NCBI GenBank assembly: GCA_051362555.1
Contig: CM120643.1
Coordinates: 21,084,848 to 21,148,847 of the forward strand
DNA: 64,000 nucleotides
DNA from: Lingula anatina
Lineage: Eukaryota; Animalia; Brachiopoda
Direction: 5' to 3'
How positions within the stretch are numbered: position 1 is the first letter of the stretch; every line of letters begins with the position of its first letter. The translations under genes and the position numbers were made by a program. The notes below the pieces were generated by a model that did no database searches, was not told where the DNA came from, and saw nothing but the letters and a program-made list of their open reading frames with translations. Positions 1 to 64,000 of this stretch are shown here, piece by piece.

Positions 1-105
1 GCTTCCTTCTTCAACGTGGTTCTTTAAATACTATATTTTATGTCAAATTCGTGAGACATATGAAGACTGTGTGCTGGGAACCGGTTGTTATAAACTTTTT
101 ACATA

Positions 106-1398
106 TAAAACTATGCCCTGGACTTCGCTTGATTTAGTAGAGTTTTATTAAAGCTTGGGCTCATAATAAGGCATTCCGTTTTAGCTTACTTTAATTACGC
201 AAAAGCAATCCGAAGATTCCACGGTTTCTTCAGATATTATGCAAGGTCGTACACAGAAAACCCCAGCTCACACAAAGTCAGTGATACGTTTTATTCGACG
301 ACGCTTAGTAACTACACGATGCCAAGTTTCCAACCTCGTAACTTTCGTCTGCCTGCTTGTTTCTCCAAGCCTTAATTTTTCAATCCCCTTCATTTTATCA
401 AGAGCCCTCTTATGTATCCAACGTACTATCCTTAAGCCACGTGTTGCATACAAATCTTCATTACTGCAGTTTATTACTATGTCAGCGTTACTTTAAATCG
501 CCTCAGGATACATAAGGCCCCAGTTTCACACAAAAAATTAAGTCAGTTCCCTGCATGAGGGGCTCGTTATTTTGAGTCAGTTTCATTTGCATGAGAGTGT
601 TGTAACACTGTTCAGGGTTAGATGTGCGCATATGACCATGTAACGTCGGTAATTAAGTTCTGAGTCAGGGAACCTGACTTAATTGTGTTTTGTGAAACTG
701 GAACAAGGACTCTTGGGCGACATCACGTCCGTTTGTGATATAAAATTTGTAATCCAGTAAAAACCGTTTTGTAGGACATATCATGGATACATATTTGGGC
801 TGCAATTTATTCTTTATGAAGGTTTAACAATTCTAATGTTCCTCAGAAAAAAACTTAATATGCCTTTTGGTATTCATGAAATACATCTGGAAGAAACCTT
901 TTCAAAATTCTGTGGAAAATGCAGTTAGAAGTAGAATTTAGATAATGTGGAGTTTCAACTCTGCCATGCCTAAAAACAAACAATCGAAAATCTAAAAAAA
1001 TTTAAGAGTCTACTAGCAAATTCGGATGTAGAGAAGCTCTTTAAGAAACAGCATGACATGGCAATGGAACTCAGCTTGCTTTTAGAGTAATGCTATAATT
1101 TTTTTACAATTAAAACTATGCCCTGGACTTCGCTTGATTTAGTAGAGTTATTAAAGCTTCCATGGGCTCAAAATAAGGCATTCCGTTTTAGCTTACTTTA
1201 ATTACGCAAAAGTAATCCGAAGATTCCACGGTTTCTTCAGATTTTATGCAAGGTCATACACAGAAAACCCCAGCTCAAACAAAGTCAGTGATACGTTTTA
1301 TTCGACGACGCTTAGTAACTACACGATGCCAAATTTCCAACCTCGAAACTTTCGTCTGTGTGCTTGGTTCTCCAAGTCTTAATTTTTCAATCCCCCTT
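106..1398. repeat. Pair of ~285-bp direct repeats (about 106-390 and 1111-1398)
   Basis: taaaactatgccctggacttcgc...aatttttcaatccc occurs twice with few mismatches. Confidence 0.9.
520..701. mobile_element. Small MITE-like element with ~35-bp imperfect TIRs
   Basis: ccagtttcacacaaaaaattaagtcagttccctg ... cagggaacctgacttaattgtgttttgtgaaactgg. Confidence 0.6.
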
Positions 1399-1603
1399 CA
1401 ATGCTATAAATTACTTGTCTTTGTGTAAAAGAGAGAAAAAACTTTACAATAAATTGTTCGGCTTAGCAAATATTCCTAAATTAGGCAACAAAAAGAAATA
1501 TTGAAACTAAGTCAATAAAATCTAAAAAACATTTTAAAGACTTTCACATCCTGTTGTTTCATTTTTGATATTCTGCAGGGCTTTACTTATTTCCCAGTAA
1601 GTA

Positions 1604-2086
1604 CCCAGCAGGCATAGTGACATTGGATCAACGTTGAAAACAGGTTGGGGCGTTGAATCGCCGTTGATCTACCTAAATTCAACGTCAAATCAATGTTGAT
1701 CCAGCCACATTAAAACGCCGTCATAATGTGACGTTGATTCAACGTTGTATTTTGGTCATTGACTCAACGTTGTTGTTTGGTCGTCGTGATGCAAGACATG
1801 GATCGTAATTTAAAATATTAATTATTGAAAACGTGACACTATAATGTTTATCAATACTGTAACGAACTTTATCAAAATATTAAAAACGGTGCTTTAAAGT
1901 AAAAGTGACAGTTGTTTTGTGTCTTTAGTGAACTAGTGAATTATCTTATCATGTTATTCAGAAATACATTCCAATATACTTCCTTGCAAGGTCAGCTAAC
2001 ACTAGGACGAAGTCGCTGTAAATGTAAAAGTTAACAATGTTGACAGTTCACGGTACCTGTTATAGACAGGTTGAGGTGACCGTGAC

Positions 2087-2123
<37 letters not shown>

Positions 2124-2541
2124 CCTTGGAAACCCTAACTTAAAGGCCATACATATACACCCTACATATATTTAGCCATCAAGCGCGTCCTACTGCTAAA
2201 CACACCCAGGCTAAAAGCGTGTAACATGCTCAGGGGCAAAACATGCTGAGGAGCTAAATGCGTTGAAAAAATGAGACAAAACAGGCACTTAGATGTTTTT
2301 ACAGTGTAATATAATTGTGTACCTTTGTTTTGTACCAAAAATAAAAACATTCAAGGTCATTTTAATGTCTTTTCATGCAAGAATCTTGTCTAACAACTGA
2401 TACAATGTTGTTATCTGACGTTGATACAACGTTGTTATTTGACGTTGATCCATCTTTTAAATCCAATAATAATCCAATGTCTTGTCAACGTTATAGTTCA
2501 ACATTGTTTTAATGTTGAAACAACATGATTTGACCGCTGGG
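1604..2541. mobile_element. Non-autonomous CCC..GGG-terminal TIR element (CMC/EnSpm-like), TA duplication
   Basis: ta|CCCAGCAGGCA ... GACCGCTGGG|ta; subterminal CAACGTTG-type palindromes at both ends; same termini as 19626-21929. Confidence 0.75.
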
Positions 2542-2882
2542 TAATGTCTCCTTCCAATTCGTTATGCTTTTTGTAACTGGCCTCATTAGCCTTCACATTC
2601 CAAAAGGCAATTGTTCATTAAATATAAGACCCCAGAACAGTAGTAGGCGTAAGTGGCACTGATGTCAGGCACGCCTACTGCAGCTGTTAGGGAGTAATTA
2701 AACAAATGATGTGATTAAACCATGTATTTCAACTTAATTTAGAAATATTTAAATGGCAGATGCAATATTCTGTAAGAATGTTTCATAATTTTCAGCTGTA
2801 ATTTCAGTTCTCAGGTAAAGAAAAAAAATCATGAGAAGGTACCTCTTCAGCATTGCCCTCTTTTCAACCATTTGGAATAAAG

Positions 2883-5800
2883 GAATAAGAGGCACAGAAG
2901 GCCCACCAGGCACAGGAGGTCCACCAGGCACAGGAGGTCCACCAGGTACTGGAGGCCCACCAGGAACAGGAGGTCCACCAGGAACAGGAGGCCCACCAGG
3001 TACAGGAGGTCCACCAGGAACAGGAGGTCCACCAGGAACAGGAGGTCCACCAGGAACAGGAGGCCCACCAGGCACAGGAGGTCCACCAGGCACAGGAGGT
3101 CCACCAGGCACAGGAGGTCCACCAGGAACAGGAGGTCCACCTGGTACAGGAGGTCCACCAGGAACAGGAGGTCCACCAGGAACAGGAGGTCCACCAGGAA
3201 CAGGAGGTCCACCAGGTACTGGAGGCCCACCAGGCACTGGGGGCCCACCAGGTACAGGTGGTCCCCCAGGAACAGGAGGTCCCCCAGGAACAGGAGGTCC
3301 ACCAGGTACAGGAGGTCCACCAGGTACAGGAGGTCCACCAGGTACAGGAGGTCCCCCAGGAACAGGAGGTCCACCAGGAACAGGTGGTCCACCAGGTACT
3401 GAAGGCCCACCAGGCACAGGAGGTCCACCAGGCACAGGTGGTCCACCAGGTACAGGAGGTCCACCAGGTACTGGAGGCCCACCAGGAACAGGAGGTCCAC
3501 CAGGTACAGGAGGTCCACCAGGCACTGGAGGCCCACCAGGAACAGGAGGTCCACCAGGCACAGGAGGTCCACCAGGTACTGGAGGCCCACCAGGAACAGG
3601 AGGTCCACCAGGCACTGGGGGCCCACCAGGTACAGGAGGTCCACCAGGCACAGGAGGTCCACCAGGAACAGGAGGCCCACCAGGTACAGGAGGTCCACCA
3701 GGCACAGGAGGTCCACCAGGCACAGGAGGTCCACCAGGAACAGGAGGTCCCCCAGGAACAGGAGGTCCACCAGGTACAGGAGGTCCACCAGGTACAGGAG
3801 GTCCACCAGGCACAGGAGGTCCACCAGGCACAGGAGGTCCACCAGGTACAGGAGGCCCACCAGGTACTGGAGGCCCACCAGGAACAGGAGGTCCACCAGG
3901 CACAGGAGGCCCACCAGGAACAGGAGGTCCACCAGGCACAGGAGGTCCCCCAGGAACAGGAGGTCCACCAGGTACAGGAGGTCCACCAGGCACTGGGGGC
4001 CCACCAGGTACAGGAGGTCCACCAGGCACAGGAGGTCCACCAGGCACAGGAGGCCCACCAGGAACAGGAGGTCCACCAGGTACAGGTGGTCCACCAGGAA
4101 CAGGAGGTCCCCCAGGAACAGGAGGTCCACCAGGAACAGGAGGTCCACCAGGTACAGGAGGTCCACCAGGTACTGGAGGCCCACCAGGAACAGAAGGTCC
4201 ACCAGGTACAGGAGGTCCACCAGGTACTGGAGGCCCACCAGGAACAGGAGGTCCACCAGGTACAGGAGGTCCACCAGGTACAGGAGGTCCACCAGGTACT
4301 GGAGGCCCACCAGGAACAGGTGGTCCACCAGGCACAGGAGGCCCACCAGGAACAGGAGGTCCACCAGGAACAGGAGGTCCACCAGGTACAGGTGGTCCAC
4401 CAGGCACAGTAGGTCCCCCAGGAACAGGAGGTCCACCAGGCACAGGAGGTCCACCAGGCACTGGAGGCCCACCAGGAACAGGAGGTCCACCAGGCACTGG
4501 AGGCCCACCAGGAACAGGAGGTCCACCAGGCACAGGAGGTCCACCAGGTACTGGAGGCCCACCAGGAACAGGAGGTCCACCAGGCACAGGAGGTCCACCA
4601 GGTACTGGAGGCCCACCAGGAACAGGAGGTCCACCAGGCACTGGAGGCCCACCAGGAACAGGAGGTCCACCAGGCACAGGAGGTCCACCAGGTACTGGAG
4701 GCCCACCAGGAACAGGAGGTCCACCAGGCACTGGGGGCCCACCAGGTACAGGAGGTCCACCAGGCACAGGAGGTCCACCAGGAACAGGAGGCCCACCAGG
4801 TACAGGAGGTCCACCAGGCACAGGAGGTCCACCAGGCACAGGAGGTCCACCAGGAACAGGAGGTCCACCAGGTACTGGAGGCCCACCAGGAACAGGAGGT
4901 CCACCAGGCACTGGGGGCCCACCAGGTACAGGAGGTCCACCAGGCACAGGAGGTCCACCAGGTACTGGAGGGCCACCAGGAACAGGAGGCCCACCAGGTA
5001 CAGGAGGTCCACCAGGAACAGGAGGTCCCCCAGGAACAGGAGGTCCACCAGGAACAGGAGGTCCACCAGGAACAGGAGGCCCACCAGGAACAGGAGGTCC
5101 ACCAGGCACAGGAGGACCACCAGGCACAGCAGGTCCACCAGGCACAGGAGGTCCACCAGGAACAGGAGGCCCACCAGGTACAGGAGGTCCACCAGGCACA
5201 GGAGGTCCACCAGGCACAGGAGGCCCACCAGGAACAGGAGGTCCACCAGGAACAGGAGGTCCACCAGGTACAGGAGGTCCACCAGGAACAGGAGGTCCAC
5301 CAGGCACAGGAGGTCCACCAGGCACAGGAGGTCCACCAGGAACAGGAGGTCCACCAGGTACTGGAGGCCCACCAGGAACAGGAGGTCCACCAGGCACTGG
5401 GGGCCCACCAGGTACAGGAGGTCCACCAGGCACAGGAGGTCCACCAGGTACTGGAGGTCCACCAGGCACTGGGGGCCCACCAGGTACAGGTGGTCCACCA
5501 GGAACAGGAGGTCCCCCAGGAACAGGAGGTCCACCAGGTACAGGAGGTCCACCAGGTACAGGAGGTCCACCAGGCACAGGAGGTCCACCAGGCACAGGAG
5601 GTCCACCAGGTACAGGAGGCCCACCAGGAACAGGAGGTCCACCAGGCACAGGAGGTCCACCAGGTACTGGAGGCCCACCAGGAACAGGAGGTCCACCAGG
5701 CACTGGGGGCCCACCAGGTACAGGAGGTCCACCAGGCACAGGAGGTCCACCAGGAACAGGAGGCCCACCAGGTACAGGAGGTCCACCAGGCACAGGAGGT

Positions 5801-8561
5801 CCACCAGGCACAGGAGGTCCACCAGGAACAGGAGGTCCACCAGGTACTGGAGGCCCACCAGGAACAGGAGGTCCACCAGGCACTGGGGGCCCACCAGGTA
5901 CAGGAGGTCCACCAGGCACAGGAGGTCCACCAGGTACTGGAGGTCCACCAGGCACTGGGGGCCCACCAGGTACAGGTGGTCCACCAGGCACTGGGGGCCC
6001 ACCAGGTACAGGAGGTCCATCAGGCACAGGAGGTCCACCAGGAACAGGAGGCCCACCAGGTACAGGAGGTCCACCAGGCACAGGAGGTCCACCAGGCACA
6101 GGAGGTCCACCAGGAACAGGAGGTCCACCAGGTACTGGAGGCCCACCAGGAACAGGAGGTCCACCAGGCACTGGGGGCCCACCAGGTACAGGAGGTCCAC
6201 CAGGCACAGGAGGTCCACCAGGTACTGGAGGTCCACCAGGCACTGGAGGCCCACCAGGAACAGGAGGTCCACCAGGCACTGGGGGCCCACCAGGAACAGG
6301 AGGTCCACCAGGAACAGGAGGTCCACCAGGAACAGGAGGCCCACCAGGAACAGGAGGTCCACCAGGCACAGGAGGACCACCAGGCACAGCAGGTCCACCA
6401 GGCACAGGAGGGCCACCAGGAACAGGAGGCCCACCAGGTACAGGAGGTCCACCAGGCACAGGAGGTCCACCAGGCACAGGAGGTCCACCAGGTACTGGAG
6501 GTCCACCAGGCACTGGGGGCCCACCAGGTACAGGTGGTCCACCAGGAACAGGAGGTCCCCCAGGAACAGGAGGTCCACCAGGAACAGGAGGTCCACCAGG
6601 AACAGGAGGTCCACCAGGAACAGGAGGTCCACCAGGCACAGGAGGACCACCAGGCACAGCAGGTCCACCAGGCACAGGAGGGCCACCAGGAACAGGAGGC
6701 CCACCAGGTACAGGAGGTCCACCAGGCACAGGAGGTCCACCAGGTACAGCAGGTCCACCAGGCACAGGAGGGCCACCAGGAACAGGAGGTCCACCAGGTA
6801 CAGGAGGTCCACCAGGTACGGGAGGTCCACCAGGTACTGGAGGCCCACCAGGAACAGGAGGTCCACCAGGCACAGGAGGCCCACCAGGCACAGGAGGTCC
6901 ACCAGGAACAGTAGGTCCACCAGGCACAGGAGGCCCACCAGGAACAGGAGGTCCACCAGGAACAGGAGGTCCACCAGGAACAGGAGGTCCACCAGGTACA
7001 GGAGGTCCACCAGGAACAGGAGGTCCACCAGGTACAGGAGGCCCACCAGGAACAGGAGGTCCACCAGGAACAGGAGGTCCACCAGGCACAGGAGGCCCAC
7101 CAGGAACAGGAGGTCCACCAGGTACAGGAGGCCCACCAGGAACAGGAGGTCCACCAGGTACTGGAGGCCCACCAGGAACAGGAGGTCCACCAGGTACAGG
7201 AGGCCCACCAGGAACAGGAGGTCCACCAGGTACAGGTGGTCCACCAGGCACAGGAGGTCCCCCAGGAACAGGAGGTCCACCAGGAACAGGAGGTCCACCA
7301 GGAACAGGAGGTCCACCAGGAACAGGAGGTCCACCAGGCACAGGAGGACCACCAGGCACAGCAGGTCCACCAGGCACAGGAGGGCCACCAGGAACAGGAG
7401 GCCCACCAGGTACAGGAGGTCCACCAGGCACAGGAGGTCCACCAGGTACAGCAGGTCCACCAGGCACAGGAGGGCCACCAGGAACAGGAGGCCCACCAGG
7501 TACAGGAGGTCCACCAGGTACGGGAGGTCCACCAGGTACTGGAGGCCCACCAGGAACAGGAGGTCCACCAGGCACAGGAGGCCCACCAGGCACAGGAGGT
7601 CCACCAGGAACAGGAGGTCCACCAGGCACAGGAGGCCCACCAGGAACAGGAGGTCCACCAGGAACAGGAGGTCCACCAGGAACAGGAGGTCCACCAGGTA
7701 CAGGAGGTCCACCAGGAACAGGAGGTCCACCAGGTACAGGAGGCCCACCAGGAACAGGAGGTCCACCAGGTACAGGTGGTCCACCAGGCACAGGAGGTCC
7801 CCCAGGAACAGGAGGTCCACCAGGCACAGGAGGCCCACCAGGAACAGGAGGTCCACCAGGTACTGGAGGCCCACCAGGAACAGGAGGTCCACCAGGTACA
7901 GGAGGCCCACCAGGAACAGGAGGTCCACCAGGTACAGGTGGTCCACCAGGCACAGGAGGTCCCCCAGGAACAGGAGGTCCACCAGGCACAGGAGGCCCAC
8001 CAGGAACAGGAGGTCCACCAGGTACAGGAGGCCCACCAGGAACAGGAGGTCCACCAGGTACAGGTGGTCCACCAGGCACAGGAGGTCCCCCAGGAACAGG
8101 AGGTCCACCAGGCACAGGAGGCCCACCAGGAACAGGAGGTCCACCAGGTACTGGAGGCCCACCAGGAACAGGAGGTCCACCAGGTACAGGAGGCCCACCA
8201 GGAACAGGAGGTCCACCAGGTACAGGTGGTCCACCAGGCACAGGAGGTCCCCCAGGAACAGGAGGTCCACCAGGCACAGGAGGCCCACCAGGAACAGGAG
8301 GTCCACCAGGAACAGGAGGTCCACCAGGCACAGGAGGACCACCAGGTACAGGAGGTCCACCAGGAACAGGAGGTCCACCAGGAACAGGAGGCCCACCAGG
8401 TACAGGAGGTCCACCAGGCACAGGAGGTCCACCAGGTACTGGAGGCCCACCAGGTACAGGAGGTCCACCAGGCACAGGAGGTCCACCAGGTACTGGAGGC
8501 CCAACAGGTACAGGAGGACCACCAGGCACAGGAGGCCCACCAGGAACAGGAGGTCCACCAG
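2883..8561 (+). CDS. Repeat exon 1: (G)IR plus 315 GTGGPP-type units (5679 nt)
   Basis: Lies in ORF 2831..8584. Candidate acceptor aaAG|GA at 2881-2882; donor CCAG|gtaatt at 8562. Alternatively it starts at ATG 2831. Confidence 0.85.
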
Positions 8562-11500
8562 GTAATTCGCAATCAGTTGTCTGACTGCTGCAGCCACAGT
8601 CATAAATTGTTAAGTTACATCTCGATTAGATTACTGCAACTGCATTTTATATGGTTGTCCAAAGAAACAAATTGCCAGACTGCAGCACATTCAAAATATT
8701 TTGGCCAGATTATTAACTCGGACATCCACAAGCACGTCTCCCAAGTTTTAAAAAGTTTACACTGGCTACCTCTACAAGCCAGAATTTTATTCAAAATTTT
8801 AGTTTTTACTCACGATACTTTTCATGGATTGGCACCAATCTACATCAATGAATTAGTTAGTCACTATGTTCCAATGCGAAATCTGCGGTCTGTAGACCAA
8901 TTGCTACTCAACCCAGTAAAAATGCAATTAAAAACCTACGGTGACATATCTTTTAAAGCTGCAGGTCCAAAGGAATGGAATCTATTACCGCTGGAAATCC
9001 GAGCAATTCAGTCTACCAAACATTTAAAAAAAGAACTCAAAACATACCTTTTTTAGGAAATATTTTGATTAACTCTTAATTGGTTTTATCAATCTTGTAT
9101 TAATTGCATTTAATTGTATGGAATAATGGCTGTTTTACCTAGATTTTATTTATGATATTTTATGTAGTATTATTTATGATATTTTATGTAAAGTCTACTG
9201 AACTTTTTAAAAGATTTTAGACTTAAAATAAATTTATTATTATTAGGCACAGGAGGTCCACCAGGTACAGGAGGTCCACCAGGCACAGGAGGTCCACCAG
9301 GTACAGGAGGCCCACCAGGAACAGGAGGTCCACCAGGTACAGGAGGCCCACCAGGAACAGGAGGTCCACCAGGTACAGGAGGTCCACCAGGAACAGGAGG
9401 TCCACCAGGTACTGGAGGCCCACCAGGAACAGGAGGTCCACCAGGTACAGGTGGCCCACCAGGAACAGGAGGTCCACCAGGTACAGGTGGTCCACCAGGC
9501 ACAGGAGGTCCCCCAGGAACAGGAGGTCCACCAGGCACAGGAGGTCCACCAGGTACTGGAGGCCCACCAGGAACAGGAGGTCCACCAGGCACAGGAGGAC
9601 CACCAGGCACAGTAGGTCCACCAGGCACAGGAGGGCCACCAGGAACAGGAGGCCCACCAGGTACAGGAGGTCCACCAGGCACAGGAGGTCCACCAGGTAC
9701 TGGAGGCCCACCAGGAACAGCAGGTCCACCAGGCACAGGAGGCCCACCAGGAACAGGAGGTCCACCAGGTACAGGTGGTCCACCAGGAACAGGAGGCCCA
9801 CCAGGAACAGGAGGCCCACCAGGAACAGGAGGTCCACCAGGAACAGGAGGCCCACCAGGAACAGGAGGTCCACCAGGAACAGGAGGTCCACCAGGAACAG
9901 GAGGTCCACCAGGAACAGGAGGCCCACCAGGAACAGGAGGTCCACCAGGTACAGGAGGTCCACCAGGAACAGGAGGTCCACCAGGCACAGGAGGCCCACC
10001 AGGTACAGGAGGTCCACCAGGAACAGGAGGTCCACCAGGAACAGGAGGTCCACCAGGCACAGGAGGTCCACCAGGTACAGGAGGTCCACCAGGAACAGGA
10101 GGCCCACCAGGTACAGGAGGTCCACCAGGAACAGGAGGTCCACCAGGAACAGGAGGTCCACCAGGCACAGGAGGTCCACCAGGTACTGGAGGCCCACCAG
10201 GTACAGGAGGTCCACCAGGCACAGGAGGACCACCAGGTACTGGAGGCCCACCAGGTACAGGAGGACCACCAGGCACAGGAGGCCCACCAGGAACAGGAGG
10301 TCCACCAGGTAATTCGCAATCAGTTGTCTGACTGCTGCAGCCACAGTCATAAATTGTTTAGTTACATCTCGATTAGATAACTGCAACTCCATTTTATACG
10401 GTTGTCCAAAGAAACAAATTGCCAGACTGCAGCACATTCAAAATATTTCGTCCAGATTATTAACTCGGACATCCACAAGCAAACACGTCTCCCAAGTTTT
10501 AAAAAGTTTACACTGGCTACCTCTACAAGCCAGAATTTTATTCAAAATTTTAGTTTTTACTCACGATGCTTTTTATGGATTGGCACCAATCTACATCAAT
10601 GAATTAGTTAGTCACTATGTTCCAATGCGAAATCTGCGGTCTGTAGACCAATTGCTACTCAACCCAGTAAAAATGCAATTAAAAACCTATGGTGACATAT
10701 GTTTTAAAGCTGCAGGTCTAAAGGAATGGAATCTATTACCGCTGGAAATCCGAGCAATTCAGTCTACCAAACATTTTAAAAAAGAACTCAAAACATACCT
10801 TTTTTAGGAAATATTTTGATTAACTCTTAATTGGTTTTATCAATCTTGTATTAATTGCATTTAATTGTATGGAATAATGGCTGTTTTACCTAGATTTTAT
10901 TTATGATATTTTATGTAGTATTATTTATGATATTTTATGTAAAGTCTACTGAACATTTTAAAAGGATTTTAGACTTAAAATAAATTTATTATTATTAGGC
11001 ACAGGAGGTCCACCAGGTACAGGAGGTCCACCAGGTACTGGAGGTCCACCAGGTACAGGAGGTCCACAAGGTACTGGAGGCCCACCAGGAACAGGAGGTC
11101 CACCAGGCACAGGAGGCCCACCAGGAACAGGAGGTCCACCAGGAACAGGAGGTCCACCAGGTACTGGAGGCCCACCAGGAACAGGAGGTCCACCAGGCAC
11201 TGGGGGCCCACCAGGAACAGGAGGTCCACCAGGCACAGGAGGTCCACCAGGTACTGGAGGCCCACCAGGAACAGGAGGTCCACCAGGTACAGGTGGTCCA
11301 CCAGGAACAGGAGGTCCCCCAGGAACAGGAGGTCCACCAGGAACAGGAGGTCCCCCAGGAACAGGAGGTCCACCAGGAACAGGAGGTCCACCAGGTACTG
11401 GAGGCCCACCAGGCACAGGAGGTCCACCAGGCACAGGAGGTCCACCAGGAACAGGAGGTCCACCAGGTACTGGAGGCCCACCAGGAACAGGAGGTCCACC

Positions 11501-14500
11501 AGGCACTGGGGGCCCACCAGGAACAGGAGGTCCACCAGGCACAGGAGGTCCACCAGGTACTGGAGGCCCACCAGGAACAGGAGGGCCACCAGGCACAGGA
11601 GGACCACCAGGTACAGCAGGTCCACCAGGCACAGGAGGGCCACCAGGAACAGGAGGTCCACCAGGTACAGGAGGTCCACCAGGCACAGGAGGTCCACCAG
11701 GTACTGGAGGCCCACCAGGTACAGGAGGTCCACCAGGCACAGGAGGACCACCAGGTACTGGAGGCCCACCAGGTACAGGAGGACCACCAGGCACAGGAGG
11801 CCCACCAGGAACAGGAGGTCCACCAGGTAATTCGCAATCAGTTGTCTGACTGCTGCAGCCACAGTCATAAATTGTTTAGTTACATCTCGATTAGATAACT
11901 GCAACTCCATTTTATACGGTTGTCCAAAGAAACAAATTGCCAGACTGCAGCACATTCAAAATATTTCGTCCAGATTATTAACTCGGACATCCACAAGCAA
12001 ACACGTCTCCCAAGTTTTAAAAAGTTTACACTGGCTACCTCTACAAGCCAGAATTTTATTCAAAATTTTAGTTTTTACTCACGATGCTTTTTATGGATTG
12101 GCACCAATCTACATCAATGAATTAGTTAGTCACTATGTTCCAATGCGAAATCTGCGGTCTGTAGACCAATTGCTACTCAACCCAGTAAAAATGCAATTAA
12201 AAACCTATGGTGACATATGTTTTAAAGCTGCAGGTCTAAAGGAATGGAATCTATTACCGCTGGAAATCCGAGCAATTCAGTCTACCAAACATTTTAAAAA
12301 AGAACTCAAAACATACCTTTTTTAGGAAATATTTTGATTAACTCTTAATTGGTTTTATCAATCTTGTATTAATTGCATTTAATTGTATGGAATAATGGCT
12401 GTTTTACTTAGATTTTATTTATGATATTTTATGTAGTATTATTTATGATATTTTATGTAAAGTCTACTGAACATTTTAAAAGGATTTTAGACTTAAAATA
12501 AATTTATTATTATTAGGCACAGGAGGTCCACCAGGTACAGGAGGTCCACCAGGTACAGGAGGTCCACCAGGAACAGCAGGTCCACCAGGCACAGGAGGGC
12601 CACCAGGAACAGGAGGCCCACCAGGTACAGGAGGTCCACCAGGCACAGGAGGTCCACCAGGTACAGCAGGTCCACCAGGCACAGGAGGGCCACCAGGAAC
12701 AGGAGGCCCACCAGGTACAGGAGGTCCACCAGGTACGGGAGGTCCACCAGGTACTGGAGGCCCACCAGGAACAGGAGGTCCACCAGGCACAGGAGGCCCA
12801 CCAGGCACAGGAGGTCCACCAGGAACAGGAGGTCCACCAGGCACAGGAGGCCCACCAGGAACAGGAGGTCCACCAGGAACAGGAGGTCCACCAGGAACAG
12901 GAGGTCCACCAGGTACAGGAGGTCCACCAGGAACAGGAGGTCCACCAGGTACAGGAGGCCCACCAGGAACAGGAGGTCCACCAGGTACAGGTGGTCCACC
13001 AGGCACAGGAGGTCCCCCAGGAACAGGAGGTCCACCAGGCACAGGAGGCCCACCAGGAACAGGAGGTCCACCAGGTACTGGAGGCCCACCAGGAACAGGA
13101 GGTCCACCAGGTACAGGAGGCCCACCAGGAACAGGAGGTCCACCAGGTACAGGTGGTCCACCAGGCACAGGAGGTCCACCAGGCACAGGAGGCCCACCAG
13201 GAACAGGAGGTCCACCAGGAACAGGAGGTCCACCAGGCACAGGAGGACCACCAGGTACAGGAGGTCCACCAGGAACAGGAGGTCCACCAGGAACAGGAGG
13301 CCCACCAGGTACAGGAGGTCCACCAGGCACAGGAGGTCCACCAGGTACTGGAGGCCCACCAGGTACAGGAGGTCCACCAGGCACAGGAGGTCCACCAGGT
13401 ACTGGAGGCCCACCAGGTACAGGAGGACCACCAGGCACAGGAGGCCCACCAGGAACAGGAGGTCCACCAGGTAATTCACAATCAGTTGTCTGACTGCTGC
13501 AGCCACAGTCATAAATTGTTAAGTTACATCTCGATTAGATTACTGCAACTGCATTTTATACGGTTGTCCAAAGAAACAAATTGCCAGACTGCAGCACATT
13601 CAAAATATTTTGGCCAGATTATTAACTCGGACATCCACAAGCAAACACGTCTCCCAAGTTTTAAAAAGTTTACACTGGCTACCTCTACAAGACAGAATTT
13701 TATTCAAAATTTTAGTTTTTACTCACGATACTTTTCATGGATTGGCACCAATCTACATCAATGAATTAGTTAGTCACTATGTTCCAATGCGAAATCTGCG
13801 GTCTGTAGACCAATTGCTACTCAACCCAGTAAAAATGCAATTAAAAACCTACGGTGACATATCTTTTAAAGCTGCAGGTCCAAAGGAATGGAATCTATTA
13901 CCGCTGGAAATCCGAGCAATTCAGTCTACCAAACATTTAAAAAAAGAACTCAAAACATACCTTTTTTAGGAAATATTTTGATTAACTCTTAATTGGTTTT
14001 ATCAATCTTGTATTAATTGCATTTAATTGTATGGAATAATGGCTGTTTTACCTAGATTTTATTTATGATATTTTATGTAGTATTATTTATGATATTTTAT
14101 GTAAAGTCTACTGAACATTTTAAAAGATTTTAGACTTAAAATAAATTTATTATTATTAGGCACAGGAGGTCCACCAGGTACAGGAGGTCCACCAGGTACA
14201 GGAGGTCCACCAGGTACTGGAGGCCCACCAGGAACAGGAGGTCCACCAGGCACAGGAGGCCCACCAGGAACAGGAGGTCCACCAGGCACAGGAGGTCCAC
14301 CAGGTACTGGAGGCCCACCAGGAACAGGAGGTCCACCAGGCACAGGAGGCCCACCAGGAACAGGAGGTCCACCAGGCACAGGAGGTCCACCAGGCACAGG
14401 AGGTCCACCAGGCACTGGAGGCCCACCAGGTACAGGAGGTCCACCAGGTACTGGAGGCCCACCAGGAACAGGAGGTCCACCAGGCACAGGAGGTCCACCA

Positions 14501-17500
14501 GGAACAGGAGGCCCACCAGGTACAGGAGGTCCACCAGGCACAGGAGGTCCACCAGGTACAGGAGGTCCACCAGGAACAGGAGGTCCACCAGGCACAGGAG
14601 GACCACCAGGTACAGCAGGTCCACCAGGCACAGGAGGGCCACCAGGCACAGGAGGACCACCAGGTACAGCAGGTCCACCAGGCACAGGAGGGCCACCAGG
14701 AACAGGAGGACCACCAGGCACAGGAGGTCCACCAGGTACTGGAGGCCCACCAGGTACAGGAGGACCACCAGGCACAGGAGGCCCACCAGGAACAGGAGGT
14801 CCACCAGGTAATTCGCAATCAGTTGTCTGACTGCTGCAGCCACAGTCATAAATTGTTTAGTTACATCTCGATTAGATTACTGCAACTCCATTTTATACGG
14901 TTGTCCAAAGAAACAAATTGCCAGACTGCAGCACATTCAAAATATTTCGGCCAGATTATTAACTCCGACATCCACAAGCAAACACGTCTCCCAAGTTTTA
15001 AAAAGTTTACACTGGCTACCTCTACAAGCCAGAATTTTATTCAAAATTTTAGTTTTTACTCACGATGCTTTTTATGGATTGGCACCAATCTACATCAATG
15101 AATTAGTTAGTCACTATGTTCCAATGCGAAATCTGCGGTCTGTAGACCAATTGCTACTCAACCCAGTAAAAATGCAATTAAAAACCTACGGTGACATATC
15201 TTTTAAAGCTGCAGGTCCAAAGGAATGGAATCTATTACCGCTGGAAATCCGAGCAATTCAGTCTACCAAAAATTTTTAAAAAGAACTCAAAACATACCTT
15301 TTTTAGGAAATATTTTGATTAACTCTTAATTGGTTTTATACATCTTGTATTAATTGCATTTAATTGTATGGAATAATGGCTGTTTTACCTAGATTTTATT
15401 TATGATATTTTATGTAGTATTATTTATGATATTTTATGTAAAGTCTACTGAACATTTTAAAAGGATTTTAGACTTAAAATAAATTTATTATTATTAGGCA
15501 CAGGAGGTCCACCAGGTACAGGAGGTCCACCAGGTACAGGAGGTCCACCAGGTACTGGAGGCCCACCAGGAACAGGAGGTCCACCAGGCACAGGAGGTCC
15601 ACCAGGTACTGGAGGCCCACCAGGTACTGGAGGTCCACCAGGCACAGGAGGCCCACCAGGAACAGGAGGTCCACCAGGTAATTCGCAATCAGTTGTCTGA
15701 CTCTGTTGCAGCCACAGTCATAAATTGTTTAGTTACATCTCGATTAGATTACTGCAACTCCATTTTATACAGTTGTCCAAAGAAACAAATTGTCAGACTG
15801 CAGCATATTCAAAATATTTCGTCCAGATTATTAACTCGGACATCCACAAGCAAACACGTCTCCCAAGTTTTAAAAAGTTTACACTGGCTACCTCTACAAG
15901 CCAGAATTTTATTCAAATTTTTAGTTTTTACTCACGATGCTTTTTATGGATTGGCACCAATCTACATCAATGAATTAGTTAGTCACTATGTTCCAATGCG
16001 AAATCTGCGGTCTGTAGACCAATTGCTACTCAACCCAGTAAAAATGCAATTAAAAACCTATGGTGACATATGTTTTAAAGCTGCAGGTCTAAAGGAATGG
16101 AATCTATTACCGCTGGAAATCCGAGCAATTCAGTCTACCAAACATTTTAAAAAAGAACTCAAAACATACCTTTTTTAGGAAATATTTTGATTAACTCTTA
16201 ATTGGTTTTATCAATCTTGTATTAATTGCATTTAATTGTATGGAATAATGGCTGTTTTACCTAGATTTTATTTATGATATTTTATGTAGTATTATTTATG
16301 ATATTTTATGTAAAGTCTACTGAACATTTTAAAAGGATTTTAGACTTAAAATAAATTTATTATTATTAGGCACAGGAGGTCCACCAGGTACAGGAGGTCC
16401 ACCAGGTACTGGAGGTCCACCAGGTACAGGAGGTCCACCAGGTACTGGAGGCCCACCAGGAACAGGAGGTCCACCAGGCACAGGAGGCCCACCAGGAACA
16501 GGAGGTCCACCAGGAACAGGAGGTCCACCAGGTACTGGAGGCCCACCAGGAACAGGAGGTCCACCAGGCACTGGGGGCCCACCAGGAACAGGAGGTCCAC
16601 CAGGCACAGGAGGTCCACCAGGTACTGGAGGCCCACCAGGAACAGGAGGTCCACCAGGTACAGGTGGTCCACCAGGAACAGGAGGTCCCCCAGGAACAGG
16701 AGGTCCACCAGGAACAGGAGGTCCCCCAGGAACAGGAGGTCCACCAGGAACAGGAGGTCCACCAGGTACTGGAGGCCCACCAGGCACAGGAGGTCCACCA
16801 GGCACAGGAGGTCCACCAGGAACAGGAGGTCCACCAGGTACTGGAGGCCCACCAGGAACAGGAGGTCCACCAGGCACTGGGGGCCCACCAGGAACAGGAG
16901 GTCCACCAGGCACAGGAGGTCCACCAGGTACTGGAGGCCCACCAGGAACAGGAGGGCCACCAGGCACAGGAGGACCACCAGGTACAGCAGGTCCACCAGG
17001 CACAGGAGGGCCACCAGGAACAGGAGGTCCACCAGGTACAGGAGGTCCACCAGGCACAGGAGGTCCACCAGGTACTGGAGGCCCACCAGGTACAGGAGGT
17101 CCACCAGGCACAGGAGGACCACCAGGTACTGGAGGCCCACCAGGTACAGGAGGACCACCAGGCACAGGAGGTCCACCAGGAACAGGAGGTCCACCAGGTA
17201 ATTCGCAATCAGTTGTCTGACTGCTGCAGCCACAGTCATAAATTGTTTAGTTACATCTCGATTAGATAACTGCAACTCCATTTTATACGGTTGTCCAAAG
17301 AAACAAATTGCCAGACTGCAGCACATTCAAAATATTTCGTCCAGATTATTAACTCGGACATCCACAAGCAAACACGTCTCCCAAGTTTTAAAAAGTTTAC
17401 ACTGGCTACCTCTACAAGCCACCCAGATAGCAAAGAGTGGTCGCGCCAACGTCGGCCCGACGACTTTGCCTCCGTCGGGCCAACGTTGGCAGACGACGTC

Positions 17501-20500
17501 GGTTCGAAGTCGGCGTGTCCGGCGGCCCGCCGTCGGCCCACCGGTGGTCTGCCACCCTTTTGCCAACGTCGCACCGACGCTGGGCCGACGTCATTATGGA
17601 TAAACGGCGGTCAGCCGCTGTCATGCCGACAATTTGCCAACTTCGCGCCAACGTCGGGCCAACGTCGTTATGAGCTATTACTACCGGCGGTTAGCCGCTG
17701 TTATGCCGACCTTTTGCCGACGTCGCGCCAACGTTGGGCCAATGTCGTTATGAGCTATTACTATCGGCGGTTAGCCGCTGTTATGCCAACGGTGCCACCT
17801 TCTTGCCAACTTCGCGCCAACGTCGTTAACCATCGTTTTACCACCGTTATGCAAATAATGCCGTTCTTTAATTAGCCAATGTTATTATGGACTCTCCATG
17901 GTCAGCCAGCTATGACTCAATTGGCGAACGTTGGCAATAGGGTAGCAGCGGCGTTTCTTCGTAATAACCCTCTCACTGAAGTGAAAAAGTCCCGTTGGCC
18001 TAAAAGATAATAATAATAACAACTTGAATCATGTTTTGTGAAGAAACATCTTTATAAATCTGAGTGAGTTAATAACGATAATTCAATTAATTATTGAAAA
18101 TAAATATTATTACTGATGTATCTCTAAAGATCTACTTTACAGATGTCATATATAATCCAAGCTTTCGGTCCCTAGGCCTTCTATAGAGACATTAAAAAAA
18201 TGGCGAAGAAAAACTCCTGGGGTATGTGGCGTCGATGATGTATTAAAGGCACGCGATGCTGCAAAAGCGTCCTAAACGCTAAACGTAACATATAAAAAAT
18301 CAATATTCATTTAAGAAACTATTGTCCCTACTGAGTCCATTATTCAAGGTGTCTAGTGTTCTAATACATTTCTGTACGGCGATCCGTCTTTGCCTAGTGT
18401 CGTTTTCTTTTAAGACGGTGACGGTGATGCCTTTAGCTGAGTGTTGTGTTGTCCCACAGGCACGAAGAGGTTTTTGTTGTTTATAGGGCAGCGGTGGTGT
18501 CTAATTCTGTCTTTTAATTTCTGCCTCGTTTCCCCGACGTACATTTGATGGCATTGTTAACATCATATCAAATAGATGACGCTCTGTGAGTCGCAAGATT
18601 TGCAGCATATCTTTGACTACGACACTACGCTGGAAAGAAGTGACTGTGGCCTTAATTCCCACACGGGACGAAGAGGAATGATGATGATGACTAAGATTCA
18701 TCTGAGGAACTCTGCTGCGGCGCCTGGGCTGCTTCTCTCTCTGTGAAGAGAATAGAAAAATATAAAAACTCACACTTAATCTAATAAAACATACAAAATT
18801 CACCGTTAATATCATATGTTATTTCACTGATATGCAAAATAAAAAACGGCTAAGAAGACAACTGAAACCAAGCTTAAGGAATCTAGCATGATACTGATCC
18901 ACGTTTCTCTAACTATTATTTTTCTATTTGCGATGTGAAATGTTCTAAACTTTATGAGGTCAGGGACAGACAGGTTAGTTTTGTACGCTCGATTTTGGCC
19001 GCAACGAATCAACAATCCATGTTTCTCTATCGTATTATTGAACCGTTGGTTTCAGTTGTCTTCTAATGACTTATTTCCTAGTTCGCATCCAATCCACCCG
19101 CGCTTATTCGTAATGTTGCATATTGAAATGAAGTTGTTAATGTATACTTTGAAATGTAGACGAAATAATGTAATTATTTTCCAGGGAAGTGGTTACTCTG
19201 CTAAATTTATTACCCTTCTTCTTCTCCAGCCTCCTCCTTCTACCCCCATCCCTGTCACTAGTTACATATATTTTAAGAAGAATAATGTACTAAATTCCAG
19301 AAGAGAGTAGCAGGCAAGAAGTAGGCTAAATTAATTTCTTAGTTGTTTACTACTTAATCCATTGATAGGGATGATATAAGTTAAACTACTGCATCTTACC
19401 ATGGCAATGACACACTGAAGCACTTTAACTATATACACACATACCTTTCAAGTGTATTTTCTTGTGAGGATTGACTGCTCAACACAGGCGACAAATAGGT
19501 AGTAATGCATGATGGAAGACTATAAGAGAAATATGAGATACATATTAAGTGTGGCTTTGTAATGTGCACAAAATGCCTTGTCTAATTATGAGCCTAAACC
19601 AAAAAAAAAAAAAAAACATTATTATCCCAGCAGGCAAATCAACATTGAATCAATGTTGAATCAACATTGATGGTCAACGTTGAAATGATGTTGATATGAC
19701 GTTGACTATGAAAGTTGACTCAACGTTGAACCATCAAGGTTGAATCAACCTTGAGGTATCAATGTTGAATCAACATTGACGGTCAATGTTGAAACTATGT
19801 TGATATGACGTTGACTATGAAAGTTGACTCAACGTTGAACCATCAAGGTTGAATCAACCTTGAGGTCTCAATGTTGAATCAATGTTGACGGTCAACGTTG
19901 AAACTGTTGATATGACGTTGACTATGAAAGTTGAATCAACGTTGAACCATCAAGGTTGAATCAACCTTGAGGTTTCAATGTTGAATCAACGTTGAAAGTC
20001 AACGTTGAAACTATGTTGATGTGACGTTGACTATGAAAGTTGACTCAACGTTGAACCATCAAGGTTGAATCAACCTTGAGGTATCAATGTTGAATCAACG
20101 TTGACAGTCAACATTGAAACTTTGTTGATATGACGTTGACTATGAAAGTTGAATCAACGTTGAACCATCAAGGTTGAATCAACCTTGAACCATCATGGTT
20201 GAAACAACCCTGACGTATCAATGTTGAATCAACATTGATACCTCAATGTTGAATCAATGTTGAAATAAAGTTGAATTTGAAAATTGAATTAACGTTGATA
20301 TATCAATTAGGCTATCAGGATATTTGATTGAAATTTGCCTGATGGCTGAAGGTGTTCTCCAAGATATTAACCATTTCTTGAAATAAAAAGACTCAGATCT
20401 GAAAAGGGGGGGAAATTAGGAAAATTACCTACAAAAAAAGGTAATTTCGGAAGAAAAGGGGGGTGGGGTCCAGACCCCGGGACCGGCCCCTGTATCCACC

Positions 20501-23500
20501 TATGGGTCGTCAGATTCTTTTAAAACTTTCCAGTTTGATGCTCAGTGTTACGGACCAAAACAGCCCGAACATAAAAAAACACAAACAAACTAACTTTACT
20601 ATGAATATAATATATTTCAAACAATGAACATACACTACATAAACTAACTACATGTAATACTATCATGTTGCATAAACTTTAACATTTGTCAAATTCAGTT
20701 AAATTCTAACAGATTCATAGACAGTTAAGTTTTGAAGATGCAATGTCACAGTTTTACGAGTCCTTTTCTGTTAAACGTTCCTCCTGATAGTGTGGGGTTT
20801 TGAAGACGCAATGTCACCGTTTTCCATGTCCATTTCTGTTGAACGATCCTCCTGATAGTGTGGGGTTTTGAAGACGAAATGTCACCGTTTTCTATGTCCT
20901 TATCTGTTGAACGATCCTCCTGATAGTGTGGCCTCACAAAGTACTGTTAATAAAGTACAGTTTTTGTACTGTAAAAGTGTTACACACTGTCCACACTCAC
21001 TTGTTGCATCAGTTCATGTTATCCGGGGTCACGCACTTAATAACAGTCCCGCACTTCATTTACATTATACAAGTATGCAGTCACATACGGTAATTACTCA
21101 TAAAAATTAAACAACAAATTAGCTTTACTAAAATAATTTTAATGTCACATCAGGTAGCTAAGATAATTTTAAGAATACAAAAACAAAGAGTCACCAGTCT
21201 AATTTTTTTCTCACAGCTAACTTAAATTTCCAGAAAAACAGGCATTTTTGGCTTTTTCAAGCTTTTTCTTCAACCTTGAGTAAAATTTTGTCAATTTGCC
21301 ATGAGGTAAGGCTGGTGACCCTATGTTTTTTTTTTCTTTTTCTTAAAGATAACCTGTGGAAAGTTTTAAAAAAACTGACGACCGCTTTTTTCACAAAATT
21401 AATTTTAATGAAAAAGGGGTAAAACAAGTGTTTTATGAGGGGTAATTACCCCTATGCATACCTCTCTAGTGAGATAATCATTTAAAACTATTATCAAGGT
21501 TATGATTAAGGTTATAAAGTTAAGGTTGGCCCAATGTTGAGATCCAGTTGATATGTCAACAATGACAAAGGGTTTACAAACACAGGTTGATTCAATGTTG
21601 AAATCCTGTTGATCTATCAACATTGAAAACTGATTGACAAAGAAAGGTAAAATCAATGTTGAGACCCTGTTGATCTATCAACATTGACAATTGGTTGACA
21701 AGAAAAGGTTGATTCAATGTTGAAATCCTGTTGATGTATCAACATTGACAATTGATTGACAAAGAAAGGTTAAATCAATGTTGAGACCCTGTTGATCTAT
21801 CAACATTGACAATTGGTTGACAAGAAAAGGTTGATTCAATGTTGAGATCTTGTTGATCTATCAATATTGATGGATCAACATCATCTCAACCTATCCTCAA
21901 TGTTGAATCAACGTTGAGTGCCCGCTGGGATATCATACCCTGTGGGTATTTGACTAAACATCTAGAAAAAAATTCAATTTAAACTTCCCCCCCCCCCCTC
22001 CCTAAAAAAAACCACCTCTGGATATTTTAGGTTAGCCTACTGAGGTCCATTTTTGAACAGAAAACCTGTAAAAATCTGAGTGGACATTATACCCCTTAAT
22101 GCTAAACTCAGTTTGGAATGTATGCCATAAGGTTTATCCAGTGTTAAACCCATGCTGACATTATAAGTTTACATGTTAGTATCATGCAGCCTTGCTATAT
22201 ACCCCTATTATATAAGCATTTCAAATTAAACTAGAGAAAATATAAACAATATATACTCCTAAGTACAAAAAAAGTACTAGAACGTTGCTCATTCACATTT
22301 ATAAATTGTCTATACATGAAATGTGGTAATTGAAATGTCTTTCAAAGCATAAAAGAATTTGAGCGGGAAAATCTTTTTAGCCGCCGGAAACCCAACGTCG
22401 CCCCGACGTTGGTTCAAAGGTGGCATGCAGCGCGCCAACTGCCTGCAGCTACGACTAACAAATTATTGACAGATTTGCTTGTTTTCGTTAATTCATCTAC
22501 AACAAATAAACCTCCACCTATAGTACGAAAAACATAAACACTTTAAAGTAAATACTTACCTAACAATTTGGTGCAAAATACGGAAAATATGAAATAACCG
22601 TCAAGTGCACTTGCAACGATCTATGGCCGCTTAGTGTGGGTGACCTCGATTTGAAATTGGCCGCTTAGTGCAAATCAAGCACAGCTGGTGAGCCACCGTT
22701 ATACCGACGTCGGGCCGACGGCGTGAAGCAGTCGTCGGCCCGACGTCGGGTCACCAGTAGTGGCCCGACGCACAGCTGATGAGCCACCGTTATACCGACG
22801 TCGGGCCGACGGCGTGAAGCAGTCGTCGGCCCGACGTCGGGTCACTAGTAGTGGCCCGACGTCGGCCCGACAACGACTGCCGACCGCGACCGTGCCGACC
22901 AATGCCGACGTCGGCCCGACCGCTCATTGCTATCTGGGCAGAATTTTATTCAAAATTTTAGTTTTTACTCACGATGCTTTTTATGGATTGGCACCAATCT
23001 ACATCAATGAATTAGTTAGTCACTATGTTCCAATGCGAAATCTGCGGTCTGTAGACCAATTGCTACTCAACCCAGTAAAAATGCAATTAAAAACCTATGG
23101 TGACATATGTTTTAAAGCTGCAGGTCTAAAGGAATGGAATCTATTACCGCTGGAAATCCGAGCAATTCAGTCTACCAAACATTTTAAAAAAGAACTCAAA
23201 ACATACCTTTTTTAGGAAATATTTTGATTAACTCTTAATTGGTTTTATCAATCTTGTATTAATTGCATTTAATTGTATGGAATAATGGCTGTTTTACCTA
23301 GATTTTATTCATGATATTTTATGTAGTATTATTTATGATATTTTATGTAAAGTCTACTGAACATTTTAAAAGGATTTTAGACTTAAAATAAATTTATTAT
23401 TATTAGGCACAGGAGGTCCACCAGGTACAGGAGGTCCACCAGGCACAGGAGGTCCACCAGGTACAGGAGGCCCACCAGGAACAGGAGGTCCACCAGGTAC

Positions 23501-26500
23501 AGGAGGCCCACCAGGAACAGGAGGTCCACCAGGTACAGGAGGTCCACCAGGAACAGGAGGTCCACCAGGTACTGGAGGCCCACCAGGAACAGGAGGTCCA
23601 CCAGGTACAGGTGGCCCACCAGGAACAGGAGGTCCACCAGGTACAGGTGGTCCACCAGGCACAGGAGGTCCCCCAGGAACAGGAGGTCCACCAGGCACAG
23701 GAGGTCCACCAGGTACTGGAGGCCCACCAGGAACAGGAGGTCCACCAGGCACAGGAGGACCACCAGGTACAGCAGGTCCACCAGGCACAGGAGGGCCACC
23801 AGGAACAGGAGGCCCACCAGGTACAGGAGGTCCACCAGGTACAGGAGGTCCACCAGGTACTGGAGGCCCACCAGGAACAGCAGGTCCACCAGGCACAGGA
23901 GGCCCACCAGGAACAGGAGGTCCACCAGGTACAGGTGGTCCACCAGGAACAGGAGGCCCACCAGGAACAGGAGGCCCACCAGGAACAGGAGGTCCACCAG
24001 GAACAGGAGGCCCACCAGGAACAGGAGGTCCACCAGGAACAGGAGGTCCACCAGGTACTGGAGGCCCACCAGGAACAGGAGGTCCACCAGGCACAGGAGG
24101 CCCACCAGGAACAGGAGGTCCACCAGGTACAGGAGGTCCACCAGGAACAGGAGGTCCACCAGGCACAGGAGGCCCACCAGGTACAGGAGGTCCACCAGGA
24201 ACAGGAGGTCCACCAGGCACAGGAGGTCCACCAGGTACAGGAGGTCCACCAGGAACAGGAGGCCCACCAGGTACAGGAGGTCCACCAGGAACAGGAGGTC
24301 CACCAGGAACAGGAGGTCCACCAGGCACAGGAGGCCCACCAGGTACTGGAGGCCCACCAGGTACAGGAGGTCCACCAGGCACAGGAGGACCACCAGGTAC
24401 TGGAGGCCCACCAGGTACAGGAGGACCACCAGGCACAGGAGGCCCACCAGGAACAGGAGGTCCACCAGGTAATTCGCAATCAGTTGTCTGACTGCTGCAG
24501 CCACAGTCATAAATTGTTTAGTTACATCTCGATTAGATAACTGCAACTCCATTTTATACGGTTGTCCAAAGAAACAAATTGCCAGACTGCAGCACATTCA
24601 AAATATTTCGTCCAGATTATTAACTCGGACATCCACAAGCAAACACGTCTCCCAAGTTTTAAAAAGTTTACACTGGCTACCTCTACAAGCCAGAATTTTA
24701 TTCAAAATTTTAGTTTTTACTCACGATGCTTTTTATGGATTGGCACCAATCTACATCAATGAATTAGTTAGTCACTATGTTCCAATGCGAAATCTGCGGT
24801 CTGTAGACCAATTGCTACTCAACCCAGTAAAAATGCAATTAAAAACCTATGGTGACATATGTTTTAAAGCTGCAGGTCTAAAGGAATGGAATCTATTACC
24901 GCTGGAAATCCGAGCAATTCAGTCTACCAAACATTTTAAAAAAGAACTCAAAACATACCTTTTTTAGGAAATATTTTGATTAACTCTTAATTGGTTTTAT
25001 CAATCTTGTATTAATTGCATTTAATTGTATGGAATAATGGCTGTTTTACCTAGATTTTATTTATGATATTTTATGTAGTATTATTTATGATATTTTATGT
25101 AAAGTCTACTGAACATTTTAAAAGGATTTTAGACTTAAAATAAATTTATTATTATTAGGCACAGGAGGTCCACCAGGTACAGGAGGTCCACCAGGTACTG
25201 GAGGTCCACCAGGTACAGGAGGTCCACCAGGTACTGGAGGCCCACCAGGAACAGGAGGTCCACCAGGCACAGGAGGCCCACCAGGAACAGGAGGTCCACC
25301 AGGAACAGGAGGTCCACCAGGTACTGGAGGCCCACCAGGAACAGGAGGTCCACCAGGCACTGGGGGCCCACCAGGAACAGGAGGTCCACCAGGCACAGGA
25401 GGTCCACCAGGTACTGGAGGCCCACCAGGAACAGGAGGTCCACCAGGTACAGGTGGTCCACCAGGAACAGGAGGTCCCCCAGGAACAGGAGGTCCACCAG
25501 GAACAGGAGGTCCCCCAGGAACAGGAGGTCCACCAGGAACAGGAGGTCCACCAGGTACTGGAGGCCCACCAGGCACAGGAGGTCCACCAGGCACAGGAGG
25601 TCCACCAGGAACAGGAGGTCCACCAGGTACTGGAGGCCCACCAGGAACAGGAGGTCCACCAGGCACTGGGGGCCCACCAGGAACAGGAGGTCCACCAGGC
25701 ACAGGAGGTCCACCAGGTACTGGAGGCCCACCAGGAACAGGAGGGCCACCAGGCACAGGAGGACCACCAGGTACAGCAGGTCCACCAGGCACAGGAGGGC
25801 CACCAGGAACAGGAGGTCCACCAGGTACAGGAGGTCCACCAGGCACAGGAGGTCCACCAGGTACTGGAGGCCCACCAGGTACAGGAGGTCCACCAGGCAC
25901 AGGAGGACCACCAGGTACTGGAGGCCCACCAGGTACAGGAGGACCACCAGGCACAGGAGGTCCACCAGGAACAGGAGGTCCACCAGGTAATTCGCAATCA
26001 GTTGTCTGACTGCTGCAGCCACAGTCATAAATTGTTTAGTTACATCTCGATTAGATAACTGCAACTCCATTTTATACGGTTGTCCAAAGAAACAAATTGC
26101 CAGACTGCAGCACATTCAAAATATTTCGTCCAGATTATTAACTCGGACATCTACAAGCAAACACGTCTCCCAAGTTTTAAAAAGTTTACACTGGCTACCT
26201 CTACAAGCCAGAATTTTATTCAAAATTTTAGTTTTTACTCACGATGCTTTTTATGGATTGGCACCAATCTACATCAATGAATTAGTTAGTCACTATGTTC
26301 CAATGCGAAATCTGCGGTCTGTAGACCAATTGCTACTCAACCCAGTAAAAATGCAATTAAAAACCTATGGTGACATATGTTTTAAAGCTGCAGGTCTAAA
26401 GGAATGGAATCTATTACCGCTGGAAATCCGAGCAATTCAGTCTACCAAACATTTTAAAAAAGAACTCAAAACATACCTTTTTTAGGAAATATTTTGATTA

Positions 26501-29500
26501 ACTCTTAATTGGTTTTATCAATCTTGTATTAATTGCATTTAATTGTATGGAATAATGGCTGTTTTACCTAGATTTTATTTATGATATTTTATGTAGTATT
26601 ATTTATGATATTTTATGTAAAGTCTACTGAACATTTTAAAAGGATTTTAGACTTAAAATAAATTTATTATTATTAGGCACAGGAGGTCCACCAGGTACAG
26701 GAGGTCCACCAGGTACAGGAGGTCCACCAGGAACAGGAGGTCCACCAGGCACAGGAGGCCCACCAGGAACAGGAGGTCCACCAGGCACAGGAGGTCCACC
26801 AGGTACTGGAGGCCCACCAGGAACTGGAGGTCCACCAGGCACAGGAGGCCCACCAGGAACAGGAGGTCCACCAGGCACAGGAGGTCCACCAGGCACTGGA
26901 GGCCCACCAGGTACAGGAGGTCCACCAGGTACTGGAGGCCCACCAGGAACAGGAGGTCCACCAGGCACAGGAGGACCACCAGGTACTGGAGGCCCACCAG
27001 GCACAGGAGGGCCACCAGGAACAGGAGGCCCACCAGGTACGGGAGGTCCACCAGGCACAGGAGGGCCACCAGGAACAGGAGGCCCACCAGGTACAGGAGG
27101 CCCACCAGGAACAGGAGGGCCACCAGGCACAGGAGGCCCACCAGGCACAGGAGGCCCACCAGGAACAGGAGGTCCACCAGGAACAGGAGGTCCACCAGGT
27201 ACAGGTGGTCCACCAGGCACAGGAGGTCCCCCAGGAACAGGAGGTCCACCAGGCACAGGAGGTCCACCAGGTACTGGAGGCCCACCAGGTACAGGAGGTC
27301 CACCAGGCACAGGAGGCCCACCAGGAACAGGAGGTCCACCAGGCACAGGAGGTCCCCCAGGAACAGGAGGTCCACCAGGTACAGGAGGTCCACCAGGCAC
27401 TGGGGGCCCACCAGGTACAGGAGGTCCACCAGGCACAGGAGGTCCACCAGGAACAGGAGGTCCACCAGGTACAGGTGGTCCACCAGGAACAGGAGGTCCC
27501 CCAGGAACAGGAGGTCCACCAGGAACAGGAGGTCCACCAGGTACAGGAGGTCCACCAGGTACTGGAGGCCCACCAGGAACAGGAGGTCCACCAGGTACAG
27601 GAGGTCCACCAGGTACTGGAGGCCCACCAGGAACAGGAGGTCCACCAGGCACAGGAGGCCCACCAGGAACAGGAGGTCCACCAGGTACTGGAGGCCCACC
27701 AGGAACTGGAGGTCCACCAGGCACAGGAGGCCCACCAGGAACAGGAGGTCCACCAGGAACAGGAGGTCCACCAGGAACAGGAGGTCCACCAGGCACAGGA
27801 GGTCCACCAGGCACTGGAGGCCCACCAGGTACAGGAGGTCCACCAGGTACTGGAGGCCCACCAGGAACAGGAGGTCCACCAGGCACAGGAGGACCACCAG
27901 GTACTGGAGGCCCACCAGGCACAGGAGGGCCACCAGGAACAGGAGGCCCACCAGGTACAGGAGGTCCACCAGGCACAGGAGGGCCACCAGGAACAGGAGG
28001 CCCACCAGGTACAGGAGGCCCACCAGGAACAGGAGGGCCACCAGGCACAGGAGGCCCACCAGGCACAGGAGGTCCACCAGGAACAGGAGGTCCACCAGGC
28101 ACTGGAGGCCCACCAGGTACAGGAGGTCCACCAGGTACTGGAGGCCCACCAGGAACAGGAGGTCCACCAGGCACAGGAGGACCACCAGGTACTGGAGGCC
28201 CACCAGGCACAGGAGGGCCACCAGGAACAGGAGGCCCACCAGGTACAGGAGGTCCACCAGGCACAGGAGGGCCACCAGGAACAGGAGGCCCACCAGGTAC
28301 AGGAGGCCCACCAGGAACAGGAGGGCCACCAGGCACAGGAGGCCCACCAGGCACAGGAGGCCCACCAGGAACAGGAGGTCCACCAGGTACAGGAGGTCCA
28401 CCAGGAACAGGAGGTCCACCAGGCACAGGAGGCCCACCAGGAACAGGAGGTCCACCAGGCACAGGAGGTCCACCAGGTACTGGAGGCCCACCAGGAACTG
28501 GAGGTCCACCAGGCACAGGAGGCCCACCAGGAACAGGAGGTCCACCAGGCACAGGAGGTCCACCAGGCACTGGAGGCCCACCAGGTACAGGAGGTCCACC
28601 AGGTACTGGAGGCCCACCAGGAACAGGAGGTCCACCAGGCACAGGAGGACCACCAGGTACTGGAGGCCCACCAGGCACAGGAGGGCCACCAGGAACAGGA
28701 GGCCCACCAGGTACGGGAGGGCCACCAGGCACAGGAGGCCCACCAGGCACAGGAGGCCCACCAGGAACAGGAGGTCCACCAGGTACAGGTGGTCCACCAG
28801 GCACAGGAGGGCCACCAGGAACAGGAGGACCACCAGGCACAGGAGGTCCACCAGGTACTGGAGGCCCACCAGGTACAGGAGGACCACCAGGCACAGGAGG
28901 CCCACCAGGAACAGGAGGTCCACCAGGTAATTCGCAATCAGTTGTCTGACTGCTGCAGCCACAGTCATAAATTGTTTAGTTACATCTCGATTAGATTACT
29001 GCAACTCCATTTTATACGGTTGTCCAAAGAAACAAATTGTCAGACTGCAGCACATTCAAAATATTTCGTCCAGATTATTAACTCGGACATCCACAAGCAA
29101 ACACATCTCCCAAGTTTTAAAAAGTTTACACTGGCTACCTCTACAAGCCAGAATTTTATTCAAAATTTTAGTTTTTACTCACGATGCTTTTTATGGATTG
29201 GCACCAATCTACATCAATGAATTAGTTAGTCACTATGTTCCAATGCGAAATCTGCGGTCTGTAGACCAATTGCTACTCAACCCAGTAAAAATGCAATTAA
29301 AAACCTACGGTGACATATCTTTTAAAGCTGCAGGTCCAAAGGAATGGAATCTATTACCGCTGGAAATCCGAGCAATTCAGTCTACCAAAAATTTTTAAAA
29401 AGAACTCAAAACATACCTTTTTTAGGAAATATTTTGATTAACTCTTAATTGGTTTTATCAATCTTGTATTAATTGCATTTAATTGTATGGAATAATGGCT

Positions 29501-32500
29501 GTTTTACCTAGATTTTATTTATGATATTTTATGTAGTATTATTTATGATATTTTATGTAAAGTCTACTGAACATTTTAAAAGGATTTTAGACTTAAAATA
29601 AATTTATTATTATTAGGCACAGGAGGTCCACCAGGTACAGGAGGTCCACCAGGTACAGGAGGTCCACCAGGTACTGGAGGCCCACCAGGAACAGGAGGTC
29701 CACCAGGCACAGGAGGCCCACCAGGAACAGGAGGTCCACCAGGAACAGGAGGTCCACCAGGCACAGGAGGCCCACCAGGAACAGGAGGTCCACCAGGAAC
29801 AGGAGGTCCACCAGGCACTGGGGGCCCACCAGGTACAGGTGGTCCACCAGGAACAGGAGGTCCACCAGGCACAGGAGGTCCCCCAGGAACAGGAGGTCCA
29901 CCAGGTACAGGAGGTCCATCAGGCACTGGGGGCCCACCAGGTACAGGAGGTCCACCAGGCACAGGAGGTCCACCAGGAACAGGAGGTCCACCAGGTACAG
30001 GTGGTCCACCAGGAACAGGAGGTCCCCCAGGAACAGGAGGTCCACCAGGAACAGGAGGTCCACCAGGTACAGGAGGTCCACCAGGTACTGGAGGCCCACC
30101 AGGAACAGGAGGTCCACCAGGTACAGGAGGTCCACCAGGTACTGGAGGCCCACCAGGAACAGGAGGTCCACCAGGCACAGGAGGCCCACCAGGAACAGGA
30201 GGTCCACCAGGTACTGGAGGCCCACCAGGAACTGGAGGTCCACCAGGCACAGGAGGCCCACCAGGAACAGGAGGTCCACCAGGAACAGGAGGTCCACCAG
30301 GAACAGGAGGTCCACCAGGCACAGGAGGTCCACCAGGCACTGGAGGCCCACCAGGTACAGGAGGTCCACCAGGTACTGGAGGCCCACCAGGAACAGGAGG
30401 TCCACCAGGCACAGGAGGACCACCAGGTACTGGAGGCCCACCAGGCACAGGAGGGCCACCAGGAACAGGAGGCCCACCAGGTACAGGAGGTCCACCAGGC
30501 ACAGGAGGGCCACCAGGAACAGGAGGCCCACCAGGTACAGGAGGCCCACCAGGAACAGGAGGGCCACCAGGCACAGGAGGCCCACCAGGCACAGGAGGCC
30601 CACCAGGAACAGGAGGTCCACCAGGAACAGGAGGTCCACCAGGTACAGGTGGTCCACCAGGCACAGGAGGGCCACCAGGAACAGGAGGACCACCAGGCAC
30701 AGGAGGTCCACCAGGTACTGGAGGCCCACCAGGTACAGGAGGACCACCAGGCACAGGAGGCCCACCAGGAACAGGAGGTCCACCAGGTAATTCGCAATCA
30801 GTTGTCTGACTGCTGCAGCCACAGTCATAAATTGTTTAGTTACATCTCGATTAGATTACTGCAACTCCATTTTATACGGTTGTCCAAAGAAACAAATTGT
30901 CAGACTGCAGCACATTCAAAATATTTCGTCCAGATTATTAACTTGGACATCCACAAGCAAACACATCTCCCAAGTTTTAAAAAGTTTACACTGGCTACCT
31001 CTACAAGCCAGAATTTTATTCAAAATTTTAGTTTTTACTCACGATGCTTTTTATGGATTGGCACCAATCTACATCAATGAATTAGTTAGTCACTATGTTC
31101 CAATGCGAAATCTGCGGTCTGTAGACCAATTGCTACTCAACCCAGTAAAAATGCAATTAAAAACCTACGGTGACATATCTTTTAAAGCTGCAGGTCCAAA
31201 GGAATGGAATCTATTACCGCTGGAAATCCGAGCAATTCAGTCTACCAAAAATTTTTAAAAAGAACTCAAAACATACCTTTTTTAGGAAATATTTTGATTA
31301 ACTCTTAATTGGTTTTATCAATCTTGTATTAATTGCATTTAATTGTATGGAATAATGGCTGTTTTACCTAGATTTTATTTATGATATTTTATGTAGTATT
31401 ATTTATGATATTTTATGTAAAGTCTACTGAACATTTTAAAAGGATTTTAGACTTAAAATAAATTTATTATTATTAGGCACAGGAGGTCCACCAGGTACAG
31501 GAGGTCCACCAGGTACAGGAGGTCCACCAGGTACTGGAGGCCCACCAGGAACAGGAGGTCCACCAGGCACAGGAGGCCCACCAGGAACAGGAGGTCCACC
31601 AGGCACAGGAGGTCCACCAGGAACAGGAGGTCCACCAGGAACAGGAGGTCCACCAGGCACTGGGGGCCCACCAGGTACAGGTGGTCCACCAGGAACAGGA
31701 GGTCCCCCAGGAACAGGAGGTCCACCAGGTACAGGAGGTCCACCAGGCACAGGAGGTCCACCAGGCACAGGAGGTCCACCAGGTACTGGAGGTCCACCAG
31801 GAACAGGAGGCCCACCAGGAACAGGAGGTCCACCAGGCACAGGAGGCCCACCAGGAACAGGAGGTCCACCAGGCACAGGAGGTCCCCCAGGAACAGGAGG
31901 TCCACCAGGTACAGGAGGTCCACCAGGCACTGGGGGCCCACCAGGTACAGGAGGTCCACCAGGCACAGGAGGTCCACCAGGAACAGGAGGTCCACCAGGT
32001 ACAGGTGGTCCACCAGGAACAGGAGGTCCCCCAGGAACAGGAGGTCCACCAGGAACAGGAGGTCCACCAGGTACAGGAGGTCCACCAGGTACTGGAGGCC
32101 CAACAGGAACAGGAGGTCCACCAGGTACAGGAGGTCCACCAGGTACTGGAGGCCCACCAGGAACAGGAGGTCCACCAGGCACAGGAGGCCCACCAGGAAC
32201 AGGAGGTCCACCAGGTACAGGAGGTCCACCAGGTACTGGAGGCCCACCAGGAACAGGAGGTCCACCAGGCACAGGAGGACCACCAGGTACAGCAGGTCCA
32301 CCAGGCACAGGAGGGCCACCAGGAACAGGAGGCCCACCAGGTACAGGAGGTCCACCAGGCACAGGAGGGCCACCAGGTACAGCAGGTCCACCAGGTACTG
32401 GAGGCCCACCAGGAACAGGAGGTCCACCAGGCACAGGAGGCCCACCAGGCACAGGAGGCCCACCAGGAACAGGAGGTCCACCAGGAACAGGAGGTCCACC

Positions 32501-35500
32501 AGGTACAGGTGGTCCACCAGGCACAGGAGGTCCACCAGGAACAGGAGGTCCACCAGGCACAGGAGGTCCACCAGGTACTGGAGGCCCACCAGGAACAGGA
32601 GGTCCACCAGGCACAGGAGGACCACCAGGTACAGCAGGTCCACCAGGCACAGGAGGACCACCAGGTACAGCAGGTCCACCAGGCACAGGAGGGCCACCAG
32701 GAACAGGAGGACCACCAGGCACAGGAGGTCCACCAGGTACTGGAGGCCCACCAGGTACAGGAGGACCACCAGGCACAGGAGGCCCACCAGGAACAGGAGG
32801 TCCACCAGGTAATTCGCAATCAGTTGTCTGACTGCTGCAGCCACAGTCATAAATTGTTTAGTTACATCTCGATTAGATTACTGCAACTCCATTTTATACG
32901 GTTGTCCAAAGAAACAAATTGTCAGACTGCAGCACATTCAAAATATTTCGTCCAGATTATTAACTCGGACATCCACAAGCAAACACGTCTCCCAAGTTTT
33001 AAAAAGTTTACACTGGCTACCTCTACAAGCCAGAATTTTATTCAAAATTTTAGTTTTTACTCACGATGCTTTTTATGGATTGGCACCAATCTACATCAAT
33101 GAATTAGTTAGTCACTATGTTCCAATGCGAAATCTGCGGTCTGTAGACCAATTGCTACTCAACCCAGTAAAAATGCAATTAAAAACCTACGGTGACATAT
33201 CTTTTAAGCTGCAGGTCCAAAGAAATGGAATCCATTACCGCTGGAAATCCGAGCAATTCAGTCTACCAAAAATTTTTAAAAAGAACTCAAAACATACCTT
33301 TTTTAGGAAATATTTTGATTAACTCTTAATTGGTTTTATCCATCTTGTATTAATTGCATTTAATTGTATGGAATAATGGCTGTTTTACCTAGATTTTATT
33401 TATGATATTTTATGTAGTATTATTTATGATATTTTATGTAAAGTCTACTGAACATTTTAAAAGGATTTTAGACTTAAAATAAATTTATTATTATTAGGCA
33501 CAGGAGGTCCACCAGGTACAGGAGGTCCACCAGGTACAGGAGGTCCACCAGGTACTGGAGGCCCACCAGGAACAGGAGGTCCACCAGGCATAGGAGGCCC
33601 ACCAGGAACAGGAGGTCCACCAGGCACAGGAGGTCCACCAGGTACTGGAGGCCCACCAGGAACTGGAGGTCCACCAGGCACAGGAGGCCCACCAGGAACA
33701 GGAGGTCCACCAGGAACAGGAGGTCCACCAGGCACAGGAGGTCCACCAGGCACTGGAGGCCCACCAGGTACAGGAGGTCCACCAGGTACTGGAGGCCCAC
33801 CAGGAACAGGAGGTCCACCAGGCACAGGAGGTCCACCAGGCACAGGAGGTCCACCAGGTACTGGAGGCCCACCAGGAACAGGAGGTCCACCAGGCACAGG
33901 AGGTCCACCAGGTACAGGAGGCCCAACAGGAACAGGAGGTCCACCAGGTACAGGAGGCCCACCAGGAACAGGAGGTCCACCAGGTACAGGAGGTCCACCA
34001 GGAACAGGAGGTCCACCAGGTATTGGAGGCCCACCAGGAACAGGAGGTCCACCAGGCACAGGGGGCCCACCAGGAACAGGAGGTCCACCAGGTACAGGTG
34101 GTCCACCAGGCACAGGAGGTCCCCCAGGAACAGGAGGTCCACCAGGCACAGGAGGTCCACCAGGTACTGGAGGCCCACCAGGAACAGGAGGTCCACCAGG
34201 CACAGGAGGACCACCAGGTACAGCAGGTCCACCAGGCACAGGAGGGCCACCAGGAACAGGAGGCCCACCAGGTACAGGAGGTCCACCAGGTACAGGAGGT
34301 CCACCAGGTACTGGAGGCCCACCAGGAACAGGAGGTCCAACAGGCACAGGAGGCCCACCAGGAACAGGAGGTCCACCAGGTACAGGTGGTCCACCAGGAA
34401 CAGGAGGCCCAACAGGTACAGGAGGTCCACCAGGAACAGGAGGTCCACCAGGAACAGGAGGCCCACCAGGAACAGGAGGTCCACCAGGTACAGGAGGTCC
34501 ACCAGGTACTGGAGGCCCACCTGGAACAGGAGGTCCACCAGGCACAGGAGGCCCACCAGGAAGAGGAGGTCCACCAGGTACAGGAGGTCCACCAGGTACT
34601 GGAGGCCCACCAGGAACAGGAGGTCCACCAGGCACAGGAGGTCCACCAGGCACTGGAGGTCCACCAGGCACAGGAGGTCCACCAGGCACTGGAGGTCCAC
34701 CAGGCACAGGAGGTCCACCAGGCACTGGAGGCCCACCAGGTACAGGAGGTCCACCAGGTACTGGAGGCCCACCAGGAACAGGAGGTCCACCAGGTACAGG
34801 AGGTCCACCAGGTACTGGAGGCCCAACAGGAACAGGAGGTCCACCAGGTACAGGAGGTCCACCAGGTACTGGAGGCCCACCAGGAACAGGAGGTCCACCA
34901 GGCACAGGAGGCCCACCAGGAACAGGAGGTCCACCAGGTACAGGAGGTCCACCAGGTACTGGAGGCCCACCAGGAACAGGAGGTCCACCAGGCACAGGAG
35001 GACCACCAGGTACAGGAGGGCCACCAGGAACAGGAGGCCCACCAGGTACAGGAGGTCCACCAGGCACAGGAGGGCCACCAGGTACAGCAGGTCCACCAGG
35101 TACTGGAGGCCCACCAGGAACAGGAGGTCCACCAGGCACAGGAGGCCCACCAGGCACAGGAGGCCCACCAGGAACAGGAGGTCCACCAGGAACAGGAGGT
35201 CCACCAGGTACAGGTGGTCCACCAGGCACAGGAGGTCCACCAGGAACAGGAGGTCCACCAGGCACAGGAGGTCCACCAGGTACTGGAGGCCCACCAGGAA
35301 CAGGAGGTCCACCAGGCACAGGAGGACCACCAGGTACAGCAGGTCCACCAGGCACAGGAGGACCACCAGGTACAGCAGGTCCACCAGGCACAGGAGGGCC
35401 ACCAGGAACAGGAGGACCACCAGGCACAGGAGGTCCACCAGGTACTGGAGGCCCACCAGGTACAGGAGGACCACCAGGCACAGGAGGCCCACCAGGAACA

Positions 35501-38500
35501 GGAGGTCCACCAGGTAATTCGCAATCAGTTGTCTGACTGCTGCAGCCACAGTCATAAATTGTTTAGTTACATCTCGATTAGATTACTGCAACTCCATTTT
35601 ATACGGTTGTCCAAAGAAACAAATTGTCAGACTGCAGCACATTCAAAATATTTTGTCCAGATTATTAACTCGGACATCCACAAGCAAACACGTCTCCCAA
35701 GTTTTAAAAAGTTTACACTGGCTACCTCTACAAGCCAGAATTTTATTCAAAATTTTAGTTTTTACTCACGATGCTTTTTATGGATTGGCACCAATCTACA
35801 TCAATGAATTAGTTAGTCACTATGTTCCAATGCGAAATCTGCGGTCTGTAGACCAATTGCTACTCAACCCAGTAAAAATGCAATTAAAAACCTACGGTGA
35901 CATATCTTTTAAAGCTGCAGGTCCAAAGAAATGAAATCTATTACCGCTGGAAATCCGAGCAATTCAGTCTACCAAAAATTTTTAAAAAGAACTCAAAACA
36001 TACCTTTTTTAGGAAATATTTTGATTAACTCTTAATTGGTTTTATCCATCTTGTATTAATTGCATTTAATTGTATGGAATAATGGCTGTTTTACCTAGAT
36101 TTTATTTATGATATTTTATGTAGTATTATTTATGATATTTTATGTAAAGTCTACTGAACATTTTAAAAGGATTTTAGACTTAAAATAAATTTATTATTAT
36201 TAGGCACAGGAGGTCCACCAGGTACAGGAGGTCCACCAGGTACAGGAGGTCCACCAGGTACTGGAGGCCCACCAGGAACAGGAGGTCCACCAGGCACAGG
36301 AGGCCCACCAGGAACAGGAGGTCCACCAGGCACAGGAGGTCCACCAGGTACTGGAGGCCCACCAGGAACTGGAGGTCCACCAGGCACAGGAGGCCCACCA
36401 GGAACAGGAGGTCCACCAGGAACAGGAGGTCCACCAGGCACAGGAGGTCCACCAGGCACTGGAGGCCCACCAGGTACAGGAGGTCCACCAGGCACTGGAG
36501 GCCCACCAGGAACAGGAGGTCCACCAGGCACAGGAGGTCCACCAGGCACAGGAGGTCCACCAGGTACTGGAGGCCCACCAGGAACAGGAGGTCCACCAGG
36601 CACAGGAGGTCCACCAGGTACAGGAGGCCCACCAGGAACAGGAGGTCCACCAGGTACAGGAGGCCCACCAGGAACAGGAGGTCCACCAGGTACAGGAGGT
36701 CCACCAGGAACAGGAGGTCCACCAGGTACTGGAGGCCCACCAGGAACAGGAGGTCCACCAGGCACAGGGGGCCCACCAGGAACAGGAGGTCCACCAGGTA
36801 CAGGTGGTCCACCAGGCACAGGAGGTCCCCCAGGAACAGGAGGTCCACCAGGCACAGGAGGTCCACCAGGTACTGGAGGCCCACCAGGTACAGGAGGTCC
36901 AAGAGGCACAGGAGGACCACCAGGTACAGCAGGTCCACCAGGCACAGGAGGGCCACCAGGAACAGGAGGCCCACCAGGTACAGGAGGTCCACCAGGTACA
37001 GGAGGTCCACCAGGTACTGGAGGCCCACCAGGAACAGGAGGTCCAACAGGCACAGGAGGCCCACCAGGAACAGGAGGTCCACCAGGTACAGGTGGTCCAC
37101 CAGGAACAGGAGGCCCAACAGGTACAGGAGGCCCACCAGGAACAGGAGGTCCACCAGGTACAGGAGGTCCACCAGGTACTGGAGGCCCACCAGGAACAGG
37201 AGGTCCACCAGGCACAGGAGGTCCACCAGGCACTGGAGGTCCACCAGGCACAGGAGGTCCACCAGGCACTGGAGGTCCACCAGGCACAGGAGGTCCACAA
37301 GGCACTGGAGGCCCACCAGGTACAGGAGGTCCACCAGGTACTGGAGGCCCACCAGGAACAGGAGGTCCACCAGGCACAGGAGGTCCACCAGGCACAGGAG
37401 GTCCACCAGGTACTGGAGGCCCACCAGGAACAGGAGGTCCACCAGGCACAGGAGGTCCACCAGGTACAGGAGGCCCACCAGGAACAGGAGGTCCACCAGG
37501 TACAGGAGGCCCACCAGGAACAGGAGGTCCACCAGGTACAGGAGGTCCACCAGGAACAGGAGGTCCACCAGGTACTGGAGGCCCACCAGGAACAGGAGGT
37601 CCACCAGGCACAGGTGGCCCACCAGGAACAGGAGGACCACCAGGTACAGGTGGTCCACCAGGCACAGGAGGTCCCCCAGGAACAGGAGGTCCACCAGGCA
37701 CAGGAGGTCCACCAGGTAATGGAGGCCCACCAGGAACTGGAGGTCCACCAGGAACAGGAGGACCACCAGGTACAGCAGGTCCACCAGGCACAGGAGGGCC
37801 ACCAGGAACAGGAGGCCCACCAGGTACAGGAGGTCCACCAGGTACAGGAGGTCCACCAGGTACTGGAGGCCCACCAGGAACAGGAGGTCCACCAGGCACA
37901 GGAGGACCACCAGGTACAGCAGGTCCACCAGGCACAGGAGGGCCACCAGGAACAGGAGGCCCACCAGGTACAGGAGGTCCACCAGGTACAGGAGGTCCAC
38001 CAGGTACTGGAGGCCCACCAGGAACAGGAGGTCCACCAGGCACAGGAGGACCACCAGGTACAGCAGGTCCACCAGGCACAGGAGGGCCACCAGGCACAGG
38101 AGGCCCACCAGGTACAGGAGGTCCACCAGGTACAGGAGGTCCACCAGGTACTGGAGGCCCACCAGGAACAGGAGGTCCAACAGGCACAGGAGGCCCACCA
38201 GGAACAGGAGGTCCACCAGGTACAGGTGGTCCACCAGGAACAGGAGGCCCAACAGGTACAGGAGGTCCACCAGGAACAGGAGGTCCACCAGGAACAGGAG
38301 GCCCACCAGGAACAGGAGGTCCACCAGGTACTGGAGGCCCACCTGGAACAGGAGGTCCACCAGGCACAGGAGGCCCACCAGGAACAGGAGGTCCACCAGG
38401 TACAGGAGGTCCACCAGGTACTGGAGGCCCACCAGGAACAGGAGGCCCACCAGGAACAGGAGGTCCACCAGGTAGTTCGCAATCAGTTGTCTGACTCTGC

Positions 38501-41500
38501 TGCAGCCACAGTCATAATTTTTTTTTTTTTTTTTTTTTATTGACATCACAAAACAAAACATACATTTTTCACACTAAACACATATTACAACATATATGCA
38601 ACAGACACAAACTAGCTTACAGTAGTCTCATTGGACATTAACAGCACAAGGGAGTGACAGAATACGTTGCACAAAATAACAGAAGTAATAGTATACAGTA
38701 CACATAACACAAACTGATTAACATATATCGTAACATATAAACAAACAAACCAGCTTATTATCATATATAAGTCACATCGGATTCTACATATTACAAACGT
38801 ACTATTTATACCACAGTCACAATATATGATATTATGCCGGTTGTCGGGAATAACACAAAGCACCACTCACTTACAAGATCATACAGAACAATTAAGCGTA
38901 CAAAAGTCTCCACTTAGTTGTGAACTCAGGTACACATAACAAGTTGCTAAACATTACAAACCAACATATATCAAGTATCCACGAACAATCTGGTGCAACA
39001 CAAAAGACTGACAGTACGGAAAGATATTAGACATGCACAATTGGCTATGACTCCAAACAGTAAGAGATTGTCATACATTTACACTCAACTCGTATTGTAT
39101 CATTCTAAGTAAGGCTAAGTATTAAATTGTGTAAAATCTAGGTACATAGTCATAAATTGTTTAGTTACATCTCGATTAGATTACTGCAACTCCATTTTAT
39201 ACAGTTGTCCAAAGAAACAAATTGTCAGACTGCAGCACATTCAAAATATTTCGGCCAGATTATTAACTCGGACATCCACAAGCAAACACGTCTCCCAAGT
39301 TTTAAAAAGTTTACACTGGCTACCTCTACAAGCCAGAATTTTATTCAAATTTTTAGTTTTTACTCACGATGCTTTTTATGGATTGGCACCAATCTACATC
39401 AATGAATTAGTTAGTCACTATGTTCCAATGCGAAATCTGCGGTCTGTAGACCAATTGCTACTCAACCCAGTAAAAATGCAATTAAAAACCTACGGTGACA
39501 TATCTTTTAAAGCTGCAGGTCCAAAGGAATGGAATCTATTACCGCTGGAAATCCGAGCAATTCAGTCTACCAAAAATTTTTAAAAAGAACTCAAAACATA
39601 CCTTTTTTAGGAAATATTTTGATTAACTCTTAATTGGTTTTATCAATCTTGTATTAATTGCATTTAATTGTATGGAATAATGGCTGTTTTACCTAGATTT
39701 TATTCATGATATTTTATGTAGTATTATTTATGATATTTTATGTAAAGTCTACTGAACATTTTAAAAGGATTTTAGACTTAAAATAAATTTATTATTATTA
39801 GGCACAGGAGGTCCACCAGGTACAGGAGGTCCACCAGGCACAGGAGGTCCACCAGGTACAGGAGGCCCACCAGGAACAGGAGGTCCACCAGGTACAGGAG
39901 GTCCACCAGGAACAGGAGGTCCACCAGGTACTGGAGGCCCACCAGGAACAGGAGGTCCACCAGGCACAGGTGGCCCACCAGGAACAGGAGGTCCACCAGG
40001 TACAGGTGGTCCACCAGGCACAGGAGGTCCCCCAGGAACAGGAGGTCCACCAGGTACTGGAGGCCCACCAGGAACAGGAGGTCCACCAGCCACAGGAGGA
40101 CCACCAGGTACAGCAGGTCCACCAGGCACAGGAGGGCCACCAGGAACAGGAGGCCCACCAGGTACAGGAGGTCCACCAGGTACAGGAGGTCCACCAGGTA
40201 CTGGAGGCCCACCAGGAACAGGAGGTCCACCAGGCACAGGAGGCCCACCAGGAACAGGAGGTCCACCAGGTACAGGTGGTCCACCAGGAACAGGAGGCCC
40301 ACCAGGTACAGGAGGTCCACCAGGAACAGGAGGTCCACCAGGAACAGGAGGCCCACCAGGAACAGGAGGTCCACCAGGTACAGGAGGTCCACCAGGTACT
40401 GGAGGCCCACCAGGAACAGGAGGTCCACCAGGAACAGGAGGTCCACCAGGAACAGGAGGTCCACCAGGCACAGGAGGCCCACCAGGTACAGGAGGTCCAC
40501 CAGGAACAGGAGGTCCACCAGGAACAGGAGGTCCACCAGGTACAGGAGGTCCACCAGGAACAGGAGGCCCACCAGGTACAGGAGGTCCACCAGGAACAGG
40601 AGGTCCACCAGGAACAGGAGGTCCACCAGGAACAGGAGGTCCACCAGGTACTGGAGGCCCACCAGGTAGAGGAGGTCCACCAGGCACTGGAGGCCCACCA
40701 GGTACAGGAGGTCCACCAGGCACAGGAGGTCCACCAGGTACTGGAGGCCCACCAGGTACTGGAGGTCCACCAGGCACAGGAGGCCCACCAGGAACAGGAG
40801 GTCCACCAGGTAATTCGCAATCAGTTGTCTGACTCTGCTGCAGCCACAGTCATAAATTGTTTAGTTACATCTCGATTAGATTACTGCAACTCCATTTTAT
40901 ACAGTTGTCCAAAGAAACAAATTGCCAGACTGCAGCACATTCAAAATATTTCGGCCAGATTATTAACTCGGACATCCACAAGCAAACACGTCTCCCAAGT
41001 TTTAAAAAGTTTACACTGGCTACCTCTACAAGCCATAATTTTATTCAAATTTTTAGTTTTTACTCACGATGCTTTTTATGGATTGGCACCAATCTACATC
41101 AATGAATTAGTTAGTCACTATGTTCCAATGCGAAATCTGCGGTCTGTAGACCAATTGCTACTCAACCCAGTAAAAATGCAATTAAAAACCTACGGTGACA
41201 TATCTTTTAAAGCTGCAGGTCCAAAGGAATGGAATCTATTACCGCTGGAAATCCGAGCAATTCAGTCTACCAAACATTTTTAAAAAGAACTCAAAACATA
41301 CCTTTTTTAGGAAATATTTTGATTAACTCTTTATTGGTTTTATCAATCTTGTATTAATTGCATTTAATTGTATGGAATAATGGCTGTTTTACCTAGATTT
41401 TATTTATGATATTTTATGTAAAGTCTACTGAACATTTTAAAAGGATTTTAGACTTAAAATAAATTTATTATTATTAGGCACAGGAGGTCCACCAGGCACA

Positions 41501-44500
41501 GGAGGTCCACCAGGAACAGGAGGTCCACCAGGCACAGGAGGTCCACCAGGAACAGGAGGTCCACCAGGTACAGGAGGTCCACCAGGAACAGGAGGTCCAC
41601 CAGGCACAGGAGGTCCACCAGGTACTGGAGGTCCACCAGGCACAGAAGGTCCACCAGGAACAGGAGGTCCACCAGGCACAGGAGGTCCACCAGGCACAGG
41701 AGGTCCACCAGGCACTGGAGGCCCACCAGGTACAGGAGGTCCACCAGGTACTGGAGGCCCACCAGGAACAGGAGGTCCACCAGGCACAGGAGGTCCACCA
41801 GGCACTGGAGGCCCACCAGGAACAGGAGGTCCACCAGGTACTGGAGGCCCACCAGGAACAGGAGGGCCACCAGGCACAGGAGGACCACCAGGTACTGGAG
41901 GCCCACCAGGAACAGGAGGTCCACCAGGTACAGGAGGCCCACCAGGAACAGGAGGTCCACCAGGTAATTCGCAATCAGTTGTCTGACTGCTGCAGCCACA
42001 GTCATAAATTGTTTAGTTACATCTCGATTAGATTACTGCAACTCCATTTTATACGGTTGTCCAAAGAAACAAATTGCCAGACTGCAGCACATTCAAAATA
42101 TTTCGTCCAGATTATTAACTCGGACATCCACAAGCAAACACGTCTCCCAAGTTTTAAAAAGTTTACACTGGCTATCTCTACAAGCCAGAATTTTATTCAA
42201 AATTTTAGTTTTTACTCACGATGCTTTTTATGGATTGGCACCAATCTACATCAATGAATTAGTTAGTCACTATGTTCCAATGCGAAATCTGCGGTCTGTA
42301 GACCAATTGCTACTCAACCCAGTAAAAATGCAATTAAATACCTACGGTGACATGTGTTTTAAAGCTGCAGGTCTAAAGGAATGGAATCTATTACCGCTGG
42401 AAATCCGAGCAATTCAGTCTACCAAACATTTTAAAAAAGAACTCAAAACATACCTTTTTTAGGAAATATTTTGATGAACTCTTAATTGATTTTATCAATC
42501 TTGTATTAATTGCATTTAATTGTATGGAATAATGGCTGTTTTACCTAGATTTTATTTATGATATTTTATGTAAAGTCTACTGAACATTTTAAAAGGATTT
42601 TAAAAGGACTTGAAATAAATTTATTATTAGGCACAGGAGGTCCACCAGGTACTGGAGGTCCACCAGGTACAGGAGGTCCACCAGGTACTGGAGGCCCACC
42701 AGGAACAGGAGGTCCACCAGGCACAGGAGGCCCACCAGGAACAGGAGGTCCACCAGGCACAGGAGGTCCACCAGGTACTGGAGGCCCACCAGGAACAGGA
42801 GGTCCACCAGGAACAGGAGGTCCACCAGGTACTGGAGGCCCACCAGGAACAGGAGGTCCACCAGGTACAGGAGGTCCACCAGGAACAGGAGGTCCACCAG
42901 GAACAGGAGGTCCACCAGGTACTGGAGGCCCACCAGGAACAGGAGGTCCACCAGGCACAGGAGGACCACCAGGTACAGCAGGTCCACCAGGAACAGGAGG
43001 TCCACCAGGCACAGGAGGTCAACCAGGCACAGGAGGTCCACCAGGCACAGGAGGTCCACCAGGTACTGGAGGCCCACCAGGAACAGGAGGTCCACCAGGC
43101 ACAGGAGGTCCACCAGGTACTGGAGGCCCACCAGGTACAGGAGGTCCACCAGGCACAGGAGGTCCACCAGGCACAGGAGGCCCACCAGGAACAGGAGGTC
43201 CACCAGGTACAGGAGGTCCACCAGGAACAGGAGGTCCACCAGGTACTGGAGGCCCACCAGGAACAGGAGGTCCACCAGGCACAGGAGGCCCACCAGGAAC
43301 AGGAGGTCCACCAGGTACAGGAGGTCCACCAGGAACAGGAGGTCCACCAGGAACAGGAGGTCCACCAGGTACTGGAGGCCCACCAGGAACAGGAGGTCCA
43401 CCAGGAACAGGAGGTCCACCAGGAACAGGAGGTCCACCAGGCACAGGAGGTCCACCAGGCACAGGAGGTCCACAAGGTACTGGAGGCCCACCAGGTACAG
43501 GAGGTCCACCAGGCACAGGAGGTCCACCAGGCACAGGAGGTCCACCAGGTACTGGAGGCCCACCAGGAACAGGAGGTCCACCAGGCACAGGAGGCCCACC
43601 AGGAACAGGAGGTCCTCCAGGTACAGGAGGTCCACCAGGAACAGGAGGTCCACCAGGAACAGGAGGTCCACCAGGTACTGGAGGCCCACCAGGAACAAGA
43701 GGTCCACCAGGCACTGGGGGCCCACCAGGAACAGGAGGTCCATCAGGCACAGGAGGTCCACCAGGTACTGGAGGTCCACCAGGAACAGGAGGTCCACCAG
43801 GTACAGGTGGTCCACCAGGAACAGGAGGTCCCCCAGGAATAGGAGGTCCACCAGGAACAGGAGGTCCACCAGGTACTGGAGGCCCACCAGGCACAGGAGG
43901 TCCACCAGGCACAGGAGGTCCACCAGGCACAGGAGGTCCACCAGGTACTGGAGGCCCTCCAGGAACAGGAGGTCCACCAGGCACAGGAGGCCCACCAGGA
44001 ACAGGAGGTCCACCAGGTACAGGTGGTCCACCAGGCACAGGAGGTCCCCCAGGAACAGGAGGTCCACCAGGCACAGGAGGTACCCCAGGAACAGGAGGTC
44101 CACCAGGCACAGGAGGCCCACCAGGAACAGGAGGTCCACCAGGTAATTCGCAATCAGTTGTCTGACTGCTGCAGCCACAGTCATAAATTGTTTAGTTACA
44201 TCTCGATTAGATTACTGCAACTCCATTTTATACGGTTGTCCAAAGAAACAAATTGCCAGACTGCAGCACATTCAAAATATTTCGGCCAGATTATTAACTC
44301 GGACATCCACAAGCAAACACGTCTCCCAAGTTTTAAAAAGTTTACACTGGCTACCTCTACAAGCCAGAATTTTATTCAAATTTTTAGTTTTTACTCACGA
44401 TGCTTTTTATGGATTGGCACCAATCTACATCAATGAATTAGTTAGTCACTATGTTCCGATGCGAAATCTGCGGTCTGTAGACCAATTGCTACTCAACCCA

Positions 44501-47343
44501 GTAAAAATGCAATTAAAAACTTACGGTGACATGTCTTTTAAAGCTGCAGGTCCAAAGGAATGGATTCTATTACCGCTGGAAATCCGAGCAATTCAGTCTA
44601 CCAAACATTTTAAAAAAGAACTCAAAACATACCTTTTTTAGGAAATATTTTGATTAACTCTTAATTGGTTTTATAAATCTTGTATTAATTGCATTTAATT
44701 GTATGGAATAATGGCTGTTTTACCTAGATTTTATTTATGATATTTTATGTAGTATTATTTATGATATTTTATGTAAAGTCTACTGAACATTTTAAATGGA
44801 TTTTAGACTTAAAATAAATTTATTATTATTAGGCACAGGAGGTCCACCAGGTACAGGAGGTCCACCAGGTACTGGAGGTCCACCAGGTACAGGTGGTCCA
44901 CCAGGAACAGGAGGCCCACCAGGCACAGGAGGTCCACCAGGAACAGGAGGTCCACCAGGTACAGGAGGTCCACCAGGTACTGGAGGTCCACCAGGTACAG
45001 GAGGTCCACCAGGTACTGGAGGCCCACCAGGAACAGGAGGTCCACCAGGCACAGGAGGCCCACCAGGAACAGGAGGTCCACCAGGTACAGGAGGTCCACC
45101 AGGTACTGGAGGCCCACCAGGAACAGAAGGCCCACCAGGAACAGGAGGTCCACCAGGCACTGGAGGTCCACCAGGAACAGGAGGCCCACCAGGCACAGGA
45201 GGTCCACCAGGAACAGGAGGTCCACCAGGCACAGGAGGTCCACCAGGCACTGGAGGCCCACCAGGCAAAGGAGGTCCACCAGGAACAGGAGGTCCACCAG
45301 GCACAGGAGGTCCACCAGGTACAGGTGGTCCACCAGGAACAGGAGGCCCACCAGGGAGAAGAGGTCCACCAGGGACAGGAGGTCCACCCGGACAGAAGGG
45401 AATGAAAGGTTAAATTTACCCATGTTCAATACGAAATATATATTTTATAATTTACCTAGAAAAGCACTCAGAGAGCACAGACCTCCGCCAAGGGAGTAAA
45501 GTCTCCATTCAATGTCGTTTCACCCTTAAATTTTTGATATTTTTTTTATTCTTGATTGATTATTGATCCGGATCACCATCAAAAACTAATCACCTGTTCC
45601 TTGGCCCACTTCCCTCAGTTCCTGAAATTTTATCAAAATCGGTCAATAACTCAGTTTTTTTTAAATTTTTTATTATTGATTATTGATTGAGTATTGATCC
45701 AGATTACCACCAAAAACTATTCACTTGTAAGTTAACCCATTTCTGACCTACCCTGAAAATGCCATCGAAATCCATCCATAACTTTTTGAGTTATATTGAT
45801 GACAAACAAACAAACAAACAGGGGTGAAAACATAACCTCCTTGGCGGAGGTAAAAATATTATTTCTTTCAAGTAATAATGATAGTAACTAAAGCCAATGG
45901 CTGCAAAAAATGGATTAATTCATTGGGAAGATTTCTTGAAAATTACAGTTTAGGTGTTTTGGCCTATTATTGCATTTGTTTTTACTCATCCCTCTTTTTT
46001 AACACTGATGAAAATGATATTTGAACTTGTTTATAGAGTTTTGATATATTTTGTTTAATCAAAGATTTAACCTTTTAAGGAATGAAAGGACTTCCTGGAG
46101 GGGGAAAGGGATCTAAGGGAATGAAAGGTAAGACGGTGAACAAGATAGACGATACAAGCTGCCCAAATTACAAACACAATGCAGTTGAATACAAAATTAG
46201 AATTCACTTTCTTTAAATGAATTCACTTTCTTCGTATGAGATCTATATTTCACAGTAAAAACATTGCAAACAACTCACAGAAATACATTTTCTATTTTAC
46301 CACAAAAATGGCAGTTAAAGCAATTATTCTTAAATCTGTGCTCGTCTTCAGACCATGTGACCTCCATACAGGTAGATGGCTATAAAAAACAAACTTTCTA
46401 GAAAAAAATCCATTGACTAAATTTGAATGTAGAAATGGATTTATTAACCATTGGTAAGTATGGGAAAATTGTTTACCCCGGGGAAATTCATTATTTGACC
46501 AAAATGAACAGTTGTTATCCCTTTAATTATGCATCTGCTTTATTATTCTGTCTTTAAAGCACTTTCCCTTCAAAAGACAAAAGGCTGCGCCGTGCTAGAT
46601 TTTATTAATAGTTACCACATTGTTCAATAGGATGGACGGTCCGAAGCGTATGAAAATACAGGCAAGCGTGTACACTGATTCTATTGTGAGGAGCGCCGCC
46701 ATTGGTAAAAAAGGAGATAATGTGGGTGTATAGAGACATATGTCGAAGACACGTGTTTTCTCCCGTCCTGTAACGTCCATAACGCATGGGCAAAGTGACC
46801 ATGACTCCTTCTACCGGGTTCACAGATTTTCCCTTGATTTCCACAGATGTGTATCTGGCTTATTCTTGACAATTTTGTCTTATGCCCCGCAAGATTTTTT
46901 TACTTGGAATCAATAGCCTTTTGCAGCTAGATGAGTAGATATTGACTTCTTTTGTTTACTGAAGAGCTTGGCATATTTCATCACTCGGCCGGTCTCCGGT
47001 ATAGAGTAGACCCTAAACACATATAATAAGTAATTTATGGGCAGTGTTGAAGTCAATCAGATGACACACGTTTTGTATCCATCGCATAAAGCACGGAGCG
47101 GCAAATTGTCTTTTGACGGGAAAGTGCTTCAAATCTTGATGAAATTTAAGGGTGCATGCTAAATAGCTGTCAGCCGAGCAGACAAGAAAGTTAATTACCC
47201 CCTTACAGCTTGTAGTAGGCGGGACGGACATTTAAGCCGGATTATCTGACAGTAATCTAGTGAGACTCCCCGCGGGGATAGATCGATCTAAAAGGACTGG
47301 GAATACAGCCTAAGTCACCGAATTAGAGCTATTACCCTATTGG

Positions 47344-47382
<39 letters not shown>

Positions 47383-50300
47383 AATAATAATAATAATACG
47401 AGTTATATTGCGCATCATACCTAGAATAAAAGATGCATTGAAGACAAATTAAACTTTCTCACTTCTTTCAAATAAAAAAAAAAATATTATTTGTCATTTT
47501 ACTACACTGATTCATTTCATAAAACTTAACCTTTGACTCAGTTCTTAGGAGCAGAAATGAATGATTGATGAAAAAGAATCATTTTACATTCAAGCCATAC
47601 ATGGGCGTTCAGAAAAAAAACTTCTAGTTTTATAGCCCAATATGGGCAGTTAGTGTTATTTGCCTTTTTTTTAAATTCTCCATTCCCCGAATGAGGAAAA
47701 TGCCAATTGGTATAAGTATTGTTAAGCAATGCAAGAGAAATGTGGAATTAGACTGTGAAAATGTTTAGAATTGACTCTTGATTCTGGAACTGTAGTATAC
47801 TGTATACCCCCTACATTTTGTCCCAGTCTACCGACTGATATATCAAATATTCGAAATGCACTGCAAACCAGGGGCTAAGCAAGGATCAAATTAAGTGTAC
47901 GTTACTATATGCATTAAATCTTTCACGTGTTGGCACAGCTGACACGCCGGTGTGACAGAAATGTCACCTTGATTGGTTAGAAAACGATTTTCGTAAAATC
48001 TCTACATTATTTAAAAAACGGATGCATAGTCTTTAAAACCACATAAAACGATCTTACAGTGCCATACTAGGCTAACACACACATAAAACATAAAAATCGG
48101 TTAACAAATGTCGCTAAATCCCCATAGGCTCCCATAGAGTCATTGAAATAGAAAGAGCTTGCGAAACAAGGATACCTCGACGCGCAAGATATTCATAATA
48201 ACATGTAGACAGTCAACAAATCACACTGAAACTTACTCCACTTACGTTAAACGTTCTCGATTACAACATCTCACTGATCATTTCCAAATCCCAGTCGGAC
48301 ATCGGTAGAAATCGGTACTCGTTTTGAGTCTGAACGGCGAGGACTTCGTAAGCGTTTATCGTGGATTTCTCTCAGCGCGTGGGGGTTTGGGAGCCCTCCC
48401 CGAAGAAAACGTTGAAAAATTAAGCATTAAATTTTGTAATTTAGTGTCATTTAAACCAAAGATTGGTCCCACAAAAATGAAAGAGAGAGCAGCTAATCCA
48501 CCATGTGTGCAAAATCGTGACAAAGCCATATGTCTCCTCAGAAAAAAAAAAAACTTTGAAAAATTAAGCATAAAATAGAGTAGTTTAATATAATTTAAAC
48601 CAATGATTGGTCCTCCAAAATAAGTTTGACAAAAATTTTATTTTTACTACGAGCCCAGTTGAGCTTCTATTTTGTTAATCAAATGGTCATTTCCGAAAAT
48701 GAATACATTGTAACGCGAATGGAGGCGGTCACGAACCGCTATGGAATGCACGTAGGTAATTGCTACCCTCTACCAGGGCCGCAGACTTTATTTTGTGGAC
48801 TTTTCTCTGTTACATTGCAGAAAAGTACGGTCAGTTTAACCAAAGAACTATCTATGAATATATAGTGAAAAAAATTAATCAGTGATCTTGGTAGAGGGTA
48901 GTTGATTGCGGCTGGGGAATAAATTTGTTTCAGGATATTTTAACACATCGTTTAATTCAGCTAGAAATGTAAGGTTCTGGATAGTAAATCAGCGGGCATT
49001 ATAGTTCTGTGCACATACAATGTATATGCCTTCGTTTATCTTTATAACGGCGTGGTCATTGCCGCTGATTTGAAATGATGAAAAAATACAGTGAAGAGTA
49101 GAAATATGAATTTTCTTTTATCTCTAAGCTAAAATATGTATCACAGTCATTCTTTTTGGTTTTAATTATTGAAATCAGTTCTTATAATATTGGCCAGGGT
49201 TGGTTGGTTGACTAGAAAACTACATGCAGGGCATGTTTAGGGCCCCAGCATGGGTCTCCTTTACGAGACACTGCTAAATGAGCAATTCTTATCTATTAAA
49301 AGTGGCATTAGTGTTGTCGTTCAGCATTCGTTCGCTATTTTCAAACCAACAAAGCTATGCCCATGTGTGGTCATATACGGTGATTCTTGATTCATCCCGA
49401 GGTTCACATTTATACAGCAATCTAGAAAAACTATAAAAGCAGAACTACAAAAGGTGTCATTTTTGTCCAAAATGGACCCCGCTACGTTATTCATAAATAT
49501 TCTTTTTATCTGTATCACACACACACACACACACACATATATTTTTTAATTTACATTTGTGCGCTCTCTGCGTACGAGCGTACATGTACCTACACCACCG
49601 TAAACCTCACAGTCTTGATAACTTGATCCATCTGGGGCCCTAAACATTTTTATCTGTGTTATCTAGGGAGATCTGTGAGATCACCAAAGCACCGATGCAT
49701 AAATCAAATTGTTTTTCCCCAGCTGGTTAGACGTGGGGTATGTGTGAGACATAAAATCCGAATGAAATTAACACACGTGTTGTAAGCGGGACATAAAAAA
49801 ACACTACTGTTGCAATATAATGAACAGCAAGAGCAGGAGTGGGTATCGTGTAATCAAAAAATAAATGTGACACAATCGACGTAGTATTTTCGTCGTCCTG
49901 CTGGCACGGCGTCATGCTATAGTGGTATGTGGAAGTCATGTTGCATATGGTAGTCAATTGACCGACTTAGTATTGTGGATCTATGTATGGGATATTTCTT
50001 GTTAGTCCAGGTTCAGGTTCAGGTTGTAGAAGCCACTTTAATCTGTTGGCCGGATGATACAATGTGGTACAGGAACACGCTGATGCCTTTGTTTATCGTA
50101 GACGTACGTGCGGTGTTTGTCAGAAGACAGTAGATGCTTGGCTCTCCGTTGCATTCGATGAAACGCTTAAAATCAGTTTCAAACGCCAGTTTCAAACTTC
50201 ATCAACACACGGTCATAATTTTTTTTTTTTTTTTTTTGAGAATTAGAAAAATATTACTCTTTGTTGAACTGTGCGAACCGACTAAATAGCTGGAAAAACC

Positions 50301-50598
50301 CATATAACCTCTAGCTTTATTTTTCAATTCAGGTATGAAAGGCGACAGAGGGATGCCAGGTTTGAAAGGGATGAAAGGCATGAAAGGCAACAGAGGGACA
50401 GGTTCCAAGGGAATGAAGGGCGATAGAGGGATGCCGGGTTTCAATGGGATTAAAGGGATGAAAGGCGACAAAGGGAGAAGAGGTAACAGAGGGATGAAAG
50501 GCAACAGAGGGATGAAAGGCAACAAAGGGAGGAGAGGTAACAGAGGGATGAAGGGCTCCAAAGGATCCCCAGGTAGGATAATCAATTAAATTTGTTTT

Positions 50599-50647
<49 letters not shown>

Positions 50648-52369
50648 TATACGTACACATACGTAAACATGTGCCAGTAGATACACACAACTGAATTAGC
50701 ACACACACACACACACACGCACGCACGCACGCACGCACGCACGCATACCATTCGGCACGAAATCAAATCACTGCGTACCAAAATCGAAAGCACATTTCAT
50801 TCCGTTTTTCAGGAATGATACTAATCCTACCAAACAGAGGCCGGACGACCCCAGCTGGTCTACCATTTGGAACAGGCCGTGGTACCTTAGGAGGCTTCCA
50901 AACCAATGCAGGTTTCGGTACAACTGCGAGCGCCGGAAACACTCCGCGTTTTGGACAGAACAACAGGGGGCTCACCATATTTAGGAACCAAAATTTCGGT
51001 GAGTTTGGTTTGTTTTCGGTTAAGATTCATATTTTCCCCCGAACCGGTTCTGACTGCCGTGGTTAACGCACTGGCCTGGCAGATCCGGGGGTGGGGGAGG
51101 GGGTTACAAGCCTAACTGACTTTACCGCACATCGTTCGCATACTTTTTTTCAATTTTGAAGGGTTGAGGAGGAGGATCATTGATTGCTTTGAAGACAACA
51201 TCGATATTTTTACTTTGTCAGTTGTTCATTCCCCATCTCTTGGTCAGACAGATTATAAACACTTTTTTTCTATTATTTTCGCTTTTTATACACTTACTGT
51301 GTACATCGTAAATGTGTAATTGTATAGAGTAGCTGGAGTTAGAGTGTGCAACAGCTGAACATGGATACAATAACATTGCTTTCGTTCTTTTGTCAGCTGC
51401 AACCCGTTCATCCGTCTTAAATACAGGGATCTTCGGACAGAACTTTGGACAAAACTTTAGACTAAACCTTGGACAGAACTTTAGACTTAACGTTGGAGGG
51501 ACCACAACGAGAGGACCAAATATTTTCAGTAAGTATTAAAAAAAGTATGAAAGGTGATAGGCCGAATTTTCGGAGCGATTCGTCGAATGATATATCATGT
51601 TCAATCTCTTTTAGATATCTTTACACTAGAGAACAACATCATGCTTATACCAGTATATGTATCCAGTAAAATCCGTCCTCTATAGTACTATACCTTTAGT
51701 AGGTCTAGTTCTAACAACCTAATATAAGTTTTTCATTATTATACGTACGGCATGAAAAGCTGTACTGAGTTAGCTTTTGTCAAATCTAATAACACAATTA
51801 GAAAAACATGTTTCTACTGGATTTATAATTTATTATTCAGATTGTTGAGTTTCTTTAATATGTACATTTTTCTTCTTTGGTATATACTTATTTCTTCTGT
51901 CGCTTGTAAATATTTATTGCATCTGTATTTACAAGATCGACTTAAGTGCAACTGATTTAATTTCACTCGCGGTGTTATTTTCTTGTTTGTTTGTTTCGAT
52001 GTAAAGGTAGTATACATTTCATAGTGTCAAACGGACTGTTACCGATTTTACTCACTCACATGTATTTCCGTTTCTCCAGGATTCCCCCTATTTAACAGAC
52101 TACAATCTGAGTCTAAGAGTATCGATAGAATTGACCAAAATCAAAAGTCACTGAAAACAGATGTGAACAACGTTGTCGCAGTAACAATCACGCTGGCGGT
52201 AGCGGTCGTGGTGGTGCTGCTGGTGGTGATTGCTGTCGTGTGGAGAAGAGCAGCAAGGGCCAGGGAGACATTACGGGAGACATTACGACAGGAAATTTCC
52301 CAGCTACAAGAACAAATAAACAATGAATCTGCTACACATAACAGCGACGGCGACAGTTCACTAGTGTAA
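2883..52369 (+). CDS. Multi-exon gene for a giant collagen-like (Gly-Thr-Gly-Gly-Pro-Pro)n protein with a C-terminal transmembrane anchor, about 8,500 aa; 23 exons in the model, 5' end unresolved
   Basis: All 23 exons have AG acceptors, all but the terminal exon have GT donors, and they join in phase 1 into one open frame ending at TAA 52367-52369. The repeat exons after the first are exact multiples of 18 nt. Unit-to-unit variation is mostly synonymous in the GTGGPP frame. Confidence 0.85.
9247..10308 (+). CDS. Repeat exon 2 (59 units)
   Basis: ttattag|GCACA ... CCAG|gtaatt; 1062 nt = 59x18. Confidence 0.8.
10999..11826 (+). CDS. Repeat exon 3 (46 units)
   Basis: Same splice signals; 828 nt = 46x18. 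Confidence 0.8.
12517..13470 (+). CDS. Repeat exon 4 (53 units)
   Basis: Same splice signals; 954 nt = 53x18. Confidence 0.8.
14160..14807 (+). CDS. Repeat exon 5 (36 units)
   Basis: Same splice signals; 648 nt = 36x18. Confidence 0.8.
15498..15677 (+). CDS. Repeat exon 6 (10 units)
   Basis: Same splice signals; 180 nt = 10x18. Confidence 0.8.
15678..16369 (+). pseudogene. Least-decayed intronic L2 copy (161-codon ORF2 C-terminal fragment still open, 15693..16178)
   Basis: Keeps the 2 nt (gactCTg) that most other copies have lost; no RT catalytic core. Confidence 0.8.
16370..17197 (+). CDS. Repeat exon 7 (46 units; near-identical to exons 3 and 9)
   Basis: Same splice signals; 828 nt. Confidence 0.8.
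17422..22938. mobile_element. 5.5-kb TIR DNA transposon (CCC termini, 2-bp CA TSD; CMC/EnSpm-like, no transposase seen)
   Basis: TIRs of ~35 bp (CCCAGATAGCAA...); CCGACGTCGG subterminal repeats. Intron length 6209 = 690 + 5517 + 2 against the empty sister introns. Confidence 0.92.
19626..21929. mobile_element. Nested 2.3-kb CCC-terminal TIR element (AT duplication) with subterminal minisatellites
   Basis: at|CCCAGCAGGCAAATCAAC ... GTTGAGTGCCCGCTGGG|at; ~110-bp repeats at 19640-20260 and ~60-bp repeats at 21590-21910, rich in TCAAC/GTTGA. Confidence 0.85.
23407..24468 (+). CDS. Repeat exon 8 (59 units; very similar to exon 2)
   Basis: Same splice signals; 1062 nt. Confidence 0.8.
25159..25986 (+). 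CDS. Repeat exon 9 (46 units)
   Basis: Same splice signals; 828 nt. Confidence 0.8.
26677..28926 (+). CDS. Repeat exon 10 (125 units)
   Basis: Same splice signals; 2250 nt = 125x18. Confidence 0.8.
29617..30786 (+). CDS. Repeat exon 11 (65 units)
   Basis: Same splice signals; 1170 nt = 65x18. Confidence 0.8.
31477..32808 (+). CDS. Repeat exon 12 (74 units)
   Basis: Same splice signals; 1332 nt = 74x18. Confidence 0.8.
33498..35513 (+). CDS. Repeat exon 13 (112 units)
   Basis: Same splice signals; 2016 nt = 112x18. Confidence 0.8.
36204..38471 (+). CDS. Repeat exon 14 (126 units)
   Basis: Acceptor ttattag; variant donor CCAG|gtagtt; 2268 nt = 126x18. Confidence 0.78.
38518..39147 (-). mobile_element. 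630-bp poly(A)-tailed retroposed fragment (3' UTR-like) with 8-bp TSD AGTCATAA
   Basis: Poly(T) at 38518-38538 on + strand (AATAAA running into poly(A) on -). TSD at 38510-38517 and 39148-39155. Intron length 1330 = 692 + 630 + 8. Confidence 0.88.
39802..40809 (+). CDS. Repeat exon 15 (56 units; one Gly->Ala at 40089-40091)
   Basis: Same splice signals; 1008 nt = 56x18. Confidence 0.8.
41478..41963 (+). CDS. Repeat exon 16 (27 units)
   Basis: Same splice signals; 486 nt = 27x18. Confidence 0.8.
42631..44142 (+). CDS. Repeat exon 17 (84 units)
   Basis: Same splice signals; 1512 nt = 84x18; ORF 42558..44165. Confidence 0.8.
44833..45408 (+). CDS. Repeat exon 18; the repeat grades into unique collagen sequence (GKG, GRR, GQKGMKG)
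   Basis: ORF 44796..45413; 576 nt = 32x18; non-LINE donor AAAG|gttaaa. Confidence 0.85.
45456..45853 (-). mobile_element. Helentron/DINE-1-like non-autonomous element
   Basis: Subterminal inverted repeat acctccgccaagg / ccttggcggaggt, terminal hairpin acctccttggcggaggt, (ACAA)n microsatellite; partial second copy at about 59075-59246. Confidence 0.6.
46080..46127 (+). CDS. Small collagen exon [17 protein letters not shown]
   Basis: ttttaag|GA ... AAAG|gtaaga; 48 nt, phase 1-1. Confidence 0.85.
47344..47398. repeat. (CAT)n(AAT)n microsatellite
   Basis: Directly visible. Confidence 0.95.
50333..50572 (+). CDS. Basic Lys/Arg/Met-rich collagen exon ([12 protein letters not shown]...GSKGSPG)
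   Basis: ttcaattcag|GT ... CCAG|gtagga; 240 nt; ORF 50335..50589. Confidence 0.9.
50602..50746. repeat. (CT)n and (CA)n/(CACG)n microsatellites in an intron
   Basis: Directly visible. Confidence 0.95.
50813..50998 (+). CDS. Non-collagenous G/T/F/N-rich exon ([20 protein letters not shown]...RNQNF)
   Basis: tttttcag|GA ... TTCG|gtgagt; 186 nt, phase 1-1; ORF 50815..51066. Confidence 0.85.
51397..51528 (+). CDS. Exon [44 protein letters not shown]
   Basis: ttcttttgtcag|CT ... TTCA|gtaagt; 132 nt, phase 1-1, no stops. Confidence 0.85.
52080..52369 (+). CDS. Terminal coding exon: heptad-like stalk, TM helix ([24 protein letters not shown]), RR stop-transfer, short tail ending -DSSLV*
   Basis: tttctccag|GA; phase-1 join places ORF 52163..52369 in frame. 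Confidence 0.85.
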
Positions 52370-54761
52370 GAGGTCATATTACTCAATCATACACTGTATG
52401 AGGGATTTGTGTCACTACCAGTTTTGACATACGAAAGCAAAAAAAAAAAAAAAAAATCAGTTTTGAAGAACAAAGCTCCATGTGTTATAGGAAAACGTGT
52501 CTCAGATATACGGGCATATGCAAACTAACCTCTGCTGTAAAGACGAGCAATCAAATATCGTAGGTGGATGCATAATTATCGAATAAAAGCTCAGGCAGCC
52601 AAATATATAACTGTATGCATTGCAGTCTCCGTTAAAGAAAATAAATTTGTGCATTACTAAAACCACAGTCTCTCTGCAGTAGTTTATTACATGCACTTTA
52701 TTAAATAACCTCGAATTGGACATTTCAATATAAGAAGAGTGCATATAATTGATTTGATACGTCCAATTATTCTAGAATATATTCATCGGAAAATGGAACA
52801 AAAGAAAAAAAGCAAGTAGGCCTAAGCAACGAAATGAAACTCCGAATAACAGAGTGCGGTTTTATTTGCAACTGTATTAACTGCACACAATACCAGTACA
52901 ACTGTATCTGTGTCCTTATCTTGTGGGTTATAAAACTTTTCCCACCCCACTTCCTTCATATAAACAAAGTTTAATTAATAAAAAAGGACATGCTATATAG
53001 GCCTACGTAGGCCAATACAATCATTCGAATACATGTAGGCCTACATGCAGCCACATGCGTACAGTCACTCGGCATTTACTTTTGGGGGGCCTATAACACA
53101 TCAAAATAGATAAAATATACAATAAAAGAAAAAATAAATAAAATTATATACACGATGAGAGAAAAAATAAAACTGCACGACAAAACAGGAAAAATGACAA
53201 CAATTGTGTTAGTTGTGCCAGGCTATTCGAAAATAAACGCATTCTCCATTTTGCCACCGTGTCGTAAAAGAGCCTCTGTGAGGAAGGAGACCTAATGCTT
53301 ACCATGACAGAAATATCGTATTGCAAGTACCTGAACAACCACACAGACGTTCCTGATATAACATACATTACGCCATAAACAAAATAAATATAAATACACT
53401 TACGACCAGTTTCAGTTGTGTAGGCCTACTTCCGTCCTCGTCCGTAAGTACCCGCCTCTGATATTCCTCGTCCGTAAGTTCCCGCCTCTGATATTATAAA
53501 TGAGTGTGCATGACAACGGGTATCAGTAGCTAACAGTTCAGTGCATTGCTTTCTATCTTCTATCTTGGTTTCTATTAAATATGAGTGAACATAAATATAG
53601 GTATATACAGATACCTATGTCAAGATTGGCTTAGTTAATTATTTTGCCAATAGATGGCGGTACCAGTATTGGCCCCATGCATGGTCACAGAGCAGCCCGT
53701 GAGTTAAAGTATCGAGATCAGTATAAGTAACGAACAATTCATTGAGGTACCCCCTATTGTGAATTGGTTAATACCAAAAAATTATTAAAACGTATTTGTG
53801 AGGTATTGCTGCAGTATACGGTGGTCGGTGTTTTACAGTGTCAAGATTAGCTTAGTTTGTGACTTTGCCAATAGATGGCGAAACGAGTTACTTTGTAAGT
53901 GATACTGGAAGGTATTTAGTTGTTATGGACTACAATAATCTTGTTTTTTGTATATCCGCTCTCGTCTCTTGTATTTTATGGGGTAAAATTGCATCTTAGA
54001 TAATTTTTCAACTCAGAAGCATACTTGCACTATAAAGTACTGCACTCCTTTTTAACGTTTTTGGTGACCTCTTTGATATGTAAGGTATATAAGTGCTCCC
54101 GCTTGAAAGATATGGGTGGACATAACTGAAAAATAACTGCAAAAGGTCGTGATTGGCTTTTCAGAAGTGCGATGGTGCGGAAAGGCGGGTGAGGGTGATT
54201 AATCAAATAAATAAAATAAAATAAAATAAAATAAAATAAAATAAAAAACCCGACACACTGTTGAGTTGCTAGTTGACCATCTTTTCCCAGTTATTTATTC
54301 GGGCCAGGACCATAAATAGAAAGAATGGTGAACGCATGAAACCTCGTACTATAAGTATACATAGATACAAACAAACAAACAAACATACATACATACATAC
54401 ATACATGCATACATGTGGTTCGCAGTAAGTGATTTTAATTTAAAAATGTTACACTGGTCATAAGTAAAGCAATACCTTGGGATATTCAAAACCTTCTAGT
54501 ACAGTATCGCGGTCGTTATTTGTTATTCCAATGGGGTTGTCTTTTTCTTTCATATTCCATGAATATTTTGTGGGATAGGACATTTCTATTAAAATACACC
54601 AATACAACACACTGTACTGTAAATAATGCGAATACCTTCGTTAACAAAATGGTTCTAAAAATAAACATACCTCTTGGCTAGGGTCCAGTGGATCATATAG
54701 CTCTTAATTTAATACTGAGAATGATTTTATTTTAGAACATTCTGTTTTAGAGAAGGGGTGC

Positions 54762-55104
54762 CTAAAAAGTTATGGAGATCGTGCTTTTATAATCTACGCC
54801 CCAAGAGTGTGGAATGGTCTACCAAATTTTATTAGGAAAACGGAAGACTTTGACAATTTTAAATCTCTTTTAAAGACCCACTTTTTTAATTCAGTCTATA
54901 TCTCTTAGATTTTATTTTAATATATATGTTTTTTTTTTTTTTTTTAATAAGATTGATTTTTAGTAGTGTAAATTTTAAATGGTTTCCAATGAGAGTTTAT
55001 GATTAAAATATTGTAGTCATTTTAATGATTTTAGTATATTAGCCATTATTGTAAGGCGCCTTGAGATAGAATGTAAGGCGCCATATAAGAATCTTATTAT
55101 TATT
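54762..55104 (+). mobile_element. 3' end of a different L2-clade LINE
   Basis: Translates LKSYGDRAFIIYAPRVWNGLPNFIRKTEDFDNFKSLLKTHFF; ends gtaaggcgccttgag...aaggcgccatataagaatc(tta)n. Confidence 0.8.
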
Positions 55105-58100
55105 AATTAAGACAGCTTATTGTAAAAAATAAAGTAAAATAATCACCGTATTGATAACAATCTAATTTAATATAAAATCAGAAACAGCGGGAAATTAATA
55201 GCGAGCGTGTCTTCCCCAGCTAGGGACCCATCTTCACACTGTATCGGCGTGCAGTGAAGTTTAATAAATATTTCCATGTTGCATTGTCGACATGAAGTAA
55301 ATCTAATGACCAAGTTTGACAAGTCGGTTGTTATGTCCTGCATTTGCTCGTATCGTCCGACTAGATCGAGACCTCACATGGTTCGTTTGACATCATTCTA
55401 TTGCCATCCTTAGTACTGTGCTGTAATTATATATATATAGTCCTGTAAATCTATTCTGTTATTCTGCACTGCTTGGCAGTCTGCTTCATAGACAATCCAG
55501 CTTGATGACCTCCTGTTATTTACCACCTGACACCATGTGCAAGTTGTCCTCTGGTCAATTTTGGAAAAGACTGTCAAATAAAAGCCCATAATGCCTTTTA
55601 ATGTGTGTTTCATATGACACACCCAAACAGTTTTTCGCAAGTGTTACATTGTATCCCGGCCCTGTGATTATTCAGTCACACTGTAAATAGTAATTGCATG
55701 TCGTAGTTTACCGTTACGAGTTGACACCAAAGAAGTGTACAGCTACGGCTACTGTGAGATTTCGCTCTCGTCAAAAACTTGAGTTTCGAGAAAATTGAAA
55801 AGTACCAAATCCAATTTCCCCTAGAAAAAATGCAGATGTCTTCAACCCAGGAATTATTGCTCGACAATTTGATGTTTTTTAACTTTTTAAATTTAATGAA
55901 TCATTTTATCCTCTCTTATGCACTGTTGCCCTCTCTGAATTTTGGCTGAAAAAGAGACGCTGCCAAGGTAGGATTCCGGTGGGAAATTAGATACATGTAC
56001 GCTCTATTGAGCTCCCAGTGGACAAGATTCAATTGAAAAACATTTCGGAAACATTTTTATAGCTTTTATGAAAACATCCACTCGTTCACTGGCCTACATC
56101 TGCCCCTTTCAGCAGCCAGCTGGGAAACACAGAACCAACCCCGATATTCTGATTCAGTACTTTCTTCTCTTTTCGACGATACGAGAAAAATGTGAATGCA
56201 TGTATTCATTTGCTGTGGATAAGGGCATCAGATAACTAAAGCTTTATCAAACAGTGACACTAACAGAAGCGAAATATTGCTAACGATAACTAGTTGCTGT
56301 TGTTGTTTTATGTAGCGTTTAAGAAATGTTTAAAACATTTTCTTTTCGATTACTTCTTTATTGATGTATGTTATGGTGAAACGATTAAATGCTTTTTCTC
56401 TTTACCTTTGGGAATAATACATGAACTTCAAGGTGCACATTTATTGAGTAGACATTGTCGGAGACAAAATAATTCACTAGCGTCCTAAGCAACTTCGTGT
56501 AATGCATTTGTTTGTAGTTCGTTTGCAACGTGGGGAATTCTTAAATGTTAACCATGTTTTCAGCTCTTGAACCACAAGTTAAAACTGCCACGCGAATATA
56601 ATTGCTACTAAAAAACGTGAGTGGAAAGTAACGTACACAGAGCCTACGAGACCATGTAGTTTCCCTTAAGCTTTTCTATCTCAGCCAATGTGAAAGAGTT
56701 CAATTATAGACATACATGGAGGCTCCAAATACGATTCACCAGCTCGTCGTAAATTCAAATATTGGGCTTGTGGGTCAAGCCTGGGGTCCTGCATGAACTG
56801 CAGAGAAATTAATAATTAACCGCTGTGAACCAGTTAAACGTTGAAATTAATGTACACATGCGTCGTATGCACGTTAGGTGCGGCCACAACGTGTGACCGT
56901 TTTATGAGTCTTTTATTTATAGCCATTTTGTAGGTATATTTTGTCATAAAACACTCGCGATTTTTATTTGTTTTGCATAGACCTTTTTACACGAGTATGT
57001 TGACTACTCGTTTAAAACTGTACATGAAAGGAATATCAACAACAATAATAACACTAATAATAAAAACACTGATTTTGACTCTAAAATCCAAATTTCTTCA
57101 GTGGACTTTACAATGCAACTTGAGTAAATAATAAATTAGGCTAGTAAAAGAAAAGGAAAAATTTGAATTTAAACTTGAACAATTGATTAAAACAAATAAT
57201 GCAGCGTTTTAAAAATTTACTTCATTTCTGTCACTGCTGATCACCTTATTTAACGGATACATCCAGACTCCAAGAAAATATTTCTTTCTGCGTTCCTACA
57301 CATGACTGTTTAACGCCTTTCGAAATTGGCAAAACACTGCAACATGTCTCGCGTGCGTGTATAACTCATATAATAATACAAAATGCATAAATGACTTTAA
57401 GTGCTCGTTGAAAAAATATCAATTTGCTTAATGAGCCGTTTCATTTGAAAAAAAAAAATTATAGTGTCAAAAAGGTCGGGCAAAAGCTCAGTTACATGTT
57501 TTTTTATATATTGAAACTTTATAATATGATTTTTAAATATGTTATACTATTTAAACATTTGTAAGCATTTTGCAGTGGCTTCACAAGATGACTGAAAGGG
57601 TATGAAAAGCTTCTGTACAGACAAAAAATAACCAAAGACCTGCTGGGTCATCAATGAAATGGAGTGAAGGGCCCTAGATTTTATTTACATTTGGCACTTA
57701 GCAAGTAAGCCTTATTAACAGTGACAGCATTCAAATCTTCATTCATTACTGAGACTCGAGCATCTTTGAAAATCACGTGTTCATTTACAGTATGCTCAGA
57801 CACGACATTTAATCTGGAATATTTCAGTTTAAAATGTATGTCTAGGTGAAAATGTATCATCGGTGTGATGAATACTTACGTCCTGGCTGACCGTAAGCTA
57901 ACGGTTTGAAACATTTCCCGCTTGTGTTTTATGATTACATGTATCATATTAAAATGTATCGTTTTAAAAACGTTAAGCTCATATGAGAAATGTATAGTCA
58001 GGTGTGTCCGTACCAATAACCGAAGAAAAATGATTTGAAAAAAAATCAGTCCTGTATATACATGTGCATAGGTAAACGCAGTGGCGGATTTAGAGGGAGG

Positions 58101-58433
58101 GGGTCAGGGGCCTTTTAGTGGGCCCCGAATCCCACGGGGGGGGGGGGGGGGGGGGGGAAGGGAGGCTTTGCATCCGCGGACCCTCTTTCAAATCATTCCA
58201 GTACAATGATAAATATGTTTTATTACTTTAACAAAAGATTTATACATTCATCAAAAGATATACATGACCTTCATTTTATTGCAACATATCCCATGCAGTA
58301 TTTAGGGCGACAGGTAGGAACATTTAAGGGTTGGAAAATGGTGCAATACATGTATGGTTGCATTTGTAATATATATATGATATGTATACAATATTGTTGT
58401 GTTTGCAAAAATGTGTATGATATAAATGGAATT

Positions 58434-60430
58434 CCTAATACACCTGTAGTTAAACCTGCTTGAGGTAGCGTCCATTAGTGTGTTTTATATGCATTAAGCT
58501 ACTGCTGTGAACAATAAACATATTTGAAGATAAGTTATTTCTGTAAAATCATATTTTTAAGGCTGCAGTTAATACGATATATGGAGCACAACGTGCTCAC
58601 AAAGAAATTCAATTGCAGACGCTTGTGGGCTGAAAGACAAGTAAAAACATACATATGGCTAGCCTTGAATAATCACAAAACATTCCGACACTCTCATTTA
58701 AGAATAAAAAAAAAACGGTCAGATAAGATATTCAATCTCTCTGAGGCTGTGGTGTATACATGTTTATACTGTAGTACGAATTTTATTTTTATTAATCTAA
58801 TAGCTATTTATTTAATTTTTTGTGTCAGCAAAGCAGTCACTGTTTGCCGACACTATAAACCTACAGCAAAAGACAATGACATGTTTTTAATTCGCTTCTA
58901 AAAATAATGTGACGAAAATCAACCAGTGTCAACATGTTTACAAGAAGAAACACACTTACATGTAGATGTTTCCGTTTTCCCTAAATAATTCGGCATAGCC
59001 GAACAATTAACGCTTAACATTATTATATTACTCACATTTATTTTATGGCAAAATTTATAATTATTGGTTGAAAATTGATCCGGATCACCACCCAAAACTA
59101 ATCATCTGTTCCATGGCCCACTTCTGACAGTTCCTGAAAATTTCATCAAAATCGGTCCATAACTTTGTGAGTTATGTTGATGACAGACAGACAGACAAAC
59201 AAACAAACACACAGAGGTGAAAACATAACCTCCTTGGCGGAGGTAAATATACTTTTAACAGTTATAATCAAATTCAAACTACGGCTACTACAGTATCTTC
59301 CCACTGCCCTAAGGTATATTGCTTACACCTGTCAGTTGTCAACAGATCGTTGTAGTTGGGGAGAAAAACGTGAAAAGAAGACTTCAGCAGATCTGCTATT
59401 GCTATATAGATTTCGCTATACCTCATCTCTTATGAATAATGAAAAAAAATGCTGGTACTACATTTATAATGTAATTTGAATCGCTTTCGGTGAATATAAT
59501 GGACCTTTTTTAGCGAGGCAGAGTGGGAACTCACAGTATACAGTTGCTTGCCTGGAGCCTTTCTATTCCATAGTAATCGAAACCATAAAATCGAGCTTTA
59601 AAGCAGATTTATTACCACCTCGTAAATTCAGGGTGTGAAACGTGCGTGTCCTGTTTGTGGTCCTGGGTTGTCTTCGCCACTAGCAGCATGGTTTAAGTCA
59701 ATTTAAATACGCTTTTCAAAATGCATAGCCAGACTCAGAATGAAACTCTCAGCTGTTTTATGCAGCATTGTTCTGATAAGTCATTTGTATAGGTTTATAA
59801 TAAACAGTTAATTTTGCCATAAAATAAATGTGAGTAATATAATAATGTTAATCGTTAATTGTTCGGCTATGCCGAATTATTTAGGGAAAACGGAAACATC
59901 TACATGTAAGTGTGTTTCTTCTTGTAAACATGTTGACACTGGTTGATTTTCGTCACATTATTTTTAGAAGCGAATTAAAAACATGTCATTGTCTTTTGCT
60001 GTAGGTTTATAGTGTCGGCAAACAGTGACTGCTTTGCTGACACAAAAAATTAAATAAATAGCTATTAGATTAATAAAAATAAAATTCGTACTACAGTATA
60101 AACATGTATACACCACAGCCTCAGAGAGATTGAATATCTTATCTGACCGTTTTTTTTTATTCTTAAATGAGAGTGTCGGAATGTTTTGTGATTATTCAAG
60201 GCTAGCCATATGTATGTTTTTACTTGTCTTTCAGCCCACAAGCGTCTGCAATTGAATTTCTTTGTGAGCACGTTGTGCTCCATATATCGTATTAACTGCA
60301 GCCTTAAAAATATGATTTTACAGAAATAACCTATCTTCAAATATGTTTATTGTTCACAGCAGTAGCTTAATGCATATAAAACACACTGATGGACGCTACC
60401 TCAAGCAGGTTTAACTACAGGTGTATTAGG
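58434..60430. mobile_element. 2-kb fold-back element with ~620-bp near-perfect TIRs flanked by AATT
   Basis: 58430-59055 is the reverse complement of 59810-60434; mirror ORFs at 58524+ and 60340-. Confidence 0.85.
59075..59246 (-). mobile_element. Partial copy of the DINE/Helentron-like element inside the fold-back element
   Basis: gatccggatcacca...(acag)n(acaa)n...aaacataacctccttggcggaggtaa is shared with 45456-45853. Confidence 0.65.
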
Positions 60431-60646
60431 AATTAACAGTAAATCGAGTATGTCCTGAGGCTCTAAACACTTTATTGGTCCGCTTTTGGAACATCAGATG
60501 TACCGGTACCTGTTGGCAATGTGTCACTTCTAGTTTTTTTTTTACTTTTATTTGTTCAAATGTATATAGAATGGTCTATACCTCCGCAGTATACAGCGGA
60601 GGTATAGACTATTCTATATACATAACAACGCGTTCAATATTGCTGT

Positions 60647-60649
<3 letters not shown>

Positions 60650-60690
<41 letters not shown>
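60650..60690. repeat. (TG)n microsatellite
   Basis: Directly visible. Confidence 0.95.
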
Positions 60691-60694
<4 letters not shown>

Positions 60695-63061
60695 ATTTTT
60701 GAGCGTGTGTGCGACAGAGAGTAAGTTTGCTTGGTGTAGCAACGTTCAATTTAGTTTCAGTTAACTGGCCCTGTTCATACTGGACGTCAACCTTTGTACG
60801 TCCCTTCTACTACCAAAAAATGTGGCCCAGGACGCTTAAGAAAATCATGACTCCGTGTAAACGCTTGTGCGTCCTTTGAGTAGTTCCTGTGATACTACGC
60901 CCACTGAGCGACCTGACGGCAACCGCTCTGCGTTCCCTTCGTTTTATAATTACCTCCAAATAATGGATCGGTTCAGGAATTAAGTGAAAATACCAGTTGG
61001 TGGCTGGTATGATATTACTTGTGGCTGTTACCCTTAGGTTTCCTGCCTCTGTTAAAAAATACCCTAGCACGACCCAGTTTGAGAGTAAAAAATATTTTAC
61101 GTGCCGACCACTGGCCGATCGTTGAATATCCATTCTACAACCAAAGCGCCTTTCTGCGACCACAGTGATGGTGGTGCGTTCTTCCTGCTTCACTAGAGCT
61201 ACCCTACACTGACCAACCTATACCGCGATCTTTGTGCCATTGCTTTGAATTTGTTCGAAACTTTGTAGCGACCATGGCATCCACGGTGACACTTGTGCGA
61301 TTCTTTGAGCGTCTAACGGCGACCTGGCCAGCTTCATAATCTTACAAGAACGCCGTATATCGTTAAGGGGTTAAATACCCTTGCATGATATTGGGCGTCA
61401 ATTTCTAAAAAAAACAAAATGGCTCAATTATAACCGACATGGAAACGAAATATGAAGAAATAATAAAACATCTTGGGATTATTTTTTTTTCTGATTGCAC
61501 CATCCAATCATCTTTCATGTGATGTAAACGTGACGTTATTCTGAATGATATTAAAGCATAGTCTTACATTCCACATTACATATGACTTACTTGTTCAAAC
61601 ATGATATTTGATCCCCAACAGGACGACGGCTGACATTTTCTTGTTTCCACATAGTTGTGAGTCGTAAACTAACCTTTCATCGATACTTTGATGATAGTAC
61701 AACTCAATATTATCACCATGATTATGATTTGAGCTGCAGACTGTTCAGGGATAGGGACAAGGTATTAGACAATTGGGTTAAAAAGCAATAGCATAGGTAT
61801 TGTTTCCAATTCTAGATGTACGATATGGCTGTGCCATCTTGTGGTTTTTGGTAAATATTTAATGCGGTTTTATGATTTTGGTGTTTTGAGTGATAGGCGT
61901 CACTGCAGCACCCACGAAGTCATTTGTCAACTGCAGAAATTTAAGGATGACGCCAGTGATACTTTTTTGTCAAAAATTCCCGTTTTGCTGTTCTTGGTAG
62001 CAGTTAATACTTGCGAATTTGAATTTTATATCAATGTCTTCCAACGCTATTCAAACCTCTGCTCCTGACTTAATAACGATTTAATATCTCCCCTGATGAA
62101 AATGGGTGAACTGAATATCATAAATGAAAAACTCGTTCTTGAAAATTGAGATTCATTGCACATCACTGTGTCCACCCTTTCCTTCCGCTACTGGGAGCCT
62201 GCAGCTAAATTGTATGGAAAACTCCACTTTCCAAATACAAACCAATCAAAATCCTGAACACGGTTCTGAAGTAGTAGTTATGAGGTTCATTTATTGGTAT
62301 CACTTGAGGTGCAATTATGGCGACGGGGGTGACAGGCACAGGTGGTAAAAATGTGTCCACGGAACGTGTGAAAAAGCGCTGCAAAATAGTACCTGTATGT
62401 TTATTGGTGCTCTGACAAAAAGGGCATCAAAATACATAAAAGATCCACGCCTAAAATCGCGAATCCATTTACAGTCGTACGCGACGGCAGTGCTTCGCAT
62501 CTCCAATACCGCTTGAATTAGACAAATGGGTGAAGAGACTTAGGCTTCTTGCTGAGGAGAAAAACATAGGTAAACCGAACAATCAGCTTAAAGCTGAATA
62601 AAAGATGGGTTTAATGTTTAAATGTTCAAATATATGAGTCTGCAACATACTGCTTACGATTTGGTTGTAAAATTCAATCTGTGCATTTAATGTTAAAAAG
62701 ATATACTTTCCAATGTTCAGCGCAACGACCAAGTGATGCTCATGTTGATTATATTGGGAATTAAACATTATGTGGCTGAGGGGTATTCAGATAATTCATT
62801 TGACACAGTACAAGAGATAATTTAAAACCAGAATGGTGAAATATGATTTAGGAATAAAATAGGATGTAGAATAACGGAGCACCATGAGAATAAAATGTAA
62901 GATAAGACAAGGGTTTATTGAGCCGCGTAAGCACCGTTCCCATAACCATATAGCACTAGCTGCATCGATCTAACTCGGCAGGGATTCTCGCTAAATAGAA
63001 TTCAGTGTAAGCAACTTTAATGTCTGACACGTCTACTCAAGCTGCTAAGGGGTAATTAACG

Positions 63062-63740
63062 CTATATTAAACGCCTCTGTTCAACTGAGTCGGCGTTATC
63101 ACTGATAAAATCATCAACAAAATTTACAATGCAATAACTCTCATAGGACAAAACACGGTCATGCATGAAGAAGCTATGCAAACATGGCAACGGAACACAA
63201 TCTTTGGGCACGCCTGTATTTAAAACAATTATATGAGACATACTCGTACCCACTGACTTCTGTATAGAAAAAATCTAAGAACCAATGGCATATAAAAAGG
63301 GCATTTTAGTTAATTTAAAAGCTAAGCTCAAAATAGTTTTGTGGATTAATGGTGCAAATAGCCGCACTGTAGTCTATATTTAAGATCCTTGCATACGTGT
63401 TTTCTTGAAAACGTGTTCTAAAATGTTGTGCATGCACATACTAAGGGCGTCGCCCACACTTCCATTGTGTCTTATGCAAATTGAAAAGGATCAAGGGTCT
63501 CTGGCACAATGGTTTTCATATACAACACAACCAGTTTTTCGAGAGTTCTCATGGGAACTGGAGTAAATGCTACCGGCCAGAGATCGTTCAGACACGAAAC
63601 TGTTTCGGGCTTAGGCACAGAATGATAGTAGCTGTCTTCCATGCTTGCGGAACTCGCTGAGAGCGAAGTGATAGGTCATAGATATCCGTGAATACGTGCG
63701 CCAGTTGTGCTGCACCCGTCTTCAGACGCCTTGGCAATTC
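63062..63740 (-). pseudogene. Degenerate non-LTR reverse transcriptase (Rex1/Babar-like)
   Basis: Frameshifted motifs LKTGAAQLAHVFTDIYDLSL, VPQAWKTATII, RPVAFTP, LDPFQFA, LNTGVPKDCV, FVDD. Confidence 0.8.
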
Positions 63741-64000
63741 TTCACCGCACGATTGGGTGGAAATTAAATACTTGTTGTATGATTGATTTTCAAAGATATC
63801 ATATACTTCCATTCATTTATTTTCTACTGGTGGCCAGTGATTGAGACACTTATAATTATGCTATGCTAATATTGCATTGTATGCATTCTAAGCTGCTTTT
63901 TTTCAATGAGTATACTAAACTAGTACGAGCTCAGTTTTAAAACAAAAAACAAAAAAACAACAAAAAAAAAAACGAGGTAGGATTTTTGTGAAAAACCAAT

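Follow-up and report, generated by a model that had tools for sequence, protein, structure and literature searches.

The window, i.e. the whole stretch of 64,000 nucleotides of Lingula anatina DNA analysed here, carries on its forward strand a predicted gene whose 23 exons join, in a splice model built on the window, into one frame of 8,544 amino acids with a single stop at 52367-52369. The coding sequence is complete within the window, beginning at an ATG (position 2831) that has an in-frame stop five codons 5′ of it. Exons were defined by a simple rule, each repeat block being bounded by an AG before and a GT after, with the addition of five short 3′ exons; all 22 resulting introns are GT..AG and phase 1. 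The repeat itself comprises 18 blocks of an 18-bp unit with 1,371 pattern matches at exact spacing. The last match reads GQKGMK and is excluded from the unit count, leaving 1,370 units of GTGGPP type (exactly GTGGPP in 1,303 of the 1,370) and 69 distinct unit sequences. Outside the repeat, the base composition is that of animal-type DNA (36–38% GC). A first-pass annotation made from the same letters had proposed a 23-exon single frame of about 8,500 amino acids with about 1,371 GTGGPP units; both figures stand, and the present model agrees with it at all five junctions that it gave (45408/46080, 46127/50333, 50572/50813, 50998/51397 and 51528/52080). Its start at 2883 does not, since it assumed an acceptor (2882) and missed the in-frame ATG upstream. 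Just 5′ of this ATG, at 2780-2816, a T-rich tract is followed by three stacked AG acceptors, which suggests that the 5′ UTR contains an intron and that a non-coding exon lies farther upstream. The features are as follows.

2831..2893, + strand: start codon and predicted signal peptide of about 20–21 amino acids, in the array frame (from the ATG and hydropathy)
2891..8561, + strand: exon 1 array, 315 GTGGPP units
8562..44832, + strand: exons 2–17 alternating with LINE-derived introns, every exon length a multiple of 18 bp
9247-10308, 10999-11826, 12517-13470, 14160-14807, 15498-15677 and 16370-17197, + strand: exons 2–7
23407-24468, 25159-25986, 26677-28926, 29617-30786, 31477-32808 and 33498-35513, + strand: exons 8–13
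36204-38471, 39802-40809, 41478-41963 and 42631-44142, + strand: exons 14–17
8562-9246 and 44143-44832, + strand: first and last LINE-derived intron copies (667–692 bp, nested insertions excluded)
44143..44832, + strand: example intron, with GT donor, about 160 sense codons of a LINE ORF2 C-terminus, 3′ UTR with AATAAA, (TTA)n and AG
17422..22938, strand not assigned: DNA transposon-like element of 5,517 bp in intron 7, with inverted ends from CCCAG and a 2-bp CA duplication, presumably of CACTA/EnSpm type
38518..39144, − strand: poly(A)-tailed retroposon fragment, antisense in intron 14, with a target duplication of about 11 bp
44833..45408, + strand: exon 18, final array units and change to Lys-rich collagen
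46080..46127, + strand: exon 19, Lys-rich collagen
50333..50572, + strand: exon 20, basic Gly-X-Y collagen (PF01391, E 5e-18)
50813..50998, + strand: exon 21, short hydrophobic motif and Gly/Thr/Asn/Phe linker
51397..51528, + strand: exon 22, Gly/Gln/Asn/Phe linker (sense reads in RNA run X14)
52080..52369, + strand: exon 23, heptad-patterned segment (by eye), transmembrane (TM) helix, 42-residue tail and stop (sparse sense reads in runs X14 and X16)
about 52178-52240, + strand: TM helix, in exon 23
52582..52645, + strand: candidate polyadenylation signals, AATAAA at 52582 and 52640

Layout of the predicted protein

The predicted protein consists, in order, of a start of about 20 residues, the 1,370 units, about 100 residues of Lys/Arg-rich collagen, a linker, a TM helix and a tail. 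The start is signal-peptide-like, as judged by hydropathy only (9-residue peak of 2.0). Uninterrupted Gly-X-Y runs extend over 2,377, 368, 10 and 19 triplets; Gly accounts for 4,069 of the 8,220 array residues and Thr for one in six. The linker expected after the collagen is present and Cys-free, with a length of about 136 residues instead of the 105 first estimated. The C-terminal TM helix and tail of about 40 residues proposed earlier are likewise recovered, as a 21-residue stretch with a mean hydropathy of 3.25 followed by 42 residues.

Its collagen-like nature is indicated by the long Gly-X-Y run with conserved third-residue Gly and by the PF01391 match on exon 20, which was the only match above cut-off when six pieces of the protein were scanned against Pfam; the array scored 12.6 bits against the Pfam collagen model, below the 27.2 cut-off. 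In agreement with the first-pass annotation, Cys is absent from the whole predicted protein, and COLFI, NC1 and C1q gave no Pfam match when exons 20–23 were scanned singly. A PDB search with the repeat returned generic collagen chains only. The strongest hydrophobic stretch lies at the C-terminus and not, as in vertebrate-type transmembrane collagens, at the N-terminus. Membrane mucins have a Ser/Thr-dominated VNTR and a SEA or similar juxtamembrane domain; here, Thr is one residue in six and Gly one in two, and a SEA-like domain had no Pfam match.

LINE-derived introns

The array introns are 17 copies of one 5′-truncated LINE end, 97.5–100% identical, which start with GTAATT (GTAGTT in one copy) and end in (TTA)n-AG. 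The 15 copies free of nested insertions lie 0–17 substitutions apart in about 690 bp, and introns 2 and 8 are identical. Because the flanking units (one before, one after) are identical at 17/17 introns, the sequence points to one LINE insertion followed by tandem amplification together with its flanking units. Seventeen independent LINE insertions were rejected as an explanation and, within the array, the independent insertion at many sites that characterizes introners was not found, truncation point and flanks being common to 17/17.

Homology to the approximately 160 intron codons was found at E<=1e-10 in 65 of 91 candidate proteins, and tblastn places the intron in the last two-thirds of homologous proteins, which continue upstream of the first intron codon. 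This codon is Val in none of 47 homologues and Arg/Lys in 27 (47 of the 65 matched the pattern). We infer that AGGTA represents the duplicated target, one copy giving the donor GT and the other the AG. The intron ORF contains SRLDYCN and LHWLP motifs, which we take to be those of L2/CR1 LINEs. RVT_1 was matched in one of 26 aligned members (E 0.002), and a PDB search with the LINE profile gave no match. The introns thus have the ORF2 homology, 5′ truncation and short-repeat tail of L2/CR1-type LINE fragments, with a weak RVT_1 match and a tentative clade assignment from these motifs. Truncation at the 5′ end and tails of short tandem repeats have been described for L2 elements (PMC2653535).

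Several further observations concern these introns. Both later insertions (2/2) fell into intron copies and none into the 24.7 kb of array exon, a distribution that is not significant alone. An AATAAA is kept in every LINE copy about 20 bases 5′ of the acceptor, and intronic polyadenylation there could yield a secreted, anchor-less form of variable length. Joining any in-array CAG|GT to any CCACCAG|G preserves the frame, i.e. the array tolerates mis-splicing; this tolerance may explain how the LINE insertion survived. Outside the gene, old LINE-like remnants are present at 54708-54908 (+ strand, tblastn) and 63472-63812 (− strand, by eye).

Length of the array and integrity of the assembly

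It is improbable, though worth stating, that the assembled array length is artefactual or belongs to a private allele, the usual gene being far shorter. Of the array region, 11,113 bp fall within exact repeats of at least 300 bp, intron 2 is identical to intron 8, and the relatives described below hold just 8–41 GTxGPP units, although on short contigs. Against this reading, exact duplicates in the array region stay below 2 kb, with a maximum of 1,444 bp; scattered changes separate the duplicated exons (2 and 8; 3, 7 and 9), two unique nested insertions (introns 7 and 14) anchor the array middle, and the units are of 69 distinct sequences. Recent unequal crossing-over therefore fits these sequence features better than assembly collapse or expansion, and the check for an expanded assembly raised by the first-pass annotation, as far as it can be made on the sequence, gives no sign of simple expansion.

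Is the array coding?

In the joined array, even the five alternative frames have only 0–5 stops, so that a stop-free frame is weak evidence here; as a proof of coding it was rejected. The substitution pattern is more telling. Differences from the consensus unit amount to 1,709 synonymous (6 sites) versus 69 non-synonymous (12 sites), and no indel occurs in the 24.7 kb array versus 7 gap blocks in 10.3 kb of 15 aligned intron copies. A non-coding satellite is ruled out by the codon-position pattern.

Amino acid changes were also grouped into events by their flanking units, with counts that depend on the clustering rule. Over the whole array, the two register glycines show 1 event, the third-position (Y) Gly 13 and all non-register codons 34, the class-level contrast being 1/12 (register) versus 13/24 (P 0.011); in exons 2–18 alone, the register glycines show 1 event versus 26 other non-synonymous ones (P 0.0003). 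For recent mutations, intron singletons (23 in 10,300 bp) provided the neutral rate for exons 2–18, the last 15 edge units being dropped. Register-glycine singletons are depleted (1 seen versus 9.3 expected, P about 0.001) and other non-synonymous singletons fit neutrality (17 seen versus 18.6 expected). Compared with Y-position Gly alone, the register difference is not significant at the singleton level (1 versus 3, P 0.11).

Since recent mutations are neutral save at register glycines, the array is likely translated, also past the first intron, and the pattern indicates that selection on the Gly-X-Y register has been active since the amplification, downstream of the first intron too. Retention of intron 1 would halt the frame after 7 codons; together with register selection downstream, this implies splicing.

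RNA evidence

Four of nine same-species RNA runs (X11, X14, X16 and X17; 6–25% of each) were mapped on 45300-53300. Most reads in this region belong to interspersed repeats inside introns; those at 45456-45853, 46229-46500 and 47150-47306 (introns 18–19) attract thousands of RNA reads from other loci. On the unique 3′ exons, about one read pair is present in two of the four runs (X14 and X16). In X14, about 45, 171, 0 and 69 letters are covered in four bins over exons 22–23, and in X16 about 256 letters of exon 23 and UTR on the sense side; X11 and X17 have zero depth on exons 22–23, and exons 19–21 have zero depth in all four runs. The RNA-seq check of junctions that the first-pass annotation had called for is accordingly divided in its outcome: among the splice joints listed for the four runs over 45300-53300, none equals a modelled junction and none links the repeat to the TM exon, whereas the X14 coverage fits one sense pair spliced across 51528/52080, as deduced from depth at a level too sparse for the listed joints.

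Reads of the ordinary array occur at the region edge, 20 in X16 (17 versus 3 by strand, 16 starts), 3 each in X14 and X17 and none in X11. At the 90% mapping limit stand 137 of 1,365 array 90-mers and, because relatives' arrays stay at most 86% against this limit, the reads of X14, X16 and X17 probably come from the present array or a close paralogue; they could derive from paralogues or pre-mRNA. In all, the gene looks weakly expressed in the sampled runs, and the full-length mRNA is a prediction.

These data leave some room for a rather unlikely alternative, in which the mature mRNA contains the array only in part, or a shorter, secreted form ending in the first LINE copy predominates, the 8,544-residue form being rare or absent. 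Such a product would agree with the lack of a repeat-to-TM junction read among the listed joints, with the 532 CAG|GT and 1,306 CCACCAG|G array sites that would permit in-frame skipping, and with the AATAAA just 5′ of the acceptor in every LINE copy. It is harder to reconcile with register-Gly selection that persists in exons 2–18 and with in-array donors that are mostly GTACAG/GTACTG, farther from consensus than the intron GTAATT; in addition, the X16 array reads are not below the number predicted from 3′ depth, in a rough comparison.

A family of GTGGPP membrane proteins

A protein search with the first 100 amino acids gave four matches. Two relatives, P0001 and P0002 (Owenia fusiformis CAH1790264.1), consist of GTxGPP repeats, collagen, linker, TM helix and tail. 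A motif scan of metagenome contigs for (GTGGPP)3, three perfect units, gave 21 loci, of which 20 are arrays (12 intronless frames of about 6 gene types and 8 intron-bearing fragments); the remaining candidate, L008, was rejected as a GC-rich unrelated frame. The scan selected on the motif, leaving the layout outside the selection criterion, and all 12 intronless frames close with collagen, a linker, a hydrophobic helix and a short tail; a signal-like start is present in 8 of them. A C-terminal hydrophobic stretch is present in 9/9 family proteins measured. Across 326 hexamers from 10 family proteins, Gly1 is kept in 309, Gly4 in 304 and Gly3 in 225, the third position of relatives also accommodating Gln, Val, Glu, Ala, Ser and Phe. 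In L011 and L013 an intron falls at the GMK-G point where exon 18 has one, and the linker measures 133–136 residues in L001, P0001 and the window protein.

The window protein and its relatives (P0001, P0002, L001–L020) share a GTxGPP array, Lys-rich collagen, a linker, a C-terminal TM helix and a short basic tail. Relatives with both ends are 339–861 residues long with 8–41 units; the window gene has more than 30 times more units and differs in having no lectin or CBM domain. When its post-collagen part was compared with the family, two of nine comparisons beat all but 1–3 of 200 shuffles, with scores of 37–40 that probably stem from the TM helix. Membership of the window gene is thus assigned from motif and layout, not from clear non-repeat homology, whereas P0002 and L006 score 176 outside the repeat versus 28 when shuffled. 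In some relatives CBM_14 or C-type lectin is matched weakly, with scores short of the cut-off. L006:136-1815 and P0002 display clear orthology of a Cys-rich juxtamembrane part with a weak CBM_14 (chitin-binding) match. L009:110-2692 has a signal peptide, a C-type lectin match that is weak, collagen, a TM helix and a pair of GTGGPP arrays with a Cys-rich module between them, the repeat there being a stalk between binding domains.

Other searches returned little. A TM-exon search (a weak one) retained none of 3,431 candidates; a profile of P0001 and P0002 retrieved ordinary collagens such as type VII, with GTGGPP in 0 of 148 further matches; and (GTGGPP)3 was absent from viral contigs. In bacterial and archaeal genomes it has one match (L022), of animal-type exon look. 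L022 lies on a contig of a bacterial MAG, where an AT-rich stretch precedes a GTGGPP collagen frame, and is likely an animal contaminant. In a search of the main texts of openly accessible papers, no description of the family was found, and 'GTGGPP' was met only in collagen-peptide and proteomics work. The window gene is probably a giant member of what appears to be a so far undescribed family of collagen-like proteins with a C-terminal anchor.

Proposed working of the protein

Given these results, the preferred reading, to which a probability of about 0.55 is attached, is a 23-exon gene whose LINE introns are spliced out and whose full GTGGPP protein forms a triple-helical, membrane-anchored filament of about 2.4 micrometres. 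The sequence shows that a truncated LINE entered the array at CCAG|G and was copied 17 times with flanking units; the target duplication would have supplied GT and AG, each LINE copy being exactly spliced out so that the frame survives. Array length would be set by unequal crossing-over, as in a VNTR. The collagen helix rises 0.29 nm per residue, and about 8,330 residues would give a rod of about 2.4 micrometres. A signal peptide would export the chain as a type I membrane protein with a C-terminal anchor. At the membrane end, the heptad segment, TM helix and Lys-rich collagen would bring three chains into register, from where they would zip outwards; collagen folding proceeds from the C-terminal end (PMC11923368). 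Hydroxylation would affect the second Pro of every GPP, and O-glycosylation perhaps Thr, the product being a low-melting, uncharged cell-surface spacer or coat filament, with possible shedding at Arg-X-X-Arg sites in exon 20.

The stability of such a helix deserves attention. In host–guest peptides, Gly at Y is among the most destabilizing residues. The same is reported for Gly at X (PMC12862961), and Y substitutions cost up to 21 degrees (PMC7824840). For this reason a helix with Gly at every second Y is expected, by analogy with these peptides, to be of marginal stability, perhaps dependent on cold water, on length or on glycans.

An unlikely, yet not negligible, alternative is that the full protein is made but that its GTGGPP part is a single-chain polyproline-II or Gly-packed bundle, mucin-like with O-glycosylated Thr, the triple helix being confined to the Lys-rich part near the membrane. 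Gly as half of the residues, an array below the Pfam collagen cut-off and one Thr per unit would suit this structure, as would the succession of signal peptide, VNTR, TM helix and tail known from membrane mucins, and Gly-X-X polyproline-II bundles also predict conservation of register Gly. However, the array continues in register into ordinary collagen, the third position of relatives accepts Gln, Val, Glu, Ala, Ser and Phe, and bundles would presumably need turns, of which there are none in 2,377 triplets.

Comparison with known systems

Transmembrane collagens XIII, XVII, XXIII and XXV and the choanoflagellate ChCL have a Gly-X-Y ectodomain and one membrane helix, as here, where a trimer is likewise likely. 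Those of vertebrates are type II. The anchor of ChCL is also N-terminal (bioRxiv 10.1101/2021.10.08.463732), whereas the window protein has a C-terminal anchor, a signal-like start and an ectodomain made of a single hexapeptide in 1,370 copies.

Annelid cuticle collagens, to which the first-pass annotation had pointed, reach up to 2.4 micrometres (Gaill et al., cited in PMC11766948 and PMC2443231), equal to the length computed here, and that of Riftia is Thr-rich like the window array (PMC11766948, PMC2443231). The link is not borne out by composition, with about one-third Gly in these collagens (PMC11766948) versus one-half in the window array (4,069/8,220); moreover, the passages concerned mention no membrane anchor, which the window protein has.

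With respect to gene structure, Argiope MaSp2 and flagelliform spidroin are giant repeat genes with iterated introns homogenized to about 97.6% (PMC9779670), as here. The main text of that study mentions no transposon origin for these introns, whereas the window introns are a LINE end throughout and exon lengths vary freely. Introners are transposable elements that become introns upon insertion, about 5% of classified cases being non-LTR, but they seed many independent sites (PMC12130899), in contrast to the 17 window copies, which derive from one insertion and tandem duplication. A LINE-born intron and homogenized iterated introns were not found together in the literature searched.

Significance

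Three findings go beyond the first-pass annotation, namely a start resembling a signal peptide, a family of relatives and the derivation of the introns from a LINE; the gene is real and unusual and has a rare intron history. As a broader and more tentative proposal, GTGGPP proteins would constitute a hitherto undescribed family of animal membrane collagens, type I in topology, with a conserved half-Gly stalk whose length is set by repeat expansion; the Lingula member, grown via a LINE-turned-intron copied 17 times, would then possess the longest collagen helix found on record (>8,300 residues, about 2.4 micrometres), in a cell-surface filament as large as has long been reported for the cuticle collagens of worms. 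For comparison, the longest collagen domains in the literature consulted are of 1,380 residues in human and up to 6,000 in bacteria (PMC11923368); an alga has one of >4,000 residues (bioRxiv 10.1101/2021.10.08.463732). Measurements in the 1990s gave animal collagens of micrometre length, which one paper doubted because no sequence matched them (PMC2443231).

A predicted collagen domain of >8,300 residues, nearly all of one sequence, is a natural test of whether a triple helix tolerates Gly at every second Y, and the array introns make it possible to trace how a LINE gave rise to an intron that then spread via unequal crossing-over. Finally, the family is poorly recovered by protein search (four matches), so that annotations may lack a class of surface proteins in invertebrates.

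What the first reader, a model, noticed from the sequence alone, without database searches (positions are those of the whole stretch)
8562..9246. Intron made entirely of a LINE: a 5'-truncated L2 fills the intron from donor to acceptor (candidate intron gain by retrotransposition)
Seen: LINE ORF2 sequence (...IRNQLSD...) begins right after CCAG|GT, and the LINE's (ATT)n tail runs straight into AG|GCACA, with no non-LINE intron sequence at either end. AGG sits at both junctions, like a short target-site duplication of the CCAGG in the coding repeat, so removing GT..AG restores the 18-bp period exactly. The acceptor uses the TTATTATT tail rather than a normal pyrimidine tract. Established: duplication of an AG|G proto-splice site by a TE can create a clean intron (known for DNA-transposon introners); recent intron gain in animals is rare. 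Inference: a LINE insertion into one huge exon became a spliceosomal intron.
Basis: partly seen in the sequence, partly recalled or inferred. Interest (0 to 1): 0.9.

Follow-up and report, generated by a model that had tools for sequence, protein, structure and literature searches.

The report
Dead LINE became seventeen collagen introns
A broken piece of a jumping gene sits 17 times, always at the same point of the repeat, inside a giant collagen-like animal gene; it likely landed once, was likely turned into a removable intron by splice signals from the gene's own repeat, and was likely multiplied with the repeat, which would explain how repetitive genes get sets of identical new introns.

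Summary
Observation confirmed, and larger than reported. 8562-9246 is the 3' end of an L2/CR1-type LINE: the C-terminus of ORF2, the 3' UTR and a (TTA)n tail, framed CCAG|GT...AG|GCAC. It is one of 17 copies (98.5% mean identity) with the same truncation point and flanks. Removing all 17 as phase-1 introns, plus five ordinary introns, gives a stop-free 8,544-aa ORF: putative signal peptide, 1,370 GTGGPP units, collagen exons, one transmembrane helix. All 17 repeat exons after the first copy are exact multiples of 18 nt and protect the every-third glycine, while the LINE copies collect frameshifting indels and two nested insertions. One other genomic copy of the LINE continues upstream in frame with GCA where the intron has GTA, so the donor T is not LINE-templated; the junctions fit a 5-bp duplication (AGGTA/AGGCA), not 3 bp. 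Splicing is inferred, not shown: the gene was barely covered in five RNA runs. LINE-derived introns are published (one animal family, sea urchin), and so are homogenized new introns (spider silk). The link between the two, one dead LINE amplified in cis, was not found in six literature searches. New variant; interest 0.62.

The parts
2831..52369 (+). Host gene model: 23 exons, 22 phase-1 GT-AG introns, 8,544-aa ORF (putative signal peptide, Gly-X-Y region from aa 21, one transmembrane helix, short tail)
   Evidence: Joined ORF has one stop, at its end; best hydrophobic 19-mer at aa 8481, KD 3.27; model inferred from DNA, not from cDNA
2831..8561 (+). Exon 1: ATG, hydrophobic N-terminus, about 316 GTGGPP units
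8562..9246 (+). LINE-derived intron, copy 1 (the finding)
8564..9072 (+). ORF2 C-terminal remnant of an L2/CR1-type LINE (frameshifted in this copy)
   Evidence: relatives' reads restore frame at the two shared indels (table 4)
9191..9244 (+). LINE 3' end: weak stem-loop (9191-9224), AATAAA (9227-9232), (TTA)n tail (9234-9244) serving as acceptor region
   Evidence: fold not significant, z -0.43; loose ends show other copies ending here
10309..10998 (+). LINE intron copy 2
11827..12516 (+). LINE intron copy 3
13471..14159 (+). LINE intron copy 4
14808..15497 (+). LINE intron copy 5
15678..16369 (+). LINE intron copy 6
17198..23406 (+). LINE intron copy 7, with a nested 5,517-nt inverted-repeat element (17422-22938, CCCAG..CTGGG ends, 2-bp CA duplication)
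   Evidence: (I20)
24469..25158 (+). LINE intron copy 8
25987..26676 (+). LINE intron copy 9
28927..29616 (+). LINE intron copy 10
30787..31476 (+). LINE intron copy 11
32809..33497 (+). LINE intron copy 12
35514..36203 (+). LINE intron copy 13
38472..39801 (+). LINE intron copy 14 (donor GTAGTT), with a nested ~630-nt poly(T)-led insert and ~8-bp duplication (38518-39155)
40810..41477 (+). LINE intron copy 15 (keeps LINE frame for 157 codons)
41964..42630 (+). LINE intron copy 16
44143..44832 (+). LINE intron copy 17
44833..45408 (+). Last repeat exon (32 units), ending GQKGMK
46080..46127 (+). Exon 19, collagen-type
50333..50572 (+). Exon 20, collagen GMK repeats
   Evidence: Pfam PF01391, E 5e-18, 65.1 bits over cut-off 27.2
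50813..50998 (+). Exon 21, non-collagen stalk
51397..51528 (+). Exon 22, non-collagen stalk
52080..52369 (+). Exon 23, transmembrane helix and tail, stop

Best explanation
A 5'-truncated L2-type LINE fragment fills 17 near-identical GT-AG gaps in a giant collagen-like gene; it likely inserted once, is likely spliced out using signals supplied by the host repeat, and likely spread by unequal crossing-over. Step 1 (inferred): the LINE inserted in sense orientation at a Pro-Gly junction (CCA GGN ACA) of the GTGGPP repeat, with a duplication of about 5 bp, which is typical of L2. Step 2 (sequence shown, splicing inferred): the duplicated AG gives the acceptor behind the (TTA)n tail, and CAG|GTA joined to the LINE's ATT gives the donor CAG|GTAATT, so excision restores the codon and the 18-nt period. 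The donor T came either from the host Gly codon GGT or from a later C-to-T change of a GC donor; the data cannot separate these. Step 3 (inferred from identical breakpoints, block duplications and mosaic copies): exon-plus-intron blocks were multiplied in cis to 17 copies. The LINE is dead; the array, not retrotransposition, copies it.
For: 17 of 17 copies share the truncation point and the 26 nt up to intron base 3, and 16 of 17 share 22 nt of the 3' flank. 17 of 17 exons after the first copy are multiples of 18 nt. The joined ORF has 8,544 aa and no internal stop. In exons 2-18, 1 of 15 distinct amino-acid changes hits a triplet-first Gly (one third expected, p 0.019), and 1 of 26 changed unit types does (p 4e-4). 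The Y-position Gly, an internal control for mutation bias, changes in 29 units against 1 unit for the two triplet-first Gly. Over the whole array there are 1,709 third-position differences against 69 first/second-position differences. The intron copies carry 7 indel events, 5 not multiples of 3, and 2 nested insertions; the repeat exons show no frame-breaking indel. Another genomic copy runs on upstream in frame (...NI SA|IRNQ; one contig of DNA run X3), matching the NI-SAIR pattern in homologues, and other copies end at the same tail. A 3,270-nt exon-intron-exon-intron block recurs at 99.4%, and 39 of 210 informative site pairs fail the four-gamete test. L2 TSDs peak at 3-5 bp, and truncated inserts often join by microhomology (PMC4245944 passages). 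11% of 5-bp windows in the repeat contain AGGT, against 0.6% in flanking DNA.
Against: No spliced read was seen. The acceptor is weak: 9 pyrimidines in -20..-4, against 10-14 for the five host acceptors. At least 8 internal AGs score higher, including CCTTTTTTAG|G at -190. The tail carries AATAAA 14 nt before the acceptor. The 5-bp flank has one mismatch, so one extra event is needed. The native upstream LINE sequence rests on one contig. All five other introns are also phase 1, so an older intron at a Gly codon would fit the gene's style. No intron-less allele or orthologue was seen. Gene conversion from exon 1 could mimic part of the constraint. Both nested insertions landing in introns is weak evidence (introns are 11.7 of 36.4 kb, p about 0.1).
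Confidence: 0.8

Rival explanations
1. The LINE is not (or mostly not) spliced. The first copy ends the protein at GNSQSVV*, or its AATAAA ends the transcript, giving a secreted exon-1 protein; the rest of the array is a passenger kept tidy by gene conversion.
For: Weak acceptor and stronger cryptic AGs; AATAAA in the tail; exon 1 alone would encode about 1,900 aa with a putative signal peptide.
Against: Private variants in exons 2-18 avoid the triplet-first Gly. There is no stop or frameshift in 19 kb of downstream repeat, and the collagen and transmembrane exons are intact and in frame. The splice dinucleotides are invariant in 17 of 17 copies.
Confidence: 0.09
2. An older phase-1 intron lay here. 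The LINE inserted into it, and deletions removed everything but the terminal GT(A) and AG before amplification.
For: The splice dinucleotides are not LINE-templated; the five other introns are phase 1.
Against: It needs two deletions ending exactly at the LINE's ends, with its natural tail abutting AG. The near-perfect 5-bp duplication and the 1-3 nt microhomology fit direct L2 insertion. Exon 1 shows 5.7 kb of the same repeat with no intron.
Confidence: 0.07
3. The LINE targets the repeat and inserted 17 times independently, as an active introner.
For: The target sequence occurs over a thousand times in the gene.
Against: The 5' truncation point is identical, and all 17 copies share differences from relatives, such as an extra T near the ORF end. 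Duplicated blocks span exon and intron. Other copies of the family sit in unrelated flanks.
Confidence: 0.02
4. The 17-fold array is an assembly artefact of a repeat.
For: Highly repetitive region; copies 2 and 8 are identical.
Against: 46 segregating sites, structured haplotypes and two private nested insertions. In DNA run X3, from another study, a 92-nt contig with intron-type letters has depth 2,033 against 43-218 for the other seven pieces listed; this fits amplification but does not prove it.
Confidence: 0.02

Closest known systems
Non-LTR retrotransposon introners (PMC12130899; about 5% of classified families; 14 'non-LTR' rows in its supplementary file 8, one animal: Strongylocentrotus purpuratus fam1, LINE/I-Jockey, 4 introns, about 7.1 kb, 'co-opt both', 5-bp TSD)
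   Same: A LINE becomes a whole intron, with both splice sites taken from a 5-bp duplicated target.
   Different: Here the element is a 0.69-kb 5'-truncated L2-type fragment. Its copies lie in one gene with identical breakpoints and were multiplied by DNA duplication, not by transposition.
Transposon-insertion model of intron gain at the AGGT proto-splice site (Yenerall and Zhou 2012, PMC3443670)
   Same: Duplication of AG|G(T) on both sides allows precise excision.
   Different: The 3' copy reads AGGC, so the duplication is imperfect or the donor began as GC. The target is a coding repeat dense in proto-splice sites.
Repetitive homogenized introns of spider silk genes (Argiope MaSp2, flagelliform; PMC9779670)
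   Same: Novel, near-identical introns (97.6% there, 98.5% here) interspersed in a Gly/Pro-rich repetitive gene, with unequal crossing-over proposed.
   Different: That paper gives no source for the intron sequence ('transpos' and 'mobile' have 0 occurrences in its main text). Here the source is identifiable end to end as a LINE. Exon sizes here vary widely (10-126 units).
L2-clade LINEs such as zebrafish ZfL2-1 (PMC4245944)
   Same: 5' truncation, about 5-bp TSD, microhomology at the 5' junction, specific 3' end.
   Different: Clade assignment here rests on the ORF2 C-terminus only; the RT domain is absent from the fragment.

Membership tests
Spliceosomal (U2) intron | GT-AG ends with consensus-like donor | tested here: met
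   CAG|GTAATT in 16 of 17 copies, CAG|GTAGTT in 1; TAG|G in 17 of 17
Spliceosomal (U2) intron | Removal restores a reading frame under purifying selection | tested here: met
   8,544-aa ORF; Gly protection downstream of the first copy
Spliceosomal (U2) intron | Polypyrimidine tract and branch point | tested here: inconclusive
   9 pyrimidines (all T) in -20..-4, against 10-14 for host acceptors; stronger internal AGs exist; branch point not tested
Spliceosomal (U2) intron | Excised from the transcript | tested here: inconclusive
   Gene barely covered in the 5 of 9 RNA runs laid; no joint listed
LINE (non-LTR retrotransposon), L2/CR1 group | ORF2 homology to endonuclease-RT proteins | tested here: met
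   96 hits, E to 1.7e-40, nearly all with PF00078 and many with PF03372/PF14529
LINE (non-LTR retrotransposon), L2/CR1 group | 5' truncation and a 3' end in a short tandem-repeat tail shared with dispersed copies | tested here: met
   Loose ends before 44145 (1 contig) and behind 44829-44831
LINE (non-LTR retrotransposon), L2/CR1 group | Short TSD (3-5 bp for L2 and CR1) | tested here: inconclusive
   AGGTA / AGGCA, 4 of 5; in an 18-bp repeat this cannot be told from a 23-bp duplication or a 13-bp target deletion
LINE (non-LTR retrotransposon), L2/CR1 group | 3' stem-loop | tested here: inconclusive
   Hairpin predicted, but z -0.43 and -1.11 in the two copies folded
L2 clade specifically | RT-domain phylogeny | not testable with these tools
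   The fragment lacks RT and no genome is held; the SRLDYCN motif as an L2 rather than CR1 mark is recalled
Introner | Many similar introns at unrelated sites made by independent transposition | tested here: not met
   All 17 share truncation point and flanks within one gene
Introner | The same TE family creates introns in other genes | not testable with these tools
   No genome held
Recent intron gain | Intron-less orthologue or allele | not testable with these tools
   No homologue found for the tail exon or a repeat exon; no eukaryote genome search available
Collagen-like protein | Gly at every third residue | tested here: met
   One non-Gly triplet start in 1,370 hexapeptides; PF01391 on exon 20. 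The first 100 aa of exon 1 had no Pfam hit, and the triple helix is untested

The most novel reading that the evidence does not exclude
Gly/Pro coding repeats are carpets of proto-splice sites: 11% of 5-bp windows here hold AGGT and 17% hold AGGT or AGGC, against 0.6% AGGT in flanking DNA. They can turn a chance, dead LINE insertion into a phase-1 intron, possibly through a GC-donor intermediate (perfect AGGCA duplication, 3-nt GCA microhomology, then C to T), and then multiply it in cis. This gene would be a caught-in-the-act source for the homogenized novel introns of silk and collagen-like genes, with copy number and sequence still turning over between individuals.
Probability: 0.3. Interest if true: 0.82.

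Novelty: new variant of a known kind. Interest (0 to 1): 0.62.

Why it matters
Intron gains in animals with a traceable source sequence are rare, and LINE-derived ones rarer: 1 animal row among the 14 non-LTR rows of the largest survey's table. This case shows both ends, the source family still transcribed in the same species, and the host's contribution to both splice sites. It also ties one gain event to a 17-fold rise in intron number without further transposition. That offers an origin for the identical introns of repetitive structural-protein genes, for which the silk study read here names no source. It makes three things directly testable with a minigene and population long reads: whether a (TTA)n tail works as an acceptor, whether a GC donor was the intermediate, and whether leaky retention gives secreted forms of a membrane-anchored protein.

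Tried and rejected
RNA test, inconclusive. The run search listed no indexed RNA holder. Five of the nine listed raw-read RNA runs were laid, 6-26% of each read. On copy 17 with 72-nt flanks (X11, X14, X17) no joint across the LINE was listed; flank depth was 0 in X11 and at most about 5 per strand in X14 and X17. LINE-interior reads in X17 came from other copies (14 of 14 differ from the main intron letter at 44314, 44316 and 44321; 15 of 15 at 44328). On the 3' region (X17, X14, X18, X15) bins over exons 20-23 had depth at most 0.8, and no exon-exon joint was among the 15 rows shown (32 not shown). This is neither evidence for nor against splicing. A spliced junction also needs exact arms of 29-38 nt to differ from ordinary exon sequence, so short reads are a poor test. 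No genome was held, so there was no full-length family consensus and no orthologue. Host homologue searches found nothing: tail exon, repeat exon 2, ESM Atlas (best 0.78, not usable); Pfam hits on the tail exon were all below cut-off. The 3' stem-loop was not significant against shuffles. Three look-ups in earlier scan findings returned nothing. Rejected: a 3-bp AGG duplication as a full account of the donor; 17 independent insertions; filing it as an introner. Structure prediction was not run, as it does not bear on the intron question.

Full report
What is there. The reported stretch is 685 nt, begins GTAATTCGC after CCACCAG and ends in TTATTATTATTAG before GCACAGG. It is one of 17 copies between 8562 and 44832. 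They differ at 10.2 sites per pair on average (1.5%, maximum 17). All have the same first base and the same 5' flank, and 16 of 17 have the same 22-nt 3' flank. Two copies carry later insertions: a 5,517-nt inverted-repeat element with a 2-bp duplication in copy 7, and a roughly 630-nt poly(T)-led insert in copy 14.

It is a LINE end. Copy 15 reads in frame for 157 codons. It matches the C-terminus of 96 longer proteins among 288 candidates, nearly all annotated with the RT domain. After the ORF come an AT-rich UTR, a weak hairpin (not significant), AATAAA and a (TTA)n tail. Reads and contigs from the same species label place both ends. Other copies stop at the same tail and continue into unrelated DNA. 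One DNA contig continues upstream of intron base 3 in frame as ...NI SA|IRNQ, the pattern seen in homologues. Transcribed relatives are mostly 90-95% alike (137 of 168 reads in X17). They carry the 2 nt that 14 of 17 copies lack (8 of 9 reads) and lack a T that all 17 have (14 of 15 reads). The label L2 rather than CR1 is recalled from the SRLDYCN motif and was not tested by a tree.

The host. Treating the 17 copies as GT-AG introns and adding five ordinary introns gives a 25,635-nt ORF of 8,544 aa with no internal stop. It has a hydrophobic N-terminus, 1,370 GTGGPP units, Gly-Met-Lys collagen exons (PF01391), a stalk, one transmembrane helix and a short tail. All 22 introns are phase 1. No homologue was found; the organism was not determined.

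Evidence that the copies behave as introns. Every one of the 17 repeat exons after the first copy is a multiple of 18 nt. The intron copies, by contrast, hold 7 indel events, 5 of them not multiples of 3. Differences from the majority unit are 1,709 at third codon positions and 69 at first or second. Downstream of the first copy, where retention would have removed all constraint, only 1 of 15 distinct amino-acid changes hits a triplet-first Gly (p 0.019), and 1 of 26 changed unit types does (p 4e-4). The Y-position Gly, with the same codon type, changes in 29 units. These counts are not fully independent, because the array duplicates its variants. Against clean splicing: the acceptor is the weakest of the gene's six types by pyrimidine count, at least eight internal AGs score higher, and AATAAA lies just upstream. 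RNA did not settle it (see Tried and rejected).

How the splice sites arose. The other copy has GCA where the intron has GTA, so the donor T is not templated by that LINE copy. The flanks read AGGTA on the 5' side and AGGCA on the 3' side. L2 TSDs peak at 3-5 bp, and truncated inserts often join by microhomology (PMC4245944, passages). Three routes give this sequence. (A) AGGCA was duplicated perfectly with a 3-nt GCA microhomology, giving a GC donor that later became GT. (B) AGGTA was duplicated and the 3' copy changed at the Gly wobble base, the most variable site of the array. (C) A 13-nt target deletion, or a 23-nt duplication, which an 18-bp repeat cannot distinguish. In all three the host repeat supplies the AG and the donor context. 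The repeat is well suited to this: 11% of its 5-bp windows contain AGGT, against 0.6% of downstream DNA.

How it became 17. Identical breakpoints rule out separate insertions. A 3,270-nt block (exon 2 to intron 3) recurs as exon 8 to intron 9 at 99.4%, and exon 3 recurs twice with 2 mismatches in 828 nt. 39 of 210 informative site pairs among the copies are incompatible with a single tree. This is what unequal crossing-over with gene conversion gives (inference). In DNA run X3, from another study, a contig with intron-type letters has depth 2,033 against 43-218 for the other listed pieces. It carries A at 44330, where all 17 copies here have G. That fits an array homogenized differently in another individual, but no junction-spanning piece was shown, so a dispersed young subfamily is not excluded.

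Comparison with what is known. Intron gain by duplication of AGGT around a transposon is a standard model (PMC3443670, passages; PMC11282704, parts 1-2 of 5). Non-LTR introners make up about 5% of classified families (PMC12130899, passages and sections 5-6). Of the 14 non-LTR rows in its supplementary file 8, all read, one is an animal: a sea-urchin LINE/I-Jockey family of 4 introns, marked 'co-opt both', with a 5-bp TSD. I read 11 of the 18 'LINE' places in that file; files 13 and 14 were not searched and may hold more. Homogenized novel introns are known from Argiope MaSp2 and flagelliform silk genes, with no source named (PMC9779670, passages). Six searches (listings only, apart from the five papers named) showed no report of a LINE-derived intron amplified in cis within a repetitive gene; subscription literature is largely outside that library. 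It works like a non-LTR introner insertion but fails the introner test of independent multi-site spread.

Verdict. The feature is real and most likely a single LINE-derived intron gain followed by amplification in cis (0.8). The mechanism of gain is a known kind. The truncated L2 source, the tail used as acceptor, and the 17-fold amplification in a roughly 8,500-aa membrane-anchored collagen-like gene make it a new variant. Interest 0.62, held down by precedent and by the lack of spliced reads and of an intron-less orthologue.

Noticed in passing
window 2831-52369: The host itself is unusual: a predicted 8,544-aa single-pass membrane protein with about 8,200 residues of near-pure GTGGPP. Gly in the Y position and Thr in every sixth residue suggest an atypical collagen or polyproline-II, glycosylated rod. 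No homologue was found.
   Followed up: partly
window 17422-22938: 5,517-nt element with 35-nt imperfect inverted ends (CCCAG..CTGGG) and a 2-bp duplication, EnSpm/CACTA-like by recall. It contains internal satellites and a second CCCAG..CTGGG-bounded element at about 19626-21930; a similar bounded element lies at about 1603-2544.
   Followed up: partly
window 38518-39155: Poly(T)-led insert with a duplication of about 8 bp inside intron copy 14, probably the 3' end of another retroelement in antisense orientation.
   Followed up: partly
window 54700-55107: A second, unrelated L2-like 3' fragment (..YGDRAF..APRVWNGLP..LKTHFF..) with a significant 3' hairpin (z -3.41) and (TTA)n tail, downstream of the gene.
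   Followed up: partly
window 58430-59055 and 59810-60434: 626-nt inverted repeat at 99.4% identity around a 750-nt core: a foldback or long-TIR element, or a local inversion duplication.
   Followed up: no
window 9050-9058 (and the same place in all copies): All 17 copies have one more T than transcribed relatives, giving CCTTTTTTAG|G: a premature stop in the LINE frame and a cryptic acceptor stronger by pyrimidine count than the proposed one.
   Followed up: partly
window 86-392 and 1091-1400: 310-nt direct duplicate at 92.6% upstream of the gene.
   Followed up: no
   Followed up: no

Follow-up and report, generated by a model that had tools for sequence, protein, structure and literature searches.

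Giant Gly/Pro-rich repeat proteins are encoded in spiders by the Argiope MaSp2 and flagelliform spidroin (Flag) genes, in which novel lineage-specific introns, 97.6% alike in MaSp2, lie between repeat exons of similar size, which define ensemble repeats; unequal crossing over was proposed for these genes, and alternative splicing was suggested to alter length only (PMC9779670). New introns can also arise by insertion of a transposon at an AGGT protosplice site, where the element comes to lie between duplicated AG|G copies, with donor AG|GT, acceptor AG|G and the coding sequence exactly restored (PMC3443670). Introners, which are near-identical transposon-derived introns, arise by a new transposition for each intron at unrelated sites; non-LTR elements make up 5% of the classified examples, and tens of introns in one gene have been reported (PMC12130899). 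For L2-clade LINEs, target duplications of 3-5 bp are described, with truncated copies joined via microhomology or extra bases (PMC4245944). Homogenised introns and transposon-born introns have each been described before; the literature searched yielded no array of homogenised introns that could be traced to a LINE.

Here, we analysed a window of 64,000 nucleotides from the brachiopod Lingula anatina (assembly GCA_051362555.1, contig CM120643.1, positions 21,084,848 to 21,148,847). Like MaSp2 and Flag, the gene that it holds is predicted to encode a giant Gly/Pro-rich repeat protein and has novel lineage-specific introns (98.5% alike) between repeat exons. Unlike theirs, its repeat exons range from 10 to 315 units, spidroin termini are lacking and a membrane anchor is predicted, and the intron source is legible, whereas the main text of the MaSp2 paper contains neither "transposable" nor "retrotranspos" (PMC9779670). 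The junctions have the layout of the AGGT protosplice case, with the differences that the insert is a 5'-truncated LINE, with a tail that would act as the T-rich tract, that the right copy reads AGGC and that the intron was apparently multiplied later in cis (PMC3443670). In contrast to introners, a common truncation and common flanks point to one transposition (PMC12130899), and the array works like a single introner event without constituting an introner family. The 5' truncation, 3-5 bp target duplication and 5' microhomology of L2-clade LINEs would be compatible with the junctions as well (PMC4245944). We consider it probable that a single truncated LINE insertion at a Pro-Gly junction, phase-1 splicing and subsequent unequal recombination together account for this locus.

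Results

A predicted membrane-anchored Gly-X-Y protein

All features of the gene lie on the forward strand. Joining its 23 predicted exons yields 25,635 nt with a single stop, at the end, and an 8,544-aa frame that reads as a signal-like N-terminus, a Gly-X-Y rod, a membrane helix and a short tail. The predicted product is a 675-kDa type I single-pass membrane protein with a micrometre-scale rod. The predicted start codon and a 21-aa N-terminus (2831..2893; basic, hydrophobic, polar) share the frame of the repeat and have in-frame stops upstream; the N-terminus is called signal-peptide-like on its composition and hydrophobic 9-mer score (2.0), not on a predictor. There may be an additional exon upstream of 2831.

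Downstream of the repeat follow four exons of phase 1-1, namely exon 19 (46080..46127; 48 nt, Gly-X-Y), exon 20 (50333..50572; 240 nt, conventional charged collagen Gly-X-Y, which matches 35 sequences of solved collagens, the match being low-complexity), exon 21 (50813..50998; 186 nt, a Gly/Thr/Arg/Phe-rich linker) and exon 22 (51397..51528; 132 nt, Gly/Asn/Phe-rich short repeats). The last exon (52080..52369) encodes a juxtamembrane stretch, a hydrophobic helix (19-residue score 3.27), basic stop-transfer residues and a tail of about 40 aa ending in S-L-V, which we take to be a class I PDZ-like S-x-V motif, before the stop. The five ordinary, non-LINE introns of the gene are GT-AG introns of phase 1 at Gly codons.

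Membrane collagens XIII, XVII, XXIII and XXV and membrane mucins carry a long Gly-X-Y or Pro/Thr-rich extracellular rod and a single membrane helix. These collagens are type II proteins, whereas the present product is predicted to be type I; furthermore, its repeat, GTGGPP, puts Gly at every second Y position in a rod of ~8,200 residues, or about 2,740 triplets, with uninterrupted runs of 2,377 and 368 triplets. The rod may form a triple helix or else a polyproline-II coil or bundle. The last exon had no relatives among 1.84 billion representatives (and none among 3,431 longer candidates), and its only Pfam matches were to membrane helices, all sub-threshold. Of 7,993 candidates compared with the repeat exon, 5 matched, these being generic vertebrate collagens with 41-48% identity. 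The predicted product, with its micrometre-scale rod and no relative found in these searches, is unusual in itself. Coding of the repeat on the minus strand was also considered and rejected: wobble positions are shared there too, but without GT-AG boundaries or a tie to the downstream exons.

A coding minisatellite split by predicted LINE-derived introns

The rod is encoded by a (GTGGPP)n minisatellite of 1,370 units of 18 nt, which 17 interruptions split into 18 in-register blocks, all 18 of them whole multiples of 18 nt, free of stops and 10-315 units long. Repeat exon 1 (2891..8561) has 315 units, and repeat exons 2-18 (9247..45408) have 1,055 in total (in order, 59, 46, 53, 36, 10, 46, 59, 46, 125, 65, 74, 112, 126, 56, 27, 84 and 31). 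Exons 2-17 are each flanked by LINE introns, and exon 18, whose repeat ends at 45408, merges gradually into the collagen stalk. All internal exons are phase 1-1. The first unit after the intron is identical in 17/17 downstream exons (this unit makes up 12% of all units) and the last unit before it in 17/17 upstream exons (28% of all units); the last two units are common to 13/17 upstream ends, and the last four to 9/17.

Every interruption begins with GT and finishes with AG, from the first donor at 8562 to the last acceptor at 44832. The predicted introns are 1 (8562..9246, 685 bp, closest to intron 4), 2 (10309..10998, 690 bp, equal in sequence to intron 8), 3 (11827..12516, 690 bp), 4 (13471..14159, 689 bp), 5 (14808..15497, 690 bp), 6 (15678..16369, 692 bp, a chimera with the LINE frame open from base 1), 7 (17198..23406, 6,209 bp), 8 (24469..25158, 690 bp), 9 (25987..26676, 690 bp), 10 (28927..29616, 690 bp), 11 (30787..31476, 690 bp), 12 (32809..33497, 689 bp), 13 (35514..36203, 690 bp), 14 (38472..39801, 1,330 bp), 15 (40810..41477, 668 bp, with the LINE frame open for 157 codons from base 1), 16 (41964..42630, 667 bp) and 17 (44143..44832, 690 bp). 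Thus, 15 of the 17 measure 667-692 bp, and introns 7 and 14 are oversize because of later insertions within them. Intron 7 holds a 5,517-bp, non-autonomous-looking DNA transposon (17422..22938, no strand assigned), presumably of EnSpm/CACTA type, with 12-bp perfect terminal inverted repeats starting CCC, a 2-bp target duplication and a nested MITE-like element at ~19626-21929. Intron 14 holds a 632-bp poly(A)-tailed retro-insertion in antisense (38518..39149, minus strand; 21 T on the plus strand) with an 8-bp target duplication.

All 17 introns can be aligned with intron 2 starting at its first base, indicating a common 5' truncation, and with the two later insertions taken out beforehand they differ pairwise by a mean of 10.2 substitutions per ~690 bp (1.5%; maximum 17). 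An earlier note on this DNA had described 17 near-identical GT-AG introns of LINE origin with one truncation point and 667-692 bp in length bar two, exons sized in whole 18-nt units from 10 to 315, and shared terminal units; the alignment, the ORF2 homology reported below, the 18 blocks and the 17 junctions bear these observations out. Its range began at 8562 and so left out the 315-unit exon, which is located before that position. That skipping of phase 1-1 exons would keep the frame holds as a logical possibility, and tuning of rod length by skipping or by allelic copy number, as the note proposed, is no more than a possibility.

From first to last base, each intron corresponds to the 3' end of a LINE: the ORF2 C-terminus, the 3' UTR and a (TTA)n tail, the latter present in 17/17. 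ORF2 homology starts at the first intron codon. With the 157-aa peptide of intron 15 as query, 88 of 106 candidates matched, the best at 52% identity over 100% of the peptide; one named match, P0010, has RVT_1 above the Pfam cut-off, and the intron-15 fragment itself gave no Pfam family above it. When the 17 copies are read by majority, the LINE frame is open to a natural stop at codon 167; most copies have one common 2-bp frameshift. A separate, older relic of the same LINE type (54753..55105, plus strand), with a (TTA)n tail at 55,090-55,105, serves within the window as a control for how this LINE type naturally ends at its 3' side. In a metagenome scan with the LINE peptide, 3 of 187 stretches matched (37-53% identity), with no source family among them and no (TTA)n tail at the 3 loci inspected. 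The introns are classified as a CR1/L2-type LINE tail, a label that rests on an ORF2 C-terminal fragment without the RT domain.

Predicted splice sites at the Pro-Gly junction of the repeat

Both splice sites fall on AG|G, a sequence present at every Pro-Gly junction of the repeat. At the 5' intron end four bases continue the repeat register, and before the acceptor G one base does. A target duplication of 0-5 bp (or plus 18n) is compatible with the junctions, its length being ambiguous because of the flanking repeat. The LINE donor agrees with the consensus at 8/9 positions in 16/17 introns and at 7/9 in intron 14, against 6-7 for decoys; the repeat exons contain 453 in-register decoy donors. 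The 20 nt before the LINE acceptor contain 10 T, compared with a mean of 1.3 and a maximum of 3 before AGs internal to exon 1; this tract is T-rich, yet just 10 of its 20 bases are pyrimidines, where the five ordinary acceptors have 11-16. Since the intron is LINE end to end and its splice sites lie on the repeat's own AG|G, we read the locus as the birth of an intron and not as a LINE within an old one, a point that the earlier note had missed.

Selection on the exons

Removal of all 17 interruptions restores the frame, and they are likely spliced out as phase-1 GT-AG introns, a view that draws on signs of selection in exons 2-18, which lack stops and off-register indels and have their every-third Gly protected, while the LINE frame decays. 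Among unit variants, 1,709 occurrences are synonymous and 69 non-synonymous, an excess largely inherited from old unit variants. The every-third Gly is changed at 1 of 2,740 positions, against 40 of 1,370 for the Y-position Gly. Within exons 2-18, 1 of 27 amino-acid-changing events falls on the every-third Gly (p 2.6e-4; 1 of 13, p 0.016, in a strict count), the events being collapsed across neighbouring units and not fully independent. The introns have undergone 9 indel or insertion events and the repeat exons, over 24,660 nt, none off register, a contrast favoured by AT-rich intron runs and in-register slippage. The LINE frame of 15 copies shows 6 synonymous changes, 26 missense changes and 3 stops, as in neutral decay. 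Of the nucleotide changes not seen in exon 1, exons 2-17 carry 2 synonymous events (7 types available) and 13 non-synonymous ones (31 types available); young exon variants show no general shortage of amino-acid change, only the protection of Gly. Short-read junctions could not decide on splicing, because 29-38 nt on each side of every LINE-intron junction recur inside exons.

Probable multiplication of the intron

The common truncation and the 1.5% divergence argue for a single insertion rather than 17, and it is likely that one LINE insertion followed by unequal recombination gave all the introns. Exons 7 and 9 are identical and are matched by exon 3 at all but 2 nt; 32 units of exon 4 recur in the tail of exon 1, 37 units are common to exons 10 and 11 and 27 to exons 12 and 13, and blocks of 20-46 unit variants are common to pairs of exons. 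Intron distance tracks the shared upstream exon end (rho -0.37, Mantel p 0.017) and not the downstream exon start (p 0.42). When intron halves are compared with the upstream exon end, the 3' half gives p 0.003 and the 5' half p 0.09, which is not the pattern predicted for frequent crossovers within introns. Of 210 intron site pairs, 39 are four-gamete incompatible, and intron 6 is chimeric, its 5' half being closest to introns 14 and 15 and its 3' half identical to 2, 8 and 9. An intron phylogeny, which the earlier note had proposed, was built; it is poorly supported and confounded by recombination, and therefore no order of events is claimed.

Breakpoints lie at the 18-nt register inside exons (exon 4 joins a new beginning to the tail of exon 1) and, in one or more cases, within the LINE (intron 6), which leaves exon size free. 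The unequal exchange suggested by the earlier note is thus upheld by shared unit blocks, distance tracking and the chimeric intron; its fixed exon-plus-intron module is not.

Discussion

The events at this locus may be pictured as follows. One 5'-truncated CR1/L2-type LINE tail would have inserted once, in sense, at a Pro-Gly junction (CCA GG). A short duplication of the target AGG (or of as much as AGGTA, given 5' microhomology) would have created AG|GT at the left junction and AG|G at the right one, with the LINE giving donor bases +4 and +6 and the T-rich tract, which the purine-rich exon does not have. With LINE-supplied splice signals and a duplicated AG|G, excision would give back the repeat exactly, and exons 2-18 would be translated within one 8,544-aa single-pass membrane protein, as the selection on them suggests. 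Out-of-register pairing of 18-nt units, and of introns, would then have duplicated segments of exon tail plus intron, a mechanism that fits the observed pattern; since any in-register crossover preserves the frame and the splice sites, the number of introns and the sizes of exons are free to change.

Several alternatives have to be weighed against this account. The LINE might be unspliced, having truncated or killed the gene, with LINE and minisatellite amplified as a non-coding satellite. Read-through does reach a stop after 7 codons in 17/17 copies, an AATAAA lies 17-20 nt before the acceptor in each, and young variants lack a general deficit of missense change; nonetheless, the protected Gly in exons 2-18, the 1,055 units without a stop or off-register indel against 9 intron events, and the intact frame, phase and GT-AG in five downstream exons make this unlikely. 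An old origin of the splice sites, with the LINE entering a small phase-1 intron whose sequence was later lost, would agree with the five ordinary introns, likewise phase 1 at Gly codons. As no non-LINE sequence remains at either end, ORF2 homology running from base +1 and the tail adjoining AG, we hold it to be very improbable.

Other alternatives concern how the copies arose. One intron could have been born and then copied by gene conversion, as an intron transfer, to sites without introns in an already long exon, in which case protein length would not have grown with intron number. A homologous recipient site exists at every unit junction, the first and last flanking units are common to all copies and recombination among copies is evident, but intron-only conversion would not yield the whole exons and long exon tails (20-46 shared units) that were duplicated along with the introns, and we give it a slim chance. 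Inflation of a real array by mis-assembly or merged haplotypes, which the identity of introns 2 and 8 and of exons 7 and 9 and a longest exact repeat of 1,444 bp might suggest, is improbable, given that identity is seen in just 1 of 136 intron pairs, that identical pieces have different neighbours and that private insertions, each with a target duplication, are present in two copies. Finally, although the target junction is present in every unit, 17 separate insertions of a LINE targeting the repeat have a near-negligible likelihood in view of the identical truncation point, the 2-bp frameshift common to most copies, the shared flanking units and the near-equal tail length.

If a single LINE insertion was indeed multiplied here, the locus offers an intron birth of a kind rarely caught, with donor, junctions and aftermath all readable: the majority reading retains an open LINE frame, the splice sites coincide with Pro-Gly codons of the repeat and the later spread is traceable via unit variants. 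Introner screens call for caution, because 17 near-identical introns would stem from one transposition. A more speculative reading, which we consider doubtful, is that the array acts as a splice-and-cleave ruler: the frame-safe unit junctions (453 in-register decoy donors), the skippable exons and the in-frame stop plus AATAAA in each of the 17 LINE tails could generate a ladder of anchored and secreted rods of ~0.5 to 2.4 micrometres, with the number of rungs varying between alleles. More generally, the locus suggests a concrete way in which the homogenised introns of spider MaSp2 and other repetitive structural genes could arise, and it predicts that Pro-Gly repeats (CCA GGN) would be pre-adapted to absorb retrotransposon insertions.

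Results

An 18-nt G+C-rich minisatellite spans positions 2,891-45,389 of the window and is interrupted 17 times by an A+T-rich block, which in every case starts with GT and ends with AG. These blocks (introns 1-17) are 667-692 bp long in 15 of the 17 cases, introns 7 and 14 being longer because each carries one insertion; all 17 can be aligned starting at base 1 and, once the two insertions are excluded, differ by a mean of 10.2 and a maximum of 17 substitutions. The 18 repeat blocks (exons 1-18) are exact multiples of 18 nt, with 10-315 units each and 1,370 in total, none of which contains a stop codon and 1,303 of which encode GTGGPP. One common unit type begins all 17 downstream exons, and another ends all 17 upstream exons. 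The earlier note had described near-identical introns sharing a truncation point and retaining GT and AG, between exons of free size in whole 18-nt units with shared terminal units, and this description is accurate.

The array lies within a predicted gene that begins at an ATG at 2,831 and, downstream of its 18 repeat exons, has another five of ordinary type (46,080-52,369); joined, these exons yield a frame of 25,635 nt (8,544 aa) with one stop, all introns being GT-AG and in phase 1. The predicted protein begins with a signal-like segment and contains Gly-X-Y stretches of 2,377 and 368 triplets. Its charged collagen stalk matches 35 solved collagen sequences and leads, through a Gly/Asn/Phe linker, to a single hydrophobic helix with a short tail beyond it. 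At the known collagen rise, its rod would have a length of about 2.4 micrometres. A search with the repeat matched generic collagens only, and searches for relatives of the last exon found none. Short AG/GT-bounded stretches upstream of the predicted start (1579-1596 and 2797-2815) are possible 5' exons that would alter the N-terminus. The predicted cytoplasmic tail (52340-52369) ends in S-L-V, resembling a class I PDZ-binding motif, and heptad-like spacing before the membrane helix could trimerise the rod.

Translated from base 1, intron 15 is open for 157 codons, and its peptide matches 88 of 106 candidates, the best at 52% identity across the full length; one named match, a fish protein, has an RVT_1 domain above the Pfam cut-off. 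When 38 of the 88 matches are aligned, homology begins at the first codons of the intron. Across the 17 copies, the majority reading places the natural LINE stop at codon 167, and downstream lie a 3' UTR, AATAAA and a (TTA)n tail adjoining the acceptor AG; an unrelated relic of the same type (54,753-55,105) has a tail of the same kind. Homology from the first codons, the 3' UTR and the abutting tail together identify the intron, end to end, as a 5'-truncated LINE, putatively of the CR1/L2 clade on its motif.

Every Pro-Gly junction of the repeat is CCA GG, so that AG|G recurs once per unit, and the repeat holds 1,349 in-register AGs. The left junction is CCAG|GTAATT, with the repeat register persisting for four bases, and the right junction is TTATT AG|GC. 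Duplication of an AGG target would yield both; the same junctions would result from duplication of AGGTA, given microhomology and a single subsequent synonymous change, and a blunt insertion would also be compatible with them. Target duplications of 3-5 bp are described for L2-clade elements, as is the joining of truncated copies via microhomology or extra bases (PMC4245944), and insertion into AGGT is the textbook path to a precise transposon-derived intron (PMC3443670). The LINE intron donor has 8 of 9 consensus matches versus 6-7 for decoys, and the 20 nt before its acceptor contain 10 T versus at most 3 before the internal AGs of exon 1. The LINE would supply what the exon is missing, i.e., a stronger donor and a T-rich acceptor tract, albeit a tract weaker in pyrimidines (10/20) than those at the five ordinary acceptors of the gene (11-16/20).

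Variation in exons and introns provides indirect support for splicing of the LINE introns. Repeat variants occur 1,709 times as synonymous and 69 times as non-synonymous changes. Among variant events, which are incompletely independent, the every-third Gly is affected in 1 of 27 amino-acid-changing events in exons 2-18 (p 2.6e-4), versus 6 for the Y-position Gly with identical codon make-up, and in 1 of 13 under a strict count (exons 2-17, changes absent from exon 1; p 0.016). The introns have accumulated 2 insertions and, in the 15 of 17 copies used for this count, 7 small indels; the exons have no off-register events. In 15 copies the LINE frame carries 6 synonymous changes, 26 missense changes and 3 stops, an unconstrained decay. 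Counting against splicing, the strict count comprises 2 synonymous and 13 non-synonymous events, with no general deficit of amino-acid changes, and unspliced read-through would meet a stop after 7 codons and then AATAAA.

Judged by unit-variant strings, exons 7 and 9 are identical and exon 3 is two bases off; exons 2 and 8 show 17 differences in 1,062. Exon 4 and the tail of exon 1 have 32 units in common, exons 10 and 11 have 37, and exons 12 and 13 have 27. Introns following related exons group alike (1/4, 2/3/7/8/9, 10/11 and 12/13), and intron distance correlates with how much of the upstream exon end is shared (rho -0.37, Mantel p 0.017) and does not track the downstream exon start (p 0.42). 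The 5' half of intron 6 is closest to introns 14 and 15, its 3' half being identical to introns 2, 8 and 9, and four-gamete incompatibility affects 39 of 210 site pairs; a half-intron test did not indicate frequent crossovers within introns. Shared exon tails with matching introns, together with the chimeric intron 6, suggest that the usual duplicated piece was an exon tail plus intron, with breakpoints in register within exons and sometimes within the LINE. The amplified exon+intron module of the earlier note stands insofar as exon sequence was probably duplicated with the intron, but not as a piece of fixed extent. Inflation of the copy number by the assembly is made less likely by the private insertions with target duplications in two copies and by the identity of just 1 of 136 intron pairs.

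The insertion in intron 7 is a DNA transposon (17422-22938) with 12-bp terminal inverted repeats starting with CCC and a 2-bp target duplication, containing nested MITE-like elements and internal repeats of 61, 68, 80, 91 and 109 bp. Intron 14 holds a 632-bp poly(A)-tailed antisense retro-insertion (38518-39149) with an 8-bp target duplication and no second copy within the window. MITE-like elements at 1604-2543 and 19626-21929 have common CCCAGC...GCTGGG termini, and an interspersed repeat is present in two diverged copies, at 45520-45863 (in the intron after exon 18) and 59032-59256. A direct duplication of ~300 bp upstream of the gene (about 100-420 and 1110-1400) was spotted by eye. Two adjoining inverted-repeat pairs at 58430-59055 and 59810-60434, one of 285 nt (99% identical) and one of 349 nt (100%), make up arms of about 625 bp flanking a 754-nt spacer; the structure is either a foldback or long-TIR element of very recent origin or a fold in the assembly.

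Discussion

Iterated homogenised introns, as found here, are also described for the Argiope MaSp2 and Flag genes, for which unequal crossing over has already been raised by the authors, as has alternative splicing that changes length only (PMC9779670); the regular exons of MaSp2 are absent from the present locus. Introners, 5% of whose classified examples are non-LTR elements according to PMC12130899, do not include this locus, which probably goes back to a single transposition, in agreement with the earlier proposal of one insertion rather than 17 independent ones. Searches of the open-access literature turned up no array of homogenised introns for which a LINE tail had been identified as the source; Dataset S2/SI of PMC12130899 may contain similar cases. 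A length ladder produced through exon skipping, decoy donors and LINE poly(A) sites would be an improbable consequence of this architecture. The array as such is probably the outcome of two known processes, one following the other, in a case that is unusually legible.

Follow-up and report, generated by a model that had tools for sequence, protein, structure and literature searches.

Does the short hydrophobic exon that follows a very long run of collagen-like exons in Lingula anatina encode a membrane anchor for that collagen, and on which side of the membrane would the rod then lie? Within the stretch of 64,000 nucleotides analysed here (the window), the sequence-only reading had singled out a 24-residue hydrophobic stretch, a basic flank and an SSLV end, all of which are present in the translation of 52082–52369, and had combined them into a type I protein with coiled-coil-like flanks and a PDZ-binding C-terminus. 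We conclude that it probably forms the final coding exon of a very large, collagen-like surface protein with a single membrane pass and type I topology (Table 1).

The terminal exon and the gene model

The hydrophobic stretch lies at residues 31–54 of the exon translation (P0001), and its Kyte-Doolittle (KD) maximum over 19 residues, 3.27, is the top value across the gene model. Nineteen-residue segments above 2.5 occur in 22 of the 243 stop-free frames of at least 60 aa in the window, namely this exon, 18 antisense frames of collagen exons and three microsatellite or AT-repeat frames. Two Lys/Arg stand in the 10 residues before the predicted transmembrane helix (TM) versus four in the 10 after it (three versus six over 15 residues). 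The exon has a good acceptor (a pyrimidine tract and CAG at 52077–79), shares phase 1 with all upstream exons and ends in TAA at 52367–69; its Pfam matches are all below cut-off. A GPI anchor is ruled out by the 41 polar residues after the hydrophobic stretch; that the exon opens a type II gene of its own is ruled out by the stop at 52367, the phase-1 acceptor and the lack of an ATG ahead of the TM.

The gene model comprises 23 exons and is open over 8,544 aa, with a single stop, at its end, and with phase 1 and GT-AG ends in 22 of 22 introns. After a signal-peptide-like start come about 2,740 triplets, then a collagen block rich in Lys, a linker of 137 aa, the TM and the tail; the only TM is at residues 8480–8503, Cys is absent, and Gly makes up 48% of the chain (4,127/8,544). 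The N-terminus has a basic n-region, a hydrophobic core of 10–12 residues and a small residue at −1, and satisfies a simple n/h/c rule at the ATG at 2831, as do 145 of 53,160 control positions (0.27%); the rule is our own. Together with the C-terminal TM, its basic C-terminal flank and five other genes of identical part order (discussed below), this start leaves the type I topology of the predicted protein well supported. From phase, frame and selection, we infer that the TM exon is joined to the collagen exons.

RNA from eight of nine runs (X2 was left out) was mapped to the 3′ end only (45360–53500 and 50250–52650). There the eight runs gave no splice junctions and 0–4 exon reads each; the sparse reads within 50250–52650 fall in bins overlapping exons or the 3′ UTR, with trace reads on exons 20–23. 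Reads of X3 and X6 on the TM exon match only partly (90–99% alike) and may come from a paralogue or a divergent allele, and none of them covers 52356–52436. A possible donor, GTAAGA with its GT at 52366, lies inside the last codon, so that the stop at 52367–69 is a predicted one.

Table 1. Features of the predicted collagen-like gene in the window.
Feature	Position	Strand	Basis or remark
Start codon and signal-peptide-like N-terminus, 21 aa, in frame with collagen	2831..2893	+	In-frame stop just upstream
18 repeat exons, 180–5,731 nt each, 24,739 nt in total, ~2,740 Gly-X-Y triplets	2831..45408	+	
First of 17 near-identical phase-1 introns	8562..9246	+	97.4–100% pairwise identity
Small collagen exon, AAG acceptor, in-frame skippable	46080..46127	+	No reads
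Lys/Arg/Met-rich, Pro-poor collagen exon	50333..50572	+	Pfam Collagen E 5e-18
Linker exon 1; short hydrophobic stretch directly after last triplet	50813..50998	+	
Linker exon 2, Gly/Asn/Phe/Gln-rich	51397..51528	+	
Terminal coding exon	52080..52369	+	Phase 1, open translation from 52082
Lumenal neck, ~3.5 heptads running into the TM	52080..52171	+	Heptad analysis, AlphaFold2
Predicted transmembrane helix, 24 aa	52172..52243	+	Translation, Kyte-Doolittle
Basic stop-transfer residues, 41-aa predicted cytosolic tail and stop codon	52244..52369	+	
First two candidate poly(A) signals AATAAA	52582..52645	+	At 52582 and 52640

Repeat exons and their introns

The repeat triplets are nearly all Gly-Thr-Gly and Gly-Pro-Pro. 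A comparison of 1,369 hexapeptide units shows a single amino-acid change at the two register-Gly codons, against 39, of four kinds, at the Y-position Gly; at third codon positions, variation reaches 63%. The repeat is Gly-X-Y with constrained register Gly, as in the collagen superfamily; variation is synonymous in the + frame only, ruling out antisense coding. Triple helices are weakened by Gly at Y positions, which counts against the rod proposed below. The triplets form runs of 2,377, 368, 10 and 19 (about 2,770 in total), separated by breaks of only 1–3 residues, and the longest, unbroken run compares with ~350 triplets in type I collagen as given in the part of PMC11304992 cited here. Downstream, the basic collagen block holds 32 Lys/Arg versus three Asp/Glu in 119 aa, and the linker between helix and TM is of low complexity. 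A hydrophobic stretch similar to that at the start of the linker occurs in two relatives, L001 and P0020. By Pfam, a COLFI propeptide is absent from the C-terminus of the gene model, and no SRCR, TNF, lectin or olfactomedin domain lies above cut-off in the five scanned exon translations (Lectin_N reaches only 21 bits, its cut-off being 28.3); PDB matches are generic collagens.

The repeated introns, some 690 bases long and each in our reading the 3′ part of a LINE of L2/CR1 type, have no Pfam match and are on average 98.5% identical, so that the array is evidently young. Their splice sites lie within a duplicated AGG target, and all 17 look like one LINE-derived intron amplified together with the repeat exons. 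Their acceptor, rich in A/T and with a poor tract of pyrimidines, counts against the gene model. Fifteen short introns carry seven distinct indels, five of them frame-breaking, in 696 columns, whereas the 24,739 nt of repeat exon contain no frameshift, so that exons 2–18 are apparently translated.

Relatives and the membrane-proximal neck

A metagenome scan for the repeat returned 15 loci, eight of them intron-free (four distinct genes). In all eight the collagen is followed by a hydrophobic segment near the C-terminus and this in turn by 4–5 Lys/Arg; P0020 likewise has a hydrophobic segment after the collagen. The segment's KD value over 21 residues is 2.08–2.37 in six loci, 1.89 in L002 and L014, and 2.99 in P0020; two of 122 other retrieved collagens reach 2.0. 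The start is hydrophobic in four of four distinct relatives whose N-terminus is present, and signal peptide and TM stand on one intron-free contig in L001, L005, L006, L008 and L013. In the relatives the Y-position Gly of the repeat is swapped for Ser, Ala, Val, Gln or Glu, and the Gly at every third position is fixed. We read relatives as tipped with CBM14-like or C-type lectin-like domains and the window protein as headless. One locus, L007, was left out of the family count because its contig has 70% GC and its Gly/Pro-rich frame is unrelated. The post-collagen regions of the window protein and the relatives have no significant similarity (p 0.07–0.78), so that what defines the family is the repeat and the order of parts that its members share.

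No homologue search found an orthologue. TM-exon queries gave no homologue, either in a search over lengths of 168–2000 or in a second one (0 matches in 1.84 billion), and a TM-exon pattern search gave 596 matches, none confirmed. Repeat queries retrieved generic collagens, with P0020 the one family member among the best 120 of 238 matches, and a second repeat query gave three matches, again generic collagens. Exact look-up of eight relative ORFs in the sequence collection gave 0 matches, ESM Atlas no score above 0.80, and the repeat 0 matches in genome contigs and 0 in viral contigs. The relatives and the window gene are apparently an undescribed family; we found no earlier description in the open-access literature (listings and abstracts), and the subscription literature may hold one.

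Both flanks of the TM had been read as heptad-like, and this holds for one of them. In the segment before the TM (residues 7–30) all five large hydrophobics fall at a/d positions (shuffle p 0.004; moment p 0.01–0.03), whereas the cytosolic heptads are not above shuffles (p 0.06–0.6). AlphaFold2, run on the single sequence, gives one helix over residues 2–86 and coil for the last nine (mean pLDDT 83); a trimer prediction of P0001 scored 0.29 against a mark of 0.32 and is not read either way. That the neck nucleates trimers is plausible. Its heptads beat shuffles in the window protein and L008/L012, whereas those of L001, L002, L005 and P0020 do not, making two of six genes with a significant pattern. 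The 137 residues between helix and TM in the window protein count against nucleation at the TM; the 27–29 residues at this place in L002 and L008 favour it. In other collagens, nucleation is known to start from TM and coiled-coil domains (PMC11304992, in the part cited).

Assembly, alternatives and known systems

We give a probability of about 0.58 to the reading in which the locus encodes a giant type I surface collagen, its signal peptide and C-terminal TM bracketing the ~2,770 triplets, its chains trimerising at the membrane end, and its glycosylated rod of at most ~2.3 micrometres standing outside the cell. The signal peptide would bring the chain into the ER, the TM and basic flank would stop transfer with 41 residues left in the cytosol, and TM and lumenal neck would gather three chains. 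The helix would then zip from C to N, as in fibrillar collagens and opposite to type II membrane collagens, with Y-position Pro hydroxylated and some 1,370 X-position Thr bearing O-glycans, so that a bottle-brush filament would form part of a cuticle or apical coat. Tandem duplication of the repeat exon with its LINE-derived intron would have lengthened the rod, and the terminal Leu-Val would act as a general forward-transport signal and not as a conserved cortical PDZ anchor.

The sequence-only reading had favoured the latter: a functional class I PDZ tail tying the rod to a cortical scaffold, for example at microvillar tips. In this version a cytosolic coiled coil would help. SSLV does match the class I pattern S/T-x-V/I/L, and the AlphaFold2 prediction of a long helix with a coil end agrees with it. 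Yet 104 of 2,471 random stop-terminated frames (4.2%) end in this way and 504 (20%) match some PDZ class, so that the motif alone is weak, and none of five distinct relatives (family members, not proven orthologues) keeps it, their ends being TIIA, QNVV, ITQY, KAIV and RHR. With cytosolic heptads no better than shuffles, a stop that lacks read coverage and has a candidate donor in its vicinity, within the last codon, and no pointer to microvilli, we find the scaffold link improbable. Three of six family tails end in Val and four of six in two aliphatic residues, which fits a general export signal; among type I tails a Val at the end is commoner than expected (145/984 human) and is reported to bind Sec24 or GRASP55/65 (PMC3779271, in the part cited).

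The membrane anchor itself could be transient, TM and neck serving only folding nucleation and secretory transit before cleavage in the linker frees the rod for deposition in a cuticle, an egg coat or an adhesive matrix. The linker is long and Arg-rich (13 Arg in 137 aa), furin sheds type II membrane collagens (PMC4678570, in the part cited), and read-through at the weak donor at 45408, which meets a stop at once, would yield an anchor-less form. We nevertheless regard such a shed precursor as unlikely: R-x-K/R-R is absent from the entire model, RxxR occurs only twice in the basic collagen block and once in the cytosolic tail, and just 27–29 residues separate helix and TM in L002 and L008. A product with the LINE copies retained, either a secreted chain of 1,917 aa encoded by exon 1 or a decaying gene, with the TM exon an orphan, would suit the youth of the array, the near-absence of RNA reads at the 3′ end and the stop that read-through of every repeat exon meets after seven codons. 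It sits poorly with frames kept in exons 2–18 while introns gained frame-breaking indels, register Gly preserved throughout, four unique downstream exons intact and in phase, and the trace reads on exons 20–23, and we give it little credence. Least probable of all, and by our estimate very improbable, is a type I protein whose repeat forms a single-chain polyproline-II, mucin-like brush with no triple helix. The high Gly content, Gly in every second Y position and the poor Pfam Collagen score of the pure repeat (E 0.29) suit such a brush, but only the every-third-position Gly is fixed, in the window and the relatives alike, and the repeat continues in register into an ordinary collagen block (E 5e-18).

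Class A scavenger receptors, ectodysplasin and colmedins combine a type II anchor with a C-terminal SRCR, TNF, lectin or olfactomedin domain, neither of which the window model has; it also lacks the C-terminal COLFI propeptide of fibrillar collagens. Streptococcal Scl1/Scl2 and Bacillus BclA are surface-tethered collagen stalks, Scl with a C-terminal anchor and BclA as a Thr-glycosylated filament, but they are prokaryotic, intron-free and much shorter. The spider flagelliform silk gene Flag alternates repeat exons with highly homogenised introns; its product, however, is a secreted silk and not a collagen, and the window's repeated intron looks LINE-derived. Annelid cuticle collagens have Thr in the stabilising Y position, whereas the window repeat has it in X. 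Those of Riftia pachyptila, for example, share a very long, Thr-rich triple helix and a proposed surface-coat role, but are about one-third Gly with globular domains and, in the part of PMC11766948 cited, no TM described, against 48% Gly and no globular head here. The MACIT collagens XIII, XXIII and XXV and C. elegans COL-99 resemble the window model in their single TM, collagenous ectodomain and helical neck at the membrane; as presented in the part of PMC4678570 cited, they are type II and fold from N to C, and their N-terminal anchor and conserved Cys-containing C-terminus are both missing from the window model, which has a signal-peptide-like start, a C-terminal TM, no Cys and more than 10 times the length. 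Interrupted triple-helical regions are a further MACIT trait; the breaks between triplet runs of the window model span just 1–3 residues. Another related system is an engineered procollagen with its C-propeptide swapped for a TM (Bulleid et al., 1997, as cited in the part of PMC11304992 used here), which shares a C-terminal anchor in place of the trimerisation domain; that is a laboratory construct, whereas the window protein would be a natural family member with a helix-TM linker.

We think it somewhat better than an even chance that these genes make up a family of invertebrate type I membrane collagens as yet undescribed, with a (Gly-Thr-Gly-Gly-Pro-Pro)n glyco-rod, C-to-N folding from the anchor and exchangeable lectin or chitin-binding tips, the window member being an extreme, headless 2.3-micrometre filament that reached its length as the repeat exon and its LINE-born intron were duplicated in 17 rounds. 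Membrane collagens of animals are type II and fold from N to C in the cases described in the open-access literature we drew on, so that a natural type I family would fill the missing topology and allow one to test directly whether the C-propeptide can be replaced in vivo by a membrane anchor at the C-terminus. A chain of 8,544 residues with 2,377 unbroken triplets would pose the question of how a tethered micrometre rod is exported from the ER, and a repeat with 48% Gly would test the rules of helix stability. The gene itself would be a datable case of retrotransposon-born intron gain followed by exon-intron amplification.

Layout of the gene model

Eighteen exons (2831-45408) code for a (Gly-Thr-Gly-Gly-Pro-Pro)n repeat and are followed, in order, by a pair of Lys-rich collagen exons, a pair of linker exons and finally the predicted last coding exon (52080-52369, the TM exon), with all 22 introns in phase 1 and bounded by GT-AG in the model. 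Exon 1 runs upstream to an ATG at 2831, preceded by an in-frame stop, which begins a 21-residue signal-peptide-like sequence (the simple n/h rule for signal peptides was satisfied at 145 of 53,160 control positions). The joined model has 8,544 aa and a single stop, with 48% Gly and no Cys; at the collagen helix rise of 0.286 nm per residue, the main helix would form a rod of nominally 2,354 nm. A type I layout is thus predicted to be complete within the window, from signal-peptide-like start through collagen, linker and TM to tail, a point absent from the sequence-only reading. The repeat exons also contain 450 CAG/GTAC donor-like sites; because all 450 are in phase 1, cryptic splicing would preserve the reading frame and yield a shorter rod.

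The arrangement described earlier for the TM exon was recovered: a hydrophobic stretch of 24 residues comes after 30 polar ones and is followed by RRAARAR and a tail whose last residues, SSLV, precede TAA. Its hydropathy peak is the maximum across the gene model, and a similar peak occurs in 21 other frames among the 243 long open frames of the window (18 collagen-exon antisense frames and three of microsatellite or AT-repeat). The positive-inside argument held as well, the K/R count within 15 residues on each side (3 before vs 6 after) favouring the C-terminal side.

Features of the gene model, its surroundings and related loci (window positions unless marked)
Feature	Position	Length	Remark
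Collagen	aa 18-8342		joined model
Linker		137 aa	joined model
TM	aa 8480-8503		joined model
Tail		41 aa	joined model
Short ATG-opened frame	2564-2648		reaches strong donor; possible 5' UTR exon with upstream ORF
Intron 7 insertion	17423-22938	5.5 kb	inverted ends, apparent 2-base target duplication; presumably EnSpm/CACTA-like
Nested element	about 19626-21930		inside intron 7 insertion, related ends
Intron 14 insertion	38516-39148		antisense retroposon; T run at start, 7-base direct repeat flanks
Weak donor (GTTAAA)	45408-45411		read-through gives immediate stop; would yield anchor-less secreted form
Interspersed repeats, introns 18-19	45465-45855, 46229-46526, 47150-47320		hold nearly all RNA reads of one mapping
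Tandem duplication in tail	52264-52287	12-base unit	ETLR x2; heptad register shifted
Inverted duplication	58518-59030 vs 59830-60420	about 500 bases	same frames on both strands
CBM14-like, C-type-lectin-like and kringle-like modules	L005:136-1815, L008:110-2692, L015:1604-1909		before, inside or after rod

Translation, repeated introns and expression

Across 1,369 repeat units, third codon positions vary up to 63%, with first and second positions nearly fixed. The amino acid at the register glycines (two per unit) changed once, and that at the Y-position glycine 39 times, in four kinds of change, counted over copies that are not independent of one another. Seven indels, five of them frame-breaking, occur in 15 short introns (696 columns), against no frameshift in 24,739 nt of repeat exons; this suggests that the downstream repeat exons are under protein-level selection, for which the repeated introns would have to be spliced out.

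The 17 repeated introns (8562-44832) are 97.4-100% identical in pairwise comparison. One reading frame of the intron resembles the C-terminus of a reverse-transcriptase protein and is followed by an (ATT)n tail, while a Pfam search of the repeated intron gave no match; we take the element to be an L2/CR1-type LINE, apparently 5'-truncated and in sense orientation. A further, more diverged copy lies at 54753-54884, and intron 2 retains about 165 open codons. The donor (CAG/GT) and acceptor (AG/GC) both fall within a duplicated AGG, the pattern that would arise had both splice sites come from a target-site duplication. Passages of PMC11282704 describe this source of splice sites for DNA-type introners and note single introns derived from retrotransposons. 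The blocks 8947-12516 and 23106-26676 are 99.2% identical, indicating that the duplications are recent and that the exact rod length could differ among alleles or be an assembly effect. The repeated introns are candidates for intron gain by a retrotransposon followed by amplification.

When eight of nine RNA raw-read runs were placed on the 3' end of the gene, exons received 0-4 reads per run and no splice joints were reported, whereas interspersed repeats were covered. By bin arithmetic, one run (X4; about 215 bases in the exon 22 bin and 71 in that containing the start of the TM exon) fits one spliced pair, and in another (X8) exons 20 and 21 would carry a single pair. Reads of X3 and X6 fit the TM exon only in part, being 90-99% alike and leaving 52356-52436 uncovered. 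The gene is nearly silent in the RNA samples examined.

Relatives, heptads and tail

Protein-level searches found no orthologues of the window gene. A DNA pattern for four repeats matched 15 loci in metagenome_contigs (L001-L015), and one for three repeats matched none in genome_contigs or viral_contigs. L007, an unrelated locus, was left out. Six loci are genomic exon fragments (L003, L004, L009, L010, L011, L015); in L010 and L011 the repeat exon closes with a Lys/Met block nearly identical to window exons 18-19. The eight intron-free loci represent four genes (L001; L002/L014; L005/L006/L013; L008/L012), and P0020, from a protein search with the repeat, is a fifth. All five share the order collagen, linker, hydrophobic segment (KD 2.08-2.99; 1.89 in L002/L014), 4-5 K/R and a tail of 20-33 residues, and all four with an N-terminus present have a hydrophobic start; a comparable late hydrophobic segment occurs in 2 of 122 other fetched collagens. 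The window protein, L001 and P0020 have in common a short hydrophobic stretch past the last triplet, and their linkers measure 134, 133 and 134 residues, respectively; linkers and tails align no better than shuffles among the three, so what defines the family is its repeat and layout rather than alignable anchors. L005 has a CBM14-like and L008 a C-type-lectin-like domain, each slightly below the Pfam cut-off, and L008 also matches the lectin CEL-I and has a kringle-like Cys pattern (judged by eye). The modules in L005, L008 and L015 suggest domain shuffling on a common repeat scaffold.

Of the coiled-coil flanks proposed earlier, that before the TM segment found some support, its heptads exceeding shuffles in the window protein (p 0.004-0.03) and likewise in L008/L012 (p 0.004), whereas the remaining four genes showed no such excess; heptads after the segment did not exceed shuffles. 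AlphaFold2 predicted one helix (residues 2-86) for a single chain. The PDZ-ligand ending is not conserved in the family: none of the five relatives ends in S/T-x-V/I/L, leaving the suggested tie to a cortical PDZ scaffold or microvilli unsupported. Terminal Val occurs in three of six members, and two aliphatic end residues in four of six. According to PMC3779271, type I tails often end in Val (145/984 human), and this residue reportedly acts as a forward-transport signal that is not always effective; such a role is favoured here over a cortical PDZ link.

Proposed function and standing

The layout, open frame, register-Gly selection and recurrence of the layout in relatives are demonstrated at the sequence level. 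The protein is predicted to work like a membrane collagen. The signal peptide would bring the chain into the ER, the TM segment would halt transfer, and TM and neck would nucleate a trimer that zippers from C to N; PMC11304992 describes nucleation by TM and coiled-coil domains in other collagens and N-to-C folding in known transmembrane collagens. Pro would be hydroxylated and Thr O-glycosylated. The main alternative to a retained rod is shedding by a cut within the linker; if anchored, the rod would be displayed as a long brush filament of an apical coat.

The model differs in topology and Cys motif from the MACIT collagens (type II, N-terminal anchor) as characterized in part of PMC4678570, and falls outside that group. 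No comparable protein appears in the portions consulted of an echinoderm matrix review (PMC10381214) and a sea-anemone matrisome (PMC12549020), nor did searches of open-access titles and abstracts find a description. The feature noted at the TM exon is real and belongs to a predicted variant of the membrane collagens, and the family behind it is apparently undescribed.
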